A stretch of DNA of 64,000 nt, from contig CAWEPZ010000009.1 in assembly GCA_963811105.1 (NCBI GenBank), positions 361,911-425,910 on the forward strand, read 5' to 3'. Below are positions 1 through 64,000 of the stretch, piece by piece. This DNA comes from Candidatus Bathyarchaeota archaeon (GTDB lineage: Archaea; Thermoproteota; Bathyarchaeia; Bathyarchaeales; Bathycorpusculaceae). Both the position numbers and the translations under genes were made by a program. The stretch's first letter is position 1. Each line of letters begins with the position of its first letter. Below the pieces are notes generated by a model, which saw nothing but the letters and a program-made list of their open reading frames with translations, was not told where the DNA came from and ran no database searches.

Positions 1-23
1 GTGGACCCATAAATCATCGCCAT
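1..23 (-). CDS. 5' end of a gene running off the window (MAMIYGS...)
   Basis: ATG at 23 on the minus strand, preceded by a GGAGGT Shine-Dalgarno (fwd acctcc at 35-40). Too short to assign a product. Confidence 0.5.
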
Positions 24-212
24 TTTTGCTAACTACCTCCGCTGAACCCATCCTTCTTATGTTAAAAGTTTCAGACATTTATTGCCCTCTTTTGAATAAT
101 AAACATTGTACGCAATTAAAAATTTATGCTTGAAAAAACATGAGGGCGCTATACGAATTTCGGTGTTAATTTTAATAAGTGCTGCAATGAGTATTTGTTT
201 TGAGCGAAAACC

Positions 213-1985
213 ATGGATTACTTGGTCATAGCAGACGAATACGAAAAAATCGAGGCCACCACTAAACGTTTAGAAATGACCGATTTGTTGGTCGGCTTAC
301 TAAAAAATACGCCGACAGAGGTCATTTCGAAGGTTGTTTATTTAACTCAGGGAAAGCTCTACCCAGACTTCATGGGCATCGAAATGGGTATCGCTGAAAA
401 ACTTGCAATAAAAGCGCTTGCCCGAGCGTCAGGCCAAAGCGAAAGTGTAATTCAAACTGAACTACAAAAAAGCGGAGACATTGGGCAAACGTCAGAAAAA
501 CTTTTAGCTAAACGTAAACAATCGACTTTTTTCAGCCGAAAACTAACGGTGGAACATGTTTATGAGACACTGGATAAAATGGCCAAAACCTCAGGCTCAG
601 GCGCAGTCGACACCAAAATGGCGCTTCTTTGCAGCCTTTTAACCGACGCTTCGCCCAGAGAGGCAAAATGGATAATTCGTACCGTCACAAGCAATTTGCG
701 CCTAGGCGTTGCAGATATGACGGTGCTTGAAGCGTTGGCTATCGCGTACGGCGGCGGAAAACAATCACGCGAACTCATTGAACGGGCATACAACATCTCC
801 TCCGATTTAGGCAGAGTTGCAAACGTAGTTGTCGAGAAAGGCATAGACGGCATCAAGAATTTCAAAGTCATGGTTTTTGAACCTATTAGACCCATGCTTG
901 CAGAACGGTTAGCTTCACCCGAGGAGATTTTGGAAAAACTTGGCGGAAAATGCATAGCCGAATACAAATATGATGGAGAAAGAGTACAAGCGCATAAAAA
1001 AGACAACAAAGTCATCTTATTCTCTCGTCGCTTAGAAAACATTTCCAGCCAATACCCTGACGCGGTGGAATTAATTAAAGAAAAAATTGATGCAAAAGAA
1101 GCCATTCTGGAAGCAGAATGCGTCGCAATGGACTTGGAAACAGGAGATATGCGTCCATTTCAGGAATTGATGCACCGAAGACGCAAATACGGAGTTGAAG
1201 CAGCCATAGAGCAGTATCCCATTTCGCTCTTCCCATTTGACCTCCTCTATGCAGATGGCAAAGACTTTACCCTTGAGCCTCAACCTCGTAGACGAAAGGA
1301 ACTACAACAAATCGTAAAACAAACTGACCGAGTTACACCAGCTATTCAAAAGCTTGTCAATAACTCAAAGGAACTTGAAAACTTCTTTGAGGAAGCTATC
1401 GAGAAAGGCTGTGAAGGCTTAATGTGCAAATCAGTCGCCAAAGACTCATGTTACCAAGCCGGGAGCCGCGGTTGGCTTTGGATAAAATATAAGCGCGACT
1501 ATAAGAGCGAAATGACTGACACTGTGGATCTTGTGGTCGTTGGAGCTTTTCACGGCAGAGGCAAGCGCGTTGGAACCTACGGTGCCCTGCTTTTAGCAAC
1601 ATACAATAAAGAAAAAGACACATTTGAAACCGTAACAAAATGCGGCACTGGCTTCACAGACAAAGACCTAATACAGCTCAGAGATACGCTTGCCAAACAT
1701 GTCATTCCTCGCAAAAACAGCCGCGTTCAATCAATGCTTGAAGCAGATGTGTGGTTTGAACCCAGCGTGGTACTTGAGATTTTAGGAGCAGAAATCACCC
1801 TAAGCCCCATCCACATGTGCGCCATGGATTCAATACGCAAAGGCAGTGGCTTAGCAATCCGTTTTCCGCGTTTCACGGGCAAATACCGAACCGACAAAGC
1901 TCCGGAGGATGCAACTTCCTCAAATGAGATTCTTGAAATGTACCGAGGCCAACTAAAAAAAATAAGTGACACCACAGGAACATAG
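213..1985 (+). CDS. lig: ATP-dependent DNA ligase
   Basis: EYKYDGER adenylation motif, EGLMCK, WIKYKRDY, RFPRF; PIP-like KQSTFF in the N-terminal domain. Confidence 0.98.
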   Translation: MDYLVIADEYEKIEATTKRLEMTDLLVGLLKNTPTEVISKVVYLTQGKLYPDFMGIEMGIAEKLAIKALARASGQSESVIQTELQKSGDIGQTSEKLLAKRKQSTFFSRKLTVEHVYETLDKMAKTSGSGAVDTKMALLCSLLTDASPREAKWIIRTVTSNLRLGVADMTVLEALAIAYGGGKQSRELIERAYNISSDLGRVANVVVEKGIDGIKNFKVMVFEPIRPMLAERLASPEEILEKLGGKCIAEYKYDGERVQAHKKDNKVILFSRRLENISSQYPDAVELIKEKIDAKEAILEAECVAMDLETGDMRPFQELMHRRRKYGVEAAIEQYPISLFPFDLLYADGKDFTLEPQPRRRKELQQIVKQTDRVTPAIQKLVNNSKELENFFEEAIEKGCEGLMCKSVAKDSCYQAGSRGWLWIKYKRDYKSEMTDTVDLVVVGAFHGRGKRVGTYGALLLATYNKEKDTFETVTKCGTGFTDKDLIQLRDTLAKHVIPRKNSRVQSMLEADVWFEPSVVLEILGAEITLSPIHMCAMDSIRKGSGLAIRFPRFTGKYRTDKAPEDATSSNEILEMYRGQLKKISDTTGT

Positions 1986-2032
1986 GAAAAGCTAAAACTG
2001 ATAAGCAGCAAATCGCTAAATACACAATAGAC

Positions 2033-2650
2033 GTGACTGCTTTGGCTCAAGACACAGAAAAAATGAAATCACTTATAGCATTCAAAAAGCGCCTAGAGGA
2101 ACAACTAGAAAAACTAACTGCAGAAACTAAAGAGGTCCAAGCAGCTTTAGAAACGGTTAATGGTATTTTACTTGAAAAAGGCTTCAGACGCGGAGACATA
2201 AAAGAAGTTTCTGAAGCGCCTGTGCCTAAAGAGGTTGTTTTGCCAAAACAAGAGCCGCAAGCACCAAAACCAGTCATTTTGCATGCGGCTGAGGAGGAAA
2301 GCGTTATTCCGTTGAAAACAATGTCTGAAGAGCCACTGGCTTTGATTTGTTTTGATAAGCAAGGAATGCATGTGTTGCCCGATGAAAGCAAGAATTTTAG
2401 TGTCAACACACCGCCCTTCAGCAATTTTCTTGTAGAAAAAGTCTTCGCTAAAATGCAGGAAAAAGACACTGAACTGGTAAGAACAAAACAGCTAGCAGCA
2501 GACAAAATGTTCTCTTACAACATTGTCCGTGAAGGCGAACATATACGAGAAATAGTAATCCGCAACGTCGATGAGGAACGCCTCAAAGAACTCAAATCGA
2601 GTATCCGTTGGACTTTCGAAAAAATGTACGAAAAAATGAAAAGTTCCTAA
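2033..2650 (+). CDS. Hypothetical protein with N-terminal coiled coil
   Basis: 205 aa ORF co-oriented with lig; heptad-rich N-terminus; no recognised motif. Confidence 0.8.
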   Translation: MTALAQDTEKMKSLIAFKKRLEEQLEKLTAETKEVQAALETVNGILLEKGFRRGDIKEVSEAPVPKEVVLPKQEPQAPKPVILHAAEEESVIPLKTMSEEPLALICFDKQGMHVLPDESKNFSVNTPPFSNFLVEKVFAKMQEKDTELVRTKQLAADKMFSYNIVREGEHIREIVIRNVDEERLKELKSSIRWTFEKMYEKMKSS

Positions 2651-2651
2651 G

Positions 2652-2978
2652 CTAAACTGAATGTTTGCTTATAGTGTCAGCTATTCTGTTTTTTGGGCAC
2701 AAACCCACAAGCCTATCAGCTTCCACACCATTTTTAAAAACTATCATTGTAGGTATGCTGAAAACTTGGAAGCGCGATGCTGTCGCTGAATTCTCATCAA
2801 CATCCAACTTGCCAATTAGGACTTTACCACTATTCTCTTTGGCTAATTCCTCAATTGTTGGAGCCAAAGCTCTGCAGGGACCACACCAACTAGCCCAAAA
2901 ATCAACAAATACCAACTTGTTCTTCTTAATTGTCTCATCAAAATTAGCGTCTGTTAAATGAAACGGTTGAATACTCAT
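2652..2978 (-). CDS. trxA: Thioredoxin
   Basis: WASWCGPC active site, SIPT motif, 108 aa. Confidence 0.97.
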   Translation of the reverse strand: MSIQPFHLTDANFDETIKKNKLVFVDFWASWCGPCRALAPTIEELAKENSGKVLIGKLDVDENSATASRFQVFSIPTMIVFKNGVEADRLVGLCPKNRIADTISKHSV

Positions 2979-3104
2979 TTTTTTAACTCCTTCTAAACAC
3001 TTAGTAATTTAATTTACGTTGATATAAACCGTTCGTGAACGTTAAAAGCACCAGCCAAATTATCAGAATTTGGGGCATTGAATTAGTCAAGGAAGCAACA
3101 TATG

Positions 3105-4313
3105 CTAGAAACTTACAAAGTTAAACTTGATTATCGAAACTACGCCCCACAAATTAACTAGCAAACTAAGTATTATCAGAGCTTTTTCTGGCCAACCTAT
3201 GTTTTCTCTCATGCCTTTGGCCGTCAGCAAAATGAGGAATGGCGTAAAATCAAGGCTGAAGCGATAACCAAACTGGGTAAACCCTACTGTGCCATGAGTA
3301 ATTATTGGAGGGAGAATGCAAAGTACTGCTAGGGCTGAATATTTGCTTAGTTTATTCCAAGGACCTTTGAAAATGAAGATGAACGCTGGGGTGGTTAAGA
3401 AAAGGCCTAGTCCCATCCAGTTAGGCTCGATGTACGGGAAATGATTGAGGAAGATTGGGCCTTGCAGGAAAATTGCATATAGGTGTCGTGGGACGTAGGC
3501 GATGTTGAAGATCCCCTGCTGGAAAAATGGGTCCTGCTGTATTCCAGGTATCAGACCATAACCTAAATCCAGAATTGTTCCCCATCTGGCAACATTGTAC
3601 ATTAAATATAGAGAAACTGGTATCGCTAAGCCTATGAAAAAAATGGCTGCTTGCTTAAGTCTTGGTTTCCAAGCGTTATTTCGCTCGTATATCAGAAAAA
3701 GAAAAAATGGAAAAGCTAAAGCGGTAGGCAGCCGAGCCAACGTAGAAAAACCAAGCAATAAACCGACTAAAACATAACTTTTCTTATACAAAGCTACCAA
3801 AATGGCGGATGTTAGGAAAAGAACCGCAACGACTTCAGCTATATACCATGATGTACCAACTGACGCAATAAACCAGAAACAAGTGCCGAAGCCTAAAAGA
3901 AAGGACAGCCACAATGCTTTGTTTCCGTTTGAACCTGTTTTCTTAAGCATCAGCCAAGTTAGAGAAATGCATAAGCTGGCAAGCATTATTGACATGAGGC
4001 TTTCGTCGAAACCTGTTCCAAAAGCTGCGACAAACGGCATGAGAAGGATGGCGGGCATAGGCGGATAGACCACATAAAAGTTGCCGTTGCGAGGAACCAC
4101 TTCCTGCAGCGAGATTCCGCCGCCTGAAAGGCCTAGCCTCCCATGGAGAAAAGCGTCAGCTAAATACACGAAATGGTTCTGGCCTGGAGGTGGCCCTTTG
4201 GTGAGCACAAAAATGAAGAATGATATTAGCGCAATTAGAATGAACTTCTGAATAGTGCCCAAAGACGCTATTCTGTCAAATGCACGCTGCATAAGTGGCC
4301 TAACCTTGTTCAT
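3105..4313 (-). CDS. Polytopic membrane protein, probable GT-C-fold glycosyltransferase
   Basis: About 10 TM segments; early loop YLADAF...YPP and late GYRF motif reminiscent of GT-C enzymes. Confidence 0.6.
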   Translation of the reverse strand: MNKVRPLMQRAFDRIASLGTIQKFILIALISFFIFVLTKGPPPGQNHFVYLADAFLHGRLGLSGGGISLQEVVPRNGNFYVVYPPMPAILLMPFVAAFGTGFDESLMSIMLASLCISLTWLMLKKTGSNGNKALWLSFLLGFGTCFWFIASVGTSWYIAEVVAVLFLTSAILVALYKKSYVLVGLLLGFSTLARLPTALAFPFFLFLIYERNNAWKPRLKQAAIFFIGLAIPVSLYLMYNVARWGTILDLGYGLIPGIQQDPFFQQGIFNIAYVPRHLYAIFLQGPIFLNHFPYIEPNWMGLGLFLTTPAFIFIFKGPWNKLSKYSALAVLCILPPIITHGTVGFTQFGYRFSLDFTPFLILLTAKGMRENIGWPEKALIILSLLVNLWGVVSIIKFNFVSF

Positions 4314-4407
4314 TGGGTGTAACCTAGCAACTGTTTAATTTGGAACACAAGAAATTTAAGTCTTATCAGCCTCGATGGAATTACACAATGCTTTTACTTA
4401 GGAGAAA

Positions 4408-4839
4408 TCATTTGCAGGGCTTCATTTTAGCCAACAAAGCTTTGAATGCACCGTAAGAATCTTTTGGGTCAGATATATCCGCGGCAGCCTTTTCAAACGG
4501 ACACACACCAGCCTTGTTTAAATCAAGCACGTTATCTACCATCTGCTGCCACTCGGAGGCGATGTGATATTCCTCGAAAAGCGCTTGAGCTTTCTTGCTT
4601 AAAACCTCAGCATAAACCTCATTCACCCCAGCGTAAACACAGAGCAGCGCTAAAGCTTTTCCAGCGACACGATCCGCTACTGAAGCCCCCCTTAGTTGGG
4701 CGCCCAAAGTGTCTATTGCATGGATAAAACCAGAGATTCGATGGGAATCCGTTTGGAACAGCACTTGACCGTCTTTTGCTATGGCAAGCGTTAGCTTCTT
4801 ATCATAGAGGTGGTTTTTGGCTATTTCTAGGTCTTGCAT
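4408..4839 (-). CDS. DUF1893-like protein
   Basis: ADRVAGKALALL and C-terminal CPFE motifs. Confidence 0.75.
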   Translation of the reverse strand: MQDLEIAKNHLYDKKLTLAIAKDGQVLFQTDSHRISGFIHAIDTLGAQLRGASVADRVAGKALALLCVYAGVNEVYAEVLSKKAQALFEEYHIASEWQQMVDNVLDLNKAGVCPFEKAAADISDPKDSYGAFKALLAKMKPCK

Positions 4840-4889
4840 GATTCTTCACTGAATTCAACGTTGGGCATCTAAAAACAATATTGGTTTCA

Positions 4890-5327
4890 TCACTCAAGCT
4901 CAATATTGAATAAGTCTTTTCCAGATAATTCGGCGAGTTGCCAAGCGAATGCTTCATCCAGTTTGTCTTGTTTTCGCTTTTGTTCCAGTTGCTCAATGAA
5001 CTGTTCAGTAAGCGTTATTTTCACTGCTTTAGAATCTCTTTCTTTTAAAAAGATTGCTTGAATGGTCTGTGAGTTTCTGAATTGGAGTCTTTGATTTCCG
5101 ACTGTACAGGTTGTTGACACTTGTATGCCGTCTAACAAACAGGAATATGGCGGATGCACCGGCACATTAATATCTGCTATCAAATGGGTGAATTCTGCGT
5201 CGGGAATATTTAGAGCCTCTTTGGCTGCATTCCCCATTTTTAAGCCTATAACTAAATATGGTCCTACGTGTCCGTGGAGTTTGCGTGCATATTCGATTGC
5301 TGCCGTGAGTTCATTTGGTTTTGACAT
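4890..5327 (-). CDS. FmdE-family (formylmethanofuran dehydrogenase subunit E-like) metal-binding protein
   Basis: LHGHVGPYLVIG and CLLDGIQVSTTCTVGN motifs. Confidence 0.88.
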   Translation of the reverse strand: MSKPNELTAAIEYARKLHGHVGPYLVIGLKMGNAAKEALNIPDAEFTHLIADINVPVHPPYSCLLDGIQVSTTCTVGNQRLQFRNSQTIQAIFLKERDSKAVKITLTEQFIEQLEQKRKQDKLDEAFAWQLAELSGKDLFNIELE

Positions 5328-5422
5328 TTCTCCATCACGTCTGGGTTGTGTTGGCGCTTAATGGAGATTGCGGTGCCTGCTTGAATGGGTCTAGTTTGTT
5401 GTATTGTTTGTATTGCCAGTAG

Positions 5423-6421
5423 CTAGTAAGAAGCCAGCCAAGACGCAATGAAGATTGCTATGATACCGAAACCTATCATTTCAAAATTCAGTGTATTTAG
5501 CCAGTTCCAGAATAGCCCACTAAAGTTTAGTTCGCTTGAGAGCACTTGCAAGAGTTCGATTGTGCCGATTGCCCACGCTACAAGGACGGAAATTACAGTG
5601 ACTGTCAAGTTATAGTATATCTTGCGTACGGGGTTTAGGAAGGCCCAGCCGTAAGCTACTCTCATGGCAACGCCATCTGCGGTGTCTACGGTAACCATAC
5701 CGCAGGTGAACAGCAGAGGCAAAATCAGCACATAGTACAACGGAATGTTCGTGGAAACTCCGATTCCAACGCTTATGGCAATAAGGGCAATTTCGCTTGC
5801 AGTATCGAAGCCTAATCCGAAGAGTAAGCCAACAGGGTAGATGTGCCAAGGTTTGCTTATAGCTTTGAAGAGTGGACGGAAGAAGCGGTTCATGAACCCT
5901 CTGTTTTCAAGCAAATTATCAAGCTCAGCCTGATTTAGTTTGCCTTGTTTTAGGGTTTGGAAGATCTTGTAAATGCCAATGACGATGACGGCATTGATGA
6001 ATCCGATGATCCAAAGAAAACTTCCTGAGACGAGTGTTCCAATTATTGCGCCTGCGCTTTGTAGGGCAGGTATGTCAGCGGCAACCGTGCGACTTGCAAC
6101 TATCAAACCTATGATGAGGGCAACAACTACCGTTGAGTGCCCAAGGGAAAACCACATACCAACAGTAATTGGGCGTTTTCCTTCTTGCATAAGTTTTCTT
6201 GTAGTGTTATCAATAGCTGCAATATGGTCGGCGTCAACGCCATGGCGTAAACCAAAAACGTATGCTACTATTCCTAGGCCTGCCAGAACTACAGCAATTT
6301 TTCCAATTATGAATGCTGCAGAGAAGCCAACTGCTGTAATTGCGAGTAGAGTTGTAAAGATTATAGCTATTTTGACTTTTTCATTTCGACTAAGGGCGTG
6401 AGTAGCGTTTTTTTCTGCCAT
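5423..6421 (-). CDS. HoxN/HupN/NixA-family high-affinity Ni/Co transporter (C-terminal tail apparently frameshifted)
   Basis: GLRHGVDADHIAAID, FSLGHSTVV and LFGLGFDTASE motifs. Likely start is the ATG at 6421 (MAEKN). Confidence 0.93.
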   Translation of the reverse strand: MAEKNATHALSRNEKVKIAIIFTTLLAITAVGFSAAFIIGKIAVVLAGLGIVAYVFGLRHGVDADHIAAIDNTTRKLMQEGKRPITVGMWFSLGHSTVVVALIIGLIVASRTVAADIPALQSAGAIIGTLVSGSFLWIIGFINAVIVIGIYKIFQTLKQGKLNQAELDNLLENRGFMNRFFRPLFKAISKPWHIYPVGLLFGLGFDTASEIALIAISVGIGVSTNIPLYYVLILPLLFTCGMVTVDTADGVAMRVAYGWAFLNPVRKIYYNLTVTVISVLVAWAIGTIELLQVLSSELNFSGLFWNWLNTLNFEMIGFGIIAIFIASWLASY

Positions 6422-6423
6422 GC

Positions 6424-6453
6424 AGTAACACTTTCCTTGCAATTCGTGTTACT
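6424..6453. promoter_or_regulatory. Putative NikR operator
   Basis: Perfect inverted repeat AGTAACAC-N14-GTGTTACT (= GTAACA-N16-TGTTAC) between the divergent transporter and nikR, next to a TATA-like catataaaag at 6457-6466. Confidence 0.8.
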
Positions 6454-6505
6454 AATCATATAAAAGCTTTTAGGCACAATAAACAACTTTCATGCCGTGA
6501 CATAA

Positions 6506-6913
6506 ATGTCTAAAGTCGCACGAATAGGAGTAACAATTCCGCCTGAACTACTCAAAGACTTTGATGAAATAATATACAAAATGGGTTATGAAAGCCGCAG
6601 CAAAGCTGTGCAAGACGCTATTACTCTGTATGTTTCAGAGCGGAAATGGCTAAAAGAACAAGACGCCGTTCAAACAGGCATCATACTTATGGTTTTCGAC
6701 CATGACGTGAAAGGACTTGAAACTGAACTAACCGAAACACAGCACGAACACTCTTCATTAATTACTTCAACTATGCATATTCATATTAGCGAACGAGATT
6801 GCTTAGAAGCCATAGCGGTTAAAGGCAAAGCTTCAGAAATCCATCACTTAAGCGACGAGCTAACTACAAGAAGAGGAGTAAAAATCCTCAAAACAACAAT
6901 TGTAACTGTTTAA
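6506..6913 (+). CDS. nikR: Nickel-responsive regulator NikR
   Basis: Ribbon-helix-helix N-terminus (RIGVTIP...SRSKAV); QH...HIH...C Ni ligands. Confidence 0.95.
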   Translation: MSKVARIGVTIPPELLKDFDEIIYKMGYESRSKAVQDAITLYVSERKWLKEQDAVQTGIILMVFDHDVKGLETELTETQHEHSSLITSTMHIHISERDCLEAIAVKGKASEIHHLSDELTTRRGVKILKTTIVTV

Positions 6914-7815
6914 ACCTGAAACATTCGCTCCAAAGAACCGCGTGCCTTCTTTGCAACGGCTTCAGGAACCTTAACTACATGCTTCTCTTCTTTGAGTGCA
7001 GTATATAGCCTATCAAGCGTTGTGAGCTTCATGTTTGGGCATATAGCGCCTTCATAAGCTAAATAAAAATTTTTGTCCGAGTTCTCTTTCTGGAGACGAT
7101 GAAGAATACCCTCCTCTGTACCGACAATGAAGTCTTTGGCGTTTGATTCTTTTGCGTAACGACACATTTTGGAGGTACTTCCAATAAAGTTTGCTACCGC
7201 GCGCATTTCAGAGCTACATTCAGGATGAACCATGACTGTGGCGCCTGGATACTTCATCTTCAAGACATTAACATCTTCAGGCTGGAAGAGCAAATGTGTT
7301 GGACAAAAGCCGTTATCAGGAATCGGAATCAAAGTTTTCCCTGTTTTTTCGGAAACGTATTCAGCTAGATTGTGGTCGGGGCCGAACAGAATTGTTTCGG
7401 CGTCTAAGGATTTTATTACTTCTACTGCGTTGGCGCTTGTGCAGCAAATATCACACTGCGCTTTACATGAAGCCAACGTGTTAACATACAAAACTACAGG
7501 AGCCTTTGGATGTTGAGCTTTAGCGCGTTTTATCTCGTCAACAGTAAGCATCTGCGCCATCGGACATCGCGCACCCAAACAGGGCAAAAGCACTTTTTTG
7601 TCTGGGTTAAGTATGGCAGCTGATTCCGCCATGAAATCCACAGCTGAGAAAACAATCATTTCAGCATCTTTTTCCTCAACCGCCTTGCGACTCAACTCAA
7701 TGCTGTCGCCAACATAGTCAGCTATATCTTGAATTTCTGACCTCTGGTAATTATGAGCTAAGATAACAGCTTTCTTTTCTTTTTTGAGCTTCAGGATTTT
7801 CCCAGTTAAATCCAT
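6910..7815 (-). CDS. nadA: Quinolinate synthase
   Basis: ILAHNYQ, GDS, CPMA, YVNT, CTSANA, HPEC, GSTS, CPNM motifs. Confidence 0.97.
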   Translation of the reverse strand: MDLTGKILKLKKEKKAVILAHNYQRSEIQDIADYVGDSIELSRKAVEEKDAEMIVFSAVDFMAESAAILNPDKKVLLPCLGARCPMAQMLTVDEIKRAKAQHPKAPVVLYVNTLASCKAQCDICCTSANAVEVIKSLDAETILFGPDHNLAEYVSEKTGKTLIPIPDNGFCPTHLLFQPEDVNVLKMKYPGATVMVHPECSSEMRAVANFIGSTSKMCRYAKESNAKDFIVGTEEGILHRLQKENSDKNFYLAYEGAICPNMKLTTLDRLYTALKEEKHVVKVPEAVAKKARGSLERMFQV

Positions 7816-8193
7816 ATTTACGCCTATTCACCTTGAAATTGAAAAATAAAGAGGACAAGTTAACAGATATATGCTTTTACCTTCAGGAAGGATACTTTAA
7901 TCTTAAATATGTCAAGAAAAATGAAAAAGTAACTTGTGACGCAGCTTTTCTCTTAAGGTTATTGAGCGTTTCCTCGCTTGAAAAAAACCGAAGTTTAATA
8001 CAAACTTGCTCAGATAATTCCGCATAACTCGAATGCGATACCCAATTTCTGGACAATCATAAGAGGACTATCTACCCCCATTGGTAAATACTTGAACAAG
8101 TTGTAGTCAAAATTAACTGTTATTTTATTGCCAGAACATCAAATCCAGAAATGCTAAAATTAGTCATCACATCATTCCTAAGGGTGCTTAGAT

Positions 8194-9234
8194 ATGCCTT
8201 ATAACGAACTAAGAAAGGATTACCTACTAAACCGCTGGGTCGTAATTGCAACAGAGCGAAGCCGCAGACCCACCGATTTTGCGAAGCCAAGAAACGAAAG
8301 CGTCAAAGCAGCTGTTTGTCCGTTGTGTGTGGGCAATGAAAACATGACGCCACCAGCCTTACTACTATACTTGAAAGAGCCGAATGAAATAACAAAAGCT
8401 GAAGACCCAGTGGATGGCGAGCGCCCAAAAAACTGGCTTGTACGAGGCATTCCAAACCTTTTCCCAGCATTCAATCCCCCAAAACAGGCTGAAGACCAAA
8501 AAGAAGTCATCAAAAGCGAAACATTGGCTAACGCAATTGGAGCTCATGAGGTTATTGTAGAATCACCCGACCACGATGAGGACCCAGCTGACGCACAGCA
8601 ACCTCAGTTGGAACTAGTTATCCAAGCATATGTGGATAGGCTTAGGGAGTTAAGCGCAAAATCCTATGTGAAGTATGTTTCAATTTTTAGAAATTATAGA
8701 CAGGAAGCAGGCGCGTCACTTACTCATGCTCACAGCCAATTAATTGCAATGCCCATTGTTCCATCATTGATTCAAGAAGAATTTGATGCAAGCAAAACAT
8801 ATTACGAAAAAAATGGCAAATGCGTTTTCTGTGATATAATTGAGCAAGAAGCGAGGGGTCCAAGGCTTGTTTTGGAAAACTCTGAGTTTATAGTTTTCAC
8901 GCCTTATGCAAGTATTAACCCAATGGAGTTCTGGATTGTTCCAAAGAAGCACTCAGCAAACATCTTGAACCTAGACGATGACGAAATAAGCATTTTCGCT
9001 AAAACTCTCAAAGCCAGCCTTAAAGCCCTAAAAGACCTCGTAAATGACCCTCCATACAACTACGGTTTCCACTTAGCCATAAACAAAGAAGCCCAAGACC
9101 ACTATCATTGGCACTTAGAGGTTTATCCCAAGCTGTCAATTTGGGCTGGCTTCGAAATAAGCACAGGAACATACATTAACACAGTAACGCCTGAAAACGC
9201 AGCCGAAAGCCTAAGAAAAACAATTCAGCCCTAA
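8194..9234 (+). CDS. galT: Galactose-1-phosphate uridylyltransferase family protein
   Basis: ERSRRP, CPLC, GASLTHAHSQ (HxHxQ), HWHLE motifs. Confidence 0.93.
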   Translation: MPYNELRKDYLLNRWVVIATERSRRPTDFAKPRNESVKAAVCPLCVGNENMTPPALLLYLKEPNEITKAEDPVDGERPKNWLVRGIPNLFPAFNPPKQAEDQKEVIKSETLANAIGAHEVIVESPDHDEDPADAQQPQLELVIQAYVDRLRELSAKSYVKYVSIFRNYRQEAGASLTHAHSQLIAMPIVPSLIQEEFDASKTYYEKNGKCVFCDIIEQEARGPRLVLENSEFIVFTPYASINPMEFWIVPKKHSANILNLDDDEISIFAKTLKASLKALKDLVNDPPYNYGFHLAINKEAQDHYHWHLEVYPKLSIWAGFEISTGTYINTVTPENAAESLRKTIQP

Positions 9235-11309
9235 GGACCCAAAATTTCTTTCTCATATCTCGGCTTAACCAATAGAACATCCTCCACGTAAGCCCGCAAA
9301 GGCTCCCCTACACTCCATGCTTGCGAGATGCATCCTCTTGGTTCGTTAGGAGGACCACAATCGTATATCTCACTGATCGTTCCCAATCCACCCTGATGGA
9401 TCCCACCAGTAAATAAGGGTAAAACAAGATTTTCAAAAGCATTTTTGCGTGATTTAGCATCTTGGCCACTTAATTTCAAGTAAGCCGATATGTAAGGACC
9501 AAGAAGCCAAGGCCAAATCGTCCCGTTATGATAAGCTGTATCTCTGCTTCGCCTGTTGCCGAAGCATTTGCCGACAAACTTGGGGTCATCTAGTGCCAAT
9601 GTCCGCAACCCATAAGGCGTCACAAGTTGCTGATTGACTACATCAACAACTTTTGCGCTTTTGGCTTGGTCGAGAATTTTGAAATCCAACGAAACAGCAA
9701 ATATTTGGTTAGGCCGTAGCGAATCATCAACACTGCTAACATCAATTACATCATATAGGCAGCCTCTCTTCCAATTCCAGTATTTCTCGTTAAAGCTTTT
9801 TCTTGCTTTTTCTGCCATAACATCGTATTTCTCTGCTGAAGCGGGCTCGCCAAACTTGTTAGCCAAAAACTCCATCGTTCGCAAGGCATTGTACCATAAA
9901 GCTTGAATTTCTACAGCCTTTCCAGCCCTCGGCGTAATTCCATTACCTTCAACCGCGGCATCCATCCATGTAAGCCGTGAACCATGCATAATCAAGCCAT
10001 CATCATCCAAACGGATACCAAACAAAGTGCCTCTTTGATGATACTCAACAATCTCCTGCAAACTATCCCACAACTTGTCTCTAACAAACGAAAGATCGCC
10101 AGTGTACTTGAGGTATTGCAGAACAGCGTTGACGTACCAGAACGTTCCATCTACCGTGTTGTAAACGGGTTCACCTGTTTTGTCCGCAATAAAGTTGGGA
10201 ATTAAGCCCGCATGGCAATATTGAATGAAGTTTTGCAGTATCTCTTTTGCTTCGTTGAATCTTCCAGTCACCAGCATAAGTCCTGGAAGGGAGATGAATG
10301 TGTCTCTGCCCCATGGTTCAAACCAATGGTATCCAGCGATGATTGATTTTTCGCCTTCTGTATTTTCTACGATGAATGAATCTGCAGCTAAAAGAATCCA
10401 GTTTAGCCAATCGCTCATTGGAACTTCGGGATGAAGGTGGTAGAAATTAGCGAGCAAATCGCTTTTCTGGTTTAGCTCTTGCTTAAGAGTTCCTGTGACC
10501 TCGTTAGTGGTGCTTCCGATTGAATCTAAAATCGCCTTTGCTGACTCCGCCTCATGGCTGACAGCAGCACTTATAGAAAATTGACTCTCTAATCCATTGG
10601 GAATTTGAACCTCAAAATGTCCAGGCTGGAAACAATCGTCAATGCTGGCTTCGCCTCTTTCCTCTTCATCACGATATCTTAACTGTTCAACCCAATTCAC
10701 TTTCTCATAATACAATCCGTCAGTTATGCGGGAAACAATTGTAGTTTGTGGACGTTGAAAGGTTACTTCAAACTCTTTTACATCACTTTTTTGGGTAAAT
10801 TCCAGGGAGATTCTTTTGTAATTAAGAACCTTGTGATAGTAGCGGCATGTCAAAAGTGGATAGACTCTAACTGTAGCATCAGAACCAGAACGGTTTGCAA
10901 TGTTGTAGATTGCCGAAACACCGTTCTTGTTTCTGGACATAAAAATGGTTTTGTCAACTGTAATGTTACTAAAATCGTAGGTGTATTTGGGATAGGGTGA
11001 GATTGAAAATTGCTTTACCAATCTATAGCCTTGAGGATAGATTGTGTCTTGATAATCGTTAGCGCCTAACCTGTAGATTTCATTGCCTAAAATTACGTCT
11101 TCATCAAGCTTTGACAAGCAAACTGTACGTTCACCAGGGGGATGCAGCGCGGCAATAAGAAAACCATGATATTTCCTTGTATTAATTCCTAAAACTGTGC
11201 TTGAAGCATAACCGCCCAGGCCGTTAGTTAAAAGCCACTCTGTCTTTATAAGCTCATCAAAATTTGAAAACGCCTCTTTGGCGAAAGTTATGGCGGGCAA
11301 CCGTATCAA
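9231..11309 (-). CDS. Glycogen debranching enzyme / amylo-alpha-1,6-glucosidase (archaeal type)
   Basis: EWLLTNGLGGYAS, AGYHWFEPWGRDTFISLPGL, LTWMDA, QAWSVGE. Likely TTG start at 11309 overlapping the upstream stop. Confidence 0.92.
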   Translation of the reverse strand: MIRLPAITFAKEAFSNFDELIKTEWLLTNGLGGYASSTVLGINTRKYHGFLIAALHPPGERTVCLSKLDEDVILGNEIYRLGANDYQDTIYPQGYRLVKQFSISPYPKYTYDFSNITVDKTIFMSRNKNGVSAIYNIANRSGSDATVRVYPLLTCRYYHKVLNYKRISLEFTQKSDVKEFEVTFQRPQTTIVSRITDGLYYEKVNWVEQLRYRDEEERGEASIDDCFQPGHFEVQIPNGLESQFSISAAVSHEAESAKAILDSIGSTTNEVTGTLKQELNQKSDLLANFYHLHPEVPMSDWLNWILLAADSFIVENTEGEKSIIAGYHWFEPWGRDTFISLPGLMLVTGRFNEAKEILQNFIQYCHAGLIPNFIADKTGEPVYNTVDGTFWYVNAVLQYLKYTGDLSFVRDKLWDSLQEIVEYHQRGTLFGIRLDDDGLIMHGSRLTWMDAAVEGNGITPRAGKAVEIQALWYNALRTMEFLANKFGEPASAEKYDVMAEKARKSFNEKYWNWKRGCLYDVIDVSSVDDSLRPNQIFAVSLDFKILDQAKSAKVVDVVNQQLVTPYGLRTLALDDPKFVGKCFGNRRSRDTAYHNGTIWPWLLGPYISAYLKLSGQDAKSRKNAFENLVLPLFTGGIHQGGLGTISEIYDCGPPNEPRGCISQAWSVGEPLRAYVEDVLLVKPRYEKEILGP

Positions 11310-12187
11310 GGCATCAACTTCGCAATGTTCTTGTCGCGAGGCGACTGAAAATAGTTGGCAACTGGAATACATTTTGTTCTGAACAGAAGCAAATGAGGCT
11401 TAGTCAGCTTGTATTCAGTGAGGGTTTCCGCATAACCCATCCCTTTGGCGAAAACCAGCTTCGCAGCATCATAAACTTTCAAGAATTCCGCCGAAACCTC
11501 TTTTTTCTGTAAGCCAACTGCATCTGTTCCAGTGGTTAATATTTCGTCAGCTATCTTATCTATTCCTGAAACTGCCACATCAGTCAAAGTAGCGTCGTTA
11601 ATTACAGGTCCACCTTTGACAACGTATGTTACTTTCAAGCCCATGTTCTTCAACTGCTCCACCAGCAAAGTATCAAAAACGATTTCTCCAGCATTATCAG
11701 CTAGGAATAGGACACTGTTTACTTTTTTTGCCAAAGCGTAGGCCTTGTCAATGTCATCTATAACTAAGTCTTTGGAAGCTTCTCTAAAACAACCCGACAA
11801 ATTATTTAATGTAAAGTTGTGTCCTGGAATATCAAACTCCATAATGTTGCCAACGATAGCGCAGAGACAAGCTTTTTTGAACCGTTCCTGCTGCGTGTAA
11901 CCTGCTTCTACAAGTTTTTTTGCAAGAGGCAACATTTTCAACGCTTTCTCATTAGCTAACCTTTTACTTCTCTCGTAGGGATCATTGTTATTTGTCAACT
12001 GCTTAATTATGCGGTCTCTTTTAGTGCCTAAATCTGCTGCTACAGAAGTCTGTTTGAATTCCCGATTTAGTAGTTTTGTAACTTCAGCTATGCATCTGAA
12101 ACGTAAGGCAGGATTTGTTGTCGCCTGGTAGGTTGCCACCGTTCCTCTAGCAAGTAGACATGATTCGCATTCTGGCTCAACTTTCAA
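11306..12187 (-). CDS. ARMT1/DUF89 damage-control phosphatase
   Basis: N-terminal CESC, DPY, GN, DNAGE, KGGPVINDAT, KGMGY motifs. Confidence 0.9.
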   Translation of the reverse strand: MKVEPECESCLLARGTVATYQATTNPALRFRCIAEVTKLLNREFKQTSVAADLGTKRDRIIKQLTNNNDPYERSKRLANEKALKMLPLAKKLVEAGYTQQERFKKACLCAIVGNIMEFDIPGHNFTLNNLSGCFREASKDLVIDDIDKAYALAKKVNSVLFLADNAGEIVFDTLLVEQLKNMGLKVTYVVKGGPVINDATLTDVAVSGIDKIADEILTTGTDAVGLQKKEVSAEFLKVYDAAKLVFAKGMGYAETLTEYKLTKPHLLLFRTKCIPVANYFQSPRDKNIAKLMP

Positions 12188-12205
12188 AGATAATCACACG
12201 ACTTA

Positions 12206-12907
<702 letters not shown>

Positions 12908-12994
12908 TTAACGCATTTTATTAATATCATTTGCCTTTTCAAGAAAAGGTTATTGTTCATAAAAGGCTAAAAAAATAGTCTAATGGACAGATGT

Positions 12995-14662
12995 TTATGC
13001 TTTCACTGTTGCTTTTTTAGCCATTTCTTCGGTTAGCATACCGACTAGTTGCCCGTTCTTAACTAAAGCTGCTCGCGTCATTCCTTTTTCTTTCATTAGT
13101 GACATAGCTGTCATCATTGATTCGTCAGCTTGAAGAATTAAAAGCGGTGTAAAGTTAAGGTCCTTTGCAAGTGTTTTCTTGAGGTCTCTTTGCTTCTCAG
13201 CTATCTCATTTAGAAGCTCTCGGTCATTGATTACTCCTATAGGCTTATGATTTTCAGTTATGAGAAGTGAAGTAACGCTATTTTGCATTAGTTTCTCCAC
13301 AAGCTTAGCTACAGTATCAGTTGTTGAAACCTCAACTGCAGGAAGCTTGGTGCCGGCTCGGTTGCTGATTTCTGAAATGTCTATACCTCTCTTCCAAATA
13401 TCATCAAGCATCTCACTTACTCTTTCGATTTGGCTAGGGTCTGTGGAATAGAATGTGTCAACTAAATAAAAGGCAGATTCACTTCCAAAATCACTTAATG
13501 GAGGCATTTTAAACATGAACAGGTGCTTATTGTCCACAAGCATCATTGTTAGATAACTGATTGGGACATGTTTAACTTCGTAACGTGACAAAAGTCTTTG
13601 AGCTGGTTCAAGGTTGTCCAAATCGATTGATGCCATTACTCTAATTCTTAAGCCTTTTTTGAAGTACTTCAATAGCGGATCATCTTCCGCAAGACGGTTT
13701 ATACTTTGGGATGTAGTGATTAACACTATGTCTTTTTTGGCACCTTCAAGAACCTTAGTTACTTTAGTCCACGCTTCCTCAACGCCTTTAATAACAATTG
13801 TTTCGCCGATGGGTATTCCACTCTTCAACTCATCTATTCGCCTGGAAGCGTCAACGCCAGTTTGCCACATTTGCTCAAAAAAGGCTTTGAGAACAGAAAT
13901 AAACATTTTATCGTTAATCCATAAGCCTTCATCTTCTAAATTCAAAACGGAAGCTTCGTTGCCAAAAGGTGCATACAAGATAGCCTCTTCTTCATCCTTA
14001 ATTAGAAAGCGAGGGAAAAACTTTGAACTCATAGTGACATGACGAAGTCTAAAGTTCATTTTCCCTTCTGAAACGCTCTCATCTATTCTTTCAACAACTT
14101 TCAGGTTTTCAGGAGAAATGTCGGTTATAACTTGAAATTGGATAGCCCTATTTTCAGAAGCTGTGGCCGCTGAATCAAAAATTCCCGCAATATCTTCTTG
14201 AACAAAACCCAAAGAAGTTGTTAAAACAATCACTTCCTTTTTCGATTCATCAATCATATTTAACATTTTTGAGTGAATCTTTTTCTTACCTGTAATAATT
14301 GAGAATTTGGCTACTGGATATTCTGATTCCGGAGCGCTTATAGATTGCCAAGCTGTTAAAAGGTCTTGTTTCTGATCGGTTAAGTTTTTAACCTCATTCT
14401 CTTTTGTATTAATGAAGGAGCCCACTAAGGCTTCAAAAGGAACAATAGTAAAACGTGTGGGCCTTTCGAGGGTTGCTTCAATAAAGCCTTTTTCTTGAAG
14501 TTTCTTGAAAGTCCGATAAGCTTGAACTCGCTCCATCTTAAGCCGTTTAGCCACGAAGCTAGTAGATTGAACACCACTTTTGGCAAGAAACATGTAAACT
14601 TGAATTTCCCGTTTTGAGAGACCAAGAATTTGTAAGAACTTGGTGACATCTTTCTCGCTCAT
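12995..14662 (-). CDS. TrmB-family regulator with tandem effector domains and C-terminal CBS pair
   Basis: TrmB wHTH N-terminus (LGLSKREIQVY...LQEKGFI), two PLD-like effector repeats, CBS motifs (PIGVINDRE, LVGMLTEE). Confidence 0.85.
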   Translation of the reverse strand: MSEKDVTKFLQILGLSKREIQVYMFLAKSGVQSTSFVAKRLKMERVQAYRTFKKLQEKGFIEATLERPTRFTIVPFEALVGSFINTKENEVKNLTDQKQDLLTAWQSISAPESEYPVAKFSIITGKKKIHSKMLNMIDESKKEVIVLTTSLGFVQEDIAGIFDSAATASENRAIQFQVITDISPENLKVVERIDESVSEGKMNFRLRHVTMSSKFFPRFLIKDEEEAILYAPFGNEASVLNLEDEGLWINDKMFISVLKAFFEQMWQTGVDASRRIDELKSGIPIGETIVIKGVEEAWTKVTKVLEGAKKDIVLITTSQSINRLAEDDPLLKYFKKGLRIRVMASIDLDNLEPAQRLLSRYEVKHVPISYLTMMLVDNKHLFMFKMPPLSDFGSESAFYLVDTFYSTDPSQIERVSEMLDDIWKRGIDISEISNRAGTKLPAVEVSTTDTVAKLVEKLMQNSVTSLLITENHKPIGVINDRELLNEIAEKQRDLKKTLAKDLNFTPLLILQADESMMTAMSLMKEKGMTRAALVKNGQLVGMLTEEMAKKATVKA

Positions 14663-14762
14663 CAGGCAACCGCTCAGTAAAACCCACTGATTTATTAATC
14701 TTAATCGTTTTCGGCATTTATATGCCTATTTGTATCATTTTGTAACAACATCAGACAACAAC

Positions 14763-15425
14763 TTAAACAAGCTTCATTTGCAGTGTACCATGCTCGCTTT
14801 TTGCTCTTTTGGCAGGCTTCCAAGATTTCCTGACAAAACTTGGATAGTCGCCATTCTTTTCCAGCAACTTCTTAAGAAAAATCATGGTTTTGCTATCAGT
14901 TAAGTATCCACTGCCAAAGTCACCGTACTCCGATCTTAAACTATCAATTTCCCTGTCACGTTCCACCTTAGCAATGATTGATGCAGCCGAAACAATTGGG
15001 TAGATCCTGTCAGCTTTGTGCCGAGAGACTATTCTGGTCTTGGTTTTAAGGCACTCTCTAATATGGTTTCCAAATCGTTGCTCAACTGTATCAGCGGCAT
15101 CAACGTAGACTTCATTAGGCTTCAAGTCTTCAATCACCTGTGCCATGGTCTGCGCCTCAAGCCTATTTAGCTTGTGCAATCTTCTGGAACTTTCAACTAC
15201 TTTATCAATTTGAGAAGGAAGAACCTTAACAGTTTGATATTTTTGGCTTAAACTTATGATTTCAGGGTACAGAGCTTCTCGCTTCTTGGGGGAAAGAAGC
15301 TTTGAATCTTTTACGCCTAACTCAATTAAAGAAGGCAAATTTTCAGCAGTTACCATGACGCCAGCGACTAATAGTGGACCGATAACACAACCCCGTCCAG
15401 CTTCGTCAACACCGGCAATCAACAA
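14763..15425 (-). CDS. rnhB: Ribonuclease HII
   Basis: GVDEAGRG, DSKLL, VSAASIIAKV, GSGY motifs. Confidence 0.97.
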   Translation of the reverse strand: MLIAGVDEAGRGCVIGPLLVAGVMVTAENLPSLIELGVKDSKLLSPKKREALYPEIISLSQKYQTVKVLPSQIDKVVESSRRLHKLNRLEAQTMAQVIEDLKPNEVYVDAADTVEQRFGNHIRECLKTKTRIVSRHKADRIYPIVSAASIIAKVERDREIDSLRSEYGDFGSGYLTDSKTMIFLKKLLEKNGDYPSFVRKSWKPAKRAKSEHGTLQMKLV

Positions 15426-15584
15426 TTTTTCTGCACTCCTGATATTAATGGAATGGTTAAGGTTCTAAGCTATAACACTTCTTGTGAAGAAACAAATTCT
15501 ATGTTAGAAATCAGAAGAGGAAGATTCTTGTTAAGCTTCAAAGTGCAAAAAAATAACAGCGTTTTCGCAACCAAGCAATATTAT

Positions 15585-16283
15585 TCAAAGGTGTTGCGCT
15601 ACAATCATAGCGTGTGCCTTATCATATGGCTCCAAATGCACAATTTCTTTCACATCAAAGCCTCTTTTACGCAATATGCCTGCTTCCTGTCGATAGACTG
15701 CATCTGGATCCATTGTTACATCGATGCTTTGCGATTTCACAGCTATCATAACCCAGCCTTCAGGTTTAAGAAAAACATCTGCATTGTCAGCTAACAATTT
15801 TGCTTGTTCAGGCTGAGCAACATCGCAGTAAATTGTATCTACTTTACCTGAAATGAACATGGCATATCTCTCGGGCATTCGAGCGTCTTCCAAAAGAGGA
15901 GAAATGTTTGGGCGGTATGTGGCAACGTTGTTGACTAAATCTCTGATTGATCGCTGAGCGAATTCAACACAGTAAACATGGCCAGTTTCACCAACAATGT
16001 CGGAAACATGGCTAGGTGTAGTTCCAGAAGCTGCGCCTAAATAAAGCACTTTGCTAGCTGATTCTATGGGTACAGTTTGAACCCCTTTTAGAATGACGGC
16101 TGCAAGTTTGCTTCTGAACGCATCCCAAATTCGGTACTCTATGCCTTTGAACTTGACAAGACGCTCACCGTAAACGTTTAAGCCAGGCGTCAAGTTACGG
16201 GTAGCTAACCGTTGTGTTCCGTCTTCAAGGGTTGCTTGGTATATTTCTTTGAATTTTAGGTGCGGTTTAACCTTAACGGTCAA
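15585..16283 (-). CDS. flpA: Fibrillarin-like rRNA/tRNA 2'-O-methyltransferase
   Basis: VYGE, RSKLAA, VLYLGAASGTT, DVAQPEQA motifs. Confidence 0.97.
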   Translation of the reverse strand: MTVKVKPHLKFKEIYQATLEDGTQRLATRNLTPGLNVYGERLVKFKGIEYRIWDAFRSKLAAVILKGVQTVPIESASKVLYLGAASGTTPSHVSDIVGETGHVYCVEFAQRSIRDLVNNVATYRPNISPLLEDARMPERYAMFISGKVDTIYCDVAQPEQAKLLADNADVFLKPEGWVMIAVKSQSIDVTMDPDAVYRQEAGILRKRGFDVKEIVHLEPYDKAHAMIVAQHL

Positions 16284-17578
16284 CGCCTTTCTCTTCTCCG
16301 ATTCCTATCCCTGCGCGGTCCGCCGCGGTCTCTGAAAGGGCGTCCACCGCCTTCATGAGGCCTAAACGATCGCTCTCCGCCATCTTTACGTTCAAATGTT
16401 GGTCTTGGTTTAGATTCTTTTGGTGGAGGCGGCTCCTTGTACTTCTCTCGAATTTCGTCTAAACGTTTGTTAATTGCCTCTTTTAATTGCTCCCCAATAT
16501 AGTGGCCTCCGAAAGCATCAGCTCTGGCAGCGATGGCTAGTTTTCCAGCGATCACTCTTGCGATTTTTCCTCTCTGCCATCTCTTAGCATCATGCAGGAG
16601 TGTGTGTTGGAATATTAAGCCGTGTTTTGGCGGTCTTGCACCTGTTTTCAATGAACGGAACAGGGCTTTTTCTGCGCCTAAAACCTGTATGGTGCTTGCT
16701 GGCCTCATAGCCAGGTTCTGCAAGCTTCCTGCAATAGCGATTAGGCGTGCTCCAAGCAGTGCTCCTGCAACCGTACGCACATTGGGGGCCATTTCCTCCA
16801 TGGTTCGGTCAACGTAATTCTCCATGTTCTTGCGCAGTTCATAAAAATCAAGTACGTTTTTGGCTAAAGACTGTATTTGTTCTAAGTCTCGTTCTGCGAT
16901 GTCAGCACCCATAGATGATTCTGCTGCTTTCGCAACATGTTGGGCTCTTTCTTTAGGAATATTTTCTTTCTCTAAGCCTTCCATAGTATAGTTTTCTCTG
17001 TATCCTAAGTTCATTACAAGCCTAGAGTAGGTTTCATGTTTTTCGATTAAGCGGTCAAGCTCAGGGAAGTACACGCCATACCATTCTCTTAGTCTGCCCA
17101 TGAACAAGTTGACTGTACGATCTAGATCATCCAGGGTCTGAATACCCTGTGCAATAATTAGATCTCTTTTTTCTGAGGCGCCTTTGATTCGCAGTTTGGC
17201 AAGTTCCATACTGACATTACGATTCCACAGGCTAAGCTCCTGCTCATCATTAACGAATCCTGATTCAAAAGCAACCTCATTCATGCGGGAGCGAAGAACT
17301 TCGGCATCGGCAGGTTTCGCTACTTCCACATTCACGTCCATTTTCCTTTGAATTTCTTCTGCCAAGTTGGCATTTTCAAAAAGGAAAGCGTCATAGCCCA
17401 CATTTTTTAAGAGCGAAATTAATGAGAAAATATCATCGGACATCTTTCCGGCTTCAGCCTTAAGCAAGCTTCTTGCTGCTGCCTGAGGTTTTTTCGGAAA
17501 CAATACCTTCTCAACTGACCTGTTTTTGTCGTCGAAGGCTACCACGCCGAAAGGGAACTGAATTATGAATGCTTTCAT
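16280..17578 (-). CDS. nop5: C/D box sRNP subunit Nop5 (Nop56/58)
   Basis: LREWYGVYFPEL, PASTIQVLGAEKALF, PPKHGLIFQH; coupled to fibrillarin. Confidence 0.97.
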   Translation of the reverse strand: MKAFIIQFPFGVVAFDDKNRSVEKVLFPKKPQAAARSLLKAEAGKMSDDIFSLISLLKNVGYDAFLFENANLAEEIQRKMDVNVEVAKPADAEVLRSRMNEVAFESGFVNDEQELSLWNRNVSMELAKLRIKGASEKRDLIIAQGIQTLDDLDRTVNLFMGRLREWYGVYFPELDRLIEKHETYSRLVMNLGYRENYTMEGLEKENIPKERAQHVAKAAESSMGADIAERDLEQIQSLAKNVLDFYELRKNMENYVDRTMEEMAPNVRTVAGALLGARLIAIAGSLQNLAMRPASTIQVLGAEKALFRSLKTGARPPKHGLIFQHTLLHDAKRWQRGKIARVIAGKLAIAARADAFGGHYIGEQLKEAINKRLDEIREKYKEPPPPKESKPRPTFERKDGGERSFRPHEGGGRPFRDRGGPRRDRNRRRERR

Positions 17579-17815
17579 TTTTAGAGCCCCAATAAACTAA
17601 CTATTGTCAACCTTTTAACTTAATAAACAGTTTTGTTGCCCTACGCATTAAAAACCGTATTTTCACATTAAGAAATTGAATGTAAGAGTATTCAAGGCGC
17701 AATTTGATTGCTAATCTTGCACAAAGGTTGACTTGACTTTGACATACGTAAGTTTAAAGTCTGCCGTTAAATTATAGGTAGAGCATCGATTTGGGAGCAC
17801 AGGGGAATAGGGTTT

Positions 17816-20032
17816 ATGGTAAATCAACCACCGCATCGCGCACGCGGCGTAAAAGTACTCAAAGCCGTCTCATCACCACTTAGGTTGCAAATCCTTAACC
17901 TGCTATTTGACAAAAGCGCTCTCTCTTACACTGAATTAATGAACCAACTCAAAATGAATCCAAGTCGAGATGCAGGTAGATTTGCGTACCACCTCAAATT
18001 TCTATTGAAGGCAGATTTAATTGAGGCAGACGTTGAAGCAAAAAAATATTATTTAACTGACCTTGGCAAAATGGTTCTTGATGTCGCCGACCGCGTGGAG
18101 AAGAAAGCGGTTAAACCAAGAGGAATGCTTGTTCGTACATCTCATCTGACACTGGAAGAGTTTGATGCAAACAAAATAGCAAATTCACTGATAAAAGAAG
18201 CAAAGGTGCCAGTTGAGTTAGCTCAGAAAGCAGCGAAAGAAGCAGAAAAACGTTTAGTTAAATCAAAAACAAAGTATCTTACGGCTTCGTTAATCAGGGA
18301 AGTTGTGAATGGCATTTTGGTTGAAAAGGGCTATGAAGATTACCGTCATAAACTCACACGCGTCGGAATGCCCATTCATGAGGTAACTGCTTCAATAGAA
18401 TCAAAAGACACACCTGTTGATTCATCAGCTTTAATTACAAAAGCAGGTCAATCCGTCCTTGGCGAGTACACGTTGCTTAATATTTTCCCAAGAGACATAG
18501 CCGACGCGCACCTCTCAGGCGCCATCCACATTAATGATTTAGGCACATGGATACTAAAACCCAACGAAGTTAGCCACGACCTCCGATTCTTTTTCAGAAA
18601 TGGACTCAAACTTGACAATCCCTTCCAAACTTCAATGGATCCACCTGACAACCTTGAATCAGCCTTAGCGATCGCCCTTAACATTATTCTGCACACCAAC
18701 AAAGAAACAAACAAAATGCAAACATGTAGCTACTTCAATGTTTTTCTATCTCCATTTGCAAAAGACGTTGACACCTCAAAAATAAAAGAGAATATGCGTT
18801 TGTTCATTTTAAACCTGAACCAACAAGCTGAAGCTACATTAGGACTTGAGCTCACAATTCCGAAATTAATGGCGGAGCAAGAAGCAACCGGTCCAAAAGG
18901 AAAAATTAGCGGTAAATACAGTGACTTTTCCCAAGAGATCCAACTCTTAGCATCTGTCATTCTTGAAGTTTACGCGGAAGAGAATGCCAAAAAGCCATTG
19001 CTTGGCCCGAAATTAGTTATAAGAATTAACAAGGATTCGTTTACAGATGAAAAAGCTAAAATTGCTCTCCTAAAAGCACATGGCTTGGCTGCGGAAAAAG
19101 GAATAATACACTTCGCAAACACCGCAAACAAAGATACAGAAAACGCGGTTTTTTCTGCTTCGGGAGTTAAGCTTGCTCCTGACGTAATTGGGGACTGGGA
19201 AACCGACACCCTACGCACTGGCTGTCTTGGTTGTGTAACTATTAATCTGCCGAGAATCACTCAGGAAAGTGAGAAAGACAAGAACAAATTTTTTGATCTA
19301 GTGAGAGAACGCTTTGAATTATCGGCAAGGGCTTTAGGAATAAAAAGCAACGCGTTAAAACAATTCGGGAAAAACTCCTTGCCCTTTCTACTAAAAAACG
19401 GTAATGGAGACGTATATTTCAGGCTAGAAAATAGTTCACGCATAATTAATTTAGCTGGGTTTCGAGAAGCTATTGAGGCTTTCACAGAAAAAAGCATAGA
19501 TTCTGAGGAAAGCCGCAAGTTTGCCGAAGAAATCGTCCAAAATATTTTGGCATTCAAACAAAAAATTGGCAGAAAACATGGAAAACGACTCTACGCTGTT
19601 ATGCTAAGTAACCCGGATGCTTCTGAGCGCCTTGCTCAGTTGGATATTGATAGGTTTGGCATAGCAAAAGTGAAGTATTCTGGAACAAGAGAAAAACCTT
19701 ACTATTCAACCGCTAAAAGATTCCAAGTTAAGGCTGGCGAACCCCTCAGCATACCCCCTGAAATAGTGGAGACTGCACAGAAAATGAAGGGTTTAAACGC
19801 GGGCGGCAGTTTCTGTATCCTTGATTTGGGAGATACCCAATTTAAGCCTGAACCTCTGATGGAGTTAACCCGACACCTAATTGAGAACCCAATCTTCGAA
19901 TTCTTCACTTACAACCGCATAATCAGTTTCTGCGATAACTGCAAAAACAGCTGGTTTGGAACGCTTCATAAATGCCCATCTTGTGGGTCCATGAGCAAAC
20001 TCGCAACGTTTGATCGCTTTGCATCCAACTAA
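17816..20032 (+). CDS. wHTH + ATP-cone + degenerate class III ribonucleotide reductase (NrdD-like) fusion
   Basis: ArsR-like wHTH (aa ~10-95), ATP cone (FDANKIANSL...LIREVV), NrdD-like AHLSGAIHINDL and TINLPRI, C-terminal CxxC...CxxC. No RxxGY glycyl-radical motif. Confidence 0.85.
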   Translation: MVNQPPHRARGVKVLKAVSSPLRLQILNLLFDKSALSYTELMNQLKMNPSRDAGRFAYHLKFLLKADLIEADVEAKKYYLTDLGKMVLDVADRVEKKAVKPRGMLVRTSHLTLEEFDANKIANSLIKEAKVPVELAQKAAKEAEKRLVKSKTKYLTASLIREVVNGILVEKGYEDYRHKLTRVGMPIHEVTASIESKDTPVDSSALITKAGQSVLGEYTLLNIFPRDIADAHLSGAIHINDLGTWILKPNEVSHDLRFFFRNGLKLDNPFQTSMDPPDNLESALAIALNIILHTNKETNKMQTCSYFNVFLSPFAKDVDTSKIKENMRLFILNLNQQAEATLGLELTIPKLMAEQEATGPKGKISGKYSDFSQEIQLLASVILEVYAEENAKKPLLGPKLVIRINKDSFTDEKAKIALLKAHGLAAEKGIIHFANTANKDTENAVFSASGVKLAPDVIGDWETDTLRTGCLGCVTINLPRITQESEKDKNKFFDLVRERFELSARALGIKSNALKQFGKNSLPFLLKNGNGDVYFRLENSSRIINLAGFREAIEAFTEKSIDSEESRKFAEEIVQNILAFKQKIGRKHGKRLYAVMLSNPDASERLAQLDIDRFGIAKVKYSGTREKPYYSTAKRFQVKAGEPLSIPPEIVETAQKMKGLNAGGSFCILDLGDTQFKPEPLMELTRHLIENPIFEFFTYNRIISFCDNCKNSWFGTLHKCPSCGSMSKLATFDRFASN

Positions 20033-20036
20033 AAGC

Positions 20037-21062
<1,026 letters not shown>

Positions 21063-21140
21063 TCAGGCGACTGCAGCACACTTTTAATAGCGAGAATTTC
21101 GCAATAATATTTCAAGTCCGAAATTTCAAAAGGTGTTTTT

Positions 21141-21338
21141 ATGGAAGCAGTTTTGGAAAAAATTTCTAGAAGAGAAAAAAACATAGAAACTTTTAGTTCT
21201 CATGGATATATGCCCAGGATTTATGATGTTCAATCTCCCTGTCAATGGTTGGAACATTGCTATGGCGGAAAATGCCCAGCATTCGTTAAGCTTAACGGAA
21301 ACTTTTACTGCTCTCGGGTCAACAAAAGCTTTGGATAG
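21141..21338 (+). CDS. Small Cys-rich hypothetical protein
   Basis: 65 aa with four Cys (C-x5-C-x4-C-x11-C); AGGTG SD-like sequence upstream. Confidence 0.45.
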   Translation: MEAVLEKISRREKNIETFSSHGYMPRIYDVQSPCQWLEHCYGGKCPAFVKLNGNFYCSRVNKSFG

Positions 21339-21679
21339 CAACACCATTTTAACTAAAACTATCCTTTTTTTAGTTTCTAAATTAGCCTTTCAATGCTACA
21401 TTTGCTTCAGTTATTTTTCCGTCAAATGCGATAGCAGGCGCAGCTATTATGATATCAAGGGCTTCTCCCTTTGCCTGGTTCTCGTTTGAATCAATTAGAA
21501 CTACATCACTTTTTCATAACGAAGAATATCGAAAGCAGCGGCACTTCCTACTTTACCGCACCAATAACTTTTGTCATATAAAACTATGATTTGAAGCTTA
21601 GATATAATCTGCTCAACATACAAATAAAAACAAAAGAGTTCGAATTTGAGATTTGATGGTTGATATCTTGCAGTAATTC

Positions 21680-22132
21680 CTATTTTATAATAATAACTGG
21701 ACAAAGCGCTAAATGCGATACTTTTTCACTTATACTACCCATAAAAAACTCCCGCATCCTCCCTGCTCCTTTATGCCCAACTATAATAACGTCGAAACTG
21801 CCCTCCTTTGCTGTATTAACAATTTCAAGAGCAGGATCGCCTTGTCTAAGAGTAGAAGTAACAGCCAAGTCAGGCTTAACTTCCTTTGCTCGTGCAACCG
21901 CTTTACGCAAGACCTCTTCATGAATTTTGTTGACATCATTCGCAACCGAAGCCAGACTGGCGTTTGAAGAAACAGTCGATTCGGCAGGATTAGTACTTAA
22001 AGGCAATGGCTCGTAAACATTCAAAATCGTGACAGCCGCACCAAATTTTTCGCTTAACCCTAATGCAAAATCCAAAGCCCTATCTGAATTTTCGGAACCA
22101 TCAACCGCCACCAATATGTTCCTAAGTAACAT
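21680..22132 (-). CDS. Universal stress protein (UspA family)
   Basis: ILVAVDGSENS, GDPA, GSISEKV...CPV motifs. Confidence 0.95.
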   Translation of the reverse strand: MLLRNILVAVDGSENSDRALDFALGLSEKFGAAVTILNVYEPLPLSTNPAESTVSSNASLASVANDVNKIHEEVLRKAVARAKEVKPDLAVTSTLRQGDPALEIVNTAKEGSFDVIIVGHKGAGRMREFFMGSISEKVSHLALCPVIIIK

Positions 22133-22340
22133 AAACCAAAGCTCCTCGAAAAAATAACCGTTTATCTAACCATTAAGCTTTTTCTCAACCCATAAAAAAC
22201 CAATCCACTTGTAACCTCTTTGCTTGTTTGAATAAGGTTGCTCCTCACCGATTCCTTTAAACATTATAAAGGTAAAGTCTATTCAATACTTAAAAGAGGC
22301 AAACGGGGGGCCACCAATAAATAAGCATATTCAAACGCTA

Positions 22341-23978
22341 ATGCTCATGCTTATTATTGCAACAATAGTTTTTCCAGCCCTCAATGTTCCCAGCACTAAA
22401 GCAATGGCAGAACAACCTTGGACCACCATGACACCTATGCCAACAGCGCGAGGAGGACTCGGCGTGGCCGTCGCAAACGGAAAGATTTATGCAATCGGAG
22501 GCTTAAACGGTGACTTACCACTTAATACAAATGAACAGTATGATCCTGCCACAAACCAGTGGACAAGCAAAGCACCTTTGCCAACGGCAAGAAGCGGTTT
22601 TGCCATAGCGTCTTATAATAACGAAATCTATGCCATAGGGGGAACGGTCGGCAACGGATACGTGGGCAACAACGAAGTTTATAATCCTTTAACTAATTCT
22701 TGGGAAACAAAGGCGTCAATGCCTACTCCAAGGGCTGATTTTACAGCCAATGTGGTGAACGATAAAATCTATTTAATCGGTGGCAAAAGATATTCAAGCA
22801 ACAGTCCATATTTCAATGAAACAGACATTAACGAGGTTTATGATCCAGTTACTGATACGTGGACAACTGCCAAATCAATTTCGCACGCAGTTTATGGTTA
22901 CGCATCAGCGGTTATAGATGGAAAAATTCAAATCATAGGAGGAGCAAAAAACCCAGTTTCGTTAGGAAGCACGGTTCTTGTAAATTCTAACCAAGTGTAT
23001 GATCCTCAAACTAACAATTGGACAATAGCTGCAAGCGCACCAAACTTAGTTTCCTATGGAGCTGCGTCAGTAACCCAAAATTTTATGGCGCCTTCACGTC
23101 TGTATTTTGTAGGTGGGTTTTCTTCGAACACTTATAGCGGTAATACTCAAGTTTATGACCCAACTAACGACACTTGGACCACTGACGTCTCTATGCTTAC
23201 CGCTCGAGCCTACTTGGGCGTTGCTGTCGTAAACGATATTTTGTACGCAATCGGCGGCTTTGACGGCACAAATTGGCTAAGAACTGTGGAGCAGTATAAG
23301 CCTATTGGTTATGGAACAGTTCCGCCGGAAATTCAAATTACGTCTCCTGAAAACGAAACGTATACTGATGTGACTTTATCCTATGATGTTAACAAGGGGG
23401 TCGAATGGATGGGTTACAGTTTAGATGATCAAGCAAACCTAACCATAAAAGGAACTACCGAATTGTTTAACATGTCTCAGGGTGCACATAACGTGATAAT
23501 CTACGCTAACGACAGCATTGGCAACATGGGTCATTCGAACAGAGTTTTCTTTTCAATAGACACGATTGCTCCAAGTATTGTGATAATGCTTCCTCTAAAC
23601 CAATCTTATAGTTCTACTGATATCCAATTAACTTTTAAAGTAGATGAGCCAACCAAAGAGTTGGCTTATATTTTAGATAATAACGCAAAGTTGAGTATAA
23701 TTGGAAATGTAAGTTTGCCGGCACTAACCAACGGGTCTCATCGTTTAACGATTTACGCTACTGACGAAATCGGGAACGCAGACTCAAAAACTGTGTACTT
23801 TAGTATACAGACTTTTCCAACTATGTTATGGGTTGCAATCATAGCCATAATAATCATAGTTGTAGCGGCAGGGTACCTGTTTGTGAAACGCAAAAAAGTA
23901 GAAAATAAACAAGAGTTACCGACAGATGCTGACTCGGCATCAGATAAAGAAAACAAAGTCACGGATTTAGAATCTTGA
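22341..23978 (+). CDS. Membrane-anchored Kelch-repeat beta-propeller surface protein with Ig-like domains
   Basis: Signal-like N-terminus, about six Kelch repeats (IYAIGG...EQYDP...W), two Ig-like repeats (GAHNVIIYAND, GSHRLTIYATD), C-terminal TM plus basic tail. Confidence 0.9.
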   Translation: MLMLIIATIVFPALNVPSTKAMAEQPWTTMTPMPTARGGLGVAVANGKIYAIGGLNGDLPLNTNEQYDPATNQWTSKAPLPTARSGFAIASYNNEIYAIGGTVGNGYVGNNEVYNPLTNSWETKASMPTPRADFTANVVNDKIYLIGGKRYSSNSPYFNETDINEVYDPVTDTWTTAKSISHAVYGYASAVIDGKIQIIGGAKNPVSLGSTVLVNSNQVYDPQTNNWTIAASAPNLVSYGAASVTQNFMAPSRLYFVGGFSSNTYSGNTQVYDPTNDTWTTDVSMLTARAYLGVAVVNDILYAIGGFDGTNWLRTVEQYKPIGYGTVPPEIQITSPENETYTDVTLSYDVNKGVEWMGYSLDDQANLTIKGTTELFNMSQGAHNVIIYANDSIGNMGHSNRVFFSIDTIAPSIVIMLPLNQSYSSTDIQLTFKVDEPTKELAYILDNNAKLSIIGNVSLPALTNGSHRLTIYATDEIGNADSKTVYFSIQTFPTMLWVAIIAIIIIVVAAGYLFVKRKKVENKQELPTDADSASDKENKVTDLES

Positions 23979-24069
23979 GACAATCCAAACCGACTATTTG
24001 TTGTGCACAAGGTAAGCAAAAAAAGATTTCTTAGACAGAAAACTTAAGTATAGAAAACAACGCTTTTCA

Positions 24070-24339
24070 ATGAAGGTCTACCACCCGATGGTCTACGAAA
24101 TCGATTATCACGCAGGTGAAAAAGCAGGTTGCTCAACAAGACTCATAATTGCAGACCGAATGTTTTATGTTAAACTATTTCAGGCCGAAACCGCAAGATT
24201 TTTTTCAGGAGACCAACAAGGCATTATTCAAAAGGAAATTTCAAAATCTGAATTCGAACTGTGGCTTAACATATTAGCAGATAATGAAGTAGAGATATCC
24301 GAAATTCAAGGTAAGCTTGGTTTAGGAAAAAAATATTAG
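24070..24339 (+). CDS. Hypothetical protein
   Basis: 89 aa ORF of plausible composition. Confidence 0.6.
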   Translation: MKVYHPMVYEIDYHAGEKAGCSTRLIIADRMFYVKLFQAETARFFSGDQQGIIQKEISKSEFELWLNILADNEVEISEIQGKLGLGKKY

Positions 24340-24514
24340 ACTTTAAACATCTTTCCGTCTTGTCTTTCTTATTGCGACAACTAAGAATTACTGTGAGAAC
24401 CGCCAGCAAAACTATCTAATCAAGAATTACCGAGTAAAAGTGTAAAGGTCATTAAGTATTATTATATTTATATTGAAATGTTAATGCTAGATATTCAGTT
24501 ATGAGGCAAATGAA

Positions 24515-25540
24515 ATGAGCGCATATTTGGTGCCATGGGATACCAAACGCAACTTGTTAGATGAGGCAAATCGCCTCTATGACGAAGCTGGAACTCTTGA
24601 TTGCATACAAAGAGATGATATAGTTGCAATAAAGCTGCATGTTGGCGAATTAGGAAATCCGTACTATGTGCAACCATTTTTTGTTCATGATATCATTCAA
24701 AGAGTTAAGGAAGCAGGCGGCAAACCATTCCTAACCGACTCCAATACACTATATCACGCAGAACGCAGCAACGCCTACGACCATATGTTTACTGCGTTAA
24801 TGAATGGATTTAACATGGCTCCCTTTATTGTGGCTGATGGACTTAAGAGCGAAAACTATCGGATAGTGCAAACCAAGGGCATATTAAAAGAAATTGAAGT
24901 TTCTGGCGCTATCGCGGAGGCTGATGCTATGATTGTTGTGTCACATGATAAGGGTCATGAACTAAGCGGATTCGGCGGAGCAATGAAAAACCTAGGCATG
25001 GGCTGCACTCCCCGAACCGGCAAGCTTCGCCAACACAGAACAGTTGGCATAGAAATAGACCAATCTAAATGCAAAGGCTGTGGCAAATGTACGGCAATAT
25101 GCGAAATGCATCTGCCTGAAATTATTGAAGGAAAAGCAAGAAATATTTCATCGCTTTGTATGCGGTGTCCAATGTGCAAACATGGTTGTCCAATGGAAGC
25201 CATAAGCTTTGTCAATCAGGATAATATTTGTAGGGCACTTGCTTCAGCTGCATACGGTGTATTGTCCACATTTAAGCCCAACAAAGTGTCTTATGTTAGC
25301 TTTGCCCGAAGCATAACTTCATATTGTGATTGTTTGCCAAGTCCAGGCGACATAATTATGAAGGATGTAGGTATCTTTGCCTCCGACTCACCTGTTTCAA
25401 TTGACGCGGCATTCCTGGAAATGATTGATTATAAATTGCTTAATGAAGCATCAAATGTTGATTGCATGTTGCAGGTTCAAGAAGCTAAAAGCTTAGGCAT
25501 CAAAGGCGAACTAAACCCTAAAATAATAAAATTAAGCTAA
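24515..25540 (+). CDS. DUF362 / 4Fe-4S ferredoxin-domain protein
   Basis: IKLHVGE, KGHELSGFGGAMKNLGMG, two CxxCxxCxxxC motifs, CDC. Confidence 0.9.
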   Translation: MSAYLVPWDTKRNLLDEANRLYDEAGTLDCIQRDDIVAIKLHVGELGNPYYVQPFFVHDIIQRVKEAGGKPFLTDSNTLYHAERSNAYDHMFTALMNGFNMAPFIVADGLKSENYRIVQTKGILKEIEVSGAIAEADAMIVVSHDKGHELSGFGGAMKNLGMGCTPRTGKLRQHRTVGIEIDQSKCKGCGKCTAICEMHLPEIIEGKARNISSLCMRCPMCKHGCPMEAISFVNQDNICRALASAAYGVLSTFKPNKVSYVSFARSITSYCDCLPSPGDIIMKDVGIFASDSPVSIDAAFLEMIDYKLLNEASNVDCMLQVQEAKSLGIKGELNPKIIKLS

Positions 25541-26330
25541 TTTTGCGTTCTGTTGCATTTACTTTGATATCCGCATTTTTTTTCCATCTTCTAATTAAGT
25601 AAACAGATGTTATGATGATTGCTGCAACGATTGCGGAAAGGATTAGGTAATGTGAGATTCCAGCAACTTCCGACCAGTGATTTCCTAAGAACAACCCTAG
25701 ATAAATCAAGATTGTGTTCCATAATAGGCAGCCTGCAGTGGTGTAAGCGATAAACTTCGGCAGCGGCATTCGAACTGCGCCTGCGGGGAATGATACTAGG
25801 GTTCTGAATCCAGGTATGAGTCGGCAAAAAAACACCATTATTGCTCCATGTCTGCTAAACCAGTTTGCAGCAATTTCAAGTTGGGCTGCGGACAAGAGAG
25901 CTCGTCCTAAAATGCGGTGTCTCGCAAGAGATTGAACGCCTTTTAATCCGATATAGTAATCAATCAGTGAACCCATTACCCCCGCAACAGTCGCAACTAA
26001 AACCGTTATCCAAATATTCAGCTGACCCGTTGAAGCTAAGAAGCCTGCAAATGGAAGAATTACCTCGCTTGGGATAGGCACAGAGCTCGCTTCTAGCAGC
26101 ATCAACATGAAGATGCCGAAGTACCCCCATGATTTCACAGTGTCTTTGACGTTAATCATAATAGAAATTACAGCGCTAATCACTGGCCCACCTGTTACAG
26201 GACCGCCCTCAATAACTGTGTCTTCTAAAATTGAGATCAGAACATAAGCAACAATTACAATAGCGATGGCTACGATAATCAGTTGCGGAGCTTTTTTTCG
26301 AATTCGTTGAAGGCTGTGATATGTCACCAA
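25518..26330 (-). CDS. DedA-family membrane protein
   Basis: EASSVPIPSEVILPFAG, RLIPGFRTLVSFPAG motifs. Confidence 0.92.
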   Translation of the reverse strand: MVTYHSLQRIRKKAPQLIIVAIAIVIVAYVLISILEDTVIEGGPVTGGPVISAVISIMINVKDTVKSWGYFGIFMLMLLEASSVPIPSEVILPFAGFLASTGQLNIWITVLVATVAGVMGSLIDYYIGLKGVQSLARHRILGRALLSAAQLEIAANWFSRHGAIMVFFCRLIPGFRTLVSFPAGAVRMPLPKFIAYTTAGCLLWNTILIYLGLFLGNHWSEVAGISHYLILSAIVAAIIITSVYLIRRWKKNADIKVNATERKISLILLF

Positions 26331-26387
26331 GATAATCGCTTAACCCGTAATTTTCATCTTGAATATATTTTAGGTTATTCCTTTTAT

Positions 26388-26643
26388 CACATCCACCCTA
26401 ACACCAACCGTACCACCAACATCAAGCCCAACGCCCACCCTTCGCCGAACCCACACCGACCTCAGTACCGAAACCGCCTCAATCAACAACCGTAACTCCG
26501 ACAGAGACTGCCATCCCAAAACCCAACTCATCGGAAGCCCAAACTCGACTCCAAGTCTAAATCCGTCGCCAACAATCCAAGAGCTTCCAGTGGCAACAGT
26601 TATTGAATTAGCTCTTATCGCAACATCTTCCAAGATTCTTTAA
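26388..26643 (+). pseudogene. Remnant 3' end of a Pro/Thr-linker, PEF-CTERM-like surface protein gene
   Basis: Pro/Thr/Ser-rich codons spread across shifting frames, ending in PSPTIQELP plus a degenerate hydrophobic tail; no start codon. Confidence 0.5.
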
Positions 26644-26727
26644 ATACTAAAACGTACCTCTAAAAAAATATTAACTATAATTAAGTTTTATGGTTAATGA
26701 GTTTTGTAAGATTGTGGTATAGTTTCA

Positions 26728-27252
26728 TTACCTTCTTAACAAATAGACTATGCCCCTAGCAATCAATGATGCACCTACGAATAACAATAATGCTGCCCAG
26801 AACTGGAACCAACCAGTAAGAGTGCCAGTCAACAAGAAAATATTTGCAGAAATAGCGGCGCCAAACCAGAATACCAAGTTACCCACCGCTTCAGCTGTCC
26901 GTCTATCTGAAGAATGCACATATAATCTAAGAGCAAGTATTATGATTTGCAGTATCCCAATGCCCAAACAAAAAATCATTACGGCTGAAAAAAATGCAAC
27001 GTGAACTTCCGGGTGGGCTGGTGCAGGCAAATACACCGTTGAGCTTGAGCTGTTAAGAGGATACTGAATCGTTGTTATGTCATTAAAGAATGCGGTCACT
27101 TTCTCCCAAGCGCCTGGAGTAAGCCCAAATACAGATCCAAGTAGTATTAAGAATCCTCCAAAAGATAAGGCTGTAATCAAGCCTTCTTCAAAAAAATAGC
27201 TGTGGCGCTGTGGACTTAAGTTTTGGCTCATGTTACTAGCTCCTCTTTGCAA
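26728..27252 (-). CDS. Hypothetical membrane protein (about 4 TM)
   Basis: Hydrophobic segments; probable ATG start at MSQN. Confidence 0.75.
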   Translation of the reverse strand: MQRGASNMSQNLSPQRHSYFFEEGLITALSFGGFLILLGSVFGLTPGAWEKVTAFFNDITTIQYPLNSSSSTVYLPAPAHPEVHVAFFSAVMIFCLGIGILQIIILALRLYVHSSDRRTAEAVGNLVFWFGAAISANIFLLTGTLTGWFQFWAALLLFVGASLIARGIVYLLRR

Positions 27253-27313
27253 TCAAGATATTCAATAGATTGCAATATAACATTTTTCACAACTTCTTTC
27301 CAATAAAATAATT

Positions 27314-27345
27314 TGGTGCTCGATTGGATTTGAACCGATGATCCT
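27314..27345 (-). repeat. Degenerate tRNA 3'-end remnant (possible att site)
   Basis: Minus strand reads ATCGGTTCAAATCCAATCGAGCACCA. It shares ggatttgaaccga and flanking taatttggtg with the tRNA-Trp 3' end. Confidence 0.45.
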
Positions 27346-27365
27346 CATGCTGGTTTGTGGGACAA

Positions 27366-28226
27366 TTAGGTGAATTCTTTTCTTTCGAACAGTACCAGGC
27401 CTAAGATTACTGTGACGACGAAGTAAATAGCCATGATTCCGAGCCCTTCAGGAATTGTTGCGTTAAATATGGTAATGGTTATGCCTCCTCCTGGACCTAA
27501 ACTGTTGGTGAGCATATGTGGCGGGTAAGGCGTCGTTAACACGTTGCCGATGATTGTGGACCCGTAGGTTAAGATGAACCAAGGTTCAATTTGGACAAGC
27601 GCTGAAACGAGCGTTTGAACTAGCGAGAACACAAATAAGAAAAGAATCGCTGTTAAAAGTATTGACATGGAGCTGCTCTTGAACAGCGAGCTGAAGAAGA
27701 AGGTGAATCCGAGAACAGCAACCAGGTAAATCAAAGCAAATATGAGTGACTCAACGAATTGGTAGGGCACGCCCGAGAAATAGTATACTCCGTTGCTTAC
27801 AGTGATAACTGTGAAAATGCCTAACATAACAAGCGATGCAATGAAAGCGGCTATCCACTTTCCAATGTATATTGATGAACGCCTAATTGGGTTTGGAACC
27901 CCGAAGTAGCCTGTTTTATTTTGGAACTCTCCTGAAATTGCGTCGCCACCGAAGAAAATCGCTGAAAGTATGACAACGAAGGTGACAGAGTTCCCCCACC
28001 AACTATTATAAAATGATAGCTCATCGGTAAGGAAACTTGCTGGACGGTAGTATCCTACGAGAACTGTTAGTAGTAGGCTTATCAAAACTGTTATTATAAG
28101 CATTATGAAGAATCTTCGAGACCGAAGATAGTCAAGAAGAGTATACTTAGTGACTATGCTCACCTGGGTCATACTCTTCGGGACTGCATTTTTTGATTCT
28201 AAGTTTGTTTGTACCATGTTTATCAC
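27366..28226 (-). CDS. ABC-2 type transporter permease
   Basis: DAISGEFQNKTG...P..RSSIYIGK motif, about 6 TM, coupled to the ATPase. Confidence 0.9.
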   Translation of the reverse strand: MINMVQTNLESKNAVPKSMTQVSIVTKYTLLDYLRSRRFFIMLIITVLISLLLTVLVGYYRPASFLTDELSFYNSWWGNSVTFVVILSAIFFGGDAISGEFQNKTGYFGVPNPIRRSSIYIGKWIAAFIASLVMLGIFTVITVSNGVYYFSGVPYQFVESLIFALIYLVAVLGFTFFFSSLFKSSSMSILLTAILFLFVFSLVQTLVSALVQIEPWFILTYGSTIIGNVLTTPYPPHMLTNSLGPGGGITITIFNATIPEGLGIMAIYFVVTVILGLVLFERKEFT

Positions 28227-29164
28227 AACGTCGCCTTAATGAGTCTAAGATAAACATCTTCAAGTTCTGATGAGGCAGCTTTGTAACTTATAACGCCAAT
28301 ATTCATTTTAACAATGTCGGAGAGCAAGCGTTCTTGCACGTCTAAGCCTCCGTTGAAAATTATTCTAAGGTTTTTGTCATCTATTTTGTCTGTTTTAACT
28401 ACGGATGGCAAAGCTGCAATGTTCTGGGTTACCATGTTGTTGTCGACTAAGCGGGCTAAACCGACTTCTACAACATTGTTTCCTCCTGAAAACTTGGCCG
28501 TAATATTTGAAAGAGTGTCATAAACGATTAGTTTGCCATGGTCTATCATGGCCACTTCATCGCAAACATCGGAAACCTCGCTTAGAATATGAGAGCTCAT
28601 GAATATGAGCCTATTTTTGCCCTTAAGCGATTTAATTATGTCTCTAACCTCACTCATGCCTCTGGGATCGAGTCCCGTCGTGGGTTCATCTAAAAGGATA
28701 ATTGATGGGTTACCAAGCAATGCGGAAGCAATGCAAATTCTCTGCTTCATGCCTTTAGAAAATTTCCCGACTCTTTTGTCAATCCATTCTTCCATATGCA
28801 CTTCCGCAACGACCACTTCCACCTGCTTTTTTCTTTCTTCAGCAGGTACCCCTCGAATTTCAGCTATCATAGTTAGTGCTTCTCTGGGGGTAAGTGATGA
28901 GTAAATTTCAGGAGTTTCAATAAGAGTGCCTACCGAAGCTAAGGCTTTTTTCTTTTCGATATGTACGTTTACGCCGTTGATGAGGGCTTGGCCTTTGGAT
29001 GGTCTAATGAGGTCGGTAAACATTTTTAGTGTTGTTGTTTTTCCAGAACCGTTTGGCCCTAGGAATCCGACACATTTGGCCCCTTCAATCTTTAAATTTA
29101 GGTCTGAAAGAGCTGTGAATGAGCCATATTGTTTTGTTAAATTTACTGCTTCTATTGATGGCAT
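28223..29164 (-). CDS. ABC transporter ATP-binding protein
   Basis: GPNGSGKTT, FSKGMKQR, LLDEPT, SSH motifs. Confidence 0.95.
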   Translation of the reverse strand: MPSIEAVNLTKQYGSFTALSDLNLKIEGAKCVGFLGPNGSGKTTTLKMFTDLIRPSKGQALINGVNVHIEKKKALASVGTLIETPEIYSSLTPREALTMIAEIRGVPAEERKKQVEVVVAEVHMEEWIDKRVGKFSKGMKQRICIASALLGNPSIILLDEPTTGLDPRGMSEVRDIIKSLKGKNRLIFMSSHILSEVSDVCDEVAMIDHGKLIVYDTLSNITAKFSGGNNVVEVGLARLVDNNMVTQNIAALPSVVKTDKIDDKNLRIIFNGGLDVQERLLSDIVKMNIGVISYKAASSELEDVYLRLIKATL

Positions 29165-29475
29165 CGTTATCTTGACAACCGTAACAGAAAAGCTCCTTAA
29201 AAGGCATACTCATTCCAATTGAGTTTACAACATGTTCAATGTTCCAAACGTTGTCTTTACCTGAATTCACTAATTCTGTTAATCCAATGAACCAAACAAC
29301 CTCATATGAACTAGCGGCAAAGATTATTAAGCAAAATAACACTGTTATATTCAAAGAGCCGGAAGCAAATAAAAATACATCACCCATGCCTATTAGTACG
29401 TCGAATAGTCCCATTTTCGATATAATATGGTATTTATCATAGCGTCTTATATCTTAAGTTACCAAATCTATTTAT

Positions 29476-30222
29476 GTGGTAAAACCAATGTTGCTAAACC
29501 AATTCAACAAAGAAGAACAGAAATCAGAGAAGGTGCAAAGGCACAGTAATTTGAACACTCAAATAATCATCGCAGCGCTAAACGAGGAAGAAGGCATAGG
29601 TTTAACCATAACAGAAATGATGGATGAACTTGATAACGCTAAAGTGCTCGTCGTGGATGGTAACAGTACCGATAGAACTATCGAGATAGCAAAGAACCTT
29701 GGAGCAACTGTCGCTTTCCAGGACGGTAAGGGCAAAGGTGATGCTCTCGCAAAAGGCCTTGAGCACTTGGATCCAGAAGCAAAGTTCATTGTAATCACAG
29801 ACGCAGACTACACTTATCCCGCTGAGAGCGTTCCAGGAATGATTAAGCTCTTAGAGAAAAACCCGGCGGTCGGCATGGTTTGCGGAAATCGACTTAACGG
29901 CAACGTACAACCAGAAGCTCTACACCGCGTATTCCACATAGGCAATATGCTCATAGCCTTCACGTATAACCTCCTAAGCGGGATTCCACTAAAAGATCCT
30001 CTAACTGGGCTTAGAGTGATCCGTGCTGATATTCTTAGAAGTTGGAAAGTGAAATCCAAAGGTTTTGACATTGAAGTAGAACTAAACCGCCATGTAGAGA
30101 GAAGAGGCTACGATATTGTCGAAGTCCCGATTCAGTATAGAGAAAGATTAGGTGAAAAAAAACTGGGCTTAAAGAACGGCTTTGAAATCTTTGAACGAAT
30201 CATGTTGGAAACTCTCTGTTGA
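29476..30222 (+). CDS. GT2 glycosyltransferase (dolichol-P-mannose synthase-like)
   Basis: ALNEE, VDGNSTD, GKGDA, DADYTY, DPLTG motifs. Confidence 0.92.
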   Translation: MVKPMLLNQFNKEEQKSEKVQRHSNLNTQIIIAALNEEEGIGLTITEMMDELDNAKVLVVDGNSTDRTIEIAKNLGATVAFQDGKGKGDALAKGLEHLDPEAKFIVITDADYTYPAESVPGMIKLLEKNPAVGMVCGNRLNGNVQPEALHRVFHIGNMLIAFTYNLLSGIPLKDPLTGLRVIRADILRSWKVKSKGFDIEVELNRHVERRGYDIVEVPIQYRERLGEKKLGLKNGFEIFERIMLETLC

Positions 30223-30602
30223 TTCCTTTACAATAAAATCTCTAACAGAGAAGTATGCTCTACTTTCTAACGCTACCAACTTTACGCTAACTAGGCGTTA
30301 TTTTGCTTTTATTAGATGCGTTCTTTAGATATATGAACAGGTAAATCTGTATGATTGCATACAGATATCTTTCGTTGTTTTCGCCTTAACCTGCATCAAA
30401 AGGGGAGATTTCCCGTCTTTCTTAACAGATGGGCTGATGCCACAACGTCGTAGCATCCGCCGGCAGAGACAAATTTCAGCTCACTGTTTCCATCTTTGAT
30501 TTATGGAACTTGAATATACCCAACTGACTCGAACTACACGGGTGAATATGTACTCTTAAGCTATGACACTGAGTGACGCAACAAATTGGGGCTCAGACCG
30601 CT

Positions 30603-31472
30603 CTAGGGGATGAAACCTAATAATAGGTCGTCATTTTTGCGTTCTTCTTTAGTTCCCTTAATTAACTCTAAATTTGTGGCTATTTCTCGCAGTTTTTCTG
30701 TGAAGGGATGGCTCGTTTTTTCACATGCAAATAGACATCTTCCAGCGGTGGCAACGTCGCAGGAACAGGATATAACTCCAATTACGGGTAGATGGTGTGT
30801 TCCAATCTTTATTGAATTATTGTTATAGATTTTTAATGAAAGAGATTCCCTTGGTACTCTGTTTATTATGATTCCTATTTTCTTGTCGAAAAGCTCGTAA
30901 CATTCACGTATCATCCGTCGAGTTCCTTCAACATCGGATTTGTCTGTAGACGTCACCACCAGTACAATGTCGGCGCAGACTATAGCGTTTATGGAGGAAT
31001 AAATAAGGCCAGGACTGGCATCAAAGAATACATAATCGAAATACATATCGTTTAGGCTACAGGTCTTGAGTGAAAAGAGTTGACCCAAAGCATCCATTTC
31101 CCATGTTCTATTCTTGGATTCCATCTCAAGTATGGCTTCGGTTGAAGGGTTAGCTAAACCAACAAGTAGTTTTCCTTTCCCAGTGTCTTTTGTGCTGCAA
31201 TCTGTTAAAACATCTTCTAGATTGCAGGCTTTGTTTAGATAATCGTTCATCCAATATTCCTTACCATTTTTGAAAATCAAGTGGAGGCTTGGAGCACGAA
31301 AGTCCAAATCTAGAAGACAAACGCTTTTGCCCATTGTGGCAAATAAGGTTGCCAGATTTGTTGAGAGGAGCGTCTTTCCTGTTCCGCCCTTGTACGAGTG
31401 AAAGGTTACGATCAATAGTTTTTCCCCATGTTCCTTACAGATTTTTTGAAAACTGAAATGTTTTAGCAACAT
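30603..31472 (-). CDS. MinD/ParA-family ATPase
   Basis: Deviant Walker A SYKGGTGKT, DLDFRAP, DASPG, INR motifs. Confidence 0.92.
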   Translation of the reverse strand: MLLKHFSFQKICKEHGEKLLIVTFHSYKGGTGKTLLSTNLATLFATMGKSVCLLDLDFRAPSLHLIFKNGKEYWMNDYLNKACNLEDVLTDCSTKDTGKGKLLVGLANPSTEAILEMESKNRTWEMDALGQLFSLKTCSLNDMYFDYVFFDASPGLIYSSINAIVCADIVLVVTSTDKSDVEGTRRMIRECYELFDKKIGIIINRVPRESLSLKIYNNNSIKIGTHHLPVIGVISCSCDVATAGRCLFACEKTSHPFTEKLREIATNLELIKGTKEERKNDDLLLGFIP

Positions 31473-31705
31473 TATTGTTCATCCGTTTCTTTGTCCACTA
31501 TGCCCTCAGAAACGGTTTTTGCAATAATACTCTTGCACTTTGAGAGATTATTCCATCTTTGGTTAGAAAATTAACACACTTCCCGATGAACATGCTTTAA
31601 AGATAACTACCGAGAATCCCACTAATTCGATGATTAGATTCAACAGAATCTAGAAGATGCCTTCAACTGAACCACTGCAATTTTTCATTTTTTTGATCAA
31701 AGCTC

Positions 31706-32095
31706 CTATTTGCTAAGTATTTCTTCTTCTTCCTGAATGAGCAAGGGCAAAGATTCTCCGTGGGTTTTTACAAAATGCGACATTTTTTGGATTGAAAAAT
31801 TGTAAGCAACAACGGCTTTTCCGAATTTTTCTTTTCCTGCCGAAGTTACCCGGTAAACCACTTTACCTTTTTGAAGGGTGGATTTTATTAATTTGTCGTC
31901 TTCCAAGCAGTGCAGAAGAGGATAGAGCGAACCTGGGCTAAGCAATATACCAAATTCTTTGTGGAGGGTCGCAATTATCTTATATCCGTGCGTAGACTCG
32001 CCAGTTAATATAGCCATAATTACGATATCCAAAAAAGTCTTGAGATGCCTTTCAGCAATCTTATTTTCATACATCACATTTTGAAATGAAAGCAT
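31706..32095 (-). CDS. PadR-family transcriptional regulator
   Basis: THGYKII...LSPGSLYPLLH...YRVTSAG. Confidence 0.9.
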   Translation of the reverse strand: MLSFQNVMYENKIAERHLKTFLDIVIMAILTGESTHGYKIIATLHKEFGILLSPGSLYPLLHCLEDDKLIKSTLQKGKVVYRVTSAGKEKFGKAVVAYNFSIQKMSHFVKTHGESLPLLIQEEEEILSK

Positions 32096-32498
32096 AATAC
32101 GACACCTAACAGCAGTAGTTTAATGATACGCAACATATATATGCCATGAATTAACTCATGGAGGAATATTAAGACATAAACATTTATCATTGATAAAAAA
32201 ATTTAAATAAAAATGTACATTTTAAAGGCAAAACATTGATATTGTGAAACATCCTTCTTGGTCTTTATTGACAATACGGCTGTATTAGTTTTGTATTGTT
32301 GAGTAACTTGCTTTGGCGTTACTGAACCCAATGTTAGCGAAAAAACATGAATTCAAATTCAAATAGAGTCAGGGTACTAATAAGTAAATTAAATTAAGCT
32401 AATATTGTTGTAAGTAGCGAATTCTGCCAAAACAATTATGATCGTCCTAACTCCCCTCATCTCCTACAGAACATGATTCGCTAGTTTGAGGGAGGCAC

Positions 32499-32654
32499 AT
32501 GGAGGAAGTCTCAAAAACTATTTCCGAAATGAAACAAAGGATAGCGTCTAAACTTAGAGCGGCGAAAGCTGGTTCAAGAGATAAAGCAGTTACAACCCAA
32601 GAGACTGATTATGACGTACCAGAACAAAAATGGCTGGATTATATTCCTGGATGA
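32499..32654 (+). CDS. Unannotated 51-aa small protein
   Basis: Strong SD (GAGGGAGG) directly before the ATG; MEEVSKTISEMKQRIASKLRAAKAGSRDKAVTTQETDYDVPEQKWLDYIPG. Confidence 0.55.
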   Translation: MEEVSKTISEMKQRIASKLRAAKAGSRDKAVTTQETDYDVPEQKWLDYIPG

Positions 32655-33154
32655 TTGTTTGCTTTGGTAAAAAAGACACCTGACAAACGATATCGTTGCA
32701 ACTCTTTACTAAATTAGTTCACACAATACCAGATTGCTTGATCTTCTGATTTCCACGAACAGAAGAGATGTAACATATGTGTGATCTCTTTTAGGGCATC
32801 GATCCAGAAAACATTAATGTTAGAGCTAGCGACTAAATCATTAATTTAGCTATGATTGCTTCATTTCTGGTACTAAAGTGCATAGACTTTCTTTTTCATT
32901 CACAGCACATCTGGAAGATATTATCGGGACTCTCTTTTCAAGAAAGTATGACCAGCGAACCGTAAAATCTCTCTACTCGTGCAAAACGATGCTACACGGA
33001 TTATTACTGATCAGAACTTTTTGAAACAGATTTTGGTCAACTTGGTAATGAACTCTTCAAGCTTTAACTTCATGCGAAAAAATGAAGGTTCATGTTACTG
33101 TAACAAAAAACGCCTTTTTTATAATAGTGAAAGATCGTGTAACAACAAACCATT

Positions 33155-33760
33155 TTAAGTTAACTCGACCAAAATCTTTTCTTCAGCTTCTTTTGTTTTT
33201 TCTTCAAGCATTCTCTTCAATTCATAAACGGCTACAGTGTGAAGCAAAGCTACCTCAGTGTTTGAATTATCCTTCTCGATTAAAACTTGAAGGGGGCTAC
33301 TCTTTTCTTCCAAGTTTTCGTTCATATCGAAAGATAAACTCTTTATTCTGTCGATAGCTGTCTCGAACAAAACCCTATTTGGCTTTTTCCTAAACAAGAA
33401 CAACCTTTGGTTTGTAAGGTAAAGATAACCTGATCTCCAGACACCTGAATTAAACTTGTCTCGGCAATAGTGTGAACCAAATGTCTTTAGAATAATTTCT
33501 TCATTCTCATTTAACGGAGCTTCTTCATTACTTTCCGCTAATACGGATTTTCGAATCTGCTCATCCCATGTTCCCATCATGCCGTAATCAACCATCGTTG
33601 TCAACCCAGCGATCGCGGCTTTCAAATTGATTCCAATTAAAGGAACTCCAGAAACCGAAATTATGACATCTGCATGAAGAATTACGCCTTTGACCAAGAT
33701 TCTGTCAACAAGATCTACAAGAGCTCCATCTCTTGAAGGCAACAAATTAGTCTTCTCCAA
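33155..33760 (-). CDS. gvpM: GvpA/J/M-family gas vesicle protein (GvpM-like) fused to a GRAM/PH-like domain
   Basis: LVDLVDRILVKGVILHADVIISVSGVPLIGINLKAAIAG N-terminus; C-terminal GYLYLTNQRLFLF typical of GRAM/PH folds. Confidence 0.8.
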   Translation of the reverse strand: MEKTNLLPSRDGALVDLVDRILVKGVILHADVIISVSGVPLIGINLKAAIAGLTTMVDYGMMGTWDEQIRKSVLAESNEEAPLNENEEIILKTFGSHYCRDKFNSGVWRSGYLYLTNQRLFLFRKKPNRVLFETAIDRIKSLSFDMNENLEEKSSPLQVLIEKDNSNTEVALLHTVAVYELKRMLEEKTKEAEEKILVELT

Positions 33761-35673
33761 AATCAGCTTCTAGCAAAATAACAGTTTCTCTTAAGTTGCA
33801 GAACTCTTCAGTAACGCGTTCATATGGCGCTTCTTCAAGATTTTTTACCGAAGCTTGAAGTTTTTTCTTTTTCTCGTTCGAAAACTTTTCACCTAATTTA
33901 TCTTCCAATGCGGAAAGTAACATCTTTGCTTGACTTACTTTTTTCAACTTTGTACTCAACCCCTCCTTAAGTTCGAGAAGCTTACTACTAAGCTCTCGGA
34001 CTGTTTGGAGCTCATGGTCGTTCATTGCCTCATTTAATCGGTTCAGCGCCATTTCAACCTGCCTCCTGTCTTTGTTTGAAATTTTTCCATTAGTCTCTTC
34101 CAAGAATTTTTGTGTTGCGTAGATTGTAAAAGTTGCTCGATTTTGGTTTTCTATTAATTCCTTTTTTATCTCATCTTCTTCGATAAACTTGGTTGCTTCC
34201 ATAATCCTTCTCATGAGTTCTTCCTGAGAAAGACTCTTAGTATCTGCCACTTTGGCAACTTCTAGTTTTCCTGTTTCTAAAATTTCCGCAGAAACAGTTA
34301 AAATACCGTTAGCGTCAATTTCGAACGTCACTTCCACTTTCTGTTCATATTTAGGTGCCTTAGGAATACCCTCAAGCTTAAACAAACCTATGGACGTGTT
34401 ATCCTTAGCCATCTCCCGATCACCTTGTAAAACATTAATCATCATAGATGTCTGGTCATCCTCTTGCGTTGCGAAAGTCATGTTTTCCTCTGTCGGAATA
34501 GTACTGTTTCGTTTGATTAGACGCGTAAATAATCCGCCAGAAGTTTCTACACCCAAAGACAGCGGTGTGACATCTAACAACAACATATCTCTAATTTCGC
34601 CATTCAAAATACTGGCTTGAACGCCAGCACCTGTAGCGACTATACCCATGGGGTCTATACCTATTTCTGGTTCCTTTTTAAAATAACTTCTAAAATATTC
34701 TCTAACACATGGAATTCGGGTGGGTCCACCTACTAAAATTAGATTATCTATATCTTCGAGATCCAAACCGGAGTCTTCTAAGGCTTGCTCCATGGGACCT
34801 TTCAGCCTATCAAGTTGAGGTTTGATTAATTCTTCAAGCTTATCCCGAGTTAAAGTTATGAACAAACTTGTTATGGAGTCGTTTACATTAACCTCCGTTT
34901 TTGCTGTTGTCCATAATTCAGTTGAAAGTTGAATCTTTGCCATTTCGCCAGCATCTCTTAGTTTGTTCAAGTTCCTACAGTCATTTTCTAAGCGAACTTT
35001 GTACTTTCTTTCAACTTCTTCAATCAAGATAATCTAAAATAGCATCATCCATGTCTTTGCCACCCAGATGAATATCTCCGCTAGTGGACATGACTTGGAA
35101 TAAACCATTTTTCATATGCAGAATAGTCACGTCGAAAGTTCCAGCGCCTAAGTCCAACACAGCCACATTTAGGTTTCTTCCTGCCTTGCCTAAACCGTAA
35201 GCTAGAGAAGCAGCTGTGGGTTCACTGACTACTCTTAAAACTTCAAAACCCGCTATTTCTCCAGCTTCCTTAGTAGCGTTTCTTTGATTATTATTAAAGT
35301 AGGCGGGCGCAGAGATTACTGCCTTGTCTATTTTCTCTCCTAAATAAGTTTCAGCGTCTCTTTTTATCTTCTTGAGTATCAAAGCCGAGATTTGTTGAGG
35401 ACTATAAACCGTGCCATCAATATTTTCAACATGATCTGTACCAATTTTTCTTTTGATCCACCTTATCGCTCGCTCAGGGTGCTCATACGAGTAGTTTTTT
35501 GCAGGTTTACCAACGAGGATTTCACCATCTTCTTTAAATGCAACAATAGAAGGGAACATTTTTCCGTTAGGAGTTGGATCTTCTGCAGCAGGGACAAGTC
35601 TTATTTTTCCATCTTTCATAACAGCGGCAGCTGAGTTAGACGTCCCAAGATCTATTCCAATGGTTCTAATCAT
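33747..35673 (-). pseudogene. dnaK: DnaK/Hsp70, split by a +1 frameshift near 35025 (ORFs 35020-35673 and 33747-35027)
   Basis: GIDLGTSNS, PAYFNNNQR, EPTAA, DLGAGTFD in ORF1; LVGGPTRIP, LLDVTPLSLG, FEIDANGIL in ORF2; junction TAT-C-TTG-ATT-GAA. Confidence 0.9.
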
Positions 35674-35689
35674 AATGATCCCTTGAAGA

Positions 35690-36673
35690 TTATTTAGCCG
35701 CCTTTTCTTCAATTACTATATTTTCTTCGACATCTGTTTTCGTAATTGAGCAAAGGTAATGTTCACAGTATTTAGTCAGCAGAGCTTGTGCTTCCCTTAT
35801 TTTCTTGAACATCTTTTCGCAGGATGGGTCATCTGGGTGAAGGTCAGGATGGTATCGACGTGCTAGACTGTTGTATGCCATGTTAATTTCAGAAATACTT
35901 ACTTCTTGACTTAGACCCATGGTTTTTCTCGCTTCCTCCAATGAATCAAAATTTATCTTTTTTACACCTATTTTTGCAAAATTGTATGCCGGCAAGGGAC
36001 CGACGGAAATAAACTTCAGGTAATTAACGTGTTTTTTCTCTAACTCATTCAGTTTATCATAAAAATCCTGTTCTCGACTTTTATCAATAAGGAAAGCAGC
36101 ATCCAAGAGTGTTTCTTGATCAATTATTTTGTTTTCTTCTGAATCTACTGATAAGCTCTTCAGAGTGCGTGCAATACCTTCCAAGTATTCAATTTTTCTT
36201 TGATCCAGTTCAGCCTTGACTCTTTTCCCTAGCTCAATTTTGTGTGACTGATTAGCGTTTTCTTTGTTTTCGTTGACTAGTTTTCGGATTTCTGCATTTT
36301 GGTTTAAAATGTTTAAGAGCATACCTTTATCCCATGAAATTTTGACGTTAATTTGTAATTTGTGGTCGACCTTTTCCATAGTTTTTTTAAGCTTCATTCG
36401 ACCATGTTTGAGAATGTTCCTTATCTCTTCATCGTCTTTGGCTATAGCTCCAAATCTCATTGGAATAACTGTATGAGGTTCCATGATTTTCCGTAAAACA
36501 TCATCATGAATTCTCGCCTCTGCTCTCCCAATACAACAATTCTCGCCGATGTCGCTGACTATAACACCCATGTCTTCAAATTGAACACTGTATATTTCCC
36601 CATTATCCATTCCAATTCTGCCGAAGCTTTTTTGGCAATCAGAGTTGATGATTCCGTAAATGTATTTGGGCAT
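35690..36673 (-). CDS. GvpL/GvpF-family protein fused to a C-terminal J domain
   Basis: YIYGI, TVIPMRFG, GPLPAYNF (GvpL/F), then MGL...EINMAYNSLARRYHPD...FKKIREAQ (J domain with HPD). Confidence 0.9.
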   Translation of the reverse strand: MPKYIYGIINSDCQKSFGRIGMDNGEIYSVQFEDMGVIVSDIGENCCIGRAEARIHDDVLRKIMEPHTVIPMRFGAIAKDDEEIRNILKHGRMKLKKTMEKVDHKLQINVKISWDKGMLLNILNQNAEIRKLVNENKENANQSHKIELGKRVKAELDQRKIEYLEGIARTLKSLSVDSEENKIIDQETLLDAAFLIDKSREQDFYDKLNELEKKHVNYLKFISVGPLPAYNFAKIGVKKINFDSLEEARKTMGLSQEVSISEINMAYNSLARRYHPDLHPDDPSCEKMFKKIREAQALLTKYCEHYLCSITKTDVEENIVIEEKAAK

Positions 36674-36679
36674 TCATTC

Positions 36680-37489
36680 TCACCGGGTTCCTTTTATTTT
36701 TGATTCGCTTAACTGGCCTGCAAAAGAATATGGTGGCCAAGGTCCAGTGAACCTAACGACAAATCCTTCATTCTTCAAATGTCCTAGCGTATTTCCTAAG
36801 CTCTTAATTTTTTCTTGTTGTGCAAGACAAGTTACGTTAAGAACCATTTGTTTGCCTTGCCATTTCCCATGAACTTCCCGGTTTATTGAACCAAGTTTTA
36901 TTTCCTCAACAAGCTTCTCGATTTGAGCGTACAAATTTCTTGCATGTCTATCTATGAAAAGCTGTTTTTCAAGTTGTATTTCTTTTTCTAACTTTTTCTC
37001 AATCAGATAAGCAGCGCCCCTACTTGTGCTCTCTATTTTCTTTTTTAAACTCTGGATTTCTAACTTGTTATTTAGAGTTTCATCAATCAGGCCGTTTTCG
37101 AGGAAAATCTGAACACCATACTCGGCTTTTCCCTTAAGTTTCATTAGCAAAGTTTTGAGCTGAAAGTATTCTTTGCTGAGCCACTCTTTGAGCGTTTCGT
37201 CGTCTCCTTTGAAAATCGTGTCAAAAGTTAGAGGAATAACAGTTCCATATTCCTCAGTAGCCAGGTCAATCACAAATTGATGCGCCAAAATCCATTCTCC
37301 GGCTTTCTCTTTTGATGTCGTTACATAAGGCTTTGTCTCACACGAATGGATGACTACTCCTATATCTTGGAAAGTTACAACACTAACATAGCTATCTTCA
37401 ACGCCGACTTGTCCAAAATTCTTCTTATTTGCACTATTGATTATACAGTATAGGTATCTTCCTTCTCTGCACCTATTTTCTTGAATCAT
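36680..37489 (-). CDS. gvpL: GvpL/GvpF-family gas vesicle protein
   Basis: GRYLYCI, TVIPLTFDTIF, EYGVQIF, TGPWPPYSF; follows gvpK. Confidence 0.9.
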   Translation of the reverse strand: MIQENRCREGRYLYCIINSANKKNFGQVGVEDSYVSVVTFQDIGVVIHSCETKPYVTTSKEKAGEWILAHQFVIDLATEEYGTVIPLTFDTIFKGDDETLKEWLSKEYFQLKTLLMKLKGKAEYGVQIFLENGLIDETLNNKLEIQSLKKKIESTSRGAAYLIEKKLEKEIQLEKQLFIDRHARNLYAQIEKLVEEIKLGSINREVHGKWQGKQMVLNVTCLAQQEKIKSLGNTLGHLKNEGFVVRFTGPWPPYSFAGQLSESKIKGTR

Positions 37490-37808
37490 TCAAGTCACCG
37501 TTATTGTTTATATTTTCAGGATTAGTCATGACTTCAACTGTGTCTTCAACTAGTCTGTCAAGGTCAGTTCGTAAAGATTTAACAATAGATTGGAGGCCAT
37601 TTTCATCTATTATATGTTTGAGGGCTCCATCAAGCTCTCTTAGGCCATTTCCTAATCTTTCAATCTCCTCGTCGCTCAGTTTACCAGACTCCATTCTCCG
37701 CACAGCTTCTTTTTCAAGAACCTCTTGAATAATTTCAACTAAAGCAACAATTACTCCGATGAGACCCGATTTTAGGTCACTTTCATTAATTTCTATAGGC
37801 ATTGTCAT
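37473..37808 (-). CDS. gvpK: Gas vesicle protein GvpK
   Basis: GLIGVIVALVEIIQEVLEKEAVRRMESGKLSDEEIERLG. Confidence 0.93.
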   Translation of the reverse strand: MTMPIEINESDLKSGLIGVIVALVEIIQEVLEKEAVRRMESGKLSDEEIERLGNGLRELDGALKHIIDENGLQSIVKSLRTDLDRLVEDTVEVMTNPENINNNGDLNDSRK

Positions 37809-38328
37809 TTCCTCTTTTGATTAATTTTACTTCTAAAACACCGTTGTTGATTGTTTTGCTAATTTTCTCTTCAACAAGGCAAGGGAGAGGGACTTCTTTG
37901 TAGTATTCTTGCCCCGATATTATTAGATGAGAATCTGCTATTGTTACTTGGATGGTTTCTTCTTTTGAAGGCAACATCGTTACAACTCTTAAGAGGATTT
38001 TTTCATCTATTACATCTACCAACTCATCGTTATGAGTTATACCTACCAACTCTTCGTCTGCCCACCAACTAAATAAAATTTTTTTGCCATTAGAAGAATC
38101 GATTTTTGATCGTTGGAAAGTGGCAATGGGTTTTCCAATGACTTCTTGCGCTTTTGGGTTTATGATTTCCCTAATTTTAATAAGCACTTCCATATCCGAA
38201 GAGGCGCAAATCAGGTTTGTTAATTGCTTTATCCCTGCATGACGCTCTTTTATAAGATATATTGTTATATGCCTGCTTTTCTCGTCTAAAGTGTTAAGGA
38301 GCAGATCAAGTTTGTTCAGCGTACTCAA
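37786..38328 (-). CDS. Hsp20/alpha-crystallin-domain protein (GvpH-like) with N-terminal extension
   Basis: C-terminal VDVIDE...YYKEVPLP...INNGVLEVKL; lies between gvpJ and gvpK. Confidence 0.75.
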   Translation of the reverse strand: MSTLNKLDLLLNTLDEKSRHITIYLIKERHAGIKQLTNLICASSDMEVLIKIREIINPKAQEVIGKPIATFQRSKIDSSNGKKILFSWWADEELVGITHNDELVDVIDEKILLRVVTMLPSKEETIQVTIADSHLIISGQEYYKEVPLPCLVEEKISKTINNGVLEVKLIKRGNDNAYRN

Positions 38329-38720
38329 CTGCGAACACCCACCTTAGATGCAACTTTTAATCCTTTTTGTTTCTTAGCTCTTGCGCTCTCCCATCCGCAC
38401 CAAGGGCAAGCAAAATCCAACAATTCTTGCCTGTTAACCTGTTTGGAACATTGAGGGCAATCTTCTTTTTGTATTGAAGCGTCTTTCCAAGCAGCTGTTT
38501 CCAAATTGGTTCCTAATGGAAATTCTAGCCCGTATTTCGCAGCGGTTTCAAAAGAGGCAAGTGCAGCTCTGATTTTTATTCCTAGCAGCTCAACTCCAGC
38601 AACGCTAATAACTATGTCTGCGTTGATTACTAGTCCTTTATCTAGGATTCTATCTATAGCGTCCGCCAATCCTGAATGTTCTTTTTCGGGAGTTAAAGTA
38701 ATGCTATCCAAGTTTTTCAT
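38325..38720 (-). CDS. gvpJ: Gas vesicle protein GvpJ with C-terminal Zn-ribbon
   Basis: LADAIDRILDKGLVINADIVISVAGVELLGIKIRAALASFETAAKYGLEFP; CPQC...CPWC. Confidence 0.92.
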   Translation of the reverse strand: MKNLDSITLTPEKEHSGLADAIDRILDKGLVINADIVISVAGVELLGIKIRAALASFETAAKYGLEFPLGTNLETAAWKDASIQKEDCPQCSKQVNRQELLDFACPWCGWESARAKKQKGLKVASKVGVRS

Positions 38721-39040
38721 TCCTTATTTTGTCCATATATCCAACCACACCAAGGGCACTCGCTTTTGAATTCTTCTTGAGTGGATTCTCGGTCGCAAAT
38801 TGGACAAGCGTGCTTTGCGGCTAAAATTCTCCATGATGCTGTGTTCAAATTAGTGTTTTCAGGAAATTTCAAACCTATTTGCTTAGCCGTTTTAAATGAT
38901 GAAAGGACGATACGTGATTTAGTGTCCAAAAGATCAATGTTGCTAAAACGAATCCTCGCATTTGAGTCAACTGTAACGCCCTTATCCATTATTACGTCTA
39001 ATACGCTGTTCAGAGTAGCATTTCGGGTTCTATTTGTCAT
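38717..39040 (-). CDS. Divergent GvpJ paralogue with C-terminal Zn-ribbon
   Basis: LNSVLDVIMDKG...SFKTAKQIGLKFP; CPIC...CPWC. Likely start is the ATG at 39040 after an AGGAGG SD. Confidence 0.82.
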   Translation of the reverse strand: MTNRTRNATLNSVLDVIMDKGVTVDSNARIRFSNIDLLDTKSRIVLSSFKTAKQIGLKFPENTNLNTASWRILAAKHACPICDRESTQEEFKSECPWCGWIYGQNKE

Positions 39041-39195
39041 CAATGAGAGATGCCTCCTTGAGATTGATTGATGCCCCATTCATTTGAAAATGTAGTTAAG
39101 GCTGTCAATTTAGTCGCCTCGCGAAAACATTTTAAGACTTGTTGATAAGAGTGCCTTTTTCTGTTTATCTTTCATTACATTTTGCTCCTTTAAAT

Positions 39196-39486
39196 TCAAC
39201 CTAATATGTTCATCCTCTGGCTGGGGCCCACTGTAAATAATCGTTTGTTCATCAATCGTTGATGGCAAAGCGTTTTGTCGCGCGTTTCGTATTCTTCTTT
39301 TGTTATTTCGCCCAGTTCAAAGAGTAGTCTGTTTTCTCTTAATCCATCGTTAATTCTCTTCTGATTTTCCTTAAATCTTCCCTCATCAGCGTAATCCATG
39401 ATTGTTTCCATAAGCCAGATCATATCAAATGGAGGAAAGGAAAGACCAATCATTTCTAAAAAAAGGTCGTCTACAAAAAATGGCAT
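39196..39486 (-). CDS. gvpG: Gas vesicle protein GvpG
   Basis: FFVDDL N-terminus and ENRLLFELGEITKEEYE; follows gvpF. Confidence 0.85.
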   Translation of the reverse strand: MPFFVDDLFLEMIGLSFPPFDMIWLMETIMDYADEGRFKENQKRINDGLRENRLLFELGEITKEEYETRDKTLCHQRLMNKRLFTVGPSQRMNILG

Positions 39487-40151
39487 TAGATTGCACCATT
39501 TCTTTTCTTAACTTCTACACCATCTGTGCCAATTCTAATGTACACAAAGTTATGGGGCGCCCAAGGTCCGCTATAGAGGAACTTTAAAGTTTGATACTTG
39601 TTTTTAAGTCTAACAACCTCATTCGAAAATGATTCTATTTGTTCTTTGCCGACTAAGAAGGAGGCATTCAAAATGAGTCTTCCACTAAATAAGTCGCATG
39701 CAACTGCTTGTTTTGCTTTGGCTTTCAATGATTCTAAGATTTCTGAGGCGTACTCCTTTTTCTCGTAGGTATTGGCAAAAAGGTTTTTTTCAATTTGAAC
39801 AACCTTTACTCCGAGTTCAACTGTGTTTTCAACAAGCTTTAGCGACTCCACTGTGGAATTATAGGCTTTTTTGAGCAAACGTTTTAGGATTATTTCGTTT
39901 TTTATTGTTGTTCCGAATTCGGTTGGAACAACAGAGTACTTTTTCATGATTTCTTGCATGACGTTCTCATGTTTCGTTGTATTGTCTTCAGTTAACTCGT
40001 AATCTTTCATTGGAGAATCACTAACTACTGCTGCAATGTCTCGGCATAAAATGGTGTAGACTTCGTTATTTTCCAAGCCTACCCTACCGAAATTCTTTTT
40101 TTCACTACAATTTATTGCACAATAGAAGTATTTTCCGTCTTCTGTTTTCAT
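39486..40151 (-). CDS. gvpF: Gas vesicle protein GvpF
   Basis: GKYFYC, AAVVS, SVVPTEFG, ELGVKV, LNASFLV, SGPWAPHNFV. Confidence 0.9.
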   Translation of the reverse strand: MKTEDGKYFYCAINCSEKKNFGRVGLENNEVYTILCRDIAAVVSDSPMKDYELTEDNTTKHENVMQEIMKKYSVVPTEFGTTIKNEIILKRLLKKAYNSTVESLKLVENTVELGVKVVQIEKNLFANTYEKKEYASEILESLKAKAKQAVACDLFSGRLILNASFLVGKEQIESFSNEVVRLKNKYQTLKFLYSGPWAPHNFVYIRIGTDGVEVKKRNGAI

Positions 40152-40169
40152 TTGTTTACCCTCTAAATG

Positions 40170-40997
40170 CTAAATTTCCAGTTGTAAGTAGTGGTTTAGA
40201 GCTTTGTGAGCTTGAATATGCTCGTAAACCATGCTTCTTATTCTCGGTTTAGCGTCTTCTACTGGACCGTAGACTATTTCCTTGCCTGATTTCGTGATTT
40301 TCAATAGTCCTTTTTGTTTCAAAGAATGAAGAAGCGGGTATATAGTTCCTGGACTAAGTAAAACGTTGAACCTCAAATGAATGGTTCCTATTATTTCGGT
40401 GCCGCACATCATTTGTTTTTGTAGAATAGACAAAATTAGATTTTCCAAGTTATCTTTCACTATTTTTTCAACGGATTTACCCGATACCCTCGAGTCATCG
40501 AAGAAATCTCCAGATAATATTGTCAGGTCATTTGTTGTTAGGCGAAGTTGATTGTGATATAAGGCTAATTGTTTAATTTTTTCAAAACTGAATCGTGATA
40601 GGTCGTAGGTACATAGACAGTTTATAGAGCGTTTTTTGCTCAATTCGTTCAGATAGTTTTCTCTTTTCTCGATTTCAGCTTCTTCTTGATTGTCTAACGA
40701 TCCTGCATCTACAATAAGTTGCAGATCATTACTTTCCTTTTCGAAACTGTAAATATCACGTGGATTGACAATTTCTAGTTGAATGTTTGGGTGATTGAAT
40801 TCTTGTGCCAGGGATGAGCTATCGACATTGGTAACGTAGATTATTTTTTGATTTTGTCGAGTTGCTGGTATTAAGAACGCGTTTTGAATCGTGTATTTAT
40901 CAACATTTGGAGCATACAGGTGGAGTGTATGGTTTGAGGTTCTTTTGTCCATGCTCGAAAATTGCTTGGAAGAATTGAAAAGGGAAGCTGTTTCCAT
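40170..40997 (-). CDS. MEDS-like sensory domain fused to a PadR/GvpE-like wHTH regulator
   Basis: N-terminal HTLHLY...IIYV...LCTYD...H pattern (MEDS-like); C-terminal CGTEII...LSPGTIYPLLH. Confidence 0.78.
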   Translation of the reverse strand: METASLFNSSKQFSSMDKRTSNHTLHLYAPNVDKYTIQNAFLIPATRQNQKIIYVTNVDSSSLAQEFNHPNIQLEIVNPRDIYSFEKESNDLQLIVDAGSLDNQEEAEIEKRENYLNELSKKRSINCLCTYDLSRFSFEKIKQLALYHNQLRLTTNDLTILSGDFFDDSRVSGKSVEKIVKDNLENLILSILQKQMMCGTEIIGTIHLRFNVLLSPGTIYPLLHSLKQKGLLKITKSGKEIVYGPVEDAKPRIRSMVYEHIQAHKALNHYLQLEI

Positions 40998-41025
40998 AGT
41001 TGTTTCCTTCGTAGTTAGTGCATTT

Positions 41026-41307
41026 TTATTCCTCTGTTGCTTCAGAGGTAATTAGATCGCCGCGTTTTCTGATCATTTTTTGTGTCCATCCGATTAACTC
41101 CGCGTCTTTGCTTATTCTAAATAAATACCTGCCTAGCAGGTCTTGAGTATCCGGTATTGCTTTTCTTTGCAGCACTTCCAATGTCACTGCCCATTCGCCA
41201 TTTTTTTCTTTGATGTCAACTATAATCTCGGGATTTTTAGAAATGAACCTCTTTGCGGCGTCAAACGCTACCTCAGTAATTTTTGATAAAGAATTATTCT
41301 CGTTCAT
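41026..41307 (-). CDS. gvpO: Gas vesicle protein GvpO
   Basis: W.V.LEVLQRKAIPDTQDLLGRY...RGD. Confidence 0.92.
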   Translation of the reverse strand: MNENNSLSKITEVAFDAAKRFISKNPEIIVDIKEKNGEWAVTLEVLQRKAIPDTQDLLGRYLFRISKDAELIGWTQKMIRKRGDLITSEATEE

Positions 41308-41321
41308 TTTTTTTATCCCCT

Positions 41322-42395
41322 TTAGATAGATTCTTGAGTTTGGCAGACGTTGACTTCTGGAATTATTAAATCGATGCCGTTCTTCTGAATTTTCGAGTGA
41401 GTATCGTTTAGAATTTCTCTTATGACGTCTGTTTTGTTAAGAGTCTCAATTTGGTTACCGATTTTACTTGCGAGAACATCTATGCAAATTTGTAAAAATT
41501 CCTCTCTTGAATAATTGCCCATCGCTTTAAGACCTTTAGAAATCATTATTTCGGCTCGCGTACCTGGTTTGTGTTGTTCGGGCAGTTTTTCTCTTAGTGT
41601 ACGAACAATTTTGACAATGTTTTTTGCCTCAAGGGGTGATATATTAGAATGCGCTACAACAATCTTTACTTCTGTGTCAAAGTCATAATAGTCCATGTGG
41701 AGATCTATCATTCTGTCTAGTAAAGCATCTTGAGGTCTATGTACACCAGCATATTCGATAGAGTTGCTTGTGAATATTACCTTAAAATCAGGATGAACTT
41801 GTACGTATCTTTCTTCTCCAAACATAGTCGGAAGTTCTAATATGTGTTCTTCGAGTACTGATAGAAGAACGTTGTTAGCCTCGGGTTTTGATCTTGAGAA
41901 CTCGTTATAAATTAATGTGTAACCGTATTTGCAAGCGAGCGTTAACGGATTGTCAATCCAGCTATATTTTGTCTTATTCTTGGTTAATCTGACGTTATGA
42001 ATATATTTGTCCACTAGACTTTCGGCCTCCATTTCTGAGTATCCTCCGATTAAGTCTGACGTTGTTATCTGATCATCACCGTTTATCCACACTGTTGGTC
42101 TGCCCAATTCTTTTGCTACTTGCATCGCCATTGTTGTTTTTCCACAACCTGTTGGCCCAACGATGTGGGGGTGGCATGCAGCTTTAAGCCAGAGTCTAAT
42201 TCTGTTCTTTAGTTTTCTAACCTGTTCGGTTTCAATAAAACTTTCAATCGTAGGGATTAAGAACTCTGTTTCTGCTTTATTTATTGTGATTTCTAAGGGT
42301 GTTATTTTCTCGGAAATTTTGATTTTCCTTTCTTTTGATGTTTCATGAACTCTTTTTCCGCGAACAACTCTTGGATGAGTTGGATAATATTTCAT
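41322..42395 (-). CDS. gvpN: Gas vesicle AAA+ ATPase GvpN
   Basis: GPTGCGKT, YIHNV, WIDNPLTLAC, YNEFSRSKPEANNVLLSVLEE, EYAGVH..QDALLDR. Confidence 0.95.
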   Translation of the reverse strand: MKYYPTHPRVVRGKRVHETSKERKIKISEKITPLEITINKAETEFLIPTIESFIETEQVRKLKNRIRLWLKAACHPHIVGPTGCGKTTMAMQVAKELGRPTVWINGDDQITTSDLIGGYSEMEAESLVDKYIHNVRLTKNKTKYSWIDNPLTLACKYGYTLIYNEFSRSKPEANNVLLSVLEEHILELPTMFGEERYVQVHPDFKVIFTSNSIEYAGVHRPQDALLDRMIDLHMDYYDFDTEVKIVVAHSNISPLEAKNIVKIVRTLREKLPEQHKPGTRAEIMISKGLKAMGNYSREEFLQICIDVLASKIGNQIETLNKTDVIREILNDTHSKIQKNGIDLIIPEVNVCQTQESI

Positions 42396-42613
42396 GTTTT
42401 TAAGTCCTCGGTATTTTTCTTATATACACGAATGTTGCGACAATCCTTTTAAGGTGTATTCAGATACGTGTTACGAAAACTGTGTCAAAAATCGAAAGTC
42501 GACTCAAAAACTATTTTAATTCGATTTCAGAATAATTTTGTAAACAATTTCAATCAAAAATTTTCCTTGAATAATAATAAATTGGAATTGGGAAAAGAGG
42601 GTTCCTCAAACTC

Positions 42614-42766
42614 TCAAGTTTTTTCCTTTTTGAGGGCGTTTACCCATAACATACGTACTCTCTGTGGACGCGGAACTACCGAACAATATTGTACCATTTC
42701 TCTATGTTTTCTTAACCACTTTATTTTCTTATCCCTTTCTTGTGCGTTAACAGCGCTTTTTGGCAT
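42614..42766 (-). CDS. Small basic hypothetical protein between gvpC and gvpN
   Basis: 50 aa Lys/Arg-rich ORF (MPKSAVNAQERDKK...); GGGGGTGA SD-like sequence upstream. Confidence 0.45.
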   Translation of the reverse strand: MPKSAVNAQERDKKIKWLRKHREMVQYCSVVPRPQRVRMLWVNALKKEKT

Positions 42767-42880
42767 TTTTGACACCAATTCACCCCCTAGTTGGATCACT
42801 TTCCCGATTGATTATTCTCAATTAATACTGAAAAAAAGAAATATGGACAAGAAACAGTTTATTCTACAGATGAGGCGCAC

Positions 42881-43252
42881 TCATCCGTAGAATTGTTTCG
42901 TGTATTCTTGGTGTTGTTTTACTTGATCAGCTATACTGACTTGCATGGCAGCAATACCTGAAACCATTTCAGCGACACCAGATTGCAGATTTCGTGTACC
43001 ATCAGCGTGCATTTTTTTGGCGGCTTCTTGGAAGTTTATAGCGGTTTGATGGATACTTTTCTGCATCTCACAAACTCCTGTTAACAGATTGTTGATTCCT
43101 TCGATACGCATTTCATTGGCAGCTTCTTGGAAGTTTATAGCGGTTTGATGATAAAGTTTTCTTTTGCCATTAACGGTATTTGTATTTGTTGCTGGTGTTT
43201 TGGTTGGTTCAGTTACTGGGCCTGTTTGATTTTTCGTTTTATGTTTAGACAT
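42881..43252 (-). CDS. gvpC: GvpC-like protein with two 33-residue repeats
   Basis: Directly downstream of gvpA; HQTAINFQEAA repeated at 33-aa spacing; C-terminal FYG as in haloarchaeal GvpC repeats. Confidence 0.7.
   Translation of the reverse strand: MSKHKTKNQTGPVTEPTKTPATNTNTVNGKRKLYHQTAINFQEAANEMRIEGINNLLTGVCEMQKSIHQTAINFQEAAKKMHADGTRNLQSGVAEMVSGIAAMQVSIADQVKQHQEYTKQFYG
43023..43150. repeat. Exact 29-bp direct repeat at 99-bp spacing inside the gvpC-like gene
   Basis: gcttcttggaagtttatagcggtttgatg at 43023-43051 and 43122-43150. Confidence 0.95.
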
Positions 43253-43303
43253 TTATTTTTCAACTCAAACTTGTTTATTCTTTAAACTATTTTTTTCCTA
43301 GAT

Positions 43304-43531
43304 TTAGGCTGCTGGAACAGGAGCAGCGATTGCTGCTTGCTCGACCTTTGTGATTTCTTCTGCGTAATGGAGGAATGTATCGACTGAGGCGACTACCACT
43401 CTGGCTTCGATTGTGAGAATTTCGATTCCAACCAATGAAGCCCTTGCCCAAGCATCGACGACTATGCCTTTGTCGAGTACGCGATCGAGTACTTCTGCCA
43501 AACTACCTGAATCTGGACTTTGTTGCACCAT
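43304..43531 (-). CDS. gvpA: Major gas vesicle structural protein GvpA
   Basis: [51 protein letters not shown]; ATG at 43531 with GAGGTGA SD (75 aa). Confidence 0.98.
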
Positions 43532-43590
43532 TTTTAATTCACCTCTCAAGACATGGATTTGTTTTCTGTATCTTGAGTATGATATATTGC

Positions 43591-43597
43591 TATTTAA
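43591..43597 (-). promoter_or_regulatory. Candidate TATA box of the gvpA operon
   Basis: TTAAATA on the minus strand about 60 bp upstream of the gvpA start. Confidence 0.45.
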
Positions 43598-43812
43598 GCA
43601 GTATTCAGCAATAAAGAACAAGGATCGTATCGAGAATCGATACTTGAAATATTACAATTTGCACAACAATCCCATAACTAAAGTAAGACCTAAATTATCT
43701 CACACACAATTAAAACTTAAAAAGTGACCAGAATTAAGTGCTTTAATAAAGAACATTTGGAAAATAGATTTAACCATCTAAAATTTGATACAATAATAGA
43801 AAGTGAATAATT

Positions 43813-44379
43813 GTGTGGCTAATATGTCGGGTAGCATTCAATAGGGGCAAAACCAAATTGCTAGTCCGGGGTACCCAAGATGCAGAATGGGTTTTTTGCC
43901 CAAGGACAAAAAGCATAAAAAACGACAAAGTAACCATCCAATGTTGCGACGAATGTGCCCATTTTGTTCGTCTTGAACACTTCTCTCTCCCGCAAACACA
44001 GGCTTGGAAACGCAGCATCATGCCAAAACATCCCAACTACCTACATTTTAGAAAACCGCCGATCAATCGCTGGAGTTCTAAACGACAAACAATATTGGCA
44101 CCATCCCATTCAATGTTAAGCTTTAGAGTCGAAAAGCAACCACTATTAGACGTCTTTGAAGAGGATGACTGTGTAGTAGTTTTAGCAGAATTGCCGGGTA
44201 TGGAAGAAAAAGATGTAAATATCGAAGCCGACGAAACTACTGTGACAATTACTGCGAAAAACTCAGTTAGGACCTATCTAAAGAAGATAAAACTTCCAAC
44301 GCCAATTCTAAGTAGTGAGGTGGAGATCATTTATAGGAACAACATTTTGCAGGCAAAGTTAAAAAAACTTAAAGATTAA
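43813..44379 (+). CDS. Hsp20-domain protein with Cys-rich N-terminus
   Basis: C-terminal PLLDVFEE..VVVLAELPG...YRNNILQAKL; N-terminal FCPR...CCDECAHF. Confidence 0.8.
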   Translation: MWLICRVAFNRGKTKLLVRGTQDAEWVFCPRTKSIKNDKVTIQCCDECAHFVRLEHFSLPQTQAWKRSIMPKHPNYLHFRKPPINRWSSKRQTILAPSHSMLSFRVEKQPLLDVFEEDDCVVVLAELPGMEEKDVNIEADETTVTITAKNSVRTYLKKIKLPTPILSSEVEIIYRNNILQAKLKKLKD

Positions 44380-44427
44380 CCCCAAAAGTTGCTTTTTAGG
44401 CTCTCCCAAAAATGTAAACGTCGTGAG

Positions 44428-45039
44428 CTATTCCTTACGTGTCGGTTGTAGTTCTCTTGAAAGTTGATTTACGACTTCAATGAGTTTATGTAAACCTGAT
44501 TCTATATCTCCTTTTGATACATGTAATATGATTTGTGATGTTTCTTTCCTTAGCATCGCCATTTGATGGCATATTTCGCAGCTCTTTTTTCCTTTTTCGA
44601 AGTCTGTGCATGCCAAAAGTAAATCAACTGCTTCAATTAGTTCTCGTGCTTTGTTTGCTTTGGTCACTATGTCTAAGGCTTGATTTATTTGTTCATTGAG
44701 CTGCTTAATTGTTTGTTCTATTTTGACATACGTAGGGCAAATCGTTATCTGGGGTTGTTTGTTGACCTTAAAACCTCTTGGATCTATAGCTACTTCTATA
44801 CCCACAGTATGGCAGATTCTGTAGTATTTTCTTGCCGCACCAATAGGGCTTTTTTTCTTGAAACTTTCTATAAGACCAGCTTCTTCGAGTATGCTGAGGT
44901 TTTTAAGGATGGCTGGCTGCGTGATCTCCAATCTTTTGGCTATTTCAGATATGTAGCGTGGCTCTTGAGAGAGTAAGGTAAGTATTTTTCGGCGAGTTTC
45001 GTTTCCGACAATTTGGAGAATTTTGCCTGCAGGTTCCAT
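44428..45039 (-). CDS. Phr/HSR1-like archaeal heat-shock regulator (ArsR-type wHTH)
   Basis: GNETRRKILTLL...YISEIA...ILEEAGLIES...RKYYRI plus coiled coil, matching the Phr/HSR1 pattern; sits between hsp20 and cdc48. Confidence 0.82.
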   Translation of the reverse strand: MEPAGKILQIVGNETRRKILTLLSQEPRYISEIAKRLEITQPAILKNLSILEEAGLIESFKKKSPIGAARKYYRICHTVGIEVAIDPRGFKVNKQPQITICPTYVKIEQTIKQLNEQINQALDIVTKANKARELIEAVDLLLACTDFEKGKKSCEICHQMAMLRKETSQIILHVSKGDIESGLHKLIEVVNQLSRELQPTRKE

Positions 45040-45090
45040 GAATGACCTTCTTCCTTCTTCACTGGGAATGTAACAAAACGTATATATACA

Positions 45091-45112
45091 TTTAGTTAAT
45101 AACTAAAAGTTA
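45091..45112. promoter_or_regulatory. Putative heat-shock regulator operator
   Basis: TAAC-N5-GTTA at 45100-45112 overlapping a perfect IR TTTAGTTA-a-TAACTAAA (45091-45107); TATATATA at 45081-45088. Confidence 0.65.
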
Positions 45113-45143
45113 AGCATACTAAAATGAGCAAAGGTAAGCATTC

Positions 45144-47333
45144 GTGTCAGAATCTGCTCCAACCTCAAATTCGATAACACTGCGCGTTTCTGAAGCCTCA
45201 CTAAGAGACTTCGGTCGAGGAATAGCAAGAATAGATCCCCAAGCAATGAAGGAAATTCAAGCTCAAACAGGCGACATCATCCAAATCACCGGAAAAAAAA
45301 GAACCGCCGTAAAAGTTATGCCCTCTTACCCAGAAAACCGGGGAAAAAACGTTGCTCAAATCGATGGAATAATACGTAATAATGCTTTAATTGGAATCGG
45401 CGACACGGTCTGTGTAGAAAAAATTAAGGCTGAAACTGCAGAAAAAATAACGCTTGCACCACTCGAGCACGACCAGTCATGGCGAGGAGGAGACAAACCC
45501 TTAGAACATGTACGTAATCTTCTAGATGGCTTAGCGGTGGTTGAAGGAGATCAGGTCCGACTAAGCCTTTTAGGGTCAAACGCCTCCTTTGTTGTAGCCA
45601 GAATCAAACCAAACTGTCCAGTAGCTATACTTCACTCTACAACGGAGATAGTTATACTTGAAAAACCAGCACAAAACGGAAGAAAAATTGGCGCCACATA
45701 TGATGATATCGGGGGGTTATCTGAGCAGATTCAGCGGACGAGAGAAATGATTGAACTTCCTCTTCGGCATCCAGAAGTGTTTGATCGCCTTGGAATAGAA
45801 CCGCCAAAAGGGGTCTTACTACATGGCCCTCCAGGCACAGGAAAAACTCTTATTGCAAAAGCTGTAGCAAACGAAACTTTCGCTACTTTCATCAGCATCA
45901 GCGGTGGAGAAATACATGGAAAGTACTACGGTGAATCTGAAGCCCGCTTAAGAGAGATATTTACCGAGGCATCTCAGAACAAACCTTGTATCATATTTAT
46001 TGATGAGATCGACGCAATAGCCCCAAAAAGAGAAGAAGTCACAGGTGAAGTCGAAAAAAGAGTAGTGTCCCAATTGTTATCGTTGATGGACGGGCTAGAA
46101 CCACGCGGACAAGTAGTGGTTATTGGGGCAACAAATAGACCCAACGCAATTGACCCTGCTCTGCGGAGAGGCGGACGGTTTGACCGAGAAATAGAGATAG
46201 GTATGCCAACAAGAGAAGGGCGGTTTGATATTTTCCAGATTCATACTCGAGGCATGCCGCTTACTTCTGACGTAGATTTAACGAATCTGTCTTCATTAAC
46301 ACACGGCTTTACAGGTGCAGACATTACAGAGCTCTGTAAAGAAGCAGCCATGAAGTCTCTAAGACGAGTTTTGCCGGAAATAAACTTTGAAGCTGAATTT
46401 ATTGCCACAGACATCCTTAACAAACTGGTAGTAACGATGGATGATTTTCAGGACGCATTGCGGTTTGTTGAACCCTCAGCTTTACGAGAGGTTTTAATTG
46501 AAACACCTAATGTCACATGGGAGAACATAGGTGGACTCCATGAACTAAAACAAGAACTTATCGAAGCTATTGAATGGCCTCTAAAATACGCTGACATTTT
46601 TAAAGAAGCTGGAGCAAAACCGCCCAAGGGAATAGTTCTTTGTGGACCTCCAGGCACAGGGAAGACTCTTTTAGCGAAAGCGGTTGCCAAAGTAAGTCAA
46701 GCAAACTTTATCCACGTCAAAGGTCCAGCGCTTATGAATAAATTTGTTGGTGAATCAGAGAAGGGTGTAAGAGAAATATTTCGGAAAGCTAAACAAACAG
46801 CGCCATGTATCATTTTCTTCGATGAAATAGATGCCTTGGTTCCTAAGCGAGGAAGCGGATTAACTGATGCTCACACCTCGGAAAGGGTCATAAGTCAATT
46901 TCTTACAGAATTGGATGGGCTAGAGGAACTTCGCGGCGTTATGGTTCTAGCAGCGACAAATCGTATTGACATAATTGATCCTGCTTTACTGAGACCTGGA
47001 CGGTTCGACCTTATTCTACAAGTTCCGCCCCCAGATGCTGATGCAAGGCTCGAAATTTTCAAGATACATAGCGCAAAGAATCCTCTAGCAAATGATATCT
47101 CCTTTGAGAAATTGGCTGAAGAAACAAAAAGCTGTACCGGAGCTGACATAGACGCAATCTGCCGAGAAGCTACTATGTTTGCTATCAGACGTTTTCTTAA
47201 CAAAAATACGACAGATTTAACCAACTTAAAACCGACTAAACTTGAAGTAACAATGGAAGATATGATAATAGCAATCAAACAGATGAACAATCGTAAAAAA
47301 TTGATTGAACGCTCAGGAGCAGAAGCTGACTGA
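45144..47333 (+). CDS. cdc48: CDC48/VAT/p97-family AAA+ ATPase
   Basis: N-domain ([10 protein letters not shown]), two AAA modules each with GPPGTGKT, Walker B DEID and arginine finger ([13 protein letters not shown]). Confidence 0.97.
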
Positions 47334-48307
47334 TGAAAAAATCGTTTTTATTAGAAACTGAAGATGCAAGCAGCCAAAATAACCTCTCTAAATCAATGCA
47401 AGAGCGGATTAATCAAGTCCTCGGAGATGTCCATTTGAGAATGGTTGAGTTGTTCAATGTTGATTTCACTTTTTTTAAAAGCTTTAAATTGTTGAGGCGT
47501 CAAGAATTTCAAAATCAATTGGCCCAACGGATACAAGACGATCTAAAAGAAAGTGGTATAGAAAGCAGCGGTACTCAATTGGGACAAATTACTCAAGTTC
47601 TTGCGCGAGATCAAGCGGCTGGCGTATCTGAACATTTTGCTTTTTATAATCTCAAAAATGATAACCTGTATTTAAACGAAGACATGGCCATAAATTACCC
47701 GGAAAAAGTGGTTTCGGTGTGTGCCCACGAACTTGCCGAAAAACTTCTTTCAACTTGCATATCCTTGCCGCCAAATTCGTCAATGCGATCTGCTGTGAAG
47801 CTATATCTCGAAGTAAAGAACATTAGTGATCCCGAAAGGCTTCAGCAGATTTTAGATATATATTTTGAGACTATTTTCAAGGCTGTCTTTAAAGAGGGTG
47901 CTTGTGAGGCAATAGCAGTTCACGTTATGCGTAACATGAATTATGCGACTGAAGCAGCTATTTTAGAAGAAGAATTGAAGGAAGGTTATACAAAATGTTC
48001 AGGGCTCTTATCACGTATTGAAAATATAAGAAAAACCGTGATGACATCGAAGGTTATCCAACTGGACAGTAAAGTGTTGGATGAACAAGTAATAGTTGAG
48101 GAAGTTCTGAAGAACTCGCAGATAATTAAAGGTGTTTCGTACTATTTGGGCTATCCGCTTGCAAGAGTAGTTCTAGAAAAATATGGACTTTATGGTATGC
48201 GTTTTATCGTAGAGAACGCTTTGCCGCTCAAAGCGGAATATTTCTCAAATCCAGAATCCTACCTTGTCACATTAGATAAGATACTTTCTAAACAAATGGA
48301 GAAATAA
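47333..48307 (+). CDS. Hypothetical zincin-like protein (HExxE variant)
   Basis: AHELAE, downstream EGACE and YYLGY; translationally coupled to cdc48. Confidence 0.6.
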   Translation: MKKSFLLETEDASSQNNLSKSMQERINQVLGDVHLRMVELFNVDFTFFKSFKLLRRQEFQNQLAQRIQDDLKESGIESSGTQLGQITQVLARDQAAGVSEHFAFYNLKNDNLYLNEDMAINYPEKVVSVCAHELAEKLLSTCISLPPNSSMRSAVKLYLEVKNISDPERLQQILDIYFETIFKAVFKEGACEAIAVHVMRNMNYATEAAILEEELKEGYTKCSGLLSRIENIRKTVMTSKVIQLDSKVLDEQVIVEEVLKNSQIIKGVSYYLGYPLARVVLEKYGLYGMRFIVENALPLKAEYFSNPESYLVTLDKILSKQMEK

Positions 48308-48312
48308 AACAG

Positions 48313-49062
48313 ATGGTTAAAAAAGAAAAAAACGGAAATACTTCAGGAGAAAAAACCATTGGAGCGTTAAAAAAGGAAGTCGCAAAGAAAGGAAAAGAAA
48401 TTGAGGAGCTACAAAAATCCGTAGCCGAGATGCGAACTCAAATTCAGAAAAAAGATAAAATTGTGGACCCTCCTGAACCAGATAAAATGGTCGACGGGCT
48501 CATGAACGTCGGTTTTGGGTTACTTGGCTCGTCAAATGCTGCAAATGGTCAAAAGGCCAAAGGTTTGCTGGGTTTAGTCGACGAGTTAGGTAAGTTGGCG
48601 GAGAAAACCCAGATGACTCAGACAACGCAGAAGAGAATTAATTTTGGAAAAGGAGGCGTAGTTGACTTTCGAGTAAGTTCCCGACCAATAAAAGGTGGTT
48701 CCTCACTTCAACCTGCGAGTCGATCGAAAATCGGAACACTTATCAAACAATCCTCAAGCACATATGCCCCCATGCCACTTGCAGCAGGAACCATAAAAGA
48801 AAGAGAACTTATCGTTGACATCTTTGAAGAAGAAGATTGCCTCCATGTAATGGTGGAACTGCCTAATGTCAAAGAAAACGAAATATCCCTAGACGTAGAA
48901 GGCAATACTCTAACAATAAAAGCTGGCACTCAGAATAAAGAATACTTCAAGAAAGTTGAGCTCCCTGCTACTGTCGAAAAAAAAATAGTTGAATCAAGTT
49001 GCCGCAATGGAATCCTTGAAGTTAGGCTAAAAAAGAAAACCATTGCCAATCAGACCAAGTAG
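48313..49062 (+). CDS. Coiled-coil + Hsp20/alpha-crystallin-domain protein (GvpH-like)
   Basis: N-terminal coiled coil; VDIFEEE..VMVELPNV...YFKKVELP...RNGILEVRLKK. Confidence 0.85.
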   Translation: MVKKEKNGNTSGEKTIGALKKEVAKKGKEIEELQKSVAEMRTQIQKKDKIVDPPEPDKMVDGLMNVGFGLLGSSNAANGQKAKGLLGLVDELGKLAEKTQMTQTTQKRINFGKGGVVDFRVSSRPIKGGSSLQPASRSKIGTLIKQSSSTYAPMPLAAGTIKERELIVDIFEEEDCLHVMVELPNVKENEISLDVEGNTLTIKAGTQNKEYFKKVELPATVEKKIVESSCRNGILEVRLKKKTIANQTK

Positions 49063-49198
49063 TCATCTAAGATAACTTGGTGGGACTGCCCGTCCCTGAA
49101 CATAAGTGGGAAACGAGGATTCTGAAAGTGCGGCCTAAATTTTCATAACATAACAAAATTAAATATATTTATGGTTTAGATAGGTTGTCAATTGGTGC

Positions 49199-49798
49199 TT
49201 GATTATGGGTCTGGATTGGAAAACATGGACAAAGAACGACGTGATCTTTGGAATAATTCTTCCTATAGTAGCTGTTTTTGTCATCGTATTAATCTCAAAA
49301 CTTCCCTCGCTGTTTGGTGGAGGTTTTGGAATTGTTACTGGATTAACTATGGAAATATTAGAACTTGTCATCATAGTTGGTGTTCCCTTAGCACTTGGTT
49401 TACTATGGAATCAATGGGCAGGCGGATCTTCAGGCTTCTTAATGGGTACCTTCTATTCCCTGTATTGGGCATCCAGTTTTCACGGGATAGCAGGTTCTGG
49501 TACAGTTTTGTTGGCGTACATACTTAGCCCAATGTTAATCGGCTACATGGCTGGAGCTTTAAATAAGCGGTCAGACAACTTCAGAAGATTATTGATTTCT
49601 GGCATTGTCGCTTCTACAGTTGGCGGCTTAGTACTGTTTAGTATATTCCAAATGTCTCCTGCGAACGTAGTCACAGGAATAACTGGATTTGCACTCACTG
49701 TCTTGACACGTATTTTAGCGGCTGTACTGACCGCTGTTGTGGTCAAAGTTTTCTTCTGGTATGGCATGGGAGCTCAAAAACACCCAAATATTTCCTAA
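49199..49798 (+). CDS. Hypothetical membrane protein (about 6 TM)
   Basis: Hydrophobic 199 aa ORF. Confidence 0.75.
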   Translation: MIMGLDWKTWTKNDVIFGIILPIVAVFVIVLISKLPSLFGGGFGIVTGLTMEILELVIIVGVPLALGLLWNQWAGGSSGFLMGTFYSLYWASSFHGIAGSGTVLLAYILSPMLIGYMAGALNKRSDNFRRLLISGIVASTVGGLVLFSIFQMSPANVVTGITGFALTVLTRILAAVLTAVVVKVFFWYGMGAQKHPNIS

Positions 49799-49825
49799 CC
49801 CTTTCTTATTTTTGAAGGAAACTCT

Positions 49826-49987
49826 TTGGGCAAAATCTCTTGTGACAAGAGAAATTGCCTAAACTGGAAGGAAGGGTACTGTTTCTTTTCCAATCCAGAA
49901 AAGGCTGGTGATGCTTCTCTTGATTTTGAGGATGCATTGGATTTTCTTAGGATAAAGGTCGATGCGGTAAAAGGAACACTTGGCTAA
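49826..49987 (+). CDS. Unannotated 53-aa Cys-rich small protein
   Basis: TTG start after GAAGGA; MGKISCDKRNCLNWKEGYCFFSNPEKAGDASLDFEDALDFLRIKVDAVKGTLG. Confidence 0.5.
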   Translation: MGKISCDKRNCLNWKEGYCFFSNPEKAGDASLDFEDALDFLRIKVDAVKGTLG

Positions 49988-49993
49988 ATTTTG

Positions 49994-50332
49994 TTAGGTT
50001 GTCCAAAAAGAAAATACTTCCAAGTTGTCCTTTTCAAATTGCTTTTTTAAGATAGCTTTGACTTCATCCTCGTCTAGGTTCCACAGGTTGTTTTTGCCTT
50101 TGCGCAAAGGGATTCCTGTTTCTCTCAGGAATTGACCTTTAGGAAAGTCAAGGAAGATATAGTAACGCGCCTCGTGCATCAGTATTATTCTTAAAGTTGT
50201 AAGTTCTTTGTTCGGTGAAAGAGCATTTTGTTCAAGTATAAAAACAATCGATTTTGGCTTTTTTTCGCGAACTAAACGCTTGAATTCTTCCCAATCTCTA
50301 ATTCTAACATGACCCTCACTCATTTTCTTCAA
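49994..50332 (-). CDS. Hypothetical protein
   Basis: ORF overlapping the arsC stop; probable ATG start at MSEG. Confidence 0.75.
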   Translation of the reverse strand: MKKMSEGHVRIRDWEEFKRLVREKKPKSIVFILEQNALSPNKELTTLRIILMHEARYYIFLDFPKGQFLRETGIPLRKGKNNLWNLDEDEVKAILKKQFEKDNLEVFSFWTT

Positions 50333-50711
50333 TTAACCTTTGGACTTTGTAATCTATTTCATCTCTGATTTCTCGAACTTTTTCTATTGGCTTTCCTTTT
50401 GGATCCTCAAGTTTCCACTCGATTGTTGGTTTAAAGAAGGGTCCAGGACATATTCCTTGATCGTTGCAGCCCATTGTGACTATTAGGTCTGAATCCTGAG
50501 CCATCTGGAAAGTAAGCAATTTCGGCTTATTTGCAGATATATCAATGCCTTTTTCTTTCATGACTTTTACACCATCAGGGTTAACTGTTTCCGCAGGCTT
50601 GTTGCCAGCGCTAAGTATGACAAACTTATCTTTTCCGTACTTGTTGGCAAAAGCCTCGGCCATTTGACTTCTTCCAGCGTTCTCGACACAGACAAATAGA
50701 ATCTTCTTCAA
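50316..50711 (-). CDS. arsC: Arsenate reductase, LMW-PTP type
   Basis: LFVCVENAGRSQMAEA, TMGC...CP, LEDP motifs. Confidence 0.92.
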   Translation of the reverse strand: MKKILFVCVENAGRSQMAEAFANKYGKDKFVILSAGNKPAETVNPDGVKVMKEKGIDISANKPKLLTFQMAQDSDLIVTMGCNDQGICPGPFFKPTIEWKLEDPKGKPIEKVREIRDEIDYKVQRLIEENE

Positions 50712-51052
50712 TGGTGATTTCCACCTATTTTAGCTCTTTTTTCGCTCTTTACGCTATACGTGTTTCTTAATTCCTTAACTATTTCATGAGTCTCCTTTTT
50801 GGATTGATGCTTAATAGCTCCGACTGGACATATTCCGTCGCATCCCGTGCATAATACTACACAAGAATTTGGGTTCCTAACAACTGACGTCTTTTTGCCG
50901 TCATGTTCTTCCAGTTCGTACACACCGAGCTTGCAGTAGTCCTCGCATTTTCCACAGCTGATGCACTTTTGGTAGTCTATCGTAGGGTACCAAGGTATTT
51001 TATTTCGGGGGATTCCGTGCCAAGTTTCTTCCGGCATTCTCATCTCTTCCAT
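50708..51052 (-). CDS. 4Fe-4S ferredoxin-family protein
   Basis: CISCGKCEDYC and CVVLCTGCDGICP; IPWYPTID N-terminus. Confidence 0.88.
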   Translation of the reverse strand: MEEMRMPEETWHGIPRNKIPWYPTIDYQKCISCGKCEDYCKLGVYELEEHDGKKTSVVRNPNSCVVLCTGCDGICPVGAIKHQSKKETHEIVKELRNTYSVKSEKRAKIGGNHH

Positions 51053-51110
51053 TTGTTCATTCCATTACTTTATAGCAACTTTTAAATATTGTTATTGATT
51101 ATAAACAAAC

Positions 51111-51440
51111 ATGCCTAATAATCCGGAAAACAGAAATCGATTTAAATCGACAATTTTCCACGCCCTTGCCGATCCAATAAGGCTTGAAATAATAGTCTAT
51201 TTGAAAGATGGAGAAAAATGCGTATGTGAGATAGTTCCACATCTTAACCTTATTCAACCACTTGTTTCACGTCACCTGAAAATTCTAAAGGATGTAGGAA
51301 TAGTCAGATGCCGAAAAGACGGAACAAAAAGAATGTATTCCATTGTAAACGGCGATATCTACCATGTGGTTAATGCATTGACCTCTGATCTTGTTAACGC
51401 CCTAACAAAAGAGGTATTTGAAAACGTAACATGTCCTTGA
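51111..51440 (+). CDS. arsR: ArsR/SmtB metalloregulator
   Basis: FHALADPIRLEI, EKCVCEI (CxC), SRHLKIL; divergent from ferredoxin-arsC. Confidence 0.9.
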   Translation: MPNNPENRNRFKSTIFHALADPIRLEIIVYLKDGEKCVCEIVPHLNLIQPLVSRHLKILKDVGIVRCRKDGTKRMYSIVNGDIYHVVNALTSDLVNALTKEVFENVTCP

Positions 51441-51481
51441 GGGATAAACCGTAAAAGTACCATATAAAAAGATTGAATGAT

Positions 51482-51643
51482 TTGATAGAAAAAGAAGTTA
51501 AGAAAGTCGTTCGGAAAGCATATTCCAAAATAGCCAGCAACTTGCCTGTGCTTATTCTTCTGAAATCGCACGTCTATTGCCTATATTGCACTACCAAGAA
51601 CACAGACAATTTAGTTCAGCATAGGTATTTTAGCTGGCGCTAA
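51482..51643 (+). pseudogene. Possible truncated arsenite methyltransferase (ArsM) 5' remnant
   Basis: First ~19 codons, MIEKEVKKVVRKAYSKIAS, resemble ArsM N-termini; similarity then stops. Directly downstream of arsR. Confidence 0.45.
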
Positions 51644-51763
51644 TTTCTACGGGCTTTTGAAAAGGCGTAGATTAAACCAGAATTTTATTTTATACAATAG
51701 CTTGTTGAAAACGGCGCTATCAGCTAAAGCTGAACATAGAGAATTTAATTATTTGTGTTAATT

Positions 51764-51936
51764 TGGTGGGGCCGGCCGGATTTGAACCGACGACCTTTAC
51801 CCAAGAACCGCGCGAGGCAGTTCTTTACGGGTTTCTCTAGACACGCTCCAGAACTTCGTCATTCCTCTGGGCGAGGTCAGCAAACCCGTTGCTTGCTTCT
51901 GGAGCCCGTCGTCATACCTGTCTAGACTACGACCCC
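51764..51936 (-). tRNA. tRNA-Trp(CCA) with two introns (37/38, 66 nt; 43/44, 30 nt), CCA encoded
   Basis: Acceptor GGGGTCG/CGGCCCC, anticodon stem ACGGG/CCCGT with CTCCAG^A loop, T-arm GTCGG-TTCAAAT-CCGGC. Exons 51936-51899, 51832-51827 and 51796-51764 give 77 nt. Confidence 0.92.
51833..51898 (-). ncRNA. Intron-encoded C/D-box guide RNA
   Basis: Guide ACGGGTTT followed by CTGA box, ATGACGA box and second guide TTCTGGAGC, both guides complementary to the pre-tRNA anticodon arm. Confidence 0.75.
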
Positions 51937-52003
51937 ACGGGGCTGAAGCAAATAAGTGAATTTGCAAACATAAAAATATATTCGTTTTTCAAGGTAACTT
52001 GCT

Positions 52004-53137
52004 TTAAGAGTTTGCGTCGTCTGGAACAAACCGCCTTAGCTTCTGCAGAGAGCGTAGTTTTTCTTTTTCCCCAATTTTGGCTTGCTGGACCGATTGCCTA
52101 AGGATTTGGATGGATTGATCCATTGCTTTGCGGTCAACGGGATAGGGTACGCCGTCTTTACCGCCAAATGCAAAACTGAATTTTACAGGGTCTTCCCAAC
52201 TGGGTTTTTCACCATAAACGAGTTCCGCCACAAGAGCTAAACCCCTTACTGTAGCTGGTCCGACGCCTTTGACACTTAAGAGTTCCTCGTAGTTGTTGGG
52301 CTGGAATTCGTAGACTCGACTAAGCGTATCCCAGTTTATATTACGCGGCATGTTGAGGATATTTTGGGTTTGCCTTAATAGATCATTAGTTTTTGGGAGC
52401 CAATCTTGCAGGGATTTCTGGTTGAGTGGTTTTGCCGTGGATTGGATTAGGCTCATTAGTTTGCGTGTGGGTTCTTTTGCAAGGTCTACTGATGCTTTTC
52501 TTGTGCCTTCGCTGGTTTTTGCAACCATGTTTAGGGCTGTTTCACGTTTCATGTTTCCGACGATGGCGTTGTGGGGTTCAACAACAAAGTCCGTCACGTT
52601 TTCGGAGAGCCAGTGATAGCGTCTTGCTGTGCGATCTTCGCTGCTCATACCTTGCTGGATTACTGCCCATTTTTCATCCTTGGTTACTAGGAAGGCGTGA
52701 TGGTAAAGTTGGTATCCTGCTTGAATCGCTGTGTTGTCAACTTTGGCCGCCATTTTGCTTTTGTAGGTTAGTGTCTTAATGGTTTCTTCTGAAAATCCGA
52801 ATTTCTCTCCTGCCATAGCTATGTCGCTTGGGGTTTTCTTTGATGTTTTGCCTTTCCCCCCGCATACAGCGATGCCGTGATCTTCTGGTGAGATTGCGCC
52901 TTTGAGGATGCCTGTGACGACTGTTGTTACTCCGCTGCTGTGCCAGTCGTAGGCTAAGACGCATCCGAATGCTTGAAACCAGTACGGGTCAGATAAGCGT
53001 TGAATAAATGTGGTTGTGCCCTGCTCTTCAATCATGATGTTTGCTATTTCTTTTGCTAACTTACGCATACGTACAGTAAGCCATAGGGGTGCTTTGCCGC
53101 CGTGAAGGGGCAGGTTTGCAAAACCGGTTCTATACAT
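52004..53137 (-). CDS. DUF763 family protein
   Basis: LPLHGGKAPLWL, DWHSSGVTT, AKVDN, HhH-like KGVGPAT, FSFAFGGKDGVPYPV. Confidence 0.92.
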   Translation of the reverse strand: MYRTGFANLPLHGGKAPLWLTVRMRKLAKEIANIMIEEQGTTTFIQRLSDPYWFQAFGCVLAYDWHSSGVTTVVTGILKGAISPEDHGIAVCGGKGKTSKKTPSDIAMAGEKFGFSEETIKTLTYKSKMAAKVDNTAIQAGYQLYHHAFLVTKDEKWAVIQQGMSSEDRTARRYHWLSENVTDFVVEPHNAIVGNMKRETALNMVAKTSEGTRKASVDLAKEPTRKLMSLIQSTAKPLNQKSLQDWLPKTNDLLRQTQNILNMPRNINWDTLSRVYEFQPNNYEELLSVKGVGPATVRGLALVAELVYGEKPSWEDPVKFSFAFGGKDGVPYPVDRKAMDQSIQILRQSVQQAKIGEKEKLRSLQKLRRFVPDDANS

Positions 53138-53689
53138 TATTAACTCACTGACGATGTTTTCAGATATGTGATTTATTTCTTGCTTGAAGGTATTTAGCTA
53201 TTAGTGCTGTAAACGGCGCAATTTCTTTCTTTGTGTTTTGGGGTGCTTTTTTTTAAAATTAAGCTTAAATTATTTGCTGGTTGCGTATGAATTCGTTGAT
53301 TCGGCTAGATTTGTGCAGTTTCGTAAAGTTTCAGTTAAAAAGGTACGGAAAAGGTTGAAAAAGGAGGTTAGTTTTGCCGTTAACTCAAAGCGTTTCATTC
53401 AAAGTGCAGTTGCATAATCAGAATCCCTTTCATGGTACCAAAAGTGGTTCGATTACATTACAAGCTTGAGGCTACTCAACTGTTGAAAGTTACTTTAGAA
53501 ATATTTGATTTAGTTTTTAACGAAAGTTTTGGCAAAAGTGTTTCTGGATGGTCTCACAACTGTTCCCAGGTGGGTTGGTGACCCGCTGAAACAAAAAATG
53601 CCGACCTTAAGGCTTACTTCTTTTAGGTAACGCCTGAACCATATGATTATTTGCGACACGCCAAAAAAAGATTGCCTTCTTTGTCTTCT

Positions 53690-54661
53690 TCACGAAAGCA
53701 GCAAAGTTCCGGCTACCCTAAGTTTCGCGCCTTCTAAATACATTAGTACTGCTTTATCGTTTGGGCGGTAGACAAGTGGTTTATCCAACGCTAAAGTTAA
53801 AGTGGGTTTTTTAGGGTCATCGGTTTCAGAAACAGCGTCTACTTTCGCAGTTATGAATTGTGTCCAATGACCAATATGCATAACCATGCCGGGTTTTATC
53901 GGCGTCTGCCAATATTTAATCAATGAAGCTTGAGTTTCCAGTTTAGATGATGTCTTAATTGATGGATCATTTGTTAAAACTGCTCCACGATCTAAATCTT
54001 CAACCTCTATATTCTTTAATGCAAGCCCCACCCGGTCGCCTACACCAGCAACGTCAAATTCGTCATCGTGTTTTTGGATTGAGCGAACCTGCGCTGTTTT
54101 TCCAGCAGGAAGAACGTTTAGCGTTGCATGTTTCTGCACGAAGCCGTTGGAAACTACGCCTAGTATGACGACACCTACACCTTTCACGTTAAAGGCATGA
54201 TCAACAGGCACCGTACCAATCGACTGCCCTCCAACTGGGGCTTCAGAGGGTTTTTGTTTTGTTGCTTCTGTTAAAAGCTGGTCTCTTAGAAAAACTGGGT
54301 CATCAGTTAAGAAGTCAAATTTTTCGAGGCTTGTTCCTTTTATAAGGGGTTCAATCTTTTCTCGGGAAATGTAGTTCCTTAAAATAAAGTAGCCTCTGGT
54401 AATGTTTGAGCATTGGAGCATTACCAGGCATTCGCCGAAAGTGGCGTTTATCTCATCTACTACAACTATTGCTCTTTTTGCCAATGAGACAGCGAAAAAT
54501 AATGGTGCTAGTCTTTCAGGGTAGCGTTCTGGTTCAATGAGGGTTACGGTGTCTTCTCCTTTTTTGATATTGTAGAAGGTTATGTCTGTGGATGTTCCTT
54601 TTTTGCCCAGGCTGTTTCCATAGCCTAACGATCCAAGCAGAGCGACTGTTATGTTTCCCAT
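53690..54661 (-). CDS. SelB/EF-Tu-like protein with degenerate G domain
   Basis: EF-Tu domain II signatures VDHAFNVKGVGVVILG, VRSIQKHD, GDRVGLAL, RG; N-terminal GKKGTSTDIT lacks a canonical GHVDHGKT. Confidence 0.85.
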   Translation of the reverse strand: MGNITVALLGSLGYGNSLGKKGTSTDITFYNIKKGEDTVTLIEPERYPERLAPLFFAVSLAKRAIVVVDEINATFGECLVMLQCSNITRGYFILRNYISREKIEPLIKGTSLEKFDFLTDDPVFLRDQLLTEATKQKPSEAPVGGQSIGTVPVDHAFNVKGVGVVILGVVSNGFVQKHATLNVLPAGKTAQVRSIQKHDDEFDVAGVGDRVGLALKNIEVEDLDRGAVLTNDPSIKTSSKLETQASLIKYWQTPIKPGMVMHIGHWTQFITAKVDAVSETDDPKKPTLTLALDKPLVYRPNDKAVLMYLEGAKLRVAGTLLLS

Positions 54662-54914
54662 AGTATCATGAACCTGTAAATCAATCGCATTTGTGGCTCG
54701 CCCTAAAGATAAGCATTATCATTGAGGGCTGTGACAGAAACATTAATTCGCTTTAAAGCATGTACGAAAGGTTCTTAAGGTATTGGGCATTCTTCCTAAC
54801 GGCAAGAAAATGGCAGAATCAATTGCCAATTCAAGGTAACGACCAGCTTCATCAACTGAAGCAGGTCTAGACCAGGTGAAAAGTTAAAATAGTCGAACGA
54901 AGAGGTGAAAAGGT

Positions 54915-55235
54915 ATGGAAAATATTTACGCAGCGATGCTCCTTCACAAAGCAGGAAAAGAAATAAACGAAGATTCAGTTACAAAAGTTCTCGCAGCAGC
55001 AGGACTCACAGTTGATCCTATACAAGTAAAAGCACTAGTAGCCTCACTCAGCGAAGTAAACATTGATGAAGCAATCAAAGCCGCACCTACAATGATGGCA
55101 GCCACCCCAGTAGCAGCTCCAGCAGGCGGCGCAGCAGCACCAGCAGCACCAGTTGAAGATAAGAAGAAGAAAGCTGAAGAAGAAAAAGCCAAAGAAGACG
55201 CAGCATTAGAAGGATTAGGCGCCCTATTCGGGTAA
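54915..55235 (+). CDS. rpl12: 50S ribosomal protein L12 (archaeal P1/P2 stalk)
   Basis: [11 protein letters not shown]...KALVASL, Ala-rich hinge, C-terminal GLGALFG; GAGGTGA SD. Confidence 0.97.
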
Positions 55236-55247
55236 ACATGACGTTAA

Positions 55248-55280
55248 TGGGCGATTTATTGCCCAAAAACTAATTTTTCA
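55248..55280 (+). terminator. Hairpin/T-rich putative terminator after rpl12
   Basis: tgggcga-ttta-ttgccca stem-loop followed by a T-rich tract. Confidence 0.4.
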
Positions 55281-55949
55281 CTTATATTTCTGTTAGAATT
55301 AGCGCTCAAAGACATTTTTTTTACGCTCAAATTTCTCTTGCTTTTCCCGAGCACATTAACTATACTATTTGTTCGCCCTTCCGATACAGGTGAAACGAAT
55401 AGGACAAGTGGACCACATGGCGAAAGATTTGGCAGGGGAAGTTGTAAGGTCTCGGATTCACGACGATTGAATCACATTTAGATCTATATTCATAGATCAT
55501 TGACCCGAGAAATAATGGTTTATGAAAAAACTTAGTGCTCACCATTTTTCCGTTATAATTTGGAAACAAGTTGTTCAATCGATGTGACCTTACCAGGCTA
55601 GGGCAATCCCGCAAGGGTGTCCCTATCTACATTTTTCCTTTACAAGCAGCATTTTTTATTTTTGATGTGTGGTCAACTTTTGCTGCGGTCAGTAGAAGAG
55701 TGATGATTAGCTATTTTTGTCTTTTGTTATGACTTTATCTCGGTGGGACCACTGGGAAATGCTACTCTAATAGAAAGAGATATTGTAAAGAAATGGAAAT
55801 AGCGGTATAACTACGAATTAGGTGGTGGAGGGTCCGCTGGAATGCGCTTAAACTATTAAGCGAATCCCTCTTCAATAAGCAAAAAGCAACCCGTAAGGAA
55901 TTATTTTCTGTCCTCAGCAAAGTGAGCCGTACCGGACTTAACCCCAAAT

Positions 55950-57574
55950 CAGACTGTGTTAAAACTCATAGCTAACTCCTAAGGGCATTTAGCATCCGAA
56001 TTATTATTTGCAAGACTCTTTTACTTGTGTTCTGTTTCTTTACTTCTTCATCAAATTTATTATTGTTCCAACTCCAAAAATGTTGATGACTCGTCTCATG
56101 TTGTAAGCAAGCATCGTAAACCCAACCTCTCCCTTAACCTTCCTAAATCCCTTCAACAGTAAATAACCCTGATTGAAAGCTCGCTTGATGGTTCCAAACG
56201 GATGCTCAACAATCGTCCTTCTTAAACGACACTTCTCTTTACCTTCAGAAGTCTCCAATCGCGCCCTGAGACGATCAACAGCCCCATCAAACTCTCCTCT
56301 AAACATATACCTTCCACGCCTATTCCTAGTGCATTTACTCCTCACAGAACAGCAAGAACAGAACGCTGTCCGATACAGCCTGCCTTTAAGACCGCCGTCT
56401 CGCCCACCAAGCTTCCAAAAAGGCAACTCCACGCCCGCCGGACAAACATACACATCCTTAGCCGCATTGTAGACAAATCGGTCGGAGTAGAACTCGGGTT
56501 CAGGAACCCCAACACTCTTGTACGGACTAAAAACCGCAGGAATAGGCATGAAAACCCTAATTCCGTTATCTTCACAGTCAGAAACATCGTTCTCAACGTA
56601 AAATCCCTTATCACTCAAAACATCAAGCTCATCAACACCCAAAGTCTCCTTCGCCGACAAAGCATCCTTAACCAGCTGATGATGACCAGTCGAGATATTG
56701 ATTACATCATAATCGACAATGAGATGCTGTTTTGCATCAACTGGAGTTTGAATATTGTAGCCCACTTCAAGCCGTTGACTATCAACGCGCATTAAACGGC
56801 TATCTGGATCCACGAGAGAAACCTCCCTTTGGCCTGTAGAATTCATCTGCTTTGAATTTGCTCGTACTGCTGCTTTTTCTCTTCAAGTTGGCGTATTTTT
56901 TCCTTGAGATCATCGTTCTCAGCGGTTTTGCTTTCCTCTGAATCATTTGCATCGTTAGAATCAAAGTCTTTGAGGTATTCTGCTATTTTTTCCTCTGTCA
57001 GCTTGAGTCTTAGAGCGACTGTTTTCTCATTGAGATTATTGCTTTTGGAATTGACGGCTTTGAATTTGGTGCAATCAATCGCTACTAGCTGGGCTCCGTA
57101 AAGATCCAGGCTTCTGCAGAGGTAAACGAATTCTTTGAATACTCCTTTAATGCAGTCCACATTGTTTTTTCTGAAGTCGGCAATGGTTTTGAAGTCAGGA
57201 GCAAGCTTTTTCATCAGCCACATGGCTTCAACGTTTCGGTGGCACTCTTTCTCCAGTTTCCTGCTTGATCTAACCTGGTTGAGGTATCCATAAACGTAGA
57301 GTTTGAGAAGGTCTGAAGGATTGTAAGATGGTCTTCCAGTGTCGGCCAGGATTGAGTGTTTGAACCCCAATTTTTCCAGGTTGAGGCTGTCAATGAATGC
57401 GTCGATGAATCTGACCGGGTTTTCTTTGTCAACATATTTGTCGATGGTGTCTGGAAATAGCACTGTTTGGTCTCTGTGGGTTCCGTTTACATGTTCACTC
57501 ATGGCTCTTCAGTTGCTCTAAAGCTAGCTTTAAGCTTAACGGTAAGTGAACTACAGGACTTTTCACACAATCTG
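55950..57574 (-). mobile_element. IS1182-family insertion sequence (1625 bp)
   Basis: Terminal IRs cagactgtgttaaaactc / cagattgtgtgaaaagtc (15/18 match); 4-bp AAAT duplication at 55946-55949 and 57575-57578. Confidence 0.92.
56040..57502 (-). pseudogene. IS1182-family transposase, frameshifted at about 56850
   Basis: GRPSYNP..LLKLYVYGY..SSRKLE, PDFKTIADFR, VSLVDPDSR, GYNIQ, DKGF, VEHPFGTIK split over two frames. Confidence 0.9.
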
Positions 57575-57635
57575 AAATGGGTATGAGTCTCTTGCTGAAA
57601 AGACGAGTTCTAAGCAGAAAATGAGTCAAAATGAA

Positions 57636-57659
57636 GCTGGGGATGGGAATTGAACCCTC
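57636..57659 (-). repeat. tRNA 3'-end-like remnant
   Basis: Minus strand GAGGGTTCAATTCCCATCCCCAGC (T-arm plus 3' acceptor strand); no 5' half seen. Confidence 0.45.
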
Positions 57660-57833
57660 TGAGATTGGAGATATCACCCGAAGTCTGATATTCTGTGTTA
57701 GTTTTCTAATCCTCAAAGAGTAATTGCAGAGGTTGCCTAAAAACATAGACAGAGCAAAGTCCTATTGTTTTTTGCATTTGAAAAACAAAGAAAAAAAGGT
57801 GTTCGCATACCTTCTTTTGACTAAGATACAGGT

Positions 57834-58577
57834 CTATTCCATCGTTCTTTTGAGTATCTTTGTTGCGGCTATCAAGAAAATAATTGCAAAGGCTATTTGA
57901 ATTAAAATGTCAAGAAGAAAGGTTTGGAGATTCAAGTTCACACTCCAAGCCTGACGTAGCGCACTTACAGAATAAGTCAGTGGCAGGGCGTATGCAATAG
58001 TTTGTAGAACTGTTGGCAACATTGCAAATGGTGTGAATACGCCTGCCAAGAACACCATCGCTATACGAACAACTGTAGCTGGCGGCATAGCTTGTGGAAT
58101 ATCTCTGAACGGCGCTGACAGCAGCAAACCAAACGTTGAGAACATAAACGAAGCGACAATAATTCCTGATGCAAACAATCCCAGATTTGATACAGGAGAA
58201 AAAGGAATCATTACTATCGTGTAGATTAAGGACAGAACGATTCCGAAAAAGAAACCTGCTAAGGCTTTTCCCAACATTATTTTAAACAGCGATATGGGTG
58301 CTGTAACCAGCGAATTGAATGTTCCAGTCCTTCTCTCTAAAGGCAATGAGATAGCTTGAATCGCTCCTGCTCCGAAGAAAGAAGCTATAGCAACAATCCC
58401 TGAGACAGCGAATGCAGGGTCAACTGTTCTGCCTATCGCAAACGCCAAATAGAGAACAATTGGTAGAATTAAGCCAAAGGTTAGGTTTGGTCCTTTGAAA
58501 AAGTATATTTTTGCGTCTTTTTCTGCGATGTAGAATATTTTCTCTGCATCTTCGACTATTTTATTCGTCACTGCCAA
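57834..58577 (-). CDS. ABC-2 type transporter permease
   Basis: ERRTGTFNSLVTAPIS..IMLGK, GVFTP, PLTY motifs. Confidence 0.9.
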   Translation of the reverse strand: MAVTNKIVEDAEKIFYIAEKDAKIYFFKGPNLTFGLILPIVLYLAFAIGRTVDPAFAVSGIVAIASFFGAGAIQAISLPLERRTGTFNSLVTAPISLFKIMLGKALAGFFFGIVLSLIYTIVMIPFSPVSNLGLFASGIIVASFMFSTFGLLLSAPFRDIPQAMPPATVVRIAMVFLAGVFTPFAMLPTVLQTIAYALPLTYSVSALRQAWSVNLNLQTFLLDILIQIAFAIIFLIAATKILKRTME

Positions 58578-59557
58578 GACCTCATGACGTGTTTGCCAGT
58601 CTCCTTTTCATTTGCAAAGGTATCTGGGCGTTCACAAGTAAGGCTGACGAAGGCGTCCTCAAGAGTTGGTTTTAGTGTGGTTATTAATGTGATTTTCAAA
58701 TGGTTTTGGTTGGCGAAATCAACTAACAGGGGCAACATCTCGGAAGGGTCTTCAACGTAAACCCTATACTTGTCTGCAACTCTCACTATGTTTCTGACGT
58801 GTTTGAGTTCTGAGAGTTTCTTAGAAAAATCTTCTGTTTTGTTGAATGAGATTTCGATTATGTTTTCGGTTTGAGTAATCTCTTTTAGCTTTTCAGGTGC
58901 TCCTACTGCTACTATTTTTCCTTTATTAATTATTGCAATGCGTTGGCACAGTTGGTCCGCTTCTTCGATGTAGTGAGTTGTTAGAAAGAACGTTGTGCCG
59001 TTCTTGTTCATTTCTTTTATTAAGTTCCGTATCTGCCTTGAACTTTGAACATCAAGACCTGTAGTTGGTTCATCTAAAAAGACAATTTTAGGTTCATAGA
59101 CAAGGGTTGCGGCAATCATTAAACGCTTTTTCATTCCTCTGGAGAAGTTGCCTGCTCGTTCATTTCGTCTGTCATATAAGTCGAATAGTTCAAGCAGCTC
59201 CTTAGTTCGAGTTTCTCTTTTCTCTGATGACACGCCATGGAGTTTTGTGCTGAAAATAACGTTATCCCACGCAGTTAGCTCGTCATAAACCCCTGAAACG
59301 TCTGGAACTACGCCTATGAGTTCTTTCACTTTTGTTGGTTCTTTGGTGATGTCGTATCTTGCTATACATGCTTTGCCAGAGGTTGGTTTGGTTATTCCAG
59401 TGAGCATGTTGATTGTAGTGGTTTTGCCTGCTCCGTTAGGACCTAAAAAACCGAAGAGTTCTTGGCTTTTCACTTCAAAGGTGATTCAGTCAACTGCCAA
59501 TAAACTGCCGTAAAACTTTGTTAAGTCTGTGACTTCTATTATGTTTTCGGAGTGCAT
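58568..59557 (-). pseudogene. ABC transporter ATP-binding protein with in-frame TGA at codon 24
   Basis: [59 protein letters not shown], TTH motifs. Confidence 0.8.
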
Positions 59558-59933
59558 TTACGAGTTCCTTTGCTTTGCGTTATAATCATGAGTTGCTCCT
59601 TAGAAACCTTTCATTTCAATTTCCTCTTGACCCTCTGAAAATTCACTGTTTAGCTTTCAAAATATGGTCTTTAGACTGTGCGTTTTGATGGTCTTGTTTT
59701 TCATATTCACTTGAAAGGTGTCTAATTAACTCTTGAGGAATAGGGGTTAAGCGCGCGCGTTCAAAACGTAGGTTCTAACCTAAGCGCTCTAAGCGTGGTA
59801 TTAGAAATAGCTGTCTAAGCGAAGCCTTTCCCAAAGGGGGATGCAAATTTTGAAGTGAGTGGATAGCTTTCAAGCAACAAAAGTACAGTTCTTAAATTCT
59901 TTGTTGCATAAGATGTTAACAGGAAGCTAAAAG

Positions 59934-60842
59934 ATGAAAGTAGCCAACCACATTTTCGAATTGATAGGCCAGACACCCATGGTCAAAATAAATAAGATAA
60001 ATCCAAACCCTATTGCTGAAATCTACGCAAAAATTGAATGGTTTAACCCCATGGGGTCACTCAAAGACAGAATAGCCCTAACAATGATAGAAGCGGCTGA
60101 ACAAGAAAAGAGATTGACTAAAGACAAGATAATTTTGGAAGCAACTTCTGGAAACACAGGTATAGCTGTAGCTTGGGTCGCAGCTCTAAAAGGCTACAAA
60201 TGCGTCATTGTAATGCCCAAAAACGTTTCAGAGGAACGCAAAAAGATCCTGGATTTGCTGGGTGCTGATTTAGTCTTTACTAATACGGAGACTGAGGCAA
60301 TTGCAAGAGCAAGAAAAATTGCAGAAGACCCGCAGTATGTAATGACAGATCAGTTTGCCAATGACATAAACTGGAAAACGCATTACCAAACGACCGCGCA
60401 AGAAATCTGGGAGCAAACCAACGGAAAAATAACGCATTTTGTAGCAGGGATAGGAACTTCAGGAACTATAATGGGCGTTGGAAGAAGACTGAAAGAATTG
60501 AATCCGAGAATTCAAATCATTGGCGTGCAACCTTCGAAGATACACAGCAAACAACAAGGACTGCTTAATCTGAAGGAATTCTGCCCAGAAATCTGCAAAG
60601 TCAATGAAGCGGTTGATGAAATGATAATGGTTGAGGATGAAAATGCGTTAAGGACAACGAGAGATCTTATTGTTAAAGAGGGTCTTTTTGCTGGGATCTC
60701 CTCTGGTTCTGCGATGTACGGGGCAATTCAAAAAGCAAGAGAAATTCAGAGGGGCTTAATTGTGGCCATCCTGGGAGACCATGCCTTCAAATACCTTAGT
60801 ACTGAACTTTTTGCGCATCAAGCTGAACATGAGAAGGAATAG
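59934..60842 (+). CDS. cysK: Cysteine synthase (PLP-dependent, CysK/CysM family)
   Basis: NPMGSLKDR, EATSGNTG, QFAN, GIGTSGT, GISSG motifs. Confidence 0.93.
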   Translation: MKVANHIFELIGQTPMVKINKINPNPIAEIYAKIEWFNPMGSLKDRIALTMIEAAEQEKRLTKDKIILEATSGNTGIAVAWVAALKGYKCVIVMPKNVSEERKKILDLLGADLVFTNTETEAIARARKIAEDPQYVMTDQFANDINWKTHYQTTAQEIWEQTNGKITHFVAGIGTSGTIMGVGRRLKELNPRIQIIGVQPSKIHSKQQGLLNLKEFCPEICKVNEAVDEMIMVEDENALRTTRDLIVKEGLFAGISSGSAMYGAIQKAREIQRGLIVAILGDHAFKYLSTELFAHQAEHEKE

Positions 60843-61059
60843 GTCAGTGCGCGCTAAATACAAAGAAACACGCAACGCTATAGCGTGCAATAGGAATATG
60901 CAAATGATCATTTTTAGCGGGGAAATCTCTGAGCAATAGTCAGTAATTAATCGCATTACTATTTGACGTAAAACCCAAAACCATTACGCTTTTCTTTCTT
61001 TTTTGCGTTTGAGACAAACATGTAAATTGGTGAATTATCAAATTACTGGATGGTGAATT

Positions 61060-63495
61060 TTGTCAGGCAAAGAATTTGATTCTGCCATTTCAAGAGATGG
61101 TCAAGCAGCGAACTCCATAACTTCAGAATTTCTAAAAACAGGGCTTAACTCAAATGAAGTCCAGGAGAGAGTGAAGCAGTATGGATTCAACGAGGTTCCG
61201 GAAAAGAAAGAAAACCGCGTTTTCCAATTCGCCAAGAAATTTTGGGGTTTAACAGCATGGATGCTCGAAATAATTATAATTCTTTCTTGGTTTTTGCAGA
61301 GATACGCAGACGTCTACGTTGTTGCTGGTCTGCTCGTGCTTAACGCTGTGTTAAGCTTTGTGGAAGAGCAAAGAGCGTCAAGCGTAGTTGAATCATTAAA
61401 GGAGAAACTTCGTGTCAGTGCCCGCGTTTTAAGGGATGGCATTTGGAAAGTCATTCCAGCCAAAGAAATTGTGCCTGGTGACGTAGTTAGGCTAAGATCA
61501 GGAGATTTTGTGCCTGCAGATGTGAAGTTGGTTTCAGGATATCTTGAAGTTGATCAGTCAGCTTTGACTGGCGAATCGTTGACTGTAGCGAAAAAGCCTG
61601 ACGATTCCGTGTACTCAGGGTCTAATGTCAAGCATGGCGAATCAAACGGCGTTGTCACCTCTATTGGAGTTAAGACTTATTTTGGAAGAACCGCTCAGCT
61701 TGTTCAGTTGGCTAGACCAAAACTACATGTTGAAGAAGTCATCTCAAGTGTAGTGAAACGACTTTTAGTAATGGTTTCAGCGCTAATTGCCGTTGCTATT
61801 GTTTTTTCTATGTTTCGAAGTATAGGACTTCTCGACATCTTGCCCCTTGTTCTTGTTGTTCTCTTATCGGCTATTCCTGTTGCTTTGCCAGCTATGTTTA
61901 CCGTAACAATGGCTTTGGGCGCAATGGAGTTGGCCAAAAAAGGCGTTATAGTCACGAGGTTGAGTGCCGCAGAAGACGCTGCAACAATGGACGTTCTCTG
62001 CCTTGACAAAACCGGCACCATAACAACGAACAAGCTTACAATAGCAAAAGTGATCCCTCAAAATGGTTTTAGCGAAAAAGACGTCGTTTTGTTTGGCGCG
62101 TTGGCTTCTCTAATGGCAAATCAAGACCCAATAGACGTAGCTTTCATAAACTTGGCAGCACAGCAGAACCTCAATACTGACTTGTTTATTCAAAAGAGCT
62201 TTGTTCCTTTCGACGCTGCGACCCGAAAAACCGAAGCAACCGTGCAGAAAGGCAATATCGAGTTCAAGGTCATGAAAGGCGCAGTTAAAGCTATAGCAAC
62301 AGCGTGCGGGTTCAGCAAAGAAGCAACTGTGGATCTCGAAGCACAAATGCAGGAGTATGCAGCTAAGGGATTCCGAACCTTGGCGGTTGCCAAAACAGAA
62401 GCCAAAGGCATACCTCAACTCGTGGGGTTAGCAGCTCTCTATGATTTGCCAAGATCCGACTCAAAAGCGCTGATCCACGAACTTATGGCTCTAGGCATAT
62501 CAGTGAAAATGTTGACTGGTGATGCACTTCCAATCGCTAAGGAAGTCGCTAGAGATGTTGGGCTTGGAGAAAACGTTATGACTGCAGCGGACCTCAAGGC
62601 CTGCATCAAAGATGACCCTCTAGAAGCCCAAGATGAAGCTGAAGAAAGCAGCGGCTTTGCTGAAGTCTATCCTGAAGATAAGTACACAATCGTCAAAAGT
62701 CTACAAACACGCAAACACATTGTGGGCATGACCGGTGATGGAGTTAATGATGCGCCAGCATTGCGACAGGCTGAAGTTGGGATCGCCGTAAGCAATGCTA
62801 CAGATGTGGCTAAGGGCGCGGCTAGCGTTGTTTTGGTTAATGAAGGTCTTACGAGTATTGTAGATCTCGTCAAAAATGGCAGAGTTATCTATGAGCGGAT
62901 AACGGCGTGGATAGTTAGCAAGATTGTCAGGACACTTCAAATCTCCACATTTTCTGTTCTTTCTTTCCTCTTGACAGGTAGCTTTGTTGTTTCAGCGTTT
63001 TCTATAATCGTTTATTTCTTTTTGACAGATTTCGTGAAGATAGCGCTCTCCACTGACAATTTTAACCCATCCGATAAACCTGACACGTGGAACTTAAATG
63101 GTGCAGTGAAGGCTTCTCTTATACTCGGCGCTCTTGTCATTCTTGAGTCGTTTGGGCTATTGTACTTAGTGTTGTACTATTTCCAGGTGGCTTTGAGTGA
63201 TCCTGCGCTTTACACGTTGACTTTTGAAATCCTCTTCTTCTCCGCTATATTCCTGATTTTCAACGTTAGGGAACGAGGGCACTTCTGGGCATCCAGACCA
63301 AGCAAGACTCTACTGTATGCAATAGTGCTAAGCTTAGTCGCTGGAATCGCAATCGTAACATTAGGTATCCCAAACCTGCCTGCAGTGCCGCTGACTGAAA
63401 CGCTCTTAATAATGTTGCTTTCAGCAGTGTTTTCATTCATAGTCAACGACACCGTCAAATACTTCTTTGCTACACGAACCAAAATATGTTGGTAA
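61060..63495 (+). CDS. P-type H+-ATPase (P3A type)
   Basis: DQSALTGES, IPVALP, DKTGT, QDPID, KGA, TGD, TGDGVNDAPAL motifs. Confidence 0.93.
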   Translation: MSGKEFDSAISRDGQAANSITSEFLKTGLNSNEVQERVKQYGFNEVPEKKENRVFQFAKKFWGLTAWMLEIIIILSWFLQRYADVYVVAGLLVLNAVLSFVEEQRASSVVESLKEKLRVSARVLRDGIWKVIPAKEIVPGDVVRLRSGDFVPADVKLVSGYLEVDQSALTGESLTVAKKPDDSVYSGSNVKHGESNGVVTSIGVKTYFGRTAQLVQLARPKLHVEEVISSVVKRLLVMVSALIAVAIVFSMFRSIGLLDILPLVLVVLLSAIPVALPAMFTVTMALGAMELAKKGVIVTRLSAAEDAATMDVLCLDKTGTITTNKLTIAKVIPQNGFSEKDVVLFGALASLMANQDPIDVAFINLAAQQNLNTDLFIQKSFVPFDAATRKTEATVQKGNIEFKVMKGAVKAIATACGFSKEATVDLEAQMQEYAAKGFRTLAVAKTEAKGIPQLVGLAALYDLPRSDSKALIHELMALGISVKMLTGDALPIAKEVARDVGLGENVMTAADLKACIKDDPLEAQDEAEESSGFAEVYPEDKYTIVKSLQTRKHIVGMTGDGVNDAPALRQAEVGIAVSNATDVAKGAASVVLVNEGLTSIVDLVKNGRVIYERITAWIVSKIVRTLQISTFSVLSFLLTGSFVVSAFSIIVYFFLTDFVKIALSTDNFNPSDKPDTWNLNGAVKASLILGALVILESFGLLYLVLYYFQVALSDPALYTLTFEILFFSAIFLIFNVRERGHFWASRPSKTLLYAIVLSLVAGIAIVTLGIPNLPAVPLTETLLIMLLSAVFSFIVNDTVKYFFATRTKICW

Positions 63496-63630
63496 TTGTT
63501 GACGTTGTTTTCCCGGATTCTATAGCTGATAGAGGTTCCCAACACAGGCTGACGTGCGCGCTTGAAGAGACAAATCAACAAAAACGTTGAAAAAGTTTAT
63601 TTTCCCTTAAAGCAATGCTTCTTGACCACA

Positions 63631-64000
63631 ATGGAAATGCTTGAAGTTAAAGACCTATCAGTCAAGGTCGAAGGCAAACTCATACTTAAAGACATGAACT
63701 TCAGTCTGAAAGAAGGCGTTAGCCACATTCTCTTTGGACCAAATGGTTCAGGGAAAACCACGCTCATTAGTACTCTTATGGGATTGCCAGGCTACGAAGT
63801 TGTCTCTGGCAAGATACTTTTCCGGGGAGTCGACATCACAAACAAAGGCGTAGATGAACGGGCTAAGTTAGGGATGATCGTGAGCTTCCAGAACCCGCCT
63901 GAAATTACCGGTGTAAAGCTTGGCGACTTGCTTAAGTTGTGCTTGGGCAAGAGTGAAACTGATGCAATCAGTGCCTTGGAAACAAAGCAAATTGAAGCTT
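63631..64000 (+). CDS. sufC: Fe-S assembly ATPase SufC/SmsC (partial, runs off the window)
   Basis: MLEVKDLSV...GPNGSGKTT...MGLPGYEVVSGKILFRG.DIT...ERAKLG...FQNPPEITGV. Confidence 0.88.
   Translation, partial: MEMLEVKDLSVKVEGKLILKDMNFSLKEGVSHILFGPNGSGKTTLISTLMGLPGYEVVSGKILFRGVDITNKGVDERAKLGMIVSFQNPPEITGVKLGDLLKLCLGKSETDAISALETKQIEA

Follow-up and report, generated by a model that had tools for sequence, protein, structure and literature searches.

Transcriptional control of the dNTP supply in archaea is, to our knowledge, largely unknown. Enzyme-derived effector domains accompany a (winged) helix-turn-helix [(w)HTH] domain in Bacillus subtilis PurR, which is phosphoribosyltransferase-like, and in archaeal RbkR and ThiR, while the beta-herpesvirus proteins M45/UL45 are homologues of the class I ribonucleotide reductase (RNR) large subunit that have lost catalysis, have another role and act on host proteins. 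In NrtR, a Nudix-like effector domain is fused to a (w)HTH (PMC2330246). The bacterial regulator NrdR represses RNR operons in a nucleotide-dependent manner (PMC12176259, PMC9110341) and is described as rare in archaea (PMC12176259). In the openly available full texts that were searched, neither an NrdD with a fused HTH or without catalytic activity nor an RNR acting as a regulator was described; a Tn7 preprint mentioning nrdD and HTH was set aside as unrelated to the protein described here.

Domain architecture and lost catalytic elements

The gene lies in a 64-kb window (the whole stretch of DNA that was analysed) and encodes a protein of 738 aa. The ORF is real. Pfam confirmed the wHTH, ATP-cone and NrdD-like barrel of the original prediction, which had been made from the sequence alone, and alignment to active NrdDs confirmed its zinc finger. 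The main features are as follows.

17816..20032, plus strand: whole ORF, 738 aa plus stop, with wHTH, ATP-cone, catalytically dead NrdD-like barrel and zinc ribbon
17855..18109, plus strand: winged helix-turn-helix domain, residues 14-98 (Pfam DUF7347 and HTH_5 above cut-offs)
17966-18007, plus strand: putative recognition-helix region RDAGRFAYHLKFLL, residues 51-64, within the wHTH
18125..18355, plus strand: ATP-cone, residues 104-180 (Pfam ATP-cone above cut-off)
18434..19915, plus strand: NrdD-like alpha/beta barrel without catalytic residues, residues 207-700 (Pfam NRDD; Foldseek)
19931..19984, plus strand: Cys4 zinc ribbon, C706, C709, C720 and C723, aligning to the zinc ribbon of active NrdDs

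The DUF7347/HTH_5 wHTH was matched at residues 14-88 (DUF7347 31 bits, cut-off 27.6; HTH_5 27.5 bits, cut-off 22), the ATP-cone (PF03477) at residues 105-177 (30.1 bits, cut-off 25.8) and NRDD (PF13597) at residues 207-733 (221.8 bits, cut-off 26.2). The NRDD match covered profile positions 13-537 of 562 and left positions 538-562, the glycyl-radical end, unmatched, and the score on the NrdD equivalog TIGR02487 (NCBIfam) was 227.4 bits, below the cut-off of 326.35. Zn_ribbon_NrdR was absent from the protein by Pfam and present in the true NrdR of the same genome. The AF2 model (pLDDT 88.4, pTM 0.79) retrieved class III RNRs throughout the top Foldseek matches, with E values from 3e-25 to 1e-18 and target-normalised TM-scores of 0.6-0.76, the highest being for phage T4 NrdD; its wHTH consists of three helices followed by a two-strand beta-hairpin wing (residues 21-80). 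When residues 205-700 were modelled as a homodimer the score was 0.69 (best of three controls, 0.00), a mark reached by 20 of 30 proteins solved as one-chain pairs and, among those solved as single chains, by 1 of 23, although NrdD dimers have already been solved and a passing score may therefore merely mirror that likeness. The predicted contacts run through helices 280-293 and 320-337 (helices A and B); at least 89% of them agreed among three runs, with a partner pLDDT of at least 88.

An alignment with the active NrdD of the same genome (24% identity) and 15 further active NrdDs located the following remnants of catalytic sites.

18524..18538, plus strand: degenerate HxHD substrate-triphosphate motif, I-H-I-N-D, residues 237-241
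18557..18580, plus strand: lost first-strand active-site Cys, KPNEVSHD, residues 248-255
18812..18841, plus strand: deleted loop 2 (substrate-specificity loop), NLNQQAEATL, residues 333-342
19151..19174, plus strand: former finger loop without thiyl-radical Cys, FSASGVKL, residues 446-453
20015..20032, plus strand: glycyl-radical loop vestige, R-F-A-S-N followed by the stop

Active NrdDs carry M-C-C-R or M-G-C-R in the finger loop, the catalytic Cys being the third residue of such motifs (10.1101/2022.04.23.489257); FSASGVKL takes their place here, and a search of residues 305-469 found no Cys between them. Loop 2, to which a role in substrate specificity is ascribed (PMC4493059), is kept as ARGGQxVFS in 15 active NrdDs and reads TRVGFQTPF in the genome's own NrdD, and in all wHTH members of the alignment the stretch is shortened and variable. 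At the C-terminus, the place of the glycyl-radical motif RVxG[FWY], RFASN aligned gap-free with R-V-V-G-Y in the active NrdD of the same genome and with R-[IV]-T-G-Y in the remaining active NrdDs, with Ser at the position of the radical Gly and the stop codon one residue after it. Same-genus orthologues end in RF[AT]S[NT], while deeper relatives have a longer tail, YxRxx[A/S/N]xYxPLxxW, likewise without Gly. The alignment to active NrdDs, which shows that this protein has lost both the thiyl Cys and the Gly loop, agrees with the original prediction that the Cys appeared to be replaced (FSASGVKL) and an RGGQ-type specificity loop to be deleted (NLNQQAEATL), and the predicted absence of an RxxGY glycyl-radical loop was borne out by the RFASN end together with the unmatched end of the NRDD profile.

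Three further losses had escaped that prediction. The second active-site Cys, within RP-[FN]C-Q of active NrdDs, is missing from KPNEV, and no wHTH member of the printed alignment has a Cys at this first-strand site. HIHD of active NrdDs, the HxHD motif for the substrate triphosphate (PMC11226230), has become H-I-N-D, with columns 240 and 241 variable family-wide, and inspection of residues 190-215 by eye revealed no NxN flap motif of the kind described in the same source (PMC11226230). Identical losses were present in every wHTH-bearing relative examined and are therefore not due to chance. That the 738-aa protein is a class III RNR homologue without catalytic elements is thus strongly supported.

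Distribution and regional conservation of the family

Full-length orthologues were found in 40 of 41 related genomes; with the fusion kept at full length and the catalytic elements lost family-wide, the term pseudo-enzyme used in the original prediction stands. Across the class, 195 of 301 genomes gave a best match with E < 1e-99; in one large family, none of 71 genomes gave a strong match, which indicates that the gene is dispensable. Members occur in Bathyarchaeia, in Nitrososphaeria (including lineages named Nitrosopumilaceae) and in Asgard archaea, the taxonomy being that of the source names, and the best 80 loci of a contig scan for the family all bore MAG titles. The best 120 clusters listed were mostly 734-751 aa long and 73-100% identical, nearly all with the same four Pfam domains; the exceptions were a few of 697-708 aa, of up to 773 aa or without the HTH models. 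Of the 39 other genomes that gave a match, 37 had no internal stops; genome G004 holds a second copy broken by stops, and in G023 the copy is split by stops. In a tree built on 51 of 117 rows, all 30 sampled wHTH forms fell on one side of a branch with an SH-aLRT of 100, apart from 12 active NrdDs, and on this sampled tree the wHTH-NrdD family has a single origin.

The ATP-cone was the best-conserved region of the family (mean frequency of the commonest residue, 0.72), with 26 of 77 columns at least 90% conserved, as compared with 12 of 85 in the wHTH, 1 of 110 in the loop-2 region and none of 26 in the finger loop (residues 441-466), the former active site being the least conserved part of the protein. 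The N-terminal 260 residues reached 74% mean column identity in sequences that are 43-46% identical overall. Within the wHTH, 12 of the 14 residues from R51 to L64 were invariant (the exceptions being R55 and F62) in nine sequences from different families of the order, and L30, H59, Y78 and G84 were invariant in 56 family members, as were the zinc-ribbon Cys 706, 709, 720 and 723. This pattern suggests that purifying selection acts on the sensor and output parts, that is, the ATP-cone and the wHTH. The cone itself is divergent, scoring 30 bits on Pfam versus 87 for that of the genome's active NrdD and 76 for that of its NrdR. It starts with V-R-T-S (residues 106-109) where canonical cones have K-R, a pair that contacts phosphates (PMC11226230) and that corresponds to T-S here; this VRTS start is common to a clade of active NrdDs, and the tail Y-R-H-K..R (residues 176-182) is kept. 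Residues 1-100, spanning the wHTH, hold no Cys, and the metalloregulator profile NF033788 (HTH_metalloreg) gave 32.3 bits, below its cut-off of 55.

RNR genes, other neighbours and intergenic elements

In relatives, the next gene downstream is an RNR gene in the same orientation. Of 12 loci from the order's other families, 8 had NrdD directly downstream, and at class level an RNR held this place in 5 of 20 loci (four NrdD, one class I/II-type). The same was true of 23 of the 40 metagenome loci whose downstream DNA extended for 2.5 kb or more, and a class I/II-type RNR was directly downstream in 63 of the 66 Nitrososphaeria loci with enough downstream DNA, its identity resting on Pfam for 12 of 12 checked and on BLAST to those 12 for 63 of 63. 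The downstream RNR is thus of class III in Bathyarchaeia and class I/II-type in Nitrososphaeria, suggesting that the link between the gene and RNR holds despite the change of RNR class. In all five Nitrososphaeria genomes holding the family that were analysed, the gene was the only NRDD match and no NrdG scored above the NrdG2 cut-off, which excludes a glycyl-radical function in those genomes.

Of 20 class-level loci, 15 had nucleotide-metabolism genes no more than three ORFs away; these comprised RNR, pyrB/pyrI, dCMP deaminase, purM-like/purF-like genes, nucleoside phosphorylase, a nucleoside ABC transporter and DeoC; replication or repair genes did not recur in the neighbourhoods examined. 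Two Jordarchaeia-like loci (L125 and L135) had no RNR gene or pyrB within three ORFs. In the 64-kb window there is no RNR gene beside the pseudo-enzyme: the neighbouring RNR gene of other lineages is lost at this locus, and of the usual neighbours only pyrB remains.

20037-20975, minus strand: pyrB, aspartate carbamoyltransferase catalytic chain (Pfam OTCace_N and OTCace)

It lies 4 nt downstream of the gene on the minus strand, in the convergent arrangement noted in the original prediction, and the same arrangement directly after the gene was found in 10 of 10 genus loci; at class level, 10 of 20 loci had pyrB among the nearest three ORFs. A convergent pyrB is an atypical layout for a regulator and its target.

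Elsewhere, the source genome carries a canonical nrdR-nrdD-nrdG operon, whose NrdR consists of Zn_ribbon_NrdR and an ATP-cone. Its active NrdD, encoded on a different contig and 24% identical to the pseudo-enzyme, scored 657 bits on PF13597 over the full profile, and the radical-SAM NrdG-like gene adjoins this active NrdD and not the pseudo-enzyme; an intact RNR and an NrdG-like gene are both present, on another contig. In the genus, the gene persists without an adjacent RNR, and in the source genome it does so alongside canonical NrdR. The original prediction is partly supported: its pseudo-enzyme part strongly so, while the idea of an archaeal analogue of NrdR needs qualifying for this genome, in which a canonical NrdR gene precedes nrdD-nrdG.

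Upstream of the gene, the following elements were recognized.

17746..17797, plus strand: conserved promoter and leader block, the only upstream stretch alignable in 10 same-genus orthologues
17750-17759, plus strand: TATA-like AAGTTTAAAG within the promoter block, followed by ATTATAGGTAGAGC
17793-17797, plus strand: GGGAG Shine-Dalgarno-like run at the end of the block

A related consensus, TaCT.TAATTTTTTAAACTAAAc, was found in most of 35 aligned metagenome loci, 41-60 nt ahead of the start codon, and exact and one-mismatch word searches of the genome gave no meaningful second copy of the block. An AGAC...GTCT inverted repeat was seen by eye after the TATA box in 3 of 31 promoters and was dropped as a candidate element. 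In Nitrososphaeria, GTCAA/TTGAC preceded the downstream RNR genes in 56 of 58 regions versus 79 of 227 other intergenic regions, and the spacing TTGAC-N5-GTCAA occurred 10 times in the 58 RNR-side regions and not in the 227 others, while an nrdH/nrdD promoter element of about 40 nt was present in 31 of 38 Bathyarchaeia-like loci; since the loci are mutually related, Fisher p-values overstate the signal in these counts. Exact TTGACN5GTCAA sites numbered 0-3 per genome in five genomes, and only in G329 was one at the locus. The idea of TTGAC as a shared operator was rejected, since Bathyarchaeia show no enrichment of this word (2.35 and 1.97 sites per kb versus 2.29) and the three to four copies upstream of the gene (17579-17815) are not conserved in the genus, nine promoters of which hold 0-1. 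The nrdH/nrdD element had no match in the source genome (best weight-matrix score, 12.9; training minimum, 22.2), and TACA-N1-4-TTTTAWA was found in none of 67 of the gene's own promoters versus 31 of 38 RNR-side regions, the TATA core being the sole part common to the two kinds of promoter. For the Bathyarchaeia clade no operator was definable from sequence comparison, and the elements conserved between genes might be sites of a different factor or parts of the core promoter.

Proposed function, alternatives and comparison with known systems

We consider it fairly probable that this non-catalytic descendant of a class III RNR controls RNR and pyrimidine genes as a dimeric transcription factor that responds to nucleotides, in the manner of NrdR. 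The reading as an NrdR-like regulator has strong indirect support in the position of the gene in relatives, directly upstream of RNR genes of two classes, and in the ATP-cone and the recognition helix of the wHTH being the best-conserved parts; the fold, the family-wide catalytic loss, the nucleotide-metabolism neighbours, the conserved intergenic elements and the predicted homodimer speak for it as well. Against it count the divergence of the ATP-cone, the failure to define an operator for the Bathyarchaeia clade, the canonical NrdR and the missing RNR neighbour in the source genome, the convergent pyrB, the two Jordarchaeia-like loci with neither RNR nor pyrB nearby, and the large family that lacks the gene. 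To the observed architecture, catalytic loss, conservation, single origin on the sampled tree and synteny it adds DNA binding, a nucleotide effector and a direction of regulation, which we infer. The N-terminal wHTH would bind DNA and the ATP-cone would sense adenine nucleotides, for example ATP or dATP, to which the effector-site helices retained at the predicted dimer interface may add; the dead barrel and zinc ribbon would serve as a dimerization scaffold coupling sensing to DNA binding. The ancestral target would be the RNR gene immediately downstream, with the gene's own promoter and the adjoining pyrBI genes as further probable targets; in the source genome, without a neighbouring RNR, the candidates are the gene's own promoter and pyrB. 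The protein would probably be, in short, a nucleotide-sensing switch for DNA-precursor synthesis.

Several other explanations were weighed. That the gene is a truncated or decaying nrdD allele with an accidental N-terminal fusion would fit the protein end missing relative to NrdD and the stop-broken copies in G004 and G023, but it is scarcely credible: the shared length and four Pfam domains of most of the best 120 clusters listed, the intact ORFs of 37 of 39 other genomes with a match and an old, monophyletic lineage with Bathyarchaeia, Nitrososphaeria and Asgard members (by source names) rule it out. The protein might still be an enzyme with a new nucleotide chemistry, for example with the radical on a Ser or Ala replacing Gly. 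Glycyl radical enzyme homologues with Ala, Ser or Thr for Gly are described to form radicals (PMC11528403), this position is taken by Ala, Ser or Asn in deep family members, and the NLPR motif and some barrel residues are retained. However, there is no thiyl Cys to pass the radical on, conservation is lowest in the former active site, the protein of this clade stops one residue past the Ser, so that the radical domain cannot fold, and an NrdG-type activase was found in 0 of 5 Nitrososphaeria genomes; the aminoacyl radical enzymes are, moreover, placed in the pyruvate formate-lyase branch with NrdD merely as outgroup (PMC11528403). We regard such a chemistry as very unlikely.

A DNA-binding regulator could also answer to a signal other than nucleotides, redox or metal, through the Cys4 ribbon or an ArsR-type site, with the ATP-cone and barrel as structural parts. 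The wHTH does score best on ArsR-type models (HTH_5 27.5 and HTH_metalloreg 32.3 bits), the four ribbon Cys are invariant and the cone lacks the canonical K-R pair, but HTH_metalloreg stays far under its cut-off (32.3 versus 55), the ribbon is inherited unchanged from active NrdDs, the neighbours are genes of nucleotide metabolism and not of metal or redox functions, and the greatest conservation in the ATP-cone is unexpected of structural filler, making this reading improbable. Pseudo-enzymes often regulate active paralogues, and the protein might instead be an RNR partner at the protein level, a decoy or regulatory subunit pairing with the active enzyme and using its wHTH for protein contacts, as could be suggested by the adjoining RNR genes and the NrdD-type dimer interface kept in the model. 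We think this unlikely, in that the neighbour in Nitrososphaeria is class I/II-type, with no NrdD there to pair with, the active NrdD of the source genome is encoded on another contig and shares only 24% identity, and the putative recognition helix is nearly invariant, as for a conserved DNA target. A small chance is left to a dNTP-pool sensor controlling a process other than RNR expression (replication initiation, chromatin or DNA repair), its synteny reflecting shared timing; the genus that keeps the gene without an adjacent RNR and beside canonical NrdR, and the 5 of 20 class-level loci without a nucleotide-metabolism neighbour, agree with it, whereas the place directly upstream of RNR, kept for RNRs of two classes in both Bathyarchaeia and Nitrososphaeria, and the lack of recurring replication or repair genes in the neighbourhoods examined argue against it.

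The reading as an NrdR-like regulator would make the family, common among Bathyarchaeia and Nitrososphaeria and found in Asgard lineages too, a testable candidate regulator of dNTP supply. We see an even chance that this ancient archaeal family, a dead class III RNR with a wHTH, is the missing nucleotide-sensing regulator of RNR and pyrimidine genes, kept before the RNR gene through a swap from class III to class I/II-type. If so, it would be the first RNR-derived transcription factor, a convergent counterpart to bacterial NrdR, and an essential enzyme recycled as a sensor of its own pathway and retained through the RNR class change. Source annotations in public databases label family members 'anaerobic ribonucleoside-triphosphate reductase'. 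On this reading, aerobes are thereby falsely assigned a class III RNR, and metabolic reconstructions that count the proteins as such will wrongly infer anaerobic dNTP synthesis.

Compared with NrdD, as represented by the phage T4, T. maritima, P. copri and S. thermophilus structures, the protein is homologous by sequence and fold, and it shares the N-terminal ATP-cone, the Cys4 zinc ribbon, the NLPR motif and a predicted dimer through helices A and B. Unlike NrdD, it lacks both active-site Cys, the radical Gly and its domain, loop 2 and an intact HxHD, has an additional wHTH, falls under the equivalog cut-off and persists in genomes without NrdG. M45/UL45 are likewise RNR homologues without catalysis and with a new role, but they belong to another RNR class, are viral and have no DNA-binding domain. 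With ArsR/SmtB regulators it has the ArsR-type wHTH in common, while its score stays below the metalloregulator cut-off. A small residue in place of the radical Gly (Ser here; Ala, Ser or Asn in deeper relatives) recalls the aminoacyl radical enzymes (PMC11528403); these are described as members of the pyruvate formate-lyase branch with partner activases (PMC11528403), and unlike them the family lacks a thiyl Cys and, in this clade, the whole radical domain. As in NrtR, PurR, RbkR and ThiR, we propose that the catalytic scaffold of the regulated pathway has become the ligand-sensing part of a transcription factor, except that the scaffold here is an RNR and the likely sensor is the accessory ATP-cone, not the substrate pocket. 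NrdR similarly joins a DNA-binding module to an ATP-cone and is encoded beside RNR genes, as the present gene is in relatives, though not in this window, with DNA binding by its product predicted. Homology to NrdR is, however, confined to the ATP-cone, a dead barrel of about 500 residues is present in addition, and where NrdR binds DNA via its zinc ribbon the pseudo-enzyme would do so through its wHTH.

Domains and catalytic residues of the pseudo-enzyme

The pseudo-enzyme gene was read as one intact ORF, and Pfam placed a winged helix, an ATP-cone and an NRDD domain along its product:

Window 17816-20032, + strand: pseudo-enzyme ORF, intact, 738 aa (ORF reading)
Residues 14-88, + strand: ArsR-type winged helix, DUF7347 + HTH_5 (Pfam)
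Residues 105-177, + strand: ATP-cone (Pfam)
Residues 207-733, + strand: NRDD domain (Pfam)

The NRDD match ended at profile position 537 of 562, and the NrdD equivalog of NCBIfam scored 227 bits, under its cut-off of 326. An AlphaFold2 model, for which an alignment of 56 family members was the input, was confident (pLDDT 88.4, pTM 0.79), and its best structural matches were class III RNRs without exception, with target-normalised TM-scores (TMt) of 0.72-0.76 against the T. maritima and phage T4 enzymes. The Cys4 zinc ribbon was retained and invariant in the 56 family members. The Pfam domains, the model and the invariant Cys4 bear out the predicted architecture of wHTH, ATP cone, NrdD-like barrel and Zn finger.

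We compared the catalytic motifs with those of 16 references, namely the source genome's own active-looking NrdD, which is encoded on another contig and scored 657 bits over the entire Pfam profile, and 15 other active NrdDs. According to a passage in 10.1101/2022.04.23.489257, the finger loop of active NrdD reads M-C-C-R or M-G-C-R, the third residue being the catalytic Cys; the aligned loop of the pseudo-enzyme is FSASGVKL, without this Cys. Loop 2, described in a section of PMC4493059 as the reader of the substrate base in T. maritima NrdD, was ARGGQxVFS in 15 of the 16 active enzymes and TRVGFQTPF in the source genome's own NrdD, and was deleted in the pseudo-enzyme. At the C-terminus, RFASN aligned ungapped to RVVGY, so that a Ser stands in place of the radical Gly, with just one residue after it. 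The original prediction of a replaced thiyl Cys, a deleted specificity loop and a missing RxxGY glycyl-radical loop was thus correct on each count, and two further losses came to light. The second active-site Cys motif, RPfCQ, was changed to KPNEV, and the HxHD motif, which part of the text of PMC11226230 describes as the holder of the substrate triphosphate, was changed to H-I-N-D, its last two columns being variable throughout the family.

A second sensor-type regulator lies near the pseudo-enzyme gene, a 555-aa protein (window 12995-14662, - strand) with a TrmB wHTH, a TrmB regulator domain and CBS domains; the two are separated by the genes for RNase HII, fibrillarin and Nop5/56.

Conservation, origin and spread of the family

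The losses could also be those of a broken allele with orthologues that keep RxxGY. We rejected this reading, because 40 of 41 related genomes, representing 12 families and 16 genera of the order, carried a full-length, stop-free copy and the fusion belongs to a conserved family. In a 117-row alignment, 83 rows carried the wHTH with neither the Cys nor the RxxGY motif, 13 lacked the wHTH and had both, and no wHTH-bearing sequence kept both. Three proteins flagged with all three features (P0181, P0190 and P0199) in fact lack the wHTH, since their matches to the query begin at residue 66, 95 or 102. Seven wHTH rows had a stray Cys close to the loop and no Gly motif, and two wHTH members without the finger-loop Cys had RxxGY-like tails (P0149, RAEGY; P0164, RRLGY), which could reflect retention or chance. 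Damaged copies were also seen: one with several stop codons adjoined an intact copy (G004:C4:3071-5283), and another, split by stops, was the sole copy in its genome (G023:C15:47582-49776).

Within the genus, identity to the pseudo-enzyme was 62-82%; most other families showed 42-46%, and the lowest value was 38%. Across the class, the best match had E < 1e-99 in 195 of 301 genomes and 1e-98 to 1e-60 in nine; 63 had matches only at the level of ordinary NrdD (1e-21 to 1e-37), 34 had none, and a strong match was found in none of the 71 genomes of one large family. Among the best 120 clusters listed by a word-index search (73-100% identity), almost all had the same four Pfam domains, and lengths were mostly 734-751 aa, a few being shorter (697-708 aa) or longer (773 aa at most). 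An exhaustive search of representatives gave 328 clusters at E < 1e-30. At 30-45% identity, dozens of these spanned the query from wHTH through zinc ribbon.

Conservation was uneven along the protein. In the 56 sequences, the ATP-cone was the most conserved region (mean commonest-residue frequency 0.72; 26 of 77 columns at least 90% conserved), followed by the wHTH (0.57; 12 of 85 columns), while this level was reached by 0 of 26 columns in the finger loop and 1 of 110 in the loop-2 region. Over nine families of the order, mean column identity was 74% for the first 260 residues as compared with 43-46% for the whole protein across families, and 12 of the 14 residues of the helix segment R51-L64 (RDAGRFAYHLKFLL) were invariant, the exceptions being R55 and F62. 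The cone begins V-R-T-S where a K-R pair is usual, and its Y-R-H..R tail is invariant; in the P. copri NrdD cone, as reported in part of PMC11226230, the nucleotides are contacted by residues at both ends, basic ones and one aromatic. Since V-R-T-S is also found in one clade of active NrdDs, it is inherited and no mark of decay. This pattern fits a cone acting as sensor, a wHTH as output and a barrel as scaffold.

A FastTree of the barrel columns placed the 83 wHTH forms and six N-terminally cut forms in one clade with no active NrdD inside (SH-like support 90, not starred). An IQ-TREE quick search under LG+C20 PMSF was limited to 51 rows of the 117 (12 active, 9 dead without wHTH and 30 wHTH; 66 left out), and one branch, with SH-aLRT 100, had all 30 wHTH rows on the same side. 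Both trees point to a single origin. The spread is wide: source names of cluster members included Candidatus Bathyarchaeia; Nitrososphaerales, Nitrososphaeraceae and Thaumarchaeota; Candidatus Jordarchaeia / Freyarchaeota; Candidatus Atabeyarchaeum; and Candidatus Thorarchaeota. When species genomes were scanned, relatives of the Nitrososphaeria branch were encoded in at least 573 stretches, and the titles of the best 80 named Nitrososphaerales, Nitrosopumilales, Nitrosopumilaceae, Ca. Nitrosomirales, Ca. Gagatemarchaeum and Ca. Methylarchaceae, some saying merely 'archaeon' and one (locus L071) 'bacterium'. A protein atlas gave clusters sharing the same three domains in Bathyarchaeota, Nitrososphaerota and Promethearchaeota, which we take as leads only. 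Apart from L071, every named member was archaeal except P0294, in the cluster of P0134, labelled 'Candidatus Dormibacteraeota bacterium'; both bacterial labels are probably binning or labelling errors.

At least two more lineages of NrdD homologues lacked the finger-loop Cys, RxxGY and the wHTH (P0192, P0205, P0237, P0260 and P0269; P0226, P0235, P0236 and P0261). Their match to the query began only at about residue 95-105, the start of the ATP-cone; they branched amid active NrdDs, separate from the wHTH family. Therefore, catalysis seems to have been lost more than once in NrdD.

Ribonucleotide reductase neighbours and candidate operators

All 10 loci from the same genus had a convergent pyrB directly behind the pseudo-enzyme gene, as does the window; in locus L005, fragments of pyrB adjoin the gene. 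In other families of the order, an active-type NrdD (finger loop QCC[RA], tail R[IV]TGY) came next on the same strand, 170-570 nt on, in 8 of 12 loci, with pyrB and pyrI farther on. Among 20 class-level loci, an RNR gene was directly next in five (four NrdD and one class I/II-type), pyrB lay within three ORFs in 10, and any nucleotide-metabolism gene lay within the same distance in 15. We also collected 80 metagenome loci, and in the 40 with at least 2.5 kb of downstream DNA an RNR gene was among the next two same-strand ORFs in 23, pyrB within three ORFs in 19, and either in 28. A small NrdH-like CxxC redoxin often sat between the pseudo-enzyme and RNR genes of metagenome loci; such an ORF (NrdH/glutaredoxin-like, ~100 aa) preceded active nrdD in L014-L017 and 18 metagenome loci (e.g. 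L139-L165), and instead a thioredoxin-like ORF came after nrdD in L025 and L040.

In Nitrososphaeria, the next same-strand gene was a class I/II-type RNR in 63 of the 66 loci with enough downstream DNA; the other three, with at least 4 kb, had no long ORF downstream. Twelve of 12 checked by Pfam had Ribonuc_red_lgN + lgC with TSCPD or ATP-cone, and all 63 matched these 12 by BLAST. A convergent pyrB followed in 7 of the 12 Pfam-checked loci. In five of five Nitrososphaeria genomes the pseudo-enzyme gene was the sole NRDD match (58-97 bits), and none had NrdG2 above its cut-off. The association with RNR thus outlives a change of RNR class, from class III neighbours in Bathyarchaeia to class I/II-type ones in Nitrososphaeria, and is kept in genomes that, with no NrdG2 match above the cut-off, offer no activase for glycyl-radical chemistry. 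Nitrosopumilaceae and the like are aerobic ammonia oxidisers. One downstream class I/II-type RNR (L045:8279-11740) contained an intein (Intein_splicing + LAGLIDADG_3), and RNR ORFs of 1110-1486 aa in L046, L070, L082, L088, L112 and L119 may contain inteins too.

The top 5-mer before the Nitrososphaeria RNR gene was GTCAA/TTGAC, present in 56 of 58 regions as compared with 79 of 227 other intergenic regions (9.6 vs 2.0 sites per kb), and TTGAC-N5-GTCAA occurred 10 times in the former and 0 times in the latter. Repeated half-sites, often as TTGAC-N5-GTCAA, lay between the pseudo-enzyme and RNR genes in L045-L124, clustering ~60-80 and 120-160 nt upstream of the RNR start codon. In 31 of 38 Bathyarchaeia-like loci (regions after the pseudo-enzyme gene in L128-L203; also L013 and L018-L020), a ~40-nt element preceded nrdH/nrdD, written TtATACAgAATTTTAaAcaAtTt.tTCTAAaAAatTtAA, or TtATACAgAATTTTAaAcaAtTt.tTCTAA... 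and TtATACAgAATTTTAaAc...TTCTAA when shortened; it was flipped in seven of the 31 and had no match in the source genome. The pseudo-enzyme gene's own promoter was strongly conserved, with flanks unlike those of the RNR-side element. We regard the TTGAC-type and ~40-nt elements as candidate operators, as leads and not proof; because the loci are mutually related, p-values overstate the signal.

A proposed nucleotide-responsive regulator

The source genome (assembly 96.65% complete) had no class I/II RNR by Pfam PF02867 and one active NrdD, in an operon on another contig:

L001 (G000:C11:581393-586120), nrdR-nrdD-nrdG operon
ORF 701-1147: Zn_ribbon_NrdR + ATP-cone
ORF 1144-3270: full NrdD (NRDD), MCCR + RVVGY
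ORF 3282-3959: radical-SAM activase

An intact RNR with its NrdG is thus present besides the pseudo-enzyme. NrdR is rare in archaea, according to part of the text of PMC12176259. As the operon NrdD differs in type from those adjoining the pseudo-enzyme gene in other lineages, replacement by transfer is suggested. By comparison of the loci, the source-genome pseudo-enzyme gene has lost its RNR neighbour and kept pyrB alone; its retention throughout the genus despite this loss argues for a role beyond that neighbour.

Beyond the observed features, from architecture through synteny, we infer DNA binding, its effector and the sign of regulation. The pseudo-enzyme would dimerise via the NrdD-type helices. 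A predicted homodimer of residues 205-700 scored 0.69, the best of three controls scoring 0.00; among proteins of solved structure, 20 of 30 same-chain pairs and 1 of 23 single chains attained this mark. At least 89% of contacts agreed between runs, with partner pLDDT of at least 88. As NrdD dimers have already been solved, this pass may reflect mere likeness to them. With two wHTH domains, the dimer would contact DNA at the RNR promoter and probably also at the pseudo-enzyme's own promoter, and ATP or dATP in the ATP-cone would alter DNA binding or oligomeric state, as is the case for NrdR. The original proposal of an NrdR-like, nucleotide-responsive transcription factor is upheld in part: the dead scaffold, the conserved cone and wHTH and the RNR synteny favour it, while the canonical NrdR already present in the source genome counts against it.

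Source labels for family members read 'anaerobic ribonucleoside-triphosphate reductase' and, for some Nitrososphaerota, 'ArsR family transcriptional regulator', and searches of the main text of open articles gave no account of an NrdD that is catalytically dead or fused to an HTH. Transcription factors with sensor domains derived from enzymes are already known, as is NrdR; an RNR scaffold as the sensor of a transcription factor is, as far as we could find, new.

Follow-up and report, generated by a model that had tools for sequence, protein, structure and literature searches.

A probable Methanosarcina-type gas vesicle cluster with two added client-specific proteostasis units in a Bathyarchaeia genome

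Introduction

Gas vesicle (gvp) genes in a Bathyarchaeia genome lie interleaved with genes for chaperones, a CDC48-type ATPase and a Phr-like regulator, and the question is whether these proteostasis genes belong to the locus or are chance neighbours. We analyzed the locus in a stretch of 64,000 nucleotides from Candidatus Bathyarchaeota archaeon (hereafter, the window). Overall, we consider it probable that the locus is a complete Methanosarcina-type gvp cluster carrying two added client-specific proteostasis units. Our literature search found no paper describing this Bathyarchaeia gvp cluster or its chaperone units.

Gas vesicle backbone and genomic context

As presented in Table 1, each gene that an earlier note on this DNA had listed between 33155 and 49062 was found in its place, and profile scores exceed the curated cut-offs for GvpA, GvpN, GvpL, GvpG, GvpK, GvpO, CDC48 and the J domain. 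The minus-strand set comprises gvpA, a C-like repeat protein, N, O, a regulator, F, G, two J, an Hsp20/GvpH-like protein, K, L, a GvpL/F-J-domain fusion, Hsp70 and a GvpM-like protein. A unit diverging from gvpA contains Hsp20, the Phr-like regulator, CDC48, a zincin-like protein and another Hsp20, and the locus holds three Hsp20 domains in all.

Table 1. Features of the locus (positions in the window; + and -, strand).
Feature	Position	Strand	Evidence
PadR-family regulator, 129 aa	31706..32095	-	PF03551 51.5 bits
GvpM-like protein	33155..33760	-	PF00741 48.5 bits; NF046091 (GvpM) 88.6 bits, below cut-off 109
Hsp70 (DnaK-type) paralogue, C-terminal fragment	33747..35027	-	PF00012 317.6 bits, profile positions 235-591
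Hsp70 paralogue, N-terminal fragment	35020..35712	-	PF00012 250.1 bits, profile positions 1-234
Third GvpL/F paralogue with fused C-terminal J domain	35690..36673	-	PF06386 172.6 bits; PF00226 45.5 bits
GvpL	36680..37489	-	NF045778 220.9 bits, cut-off 200; PF06386 195.2 bits
GvpK	37473..37808	-	PF05121 69.5 bits
Hsp20-domain protein at GvpH position (between J and K)	37786..38328	-	NF041800 E 2.5e-11, residues 95-173
GvpJ	38325..38720	-	PF00741 59.5 bits; NF046090 98.4 bits
Second GvpJ/A-fold protein, more divergent	38717..39079	-	PF00741 23.7 bits, slightly below cut-off 25; NF046090 E 1.1e-10
GvpG	39196..39486	-	PF05120 31.7 bits, cut-off 30.6
GvpF	39486..40151	-	PF06386 141.6 bits, two stretches
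Cluster regulator, MEDS-like domain and PadR-like winged helix	40170..40997	-	PF03551 31.1 bits; PF14417 26.4 bits, below cut-off 29.8
GvpO	41026..41307	-	PF05800 48.9 bits
GvpN (AAA+ ATPase)	41322..42395	-	TIGR02640 343.4 bits, cut-off 266.8
Small basic protein, 50 aa, conserved	42614..42766	-	SD-like GGGGGTGA upstream
GvpC-like candidate, 123 aa, two 33-residue repeats	42881..43252	-	immediately downstream of gvpA
gvpA, major shell protein, 75 aa	43304..43531	-	NF006874 130.8 bits, cut-off 100 (score of the 76-residue translation of 43304-43534)
Small heat-shock protein (Hsp20 domain), conserved N-terminal extension	43813..44379	+	NF041800 E 7.3e-21
Phr-like (ArsR-type winged-helix) regulator	44428..45039	-	PF01022 54.6 bits; NF053602 (heat shock regulator Phr) 87.1 bits, below cut-off 320
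TATA-like box, then palindrome TTTAGTTAaTAACTAAA (45091-45107)	45083..45110		upstream of CDC48
CDC48/VCP-type double AAA+ ATPase, gvp-linked lineage	45144..47333	+	TIGR01243 973.6 bits, cut-off 802.65
Zincin-like fold protein	47333..48307	+	AF2 pLDDT 75.6, pTM 0.80
Small heat-shock protein, C-terminal Hsp20 domain, coiled-coil-like N-terminus	48313..49062	+	PF00011 40.2 bits, cut-off 20.8; NF041800 E 1.6e-24

The backbone matches the A-NOFG-JHKLM order of Methanosarcina, whose clusters are the nearest outside Bathyarchaeia, and also the order of DPANN clusters; for M. barkeri, Table 1 of PMC9501494 lists gvpAAA-NOFG-JHKLM. Methanosarcina loci likewise have an Hsp20-domain gene at the same position between J and K, and their GvpM shares the long form of the GvpM-like protein, in which an N-terminal GvpA-fold domain is followed by a C-terminal PH-like domain (for residues 80-200 of the AF2 model, each of the 50 top rows is a PH/GRAM/PTB domain, with Z 10-11.7).

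For gvpA, the ATG at 43531, preceded by a GAGGTGA motif, was preferred and a 105-aa ORF was rejected as over-extended; the GvpA proteins of the nearest relatives are 75-aa forms, 95-99% identical. The two repeats of the GvpC-like candidate (HQTAINFQEAA...) share 20 of 33 residues. A protein of 117-176 aa keeps this position in 13 locus entries, of which two are one region, and the candidate gave no match to Pfam GvpC at E<=10. The second GvpJ/A-fold protein was found in part of the relatives only.

The source contig, of 425,910 bases, contains the whole window and belongs to a genome of 15 contigs (completeness 96.65%, contamination 4.3%) in which a genome search found one gvp cluster. Placement in Bathyarchaeia, as first proposed, is borne out by Nop5 from the window, since 72 of its 80 best loci carry the label Bathyarchaeia, Bathyarchaeota or Bathycorpusculum (identity 66-91%). 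Since the cluster lies within so large a contig of a nearly complete genome, and large Bathyarchaeia contigs elsewhere bear the same cluster, a chimeric origin of the region is unlikely.

The proteostasis genes stay with gvp

Including the source genome, 7 of 401 sampled Bathyarchaeia genomes carry gvp, spread over two families. The zincin-like protein was found in 4 of these 401 genomes, all among the seven gvp-bearing ones, and in 3 of the 61 genomes of a genus sample, again all gvp-bearing; full-length orthologues of the Phr-like regulator occur only in the same three of the 61. Within the samples searched for each, both proteins were thus seen only in gvp-bearing genomes. The position of the unit that diverges from gvpA in the window (unit 2) varies among relatives, from beside gvpA to after gvpM or Hsp70 or after gvpG, and its linkage with gvp persists. 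The interleaving of gvp and proteostasis genes noted earlier is thus conserved, and because the chaperone genes remain with gvp in two Bathyarchaeia families despite rearrangements, their arrangement supports the view that they are part of the locus, not chance neighbours. Co-occurrence and co-transfer could nevertheless reflect a shared genomic island instead of a shared function.

Unit 1: a GvpL/F-J fusion and a dedicated Hsp70

In all 20 related Bathyarchaeia loci, the fusion is directly followed by Hsp70, adjoining gvpM. The fusion family is large, and the HPD motif of its J domain (H275 P276 D277) is invariant in 7/7 aligned sequences. The source genome also has a canonical grpE-dnaK-dnaJ operon; the gvp-linked Hsp70 of the closest relative (L132) is 48% identical to the housekeeping DnaK of the source genome, and a small, unrooted tree separates 18 gvp-linked Hsp70 sequences from 5 housekeeping DnaK with a support of 100/100. 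Judged by this separate operon, the 48% identity and the tree split, the gvp-linked Hsp70 is a dedicated paralogue.

The Hsp70 of the window is broken into two ORFs by a frameshift caused by one surplus T at 35026, and the junction reads ...DYLD* / IEEVERK. This split had been overlooked in the earlier note. As the reading frame is interrupted, unit 1 of the source genome may be non-functional in its assembled form. The extra base could have arisen either as an error in assembly or by a recent mutation. A real frameshift would mean that the locus is decaying in the source organism, with its dedicated chaperone lost and vesicles poor or absent, which we regard as possible but rather unlikely. 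The window has the sole broken copy when compared with 18 complete relatives (630-673 aa, intact in 18/18 not truncated by a contig end), and contigs in three soil runs, about 95% alike to the window, all lack one base at 35026; however, all remaining genes of the cluster are open, and what we take to be the three Hsp70 signature motifs are kept across both fragments. The single gvpA of the window, compared with two in the closest relatives, would also fit decay, whereas among the indels listed against close relatives all but the one at 35026 are intergenic or three bases long. In addition, an assembly of 15 contigs may derive from long reads, which are prone to single-base indel errors, and Methanosarcina clusters work without any Hsp70. 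Indeed, the fusion and Hsp70 pair was absent from the Methanosarcina and DPANN clusters examined and M. barkeri is reported in PMC9501494 to form gas vesicles, so that the J-fusion and Hsp70 are not obligatory for gas vesicle clusters.

Unit 2: a Phr-like regulator, CDC48, a zincin-like protein and small heat-shock proteins

The Hsp20 gene diverging from gvpA adjoins gvpA in relatives too, and its product gave a weak match to PF05455 (GvpH, 16.4 bits). The Phr-like regulator has one copy in the source genome, and its candidate operator is the palindrome TTTAGTTAaTAACTAAA, present as a single exact copy within the window; each of the 10 regions listed from relatives (two of which are one region) has a similar element at this site.

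That the gene after CDC48 encodes a zincin-like protein, as previously suggested, is upheld at the level of the fold but not beyond it: compared by VIA-align, the AF2 model matched 3cmn (Z 13.5), M1 aminopeptidases (Z about 10) and thermolysin (8.4). The protein has an invariant H-E-x-x-E-K motif and is missing the canonical HEXXH. Profile searches of Pfam and NCBIfam gave no family, and none of 180 relatives has a Pfam domain, those with a name being called 'hypothetical protein'.

The gvp-linked CDC48 is the third paralogue of the source genome, the two others being 54-55% identical to it. In a small, unrooted tree, the gvp-linked CDC48 of 5 Bathyarchaeia and 5 Patescibacteria rows share one side of a 100/99 branch, while 5 gvp-negative Bathyarchaeia, the two other paralogues and a Methanocellales-labelled gvp locus, whose CDC48 thus falls outside the gvp-linked group, lie on the other. 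This supports a separate CDC48 lineage common to the gvp clusters of Bathyarchaeia and Patescibacteria. Patescibacteria gvp loci contain the J-fusion (11/11, the loci having been selected by it), CDC48 (8/11) and Hsp20 (6/11), the latter two lying mid-cluster among gvp genes, and the fusion also occurs in one Dehalococcoidia record. A chaperone-bearing cluster is therefore not restricted to Bathyarchaeia, and part of the gene bundle is shared by some ultra-small bacteria, the Patescibacteria.

The Phr-like regulator, CDC48, zincin-like protein and Hsp20 genes of unit 2 might instead form a common heat-shock regulon of archaea that is located on a gvp island and has no specific role in vesicles, a reading that we find improbable. 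The best named match of the regulator is the heat-shock regulator Phr, and Pyrococcus Phr controls hsp20 and a AAA+ ATPase gene; however, no Phr, Hsp20 or zincin-like gene lies within about 5 kb of the five CDC48 genes taken from gvp-negative genomes. Many gvp-negative Bathyarchaeia have a CDC48 relative at 60-64% identity, and the zincin-like protein was not detected with the window query in 3 of the 7 gvp-bearing genomes of the class sample, but in the genus sample this protein and the regulator keep to gvp-bearing genomes. Synteny of the left flank with a gvp-negative congener stops near 29.17 kb, and a single island may therefore span all of 29-50 kb. A simple passenger on such an island is nonetheless at odds with a unit that keeps with gvp though its position shifts, and with a gvp-linked CDC48 clade that takes in the Patescibacteria clusters.

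A proposed mechanism

[quoted passage not shown] From the gene content, conservation, co-occurrence and phylogeny of the locus, we infer client binding and chaperone action by the two units, as well as vesicle formation and buoyancy. In unit 1, encoded beside gvpM, the J-domain-bearing third GvpL/F paralogue would work with the dedicated Hsp70. Like Halobacterium GvpF and GvpL, its GvpL/F part would bind a hydrophobic member of the GvpA family (A, J or M), and its J domain would then set off ATP hydrolysis in the partner Hsp70. An aggregation-prone shell or nucleation protein would thus be kept soluble and passed to the growing vesicle. In unit 2, which combines a small heat-shock protein, the Phr-like repressor and an operon of CDC48, the zincin-like protein and the second small heat-shock protein, the repressor probably controls the operon through the palindrome next to the TATA box. 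The small heat-shock proteins may hold misassembled Gvp proteins, CDC48 may unfold them or extract them from aggregates or collapsed vesicles, and the zincin-like protein may degrade them or serve as an adaptor. The presumed roles of the locus would span assembly help, 'recycling' and buoyancy.

Habitat labels and the role of the vesicles

The lineage had been described as sediment-dwelling, but the labels found here differ from a marine-sediment picture: peat, bog and palsa appear in the record titles of Bathyarchaeia relatives, and related DNA makes up small shares of the sampled words in runs whose labels are soil, peat and freshwater sediment metagenome. Gas-vesicle-like structures with a role other than buoyancy, for example in the response to stress or desiccation, as discussed for soil actinomycetes, would suit soil and peat, which may leave little room for free floating, and the tight linkage of gvp to stress-type genes; we give this little likelihood. 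Peat and bog can hold standing water in which flotation could be useful, vesicles are observed in Methanosarcina, and sequence does not tell buoyancy from other roles.

Additional regulators and a small conserved protein

A homologue of the PadR-family regulator adjoins the GvpM end in 17 of 20 related loci. In Bathyarchaeia, as in clusters labelled Woese/Nanoarchaeota, the MEDS-like/PadR-like regulator keeps its place between gvpO and gvpF, whereas in Methanosarcina loci a shorter MEDS-like match sits upstream of gvpA on the opposite strand. The earlier note had overlooked the 50-aa ORF at 42614-42766, and a 140-aa plus-strand ORF at 42468-42890 was rejected as the shadow of this minus-strand gene. 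By tblastn, 17 of the 26 loci searched have the small basic protein, these 17 all being of the Bathyarchaeia type, and it was found in none of 5 Methanocellales, DPANN and Methanosarcina loci.

Gene content of the gas vesicle cluster

The gvp genes form an unbroken row on the minus strand, from 33155 to 43531, in the order A-N-O-F-G-J-H-K-L-M with insertions. Scans with the Pfam and NCBIfam families showed that the gene list and coordinates drawn up for this locus in the earlier note were correct. Its claim that the cluster covers the eight genes essential in haloarchaea (A, F, G, J, K, L, M and O) also holds, since counterparts of all eight are present, together with N and an H-like protein.

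Features of the gas vesicle cluster and of its surroundings (window coordinates)
Feature	Position	Strand	Remark
gvpA	ATG at 43531	-	75 aa; GAGGTGA motif just upstream of the ATG
C-like repeat protein	42881-43252	-	123 aa
Basic ORF	42614-42766	-	50 aa
GvpN		-	
GvpO		-	
MEDS-like + winged-helix regulator		-	
GvpF		-	
GvpG		-	
Two GvpJ-like proteins	38325-38720 (one of the two)	-	
Hsp20-domain protein		-	
GvpK		-	
GvpL		-	
GvpL/F-J fusion	35690-36673	-	third GvpL/F paralogue
Hsp70	35020-35712 and 33747-35027	-	two ORFs
GvpM-like protein		-	
Hsp20-domain protein	43813-44379	+	first gene diverging from gvpA
Phr-like regulator	44428-45039	-	
CDC48	45144-47333	+	
Zincin-like protein	47333-48307	+	324 aa, family-less
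Hsp20-domain protein	48313-49062	+	
Transposase	56040-57502	-	two overlapping ORFs
NrdD	17816-20032	+	738 aa
Kelch-repeat protein	22341-23978	+	545 aa

GvpA scored 130.8 bits on NF006874 (cut-off 100; 76-residue translation of 43304-43534) and 55 bits on PF00741 (cut-off 25). Among the accessory genes, matches above cut-off were obtained with PF06386 (three times), PF05120, PF00741, PF05121, PF05800 and TIGR02640; the second GvpJ (23.7 versus 25) and the GvpM-like protein on the GvpM-specific NCBIfam model (88.6 versus 109) fell below it. The C-terminal half of the GvpM-like protein is predicted to be a PH-like domain (AF2 model with a pLDDT of 68; all of the 50 top VIA-align rows were PH, GRAM or PTB domains, Z 10-11.7). 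The three Hsp20 domains matched NF041800 with E values of 2.5e-11, 7.3e-21 and 1.6e-24, all under the equivalog cut-off of 140, and only the protein at 48313-49062 was above the cut-off of PF00011. The C-like protein, directly downstream of gvpA, contains two 33-residue tandem repeats with 20 of 33 residues common to both; it gave no match to PF01304 or another GvpC model at E<=10, and its homologues measure 117-176 aa. The 50-aa basic ORF was absent from the first ORF list because the minimum length there was 60 aa.

We made three further observations on these genes. The C-terminal tail of the GvpJ with coordinates in the table (residues 82-125) had weak matches of zinc-ribbon type (HypA, PRK14890 and HVO_2753, E 7e-4 to 3e-3). 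The closest relatives' loci (L127, L130 and L132) have two tandem copies of gvpA versus one in the window, and a 320-base joint at which contigs of two soil runs go back (43229-43548) is consistent with a tandem gvpA duplication. The tRNA and Rfam scans of the window gave no matches, and no RNA run was among the listed runs holding sequence related to 33700-43650 (largest share of sampled words 0.21).

A dedicated Hsp70 and a GvpL/F protein fused to a J domain

The third GvpL/F paralogue ends in a J domain (PF00226, 45.5 bits versus a cut-off of 27.8), whose HPD tripeptide is invariant in 7/7 aligned fusions and in 17/17 diverse representatives. In a set of 5.8 billion proteins, the fusion family had 294 matches at E<=1e-5, and both Pfam domains were found in all of the best 120. 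A complex prediction for the GvpL/F domain (residues 1-238) with the GvpM-like protein scored 0.00, which weighs neither for nor against binding.

The Hsp70 that follows is split into two fragments, covering positions 1-234 and 235-591 of the PF00012 profile. The two ORFs overlap at 35020-35027, where the minus strand reads GAT TAT CTT GAT TGA and continues as IEEVERK in the other frame. In Logan contigs of three soil metagenome runs (about 95% alike), one base is absent at 35026, and D-Y-L-I-E-E-V is restored; among the indels listed relative to these contigs, the others are intergenic or three bases long. In each of the 18 related clusters where the contig extends past the gene, Hsp70 is whole, with 630-673 aa, and both fragments in the window have kept the Hsp70 signature motifs. 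These two observations argue that the lineage holds the gene under selection, and the frameshift in the window reflects either an error in the assembly or a mutation of very recent date.

A canonical grpE-dnaK-dnaJ operon is also present, 300 kb away on the same contig. Between the gvp-linked Hsp70 of the closest relative and the housekeeping DnaK of the window's genome, identity was 48% over 522 residues, and the C-terminal lid was different. A maximum-likelihood tree, which is unrooted, separated 18 gvp-linked Hsp70 from five housekeeping DnaK, all five taken from gvp-bearing genomes, by a 100/100 branch. Judged from its sequence, the gvp-linked Hsp70 is a dedicated paralogue. As a separate observation, only the gvp-linked Hsp70 was detected in another gvp-bearing genome (G008, 1.6 Mb, listed as 100% complete), with no housekeeping DnaK at E<=1e-50; the cluster Hsp70 may be the sole Hsp70 there.

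The CDC48 unit and its candidate operator

The CDC48 of the window matched TIGR01243 with 973.6 bits versus 802.65, and its CDC48_N, CDC48_2 and two AAA domains were matched. It is one of three paralogues in the genome, the other two being 54-55% identical to it, and its identity to gvp-linked orthologues from other genomes is 67-94%. In other genera, CDC48 at 60-64% identity also occurs in gvp-negative genomes, and the five such genes fetched had no Phr, Hsp20 or zincin-like neighbours. In a small, unrooted tree, the gvp-linked copies of five Bathyarchaeia and five Patescibacteria stood on one side of a 100/99 branch, and those of five gvp-negative Bathyarchaeia, the two other paralogues of the genome and a gvp-adjacent copy labelled Methanocellales on the other. 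Within these limits, the tree does show a separate gvp-linked CDC48 lineage, which would have crossed the domain boundary with the gvp genes. On the Methanocellales-labelled contig (locus L168), CDC48 lies right after gvpO, yet it is outside the gvp-linked clade.

The position of the unit varies (beside gvpA, after gvpM or Hsp70, or after gvpG), always with gvp genes, and the unit belongs to gvp. The Phr-like regulator had full-length orthologues in three of the 61 genomes of the genus sample, the same three gvp-bearing genomes that carry the zincin-like protein; three others gave weak matches to the helix-turn-helix only. On NF053602 the regulator scored 87.1 bits for a cut-off of 320, with only residues 5-122 matched. 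Upstream of CDC48, a TATA-like box is followed by a palindrome, TTTAGTTAaTAACTAAA, which is a candidate operator. Each of the ten relatives' regions compared, including those of the second family, has a similar TATA and palindrome element in the corresponding position, and this arrangement is compatible with repression by the adjacent Phr-like regulator. With up to three mismatches, the palindrome had three matches in the window versus 0.94 expected, and none of the copies in the window lies before gvpA or the first Hsp20 gene. An operator for the Phr-like regulator shared with gvpA is thus not supported by this search.

The 324-aa zincin-like protein

No Pfam or NCBIfam model matched the 324-aa protein. 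None of its 180 relatives has a Pfam domain, and the named ones are called 'hypothetical protein'. It was found in four of the 401 genomes of the class sample, all within the seven gvp-bearing ones, and in three of the 61 of the genus sample, all gvp-bearing. With this query it was not found in the other three gvp-bearing genomes of the class sample, so the unit is not universal.

The AF2 model, built on a 38-sequence alignment (pLDDT 75.6, pTM 0.80), has the mixed sheet and active-site helix of the zincin fold. The best VIA-align match was the 'putative hydrolase' 3cmn (Z 13.5, rmsd 4.0, 240 aligned), followed by M1 aminopeptidase catalytic domains (Z 9.5-10.6), thermolysin (8.4) and minigluzincins (about 8); a Z under about 13 can reflect a common arrangement in helical proteins. 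Foldseek against the PDB also placed 3cmn first, at E 3e-3, with no match at E<=0.001, and the Protein Atlas leads were all below 0.9 (Zincin_2 0.89, DUF5700 and Peptidase_M9). The residues H132-E133-L134-x-E136-K137 are invariant in 38/38 aligned sequences and lie on the helix matching the zincin active-site helix; a second invariant stretch reads F-K-E-G-x-C-E. By its predicted model, the protein is zincin-like.

The HEXXH metal-binding motif of zincin metallopeptidases is absent, with H-E-L-x-E-K instead. We therefore use the name zincin-like for the protein, without classing it among the peptidases.

Distribution in Bathyarchaeia and beyond

A class-wide gvp search recovered GvpL/F genes in seven of the 401 Bathyarchaeia genomes sampled, that of the window included. 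The gvp-bearing genomes span two families, with the window's genome and 3/103 others in one and 3/71 in the other. We compared two overlapping and non-independent sets of loci, six fetched regions and 20 loci from a named genome collection, and the same core was observed in both. The fusion is directly followed by Hsp70 in 20/20 related loci, with gvpM after Hsp70 or just before the fusion. Nineteen of these loci are labelled Bathyarchaeia or Bathyarchaeota, including one from the 2015 genome BA2, and one is labelled Micrarchaeota.

On the Micrarchaeota-labelled contig (L133), the cluster is of Bathyarchaeia type, its fusion being 57% identical, and includes Hsp70, Phr-like regulator, CDC48 and zincin-like protein; mis-binning or transfer could explain it. 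One MAG had both cluster types on two contigs, with gvpM after Hsp70 in one and before the fusion in the other (L128 and L142); the organism could have two clusters, or the bin could be mixed.

A fusion profile run against 1.84 billion representatives retrieved 590 proteins at E<=1e-30; among the best 150, 132 are at least 300 aa long with HPD after residue 230, and both Pfam domains were found in 18/18 proteins scanned. Most members are nameless, and the named ones belong to Patescibacteria (Parcubacteria, Falkowbacteria) and a Dehalococcoidia bacterium. Eleven Patescibacteria-type loci (L195-L205), located with a four-sequence fusion alignment, have the order A, N, Hsp20, CDC48, fusion, F, G, O, L, K, J. 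Eight of the 11 contain CDC48 and six contain Hsp20, and Hsp70 was found within 7 kb in none. These clusters resemble that of the window in having the GvpL/F-J fusion (30-35% identical) and Hsp20 and CDC48 (54-63% identical) inside the gvp genes. They differ from it in their gene order, in lacking the zincin-like protein and a full-length Phr-like match, and in being bacterial.

Comparison with known systems

Outside Bathyarchaeia, the nearest GvpN proteins were labelled Methanocellales (60% identity) and Nano/Woesearchaeota (52-55%) or came from Methanosarcina (47-55%). The genes A, N, O, F, G, J, K, L and M follow in this order in the clusters of Methanosarcina and in those labelled Woese/Nanoarchaeota. 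The DPANN-labelled loci also have a MEDS-like regulator between O and F, and in Methanosarcina an Hsp20 gene precedes K. The window cluster shares its backbone with Methanosarcina barkeri, in the order A, N, O, F, G, J, Hsp20/H-like, K, L, M (gvpAAA-NOFG-JHKLM in Table 1 of the Pfeifer review, PMC9501494). Also common to the window and Methanosarcina are a MEDS-like regulator nearby and a long GvpM that carries a C-terminal domain, 34-36% identical along about 180 aa. By contrast, the two Methanosarcina loci have neither the GvpL/F-J fusion, nor an Hsp70 between gvpL and gvpM, nor the Phr-like/CDC48/zincin-like unit, the C-like repeat protein or the 50-aa ORF. The fusion and an Hsp70 between L and M were likewise in none of the Woese/Nanoarchaeota-labelled clusters compared, and the 50-aa ORF was in none of five non-Bathyarchaeia loci. 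The absence of these three genes from those clusters indicates that the Bathyarchaeia cluster is a Methanosarcina-type backbone with additions.

As in the vac region of Halobacterium salinarum (gvpACNO and gvpDEFGHIJKLM), a repeat protein follows gvpA, in the place of GvpC; unlike haloarchaeal GvpC, it has no sequence match. GvpD and GvpE are absent from the window, where a MEDS and winged-helix regulator stands in their place, and Hsp70, a J domain or CDC48 are not reported for haloarchaeal clusters. The chaperone-like roles of Halobacterium GvpF, GvpH and GvpL are the model for the mechanism proposed here: monomeric GvpA has GvpF as its sole binding partner, GvpJ and GvpM are bound by GvpL, and GvpH prevents GvpM aggregation (PMC9501494, PMC6107691).

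That some bacterial gvp clusters carry chaperone genes, as remarked at the outset, is already in print for Hsp20 and ArsA-like ATPases (PMC2963123). These clusters, in which a chaperone role was suggested for Hsp20, are an earlier example of gvp operons that include genes of chaperone type and additional ATPases. In the accessible part of that paper, the extra ATPase is ArsA-like, not CDC48 or Hsp70, and a J-domain fusion is not mentioned.

In the NCBIfam scan, the Hsp70 fragments of the window matched DnaK models best and HscA more weakly. HscA and HscB are an Hsp70/J-protein pair dedicated to one client. The gvp-linked pair may follow the same logic, with a second Hsp70 paralogue and a J protein whose non-J part would bind one client class. 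The pair differs from HscA/HscB in the fusion of its J domain with a GvpL/F domain and in the lack of Fe-S cluster genes.

Proposed function and significance

For the third GvpL/F paralogue, which carries a J domain, the best reading is that of an adaptor, which would bring a GvpA-family client to Hsp70 and switch Hsp70 into its tight-binding state. Bathyarchaeia would supply a private Hsp70 for this step, and Patescibacteria presumably use the general one. The small heat shock proteins, CDC48 and the zincin-like protein could handle misassembled or collapsed material. Domain content, linkage and interaction data from haloarchaea are the basis on which we infer these adaptor, private-Hsp70 and clean-up roles.

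Overall, we consider evenly balanced the case for an undescribed and widespread class of 'chaperone-assisted' gvp clusters, which uncultured anaerobes would carry, Bathyarchaeia, Patescibacteria and Dehalococcoidia among them. In these clusters, GvpL/F would have gained a J domain that aims Hsp70 at shell proteins, and a vesicle-specific CDC48 lineage and small heat shock proteins would have moved between Archaea and Bacteria with gvp. Bathyarchaeia would have gone furthest, encoding an Hsp70 of their own, dedicated to vesicles, and a new partner that is zincin-like. If true, this would be the first case of an Hsp70/J pair, and also of a CDC48, reserved for a protein organelle in prokaryotes, and it would provide a ready-made helper set for gas vesicle production in foreign hosts. 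In such production, according to PMC12848028, the limits are set by the hydrophobic shell protein, which aggregates, and by proteotoxic stress. Gas vesicle assembly is poorly understood, and the cluster offers a testable idea, that a Gvp-derived adaptor recruits general chaperone machines to shell proteins. It also suggests that some Bathyarchaeia, which are abundant and almost uncultured, may regulate their position in water-saturated peat or sediment, and it points to a gvp-linked CDC48 lineage common to archaea and CPR bacteria.

The fusion is labelled 'GvpL/GvpF family gas vesicle protein' in the NCBI records of Bathyarchaeia, Patescibacteria and Dehalococcoidia. A full-text literature search, with supplementary MAG tables that possibly list gvp outside its scope, found no paper on gvp in Bathyarchaeia, a J-domain GvpL/F fusion, or Hsp70 or CDC48 in gvp clusters. 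As far as could be seen, the fusion genes are therefore already annotated but apparently undiscussed in print. In the available part of the gas vesicle paper checked for CDC48, this protein is only a pull-down contaminant.

Host genome and surroundings of the cluster

The assembly comprises 3.49 Mb in 15 contigs (96.65% complete, 4.3% contamination), and the window forms the final 64 kb of a contig that measures 425,910 bases. The proposed placement of the genome in Bathyarchaeia was borne out by Nop5: among its 80 best loci, 72 bear the label Bathyarchaeia, Bathyarchaeota or Bathycorpusculum. Identity is 85-91% for the nearest ones, several of which have peat-related record titles such as bog or palsa. 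The window encodes this archaeal Nop5 together with an ATP-dependent DNA ligase and TrmB.

The genome has a single gvp cluster. A gvp-negative, single-contig congener (G403, 68-80% DNA identity) is collinear with the window from 14000 up to about 29170, where the match stops; of the island borders, the left break alone can be placed, near 29.17 kb. Elsewhere the ParA-like gene has matches of about 52% only, and the DUF763 gene lies 37 kb off on the opposite strand in the congener. A 1-kb AT-rich stretch at 32096-33154 has no ORF of at least 60 aa (GC 0.356 in the 32-34 kb bin).

Three other genes were observed in these surroundings. Lying 7 kb from the cluster, the transposase consists of two overlapping ORFs, DUF772 then DDE_Tnp_1_6/DDE_Tnp_1, and may be a frameshifted or programmed-frameshift IS element. 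The anaerobic ribonucleotide reductase NrdD combines an N-terminal winged helix (HTH_5/DUF7347) and an ATP-cone in one ORF. Finally, the Kelch-repeat beta-propeller protein carries a C-terminal bacterial Ig-like domain, which is unexpected in an archaeon.

Follow-up and report, generated by a model that had tools for sequence, protein, structure and literature searches.

A GvpL/F–J-domain fusion beside an Hsp70 gene in archaeal gas-vesicle clusters: a candidate dedicated chaperone module

In Escherichia coli, a specialized Hsp70, HscA, is encoded beside a client-specific J-protein, HscB, in the operon of the Fe–S process that the pair serves, and HscC and DjlC form another pair of adjacent Hsp70 and dedicated J-protein. 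Auxilin drives the disassembly of clathrin coats with general cytosolic Hsc70, and TopJ is a J-protein for building the Mycoplasma terminal organelle. For gas vesicles, published reports describe GvpL as binding all other accessory Gvps and GvpF as binding GvpA (PMC7688916), GvpM as a binder of GvpL (PMC6107691), and a chaperone-like role proposed for GvpF toward GvpA (PMC11445434). Our literature search for a gas-vesicle module that joins a GvpL/F–J-domain protein to an Hsp70 found no description of one.

We analyzed 64,000 nucleotides of DNA (the window) from a Bathyarchaeia-like archaeon, which harbor a codirectional 16-gene gvp cluster with GvpA, N, O, F, G, J, K, L and M-like genes. GvpA, GvpN, GvpF/L, GvpG, GvpJ/M and GvpK are all encoded within 33155–43621 on the minus strand, as expected of a gvp gene cluster. 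The features that bear on the analysis are as follows.

33155..33760, minus strand: protein with a GvpM-like N-domain and a PH-like C-domain (NF046091 GvpM, 1.6e-25); its start overlaps the Hsp70 stop
33747..35027, minus strand: Hsp70 3′ fragment in the +1 frame, with the rest of the nucleotide-binding domain (NBD), LLLD linker, substrate-binding domain (SBD), lid and LLEADxGE tail (PF00012 profile 235–591)
35020..35028, minus strand: frameshift site CTT GAT TGA, with one extra base at ~35024 relative to orthologues
35020..35673, minus strand: Hsp70 5′ fragment, 217 aa, NBD lobe I to the start of IIB, ended by a premature TGA (PF00012 profile positions up to 234)
35674..35689, minus strand: 16-nt spacer from the fusion stop to the Hsp70 ATG
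35690..36673, minus strand: GvpL/F–J-domain fusion (PF06386, 1.9e-50; PF00226, 7.9e-12)
35693..35767, minus strand: C-terminal extension of the fusion, a YCEHYLCS motif and a charged, strand-like tail in place of J-domain helix IV
35774..35923, minus strand: J-domain core of the fusion, aa 251–300 (helix I, helix II, HPD, helix III; PF00226)
35843..35851, minus strand: HPD tripeptide of the fusion, aa 275–277 (from the alignment of fusions)
35975..36667, minus strand: GvpL/GvpF domain of the fusion, aa 3–233 (PF06386 and PDB sequence matches)
36680..37489, minus strand: GvpL/F paralogue that has no J-domain, immediately upstream of the fusion (PF06386, 2.5e-57)
37786..38328, minus strand: Hsp20-like protein inside the cluster, in a GvpH-like position (NF041800 Hsp20, 2.5e-11, below the cut-off)
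43304..43531, minus strand: GvpA, 75 aa from its ATG, candidate client (PF00741)
45144..47333, plus strand: CDC48-like double AAA+ ATPase flanking the gvp cluster

The open reading frame (ORF) at 35690–36673 is intact and encodes 327 residues, in which a Pfam scan identified a GvpL/GvpF domain and a C-terminal J-domain. Residues 3–233 scored 172.6 bits against PF06386 (cut-off 23.6) and residues 251–300 scored 45.5 bits against PF00226 (cut-off 27.8), bearing out the first-pass annotation, which had read the protein as a GvpL/F polypeptide fused to a J-domain with an HPD motif. In a PDB sequence search, residues 4–235 matched solved GvpF structures (6l5d_A, 1.7e-13; 4qsg_A, 4.5e-12) and the fusion also matched J-domains, including 5nro_B, with E values down to 1.9e-07. 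Helices I–III and the HPD align with the J-domain of E. coli DnaJ, and the match to PF00226 spans profile positions 5–54 of 63, the region of helix IV being occupied by the YCEHYLCS motif instead. H275, P276 and D277 are invariant in all 18 aligned fusions, as are Y302, C303, H305, L307, C308 and S309 in alignment A1; the YCEHYLCS motif is so specific that it could be used as a pattern in searching for related loci. The AF2 model of the fusion was poor (mean pLDDT 63, with the J-region below 50). Because the protein scored below the NCBIfam equivalogue cut-offs for both cyanobacterial-type GvpF (NF052351, 83.3 versus 350) and GvpL (NF045778, 47.5 versus 200), it is best classed as a third GvpL/F-type paralogue, assignable to neither. 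Its identity to the cluster's other two GvpL/F paralogues is ∼24–25% in both cases.

The combination is widespread. Among 246 protein-cluster matches with E ≤ 1e-3, the best 120, which were listed, all carry both PF00226 and PF06386. At the level of genome loci, an HPD fusion is present in 25 of 26 related loci, and in 21 of the 26 an Hsp70 gene follows it directly; these pairs occur in Bathyarchaeia, Thermoplasmatales, Methanocellales and a "Halobacteria" MAG, with intergenic distances of −16 to +33 nt in 19 of the 21 pairs. Six distant fusions were tested with Pfam, and all six have the DnaJ domain. Other neighbors recur as well: the GvpM-like/PH-like gene, whose C-domain gave Foldseek matches to PH domains with its AF2 model, adjoins the Hsp70 or the fusion in most related loci, and the Hsp20-like gene is kept across them. 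The GvpA of the window is 99% identical to that of L003, the locus with the nearest intact Hsp70 orthologue. Outside the archaea, a deltaproteobacterial cluster (L022) encodes an Hsp70 ∼7.9 kb downstream of the fusion, within the gvp cluster; this Hsp70 is unrelated to the archaeal gvp-linked clade and was recruited separately. No Hsp70 gene was present in the 6.2 kb and 17.5 kb of DNA available for the proteobacterial fusion loci L024 and L025, and a cluster-encoded Hsp70 is therefore not obligatory.

In the window, the fusion ends with a TAA at 35690–35692 and the Hsp70 frame opens, after 16 nt, with an ATG at 35673–35671, exactly the arrangement inside the gvp cluster that had been noted. 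The reported lack of grpE and full-length dnaJ also held for what was scanned: neither was found among all 49 window ORFs of at least 150 aa and five shorter ones searched with Pfam, six of which had no Pfam match and were rescanned with NCBIfam. Neither gene was found in six distant related loci. On whether this dnaK is a housekeeping copy, a point that the first-pass annotation had left to phylogeny, the trees placed the archaeal gvp-linked Hsp70s in a single clade with SH-like support of 96 (FastTree, 108 rows) and SH-aLRT of 94 (IQ-TREE quick, 49 rows), apart from Thermoplasmatales housekeeping DnaK and with E. coli DnaK and HscA outside. The nearest canonical representative, P0125, is that Thermoplasmatales housekeeping DnaK, and canonical archaeal DnaKs are the nearest canonical relatives (joint clade SH-aLRT 100), at 46–58% identity; the gvp-linked proteins differ in having a gvp context in place of grpE-dnaK-dnaJ. 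The gvp-linked Hsp70 of a Thermoplasmatales MAG (L018) is 52% identical to P0125 and 60% identical to a Methanocellales gvp-linked Hsp70.

Family models gave a corresponding picture. All nine gvp-linked Hsp70s tested fell below the TIGR02350 DnaK cut-off of 822.55 (scores 621–810), and eight canonical representatives lay above it; the L003 protein scored 620.7 against this model and 625.4 against the looser DnaK model NF001413 (cut-off 648). Several others passed NF001413, such as those of L020 (810) and L006 (687), and the gvp-linked proteins have therefore diverged only moderately from DnaK. The equivalents of E. coli D8, K70, E171, D194, T199, D201, R167 and T173, which with the VLLL linker we take to be catalytic and J-coupling residues, are kept, as is an LLLD linker; canonical archaeal DnaKs have the ATPase and linker motifs in common with them. 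The equivalent of N170 is Ser in Bathyarchaeia-type sequences, and the C-terminal tail, LLEADxGE, is distinct from that of canonical archaeal DnaK. A four-residue loop insertion was considered as a gvp-specific feature and ruled out, as it is common to housekeeping archaeal DnaKs. On tree and family scores together, the gvp-linked Hsp70 is best described as an offshoot of archaeal-type DnaK that is specific to gvp clusters and separate from the housekeeping protein of Thermoplasmatales.

These data bear directly on the idea that the gene is a housekeeping dnaK that happens to lie beside gvp genes, with the J-fusion using the general chaperone pool. Such a reading would fit the database names of the relatives ("molecular chaperone DnaK"), the passing of the NF001413 cut-off by several of them, and the fusions of L024 and L025, which presumably rely on host DnaK. 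However, the adjacency is kept in 21 loci over four archaeal lineages, the clade is separate, nine of nine proteins tested fall below the TIGR02350 cut-off, and grpE and dnaJ, beside which archaeal housekeeping dnaK is said usually to cluster, are absent from the neighborhoods scanned in the window and the six distant loci. Moreover, the gene is disrupted in the window's genome with no sign of wider decay. We consider a chance neighbor very improbable, and a displaced housekeeping copy is likewise an unlikely origin for the gvp-linked dnaK because of the recurrence in 21 of 26 loci, the clade of its own, and the lack of grpE or dnaJ alongside.

The disruption takes the form of two overlapping ORFs, 35020–35712 and 33747–35027, which encode 217 aa (from the ATG) and 426 aa. 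Translation of the first frame stops at …ILDYLD*, and that of the second goes on (L)IEEVERKY. At this site 19 orthologues pass in one frame with DYL-x-x-E (for example, L010, CTT GTT GAA GAA), whereas the window reads CTTGATTGAAGAAG, with one extra base that is best placed as an A at ∼35024. Of the related loci, 21 have the gene in this place, and in each the frame is unbroken: 19 are complete single ORFs and 2 are cut by contig ends. The two fragments jointly reach position 591 of the 599 in the PF00012 profile, across NBD, linker and SBD, and the 3′ fragment is 57–73% identical to full-length (∼641 aa) relatives. Thus, what had been annotated as a dnaK after the fusion in the gvp operon is confirmed in place and family (PF00012) but is not a single gene. 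Its sequence is that of either a recent pseudogene or an assembly error and, because of the frameshift, the module would be inactive here or the record misassembled.

An assembly or sequencing error, with one intact ∼641-aa Hsp70 in the cell and a fully functional module in the organism, is plausible, although we lean somewhat against it. In its favor, all relatives that have the gene here read it in one frame, 115 of the 120 closest database relatives are 602–652 aa, and both fragments are well conserved (57–73% identity to relatives) and have no further stops; the remaining gvp genes align almost end to end with their orthologues. The length of the contig (425,910 nt) also suggests a long-read assembly, a kind that is prone to indels. 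Against an error, the extra base lies outside any homopolymer, and ∼55 window genes checked gave one other split, in an IS transposase, so that the indel error rate looks low. In addition, the protein database contains the window's fusion (P0001), yet the 120 matches listed for the Hsp70 include no 100%-identical fragment entry, consistent with a record that treats the gene as a pseudogene. A functional break, either a programmed +1 frameshift or an Hsp70 naturally split into two polypeptides, has next to nothing to recommend it: although there is an 8-nt overlap between the ORFs and a TTG that could be the start of the second, none of the 19 orthologues aligned there shares the break, a +1 slip at CUU-GAU-UGA would find no good re-pairing as judged from the sequence, and the cut falls inside the nucleotide-binding domain (profile position 234/235).

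Our preferred reading, to which we assign a probability of roughly 70%, is that of a dedicated J-protein/Hsp70 module built into the gvp cluster, similar to HscB/HscA: the GvpL/F domain would hold hydrophobic clients of the GvpA family, onto which the module would load Hsp70. Among the three GvpL/F-family assembly factors, one bears a C-terminal J-domain, and its GvpL/F part would bind members of the hydrophobic GvpA family (GvpA itself or the GvpJ/GvpM-like proteins) or sit in an accessory-protein nucleation complex. The HPD J-domain would dock on the Hsp70 from the gene 16 nt downstream, in its ATP-bound state, and trigger ATP hydrolysis, whereupon the Hsp70 would clamp the client presented by the adaptor, and the clamped shell proteins would stay soluble and assembly-competent, or be remodeled. 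A gvp-specific Hsp70 would travel with the cluster, encoded with no neighboring grpE or full-length dnaJ. The coupling of the J-domain to this Hsp70, the identity of the client, and action in assembly rather than disassembly are what we infer. The earlier proposal of an adaptor that delivers a cluster-specific Hsp70 to GvpA is accordingly well supported in its first part, by the 21 of 26 loci and the separate clade, and qualified by the frameshift in the window and by the modest modeling result for GvpA as client.

Specifically, a model of fusion residues 1–240 with GvpA scored 0.40, compared to 0.01 for the best control. Of 157 solved complexes, 116 reached the mark applied, as did 2 of 215 mismatched pairs; at scores of 0.60 or below, it was reached by just 18 of those 157 complexes and by both passing mismatches. 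Own alignments were used for this model, so these calibration counts hold only roughly. Between runs, at least 45% of contacts agree, with a partner pLDDT of at least 47. This weakly suggests that the GvpL/F domain binds GvpA, and the GvpJ/M-like proteins are just as plausible as clients.

The neighboring genes raise a different use for the same components. Disaggregation systems combine an Hsp70, a small Hsp and a hexameric AAA+ unfoldase, as in Hsp70–ClpB/Hsp104, and here the Hsp70 could act with the CDC48-like AAA+ ATPase and the Hsp20s to pull GvpA out of shells that have collapsed or been misassembled, or to disaggregate it, a module for disassembly, recycling or quality control resembling uncoating by auxilin. 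CDC48-like genes gave tblastn matches beside or inside the gvp clusters in 13 of the 26 loci, lying inside the bacterial clusters L022 and L025, and Hsp20-like genes occur in or beside the cluster; most archaea lack Hsp100/ClpB, according to a 2026 review (PMC13580251). On the other hand, in the F-G-(H)-J-K-L-M-like gene order the fusion and Hsp70 fall between the places of GvpL and GvpM, and the equivalent Halobacterium unit encodes early assembly factors, as described in two reports (PMC7688916; PMC6107691). One locus (L026) has CDC48 and Hsp20 and lacks both J-domain and Hsp70; the two sets of features are therefore separable. We regard a disassembly module as unlikely.

If the dedicated-module reading is correct in its broader form, gas-vesicle shell assembly would be Hsp70-dependent in a broad range of mostly uncultured archaea and, as a separate development, in some Deltaproteobacteria, with GvpL/F as a client-specific J-co-chaperone and a cluster equipped with its own proteostasis kit of J-adaptor, Hsp70, small Hsp and CDC48-like unfoldase. 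This is tentative, and we put it only just short of an even bet. Two Hsp70s of different ancestry, the archaeal clade and that of L022, have entered gvp clusters, which points to a functional need more than to linkage by chance. If true, these loci would be the first direct genomic evidence for GvpF/L as chaperone adaptors of GvpA-family proteins, addressing the roles of GvpF and GvpL and the question of how the very hydrophobic GvpA stays soluble and feeds the growing shell. A natural GvpL/F–J fusion kept beside a dedicated Hsp70 over many lineages is evidence, of the gene-fusion kind, for client presentation to a chaperone by this fold. DnaK derivatives are called largely unexplored "dark matter" in the same review (PMC13580251), and another report describes proteotoxic stress upon gas-vesicle expression in foreign hosts (PMC12848028), which such chaperone modules might ease.

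The locus can be compared with several described systems. As with HscB/HscA, a specialized Hsp70 lies beside a client-specific J-protein among the genes of the process served, and HscA is also a diverged relative of DnaK, although of a different family: the L003 Hsp70 scored 484.2 against the TIGR01991 cut-off of 708.55, and HscA lies elsewhere in the trees. Unlike in HscB, the J-domain of the fusion is C-terminal and joined to a GvpL/F fold, and the presumed clients are gas-vesicle proteins rather than IscU. The HscC/DjlC pair has the same adjacency, but HscC is the most distant reference (36% identical to the L003 Hsp70, on a long branch) and its biology is unrelated. Halobacterium GvpF and GvpL belong to the same Pfam family as the fusion, PF06386, and the gvpFGHIJKLM order resembles the F-G-J-J-(sHsp)-K-L-M-like order of the window, inserted pair aside; the Halobacterium proteins, however, have no J-domain and the cluster no Hsp70. 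TopJ is likewise dedicated to one cell structure, but the match is confined to the J-domain of the fusion, which gave weak matches to TIGR03835 and NF037946 (22 bits versus a cut-off of 512), and architecture and organelle are unrelated. Auxilin/GAK–Hsc70 similarly places a J-domain on a shell-recognizing module that recruits Hsp70 to a specific assembly; there the Hsp70 is the general one, whereas here it is cluster-encoded, and homology is limited to the J-domain. The auxilin analogy implies coat disassembly, and the present data do not distinguish this from assembly; HscB/HscA or HscC/DjlC are the closer prokaryotic analogues, beside which the gvp-linked module would stand as a third kind of specialized prokaryotic Hsp70/J pair.

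With genes for fibrillarin, Nop5, an ATP-dependent DNA ligase and CDC48, the window is archaeal in content; it is most closely related to Bathyarchaeia MAGs. One co-directional gvp cluster on the (−) strand, running from 43621 down to 33155, encodes in order GvpA, a 123-aa repeat protein, GvpN, GvpO, a MEDS-PadR regulator, a GvpF-like protein, GvpG, two GvpJ-like proteins, an Hsp20-like protein, GvpK, a GvpL/F protein without a J-domain, a GvpL/F–J-domain fusion, an Hsp70 and a GvpM-like protein with a C-terminal extension. The fusion and Hsp70 genes are thus surrounded by gvp genes, as the first-pass annotation had claimed in placing the pair inside a gvp operon; once the two are set aside, the second half of the cluster resembles Halobacterium gvpFGHIJKLM. 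The absence of grpE and full-length dnaJ that it also reported held both in the window and in the six distant loci scanned, where neither GrpE nor full-length DnaJ was found. The genes of the pair are as follows.

35690–36673 (−), GvpL/F–J-domain fusion, 327 aa
35020–35712 (−), real start 35673, Hsp70 5′ ORF, 217 aa, Hsp70 profile positions up to 234
33747–35027 (−), Hsp70 3′ ORF, 426 aa, Hsp70 profile positions 235–591

Residues 3 to 233 of the fusion match PF06386 (GvpL_GvpF, 1.9e-50) and residues 251 to 300 match PF00226 (DnaJ, 7.9e-12), each match exceeding its curated cut-off. With HPD at residues 275 to 277, the protein is a GvpL/F domain fused to a J-domain with an intact HPD, as first described. 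The N-domain shows sequence likeness to the solved GvpF structures 6l5d and 4qsg, and the C-domain to many solved J-domains, including the DnaJ in 5nro_B. Assignment of the fusion specifically to GvpF or to GvpL was attempted and was possible for neither. The J-domain can be aligned with that of E. coli DnaJ up to helix III; the place of helix IV is taken by YCEHYLCS, an invariant motif, together with a charged tail. An AF2 model of the whole fusion (18 aligned sequences) had a mean pLDDT of 63, with the J-region below 50, and is usable for secondary structure only.

Several other cluster proteins carry distinctive features. The last gene (33155–33760, −) overlaps the Hsp70 stop and encodes a GvpM-like N-domain (NF046091, 1.6e-25) followed by a C-terminal domain of ∼120 aa, for which AF2 predicts a PH/GRAM/Ran-binding-like fold (pLDDT mostly 70 to 92, aa 81 to 200); the top PDB matches in Foldseek were the PH domains of GRK2 and Btk (E ∼1e-5, TM ∼0.4). 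This GvpM-PH gene adjoins Hsp70 or the fusion in most related loci. The GvpJ-like proteins (38325–38720 and 38717–39079, −) have C-terminal cysteine motifs, CPxC ... CPWCGW, that are zinc ribbon-like, and the long GvpM-like proteins of two related loci, L021 and L022, terminate in a similar CGW motif. The 123-aa protein between GvpA and GvpN (42881–43252, −) contains HQTAINFQEAA... twice, has no match in Pfam or NCBIfam and is kept in the closest loci at 37 to 72% identity; from its position and repeats, it may be a GvpC-like protein of the outer surface. The MEDS-PadR regulator (40170–40997, −) lies mid-cluster and is kept in almost all archaeal loci, and more PadR genes flank the cluster (31706–32095).

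The dnaK gene reported 16 bp after the fusion proved correct in its spacing and start codon, 16 nt separating the fusion stop from the ATG at 35673 that opens the Hsp70 frame, but the gene is split into two ORFs, which overlap. The first frame terminates in ILDYLD-stop, and IEEVERKY continues in the +1 frame. At this site 19 orthologues have DYL-x-x-E in a single frame (e.g., CTT GTT GAA GAA in the related locus L010); the window reads CTTGATTGAAGAAG, with one extra base relative to the orthologues, outside any homopolymer. The Hsp70 copy in this window is broken. A programmed frameshift or functional split was considered and rejected as unlikely because the break is absent from all relatives, and the sequence context is also poor. 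Either a recent inactivating mutation or an isolated assembly error would account for the break. Of the roughly 55 genes checked in the window, just one more is split, an IS transposase, and the remaining gvp genes align with their orthologues nearly end to end. The protein database contains the window's fusion protein; no entry 100% identical to its Hsp70 fragment was present among the database matches listed. The IS-type transposase (56040–57502, −) consists of two overlapping ORFs, a DUF772 N-part and a DDE_Tnp_1_6 C-part.

The pairing is widely conserved. When 5.8 billion protein clusters were searched with the fusion, 246 matches had E ≤ 1e-3, and the GvpL_GvpF plus DnaJ architecture that the first-pass annotation proposed to look for was confirmed in all 120 of the matches listed, each with PF00226 and PF06386 at 52 to 71% identity. 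One of the 120 is the window's own protein, and almost none carries an informative name. A scan of species-representative genomes yielded 26 related loci (L001–L026), 25 of which encode a GvpL/F protein with HPD; the J-domain was Pfam-confirmed in 6/6 distant fusions tested. An Hsp70 gene directly follows the fusion in 21 loci (L001–L021), mostly from Bathyarchaeia, the others being MAGs labelled Micrarchaeota, Thermoproteota, Thermoplasmatales, Methanocellales and Halobacteria. Of these 21 Hsp70 genes, 19 are single ORFs of full length and two run into contig ends; the fusion–Hsp70 gap is −16 to +33 nt in 19/21 loci. In the deltaproteobacterial locus L022, Hsp70 lies about 7.9 kb downstream of the fusion in the same cluster. 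The proteobacterial L024 and L025 have the J-fusion, with no Hsp70 found in the DNA examined; the L023 sequence is too short to judge Hsp70 presence, and L026 has neither J-domain nor Hsp70. L019 is a remnant (7474–10807) with an N-terminally truncated fusion (match from residue 123), Hsp70 and the GvpM-PH gene, and no further gvp gene within 7.6 kb upstream or 4.9 kb downstream.

For the ancestry of the gvp-linked Hsp70, the intact orthologue from L003 was used as query, giving 59,152 representatives at E ≤ 0.001, of which 150 were listed; representatives were identified via NCBIfam scores and one homologue search. In a 108-row FastTree, built with those 84 of the 150 listed representatives that are 540 to 700 aa long and without the window's Hsp70 N-fragment, the archaeal gvp-linked Hsp70s from 20 loci, the window C-fragment and two representatives formed one clade with SH-like support of 96. 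A quick IQ-TREE of 49 rows recovered the same clade (SH-aLRT 94), nested within a support-100 clade shared with the canonical DnaK representatives P0125 and P0126, and placed E. coli DnaK and HscA elsewhere. P0125 represents the DnaK found in Ferroplasma, Acidiplasma, Picrophilus and Thermoplasma, all at 72% identity to it or more. For the Thermoplasmatales MAG L018, identity of the gvp-linked Hsp70 to P0125 is just 52%, compared with 60% to the Methanocellales gvp-linked protein. All nine gvp-linked Hsp70s tested scored below the TIGR02350 DnaK cut-off of 822.55 (621 to 810), and eight canonical representatives scored above it; several gvp-linked proteins pass the looser NF001413 (cut-off 648), with L003 just short at 625. 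These trees, identities and NCBIfam scores indicate that the gvp-linked Hsp70 branched off from archaeal-type DnaK, has diverged from it moderately and accompanies the gvp cluster. As to the phylogeny suggested earlier, the gvp-linked Hsp70s form a clade separate from the Thermoplasmatales housekeeping DnaK, P0125. A 4-residue NBD loop insertion (∼E. coli DnaK 28 to 34) was considered as a gvp-specific, possibly GrpE-related signature and rejected, as it is common to P0125 and other representatives. Neither tree placed the L022 Hsp70 in the archaeal gvp clade, and this protein does not have the archaeal loop insertion, which points to a second, independent (convergent) recruitment of Hsp70 into a gvp cluster. 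That gene (L022:15277–17037) is preceded by a paired histidine kinase and response regulator.

The gvp-linked Hsp70 retains the LLLD linker and the equivalents of the E. coli catalytic and J-coupling residues D8, K70, E171, D194, T199, D201, R167 and T173. Bathyarchaeia-type pairs combine S at the N170 position with HPD-L (once HPD-I) in the J-domain, the residue after HPD being aa 278 of the window's fusion, and the Thermoplasmatales, Methanocellales, 'Halobacteria' and deltaproteobacterial pairs combine N170 with HPD-K/R, a possible interface co-variation that represents one phylogenetic event only.

From the established J-domain/Hsp70 cycle, we infer that the fusion would recruit the cluster-encoded Hsp70 to any protein bound by its GvpL/F domain and that its J-domain would trigger ATP hydrolysis by Hsp70, clamping the client. 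The clients are likely hydrophobic GvpA-family proteins. The Halobacterium proteins GvpF and GvpL bind GvpA and all accessory Gvps, respectively (PMC7688916); GvpL is also bound by GvpM, the solubility of which is maintained by the sHsp-like GvpH (PMC6107691); and a chaperone-like role is proposed for GvpF (PMC11445434). A model of fusion residues 1 to 240 with GvpA, built from our own alignments, scored 0.40 versus 0.01 for the best control, with at least 45% contact agreement between runs and a partner pLDDT of at least 47. In calibration (counts approximate), 116/157 solved complexes and 2/215 mismatches reached the mark, of which only 18/157 solved complexes and both passing mismatches did so with scores ≤0.60. 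The model weakly supports GvpA binding by the GvpL/F domain.

A CDC48-like ATPase gene, with an ArsR regulator and Hsp20s, lies beside the cluster:

43813–44379 (+), Hsp20
44428–45039 (−), ArsR regulator
45144–47333 (+), CDC48-like double AAA+ ATPase
47333–48307 (+), orf
48313–49062 (+), Hsp20

CDC48 matches were found in 13/26 related loci (L001, L003–L005, L009–L011, L014, L016, L022, L023, L025 and L026). In the bacterial L022 and L025 the gene is inside the gvp cluster, and L026 has it despite lacking J-domain and Hsp70. The conserved CDC48-like ATPase and Hsp20s would fit a role of the J-domain/Hsp70 module in either assembly or disassembly/recycling. No paper dealing with a Cdc48–gas vesicle link was found in the full-text literature (titles and abstract openings), and in one gas-vesicle study Cdc48d is mentioned only as a non-specific contaminant (PMC6107691). 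The Methanocellales and 'Halobacteria' clusters encode a tandem ArsA/Get3-like ATPase (PF02374, about 1e-146; L020:10593–12554, −; L021:3130–5079, +), and their small Hsp20-like proteins match the ArsA_HSP20 model, a hint of one more component for chaperoning or targeting.

Full-text searches of the openly searchable literature, judged by titles, abstract openings and selected papers, revealed neither a gvp-encoded Hsp70 nor a GvpL/F-J fusion described before, and DnaK derivatives besides HscA and HscC are called largely unexplored in a 2026 review (PMC13580251). The J-domain is the sole feature that the fusion shares with auxilin. The closest known systems are HscB/HscA and DjlC/HscC, specialised prokaryotic pairs like which the gvp module would work; it is outside the HscA family, its Hsp70 scoring below the cut-off of the HscA model. 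The principle of a dedicated J-protein/Hsp70 pair is textbook; its tie to gas vesicles is, as far as we searched, new and directly testable.
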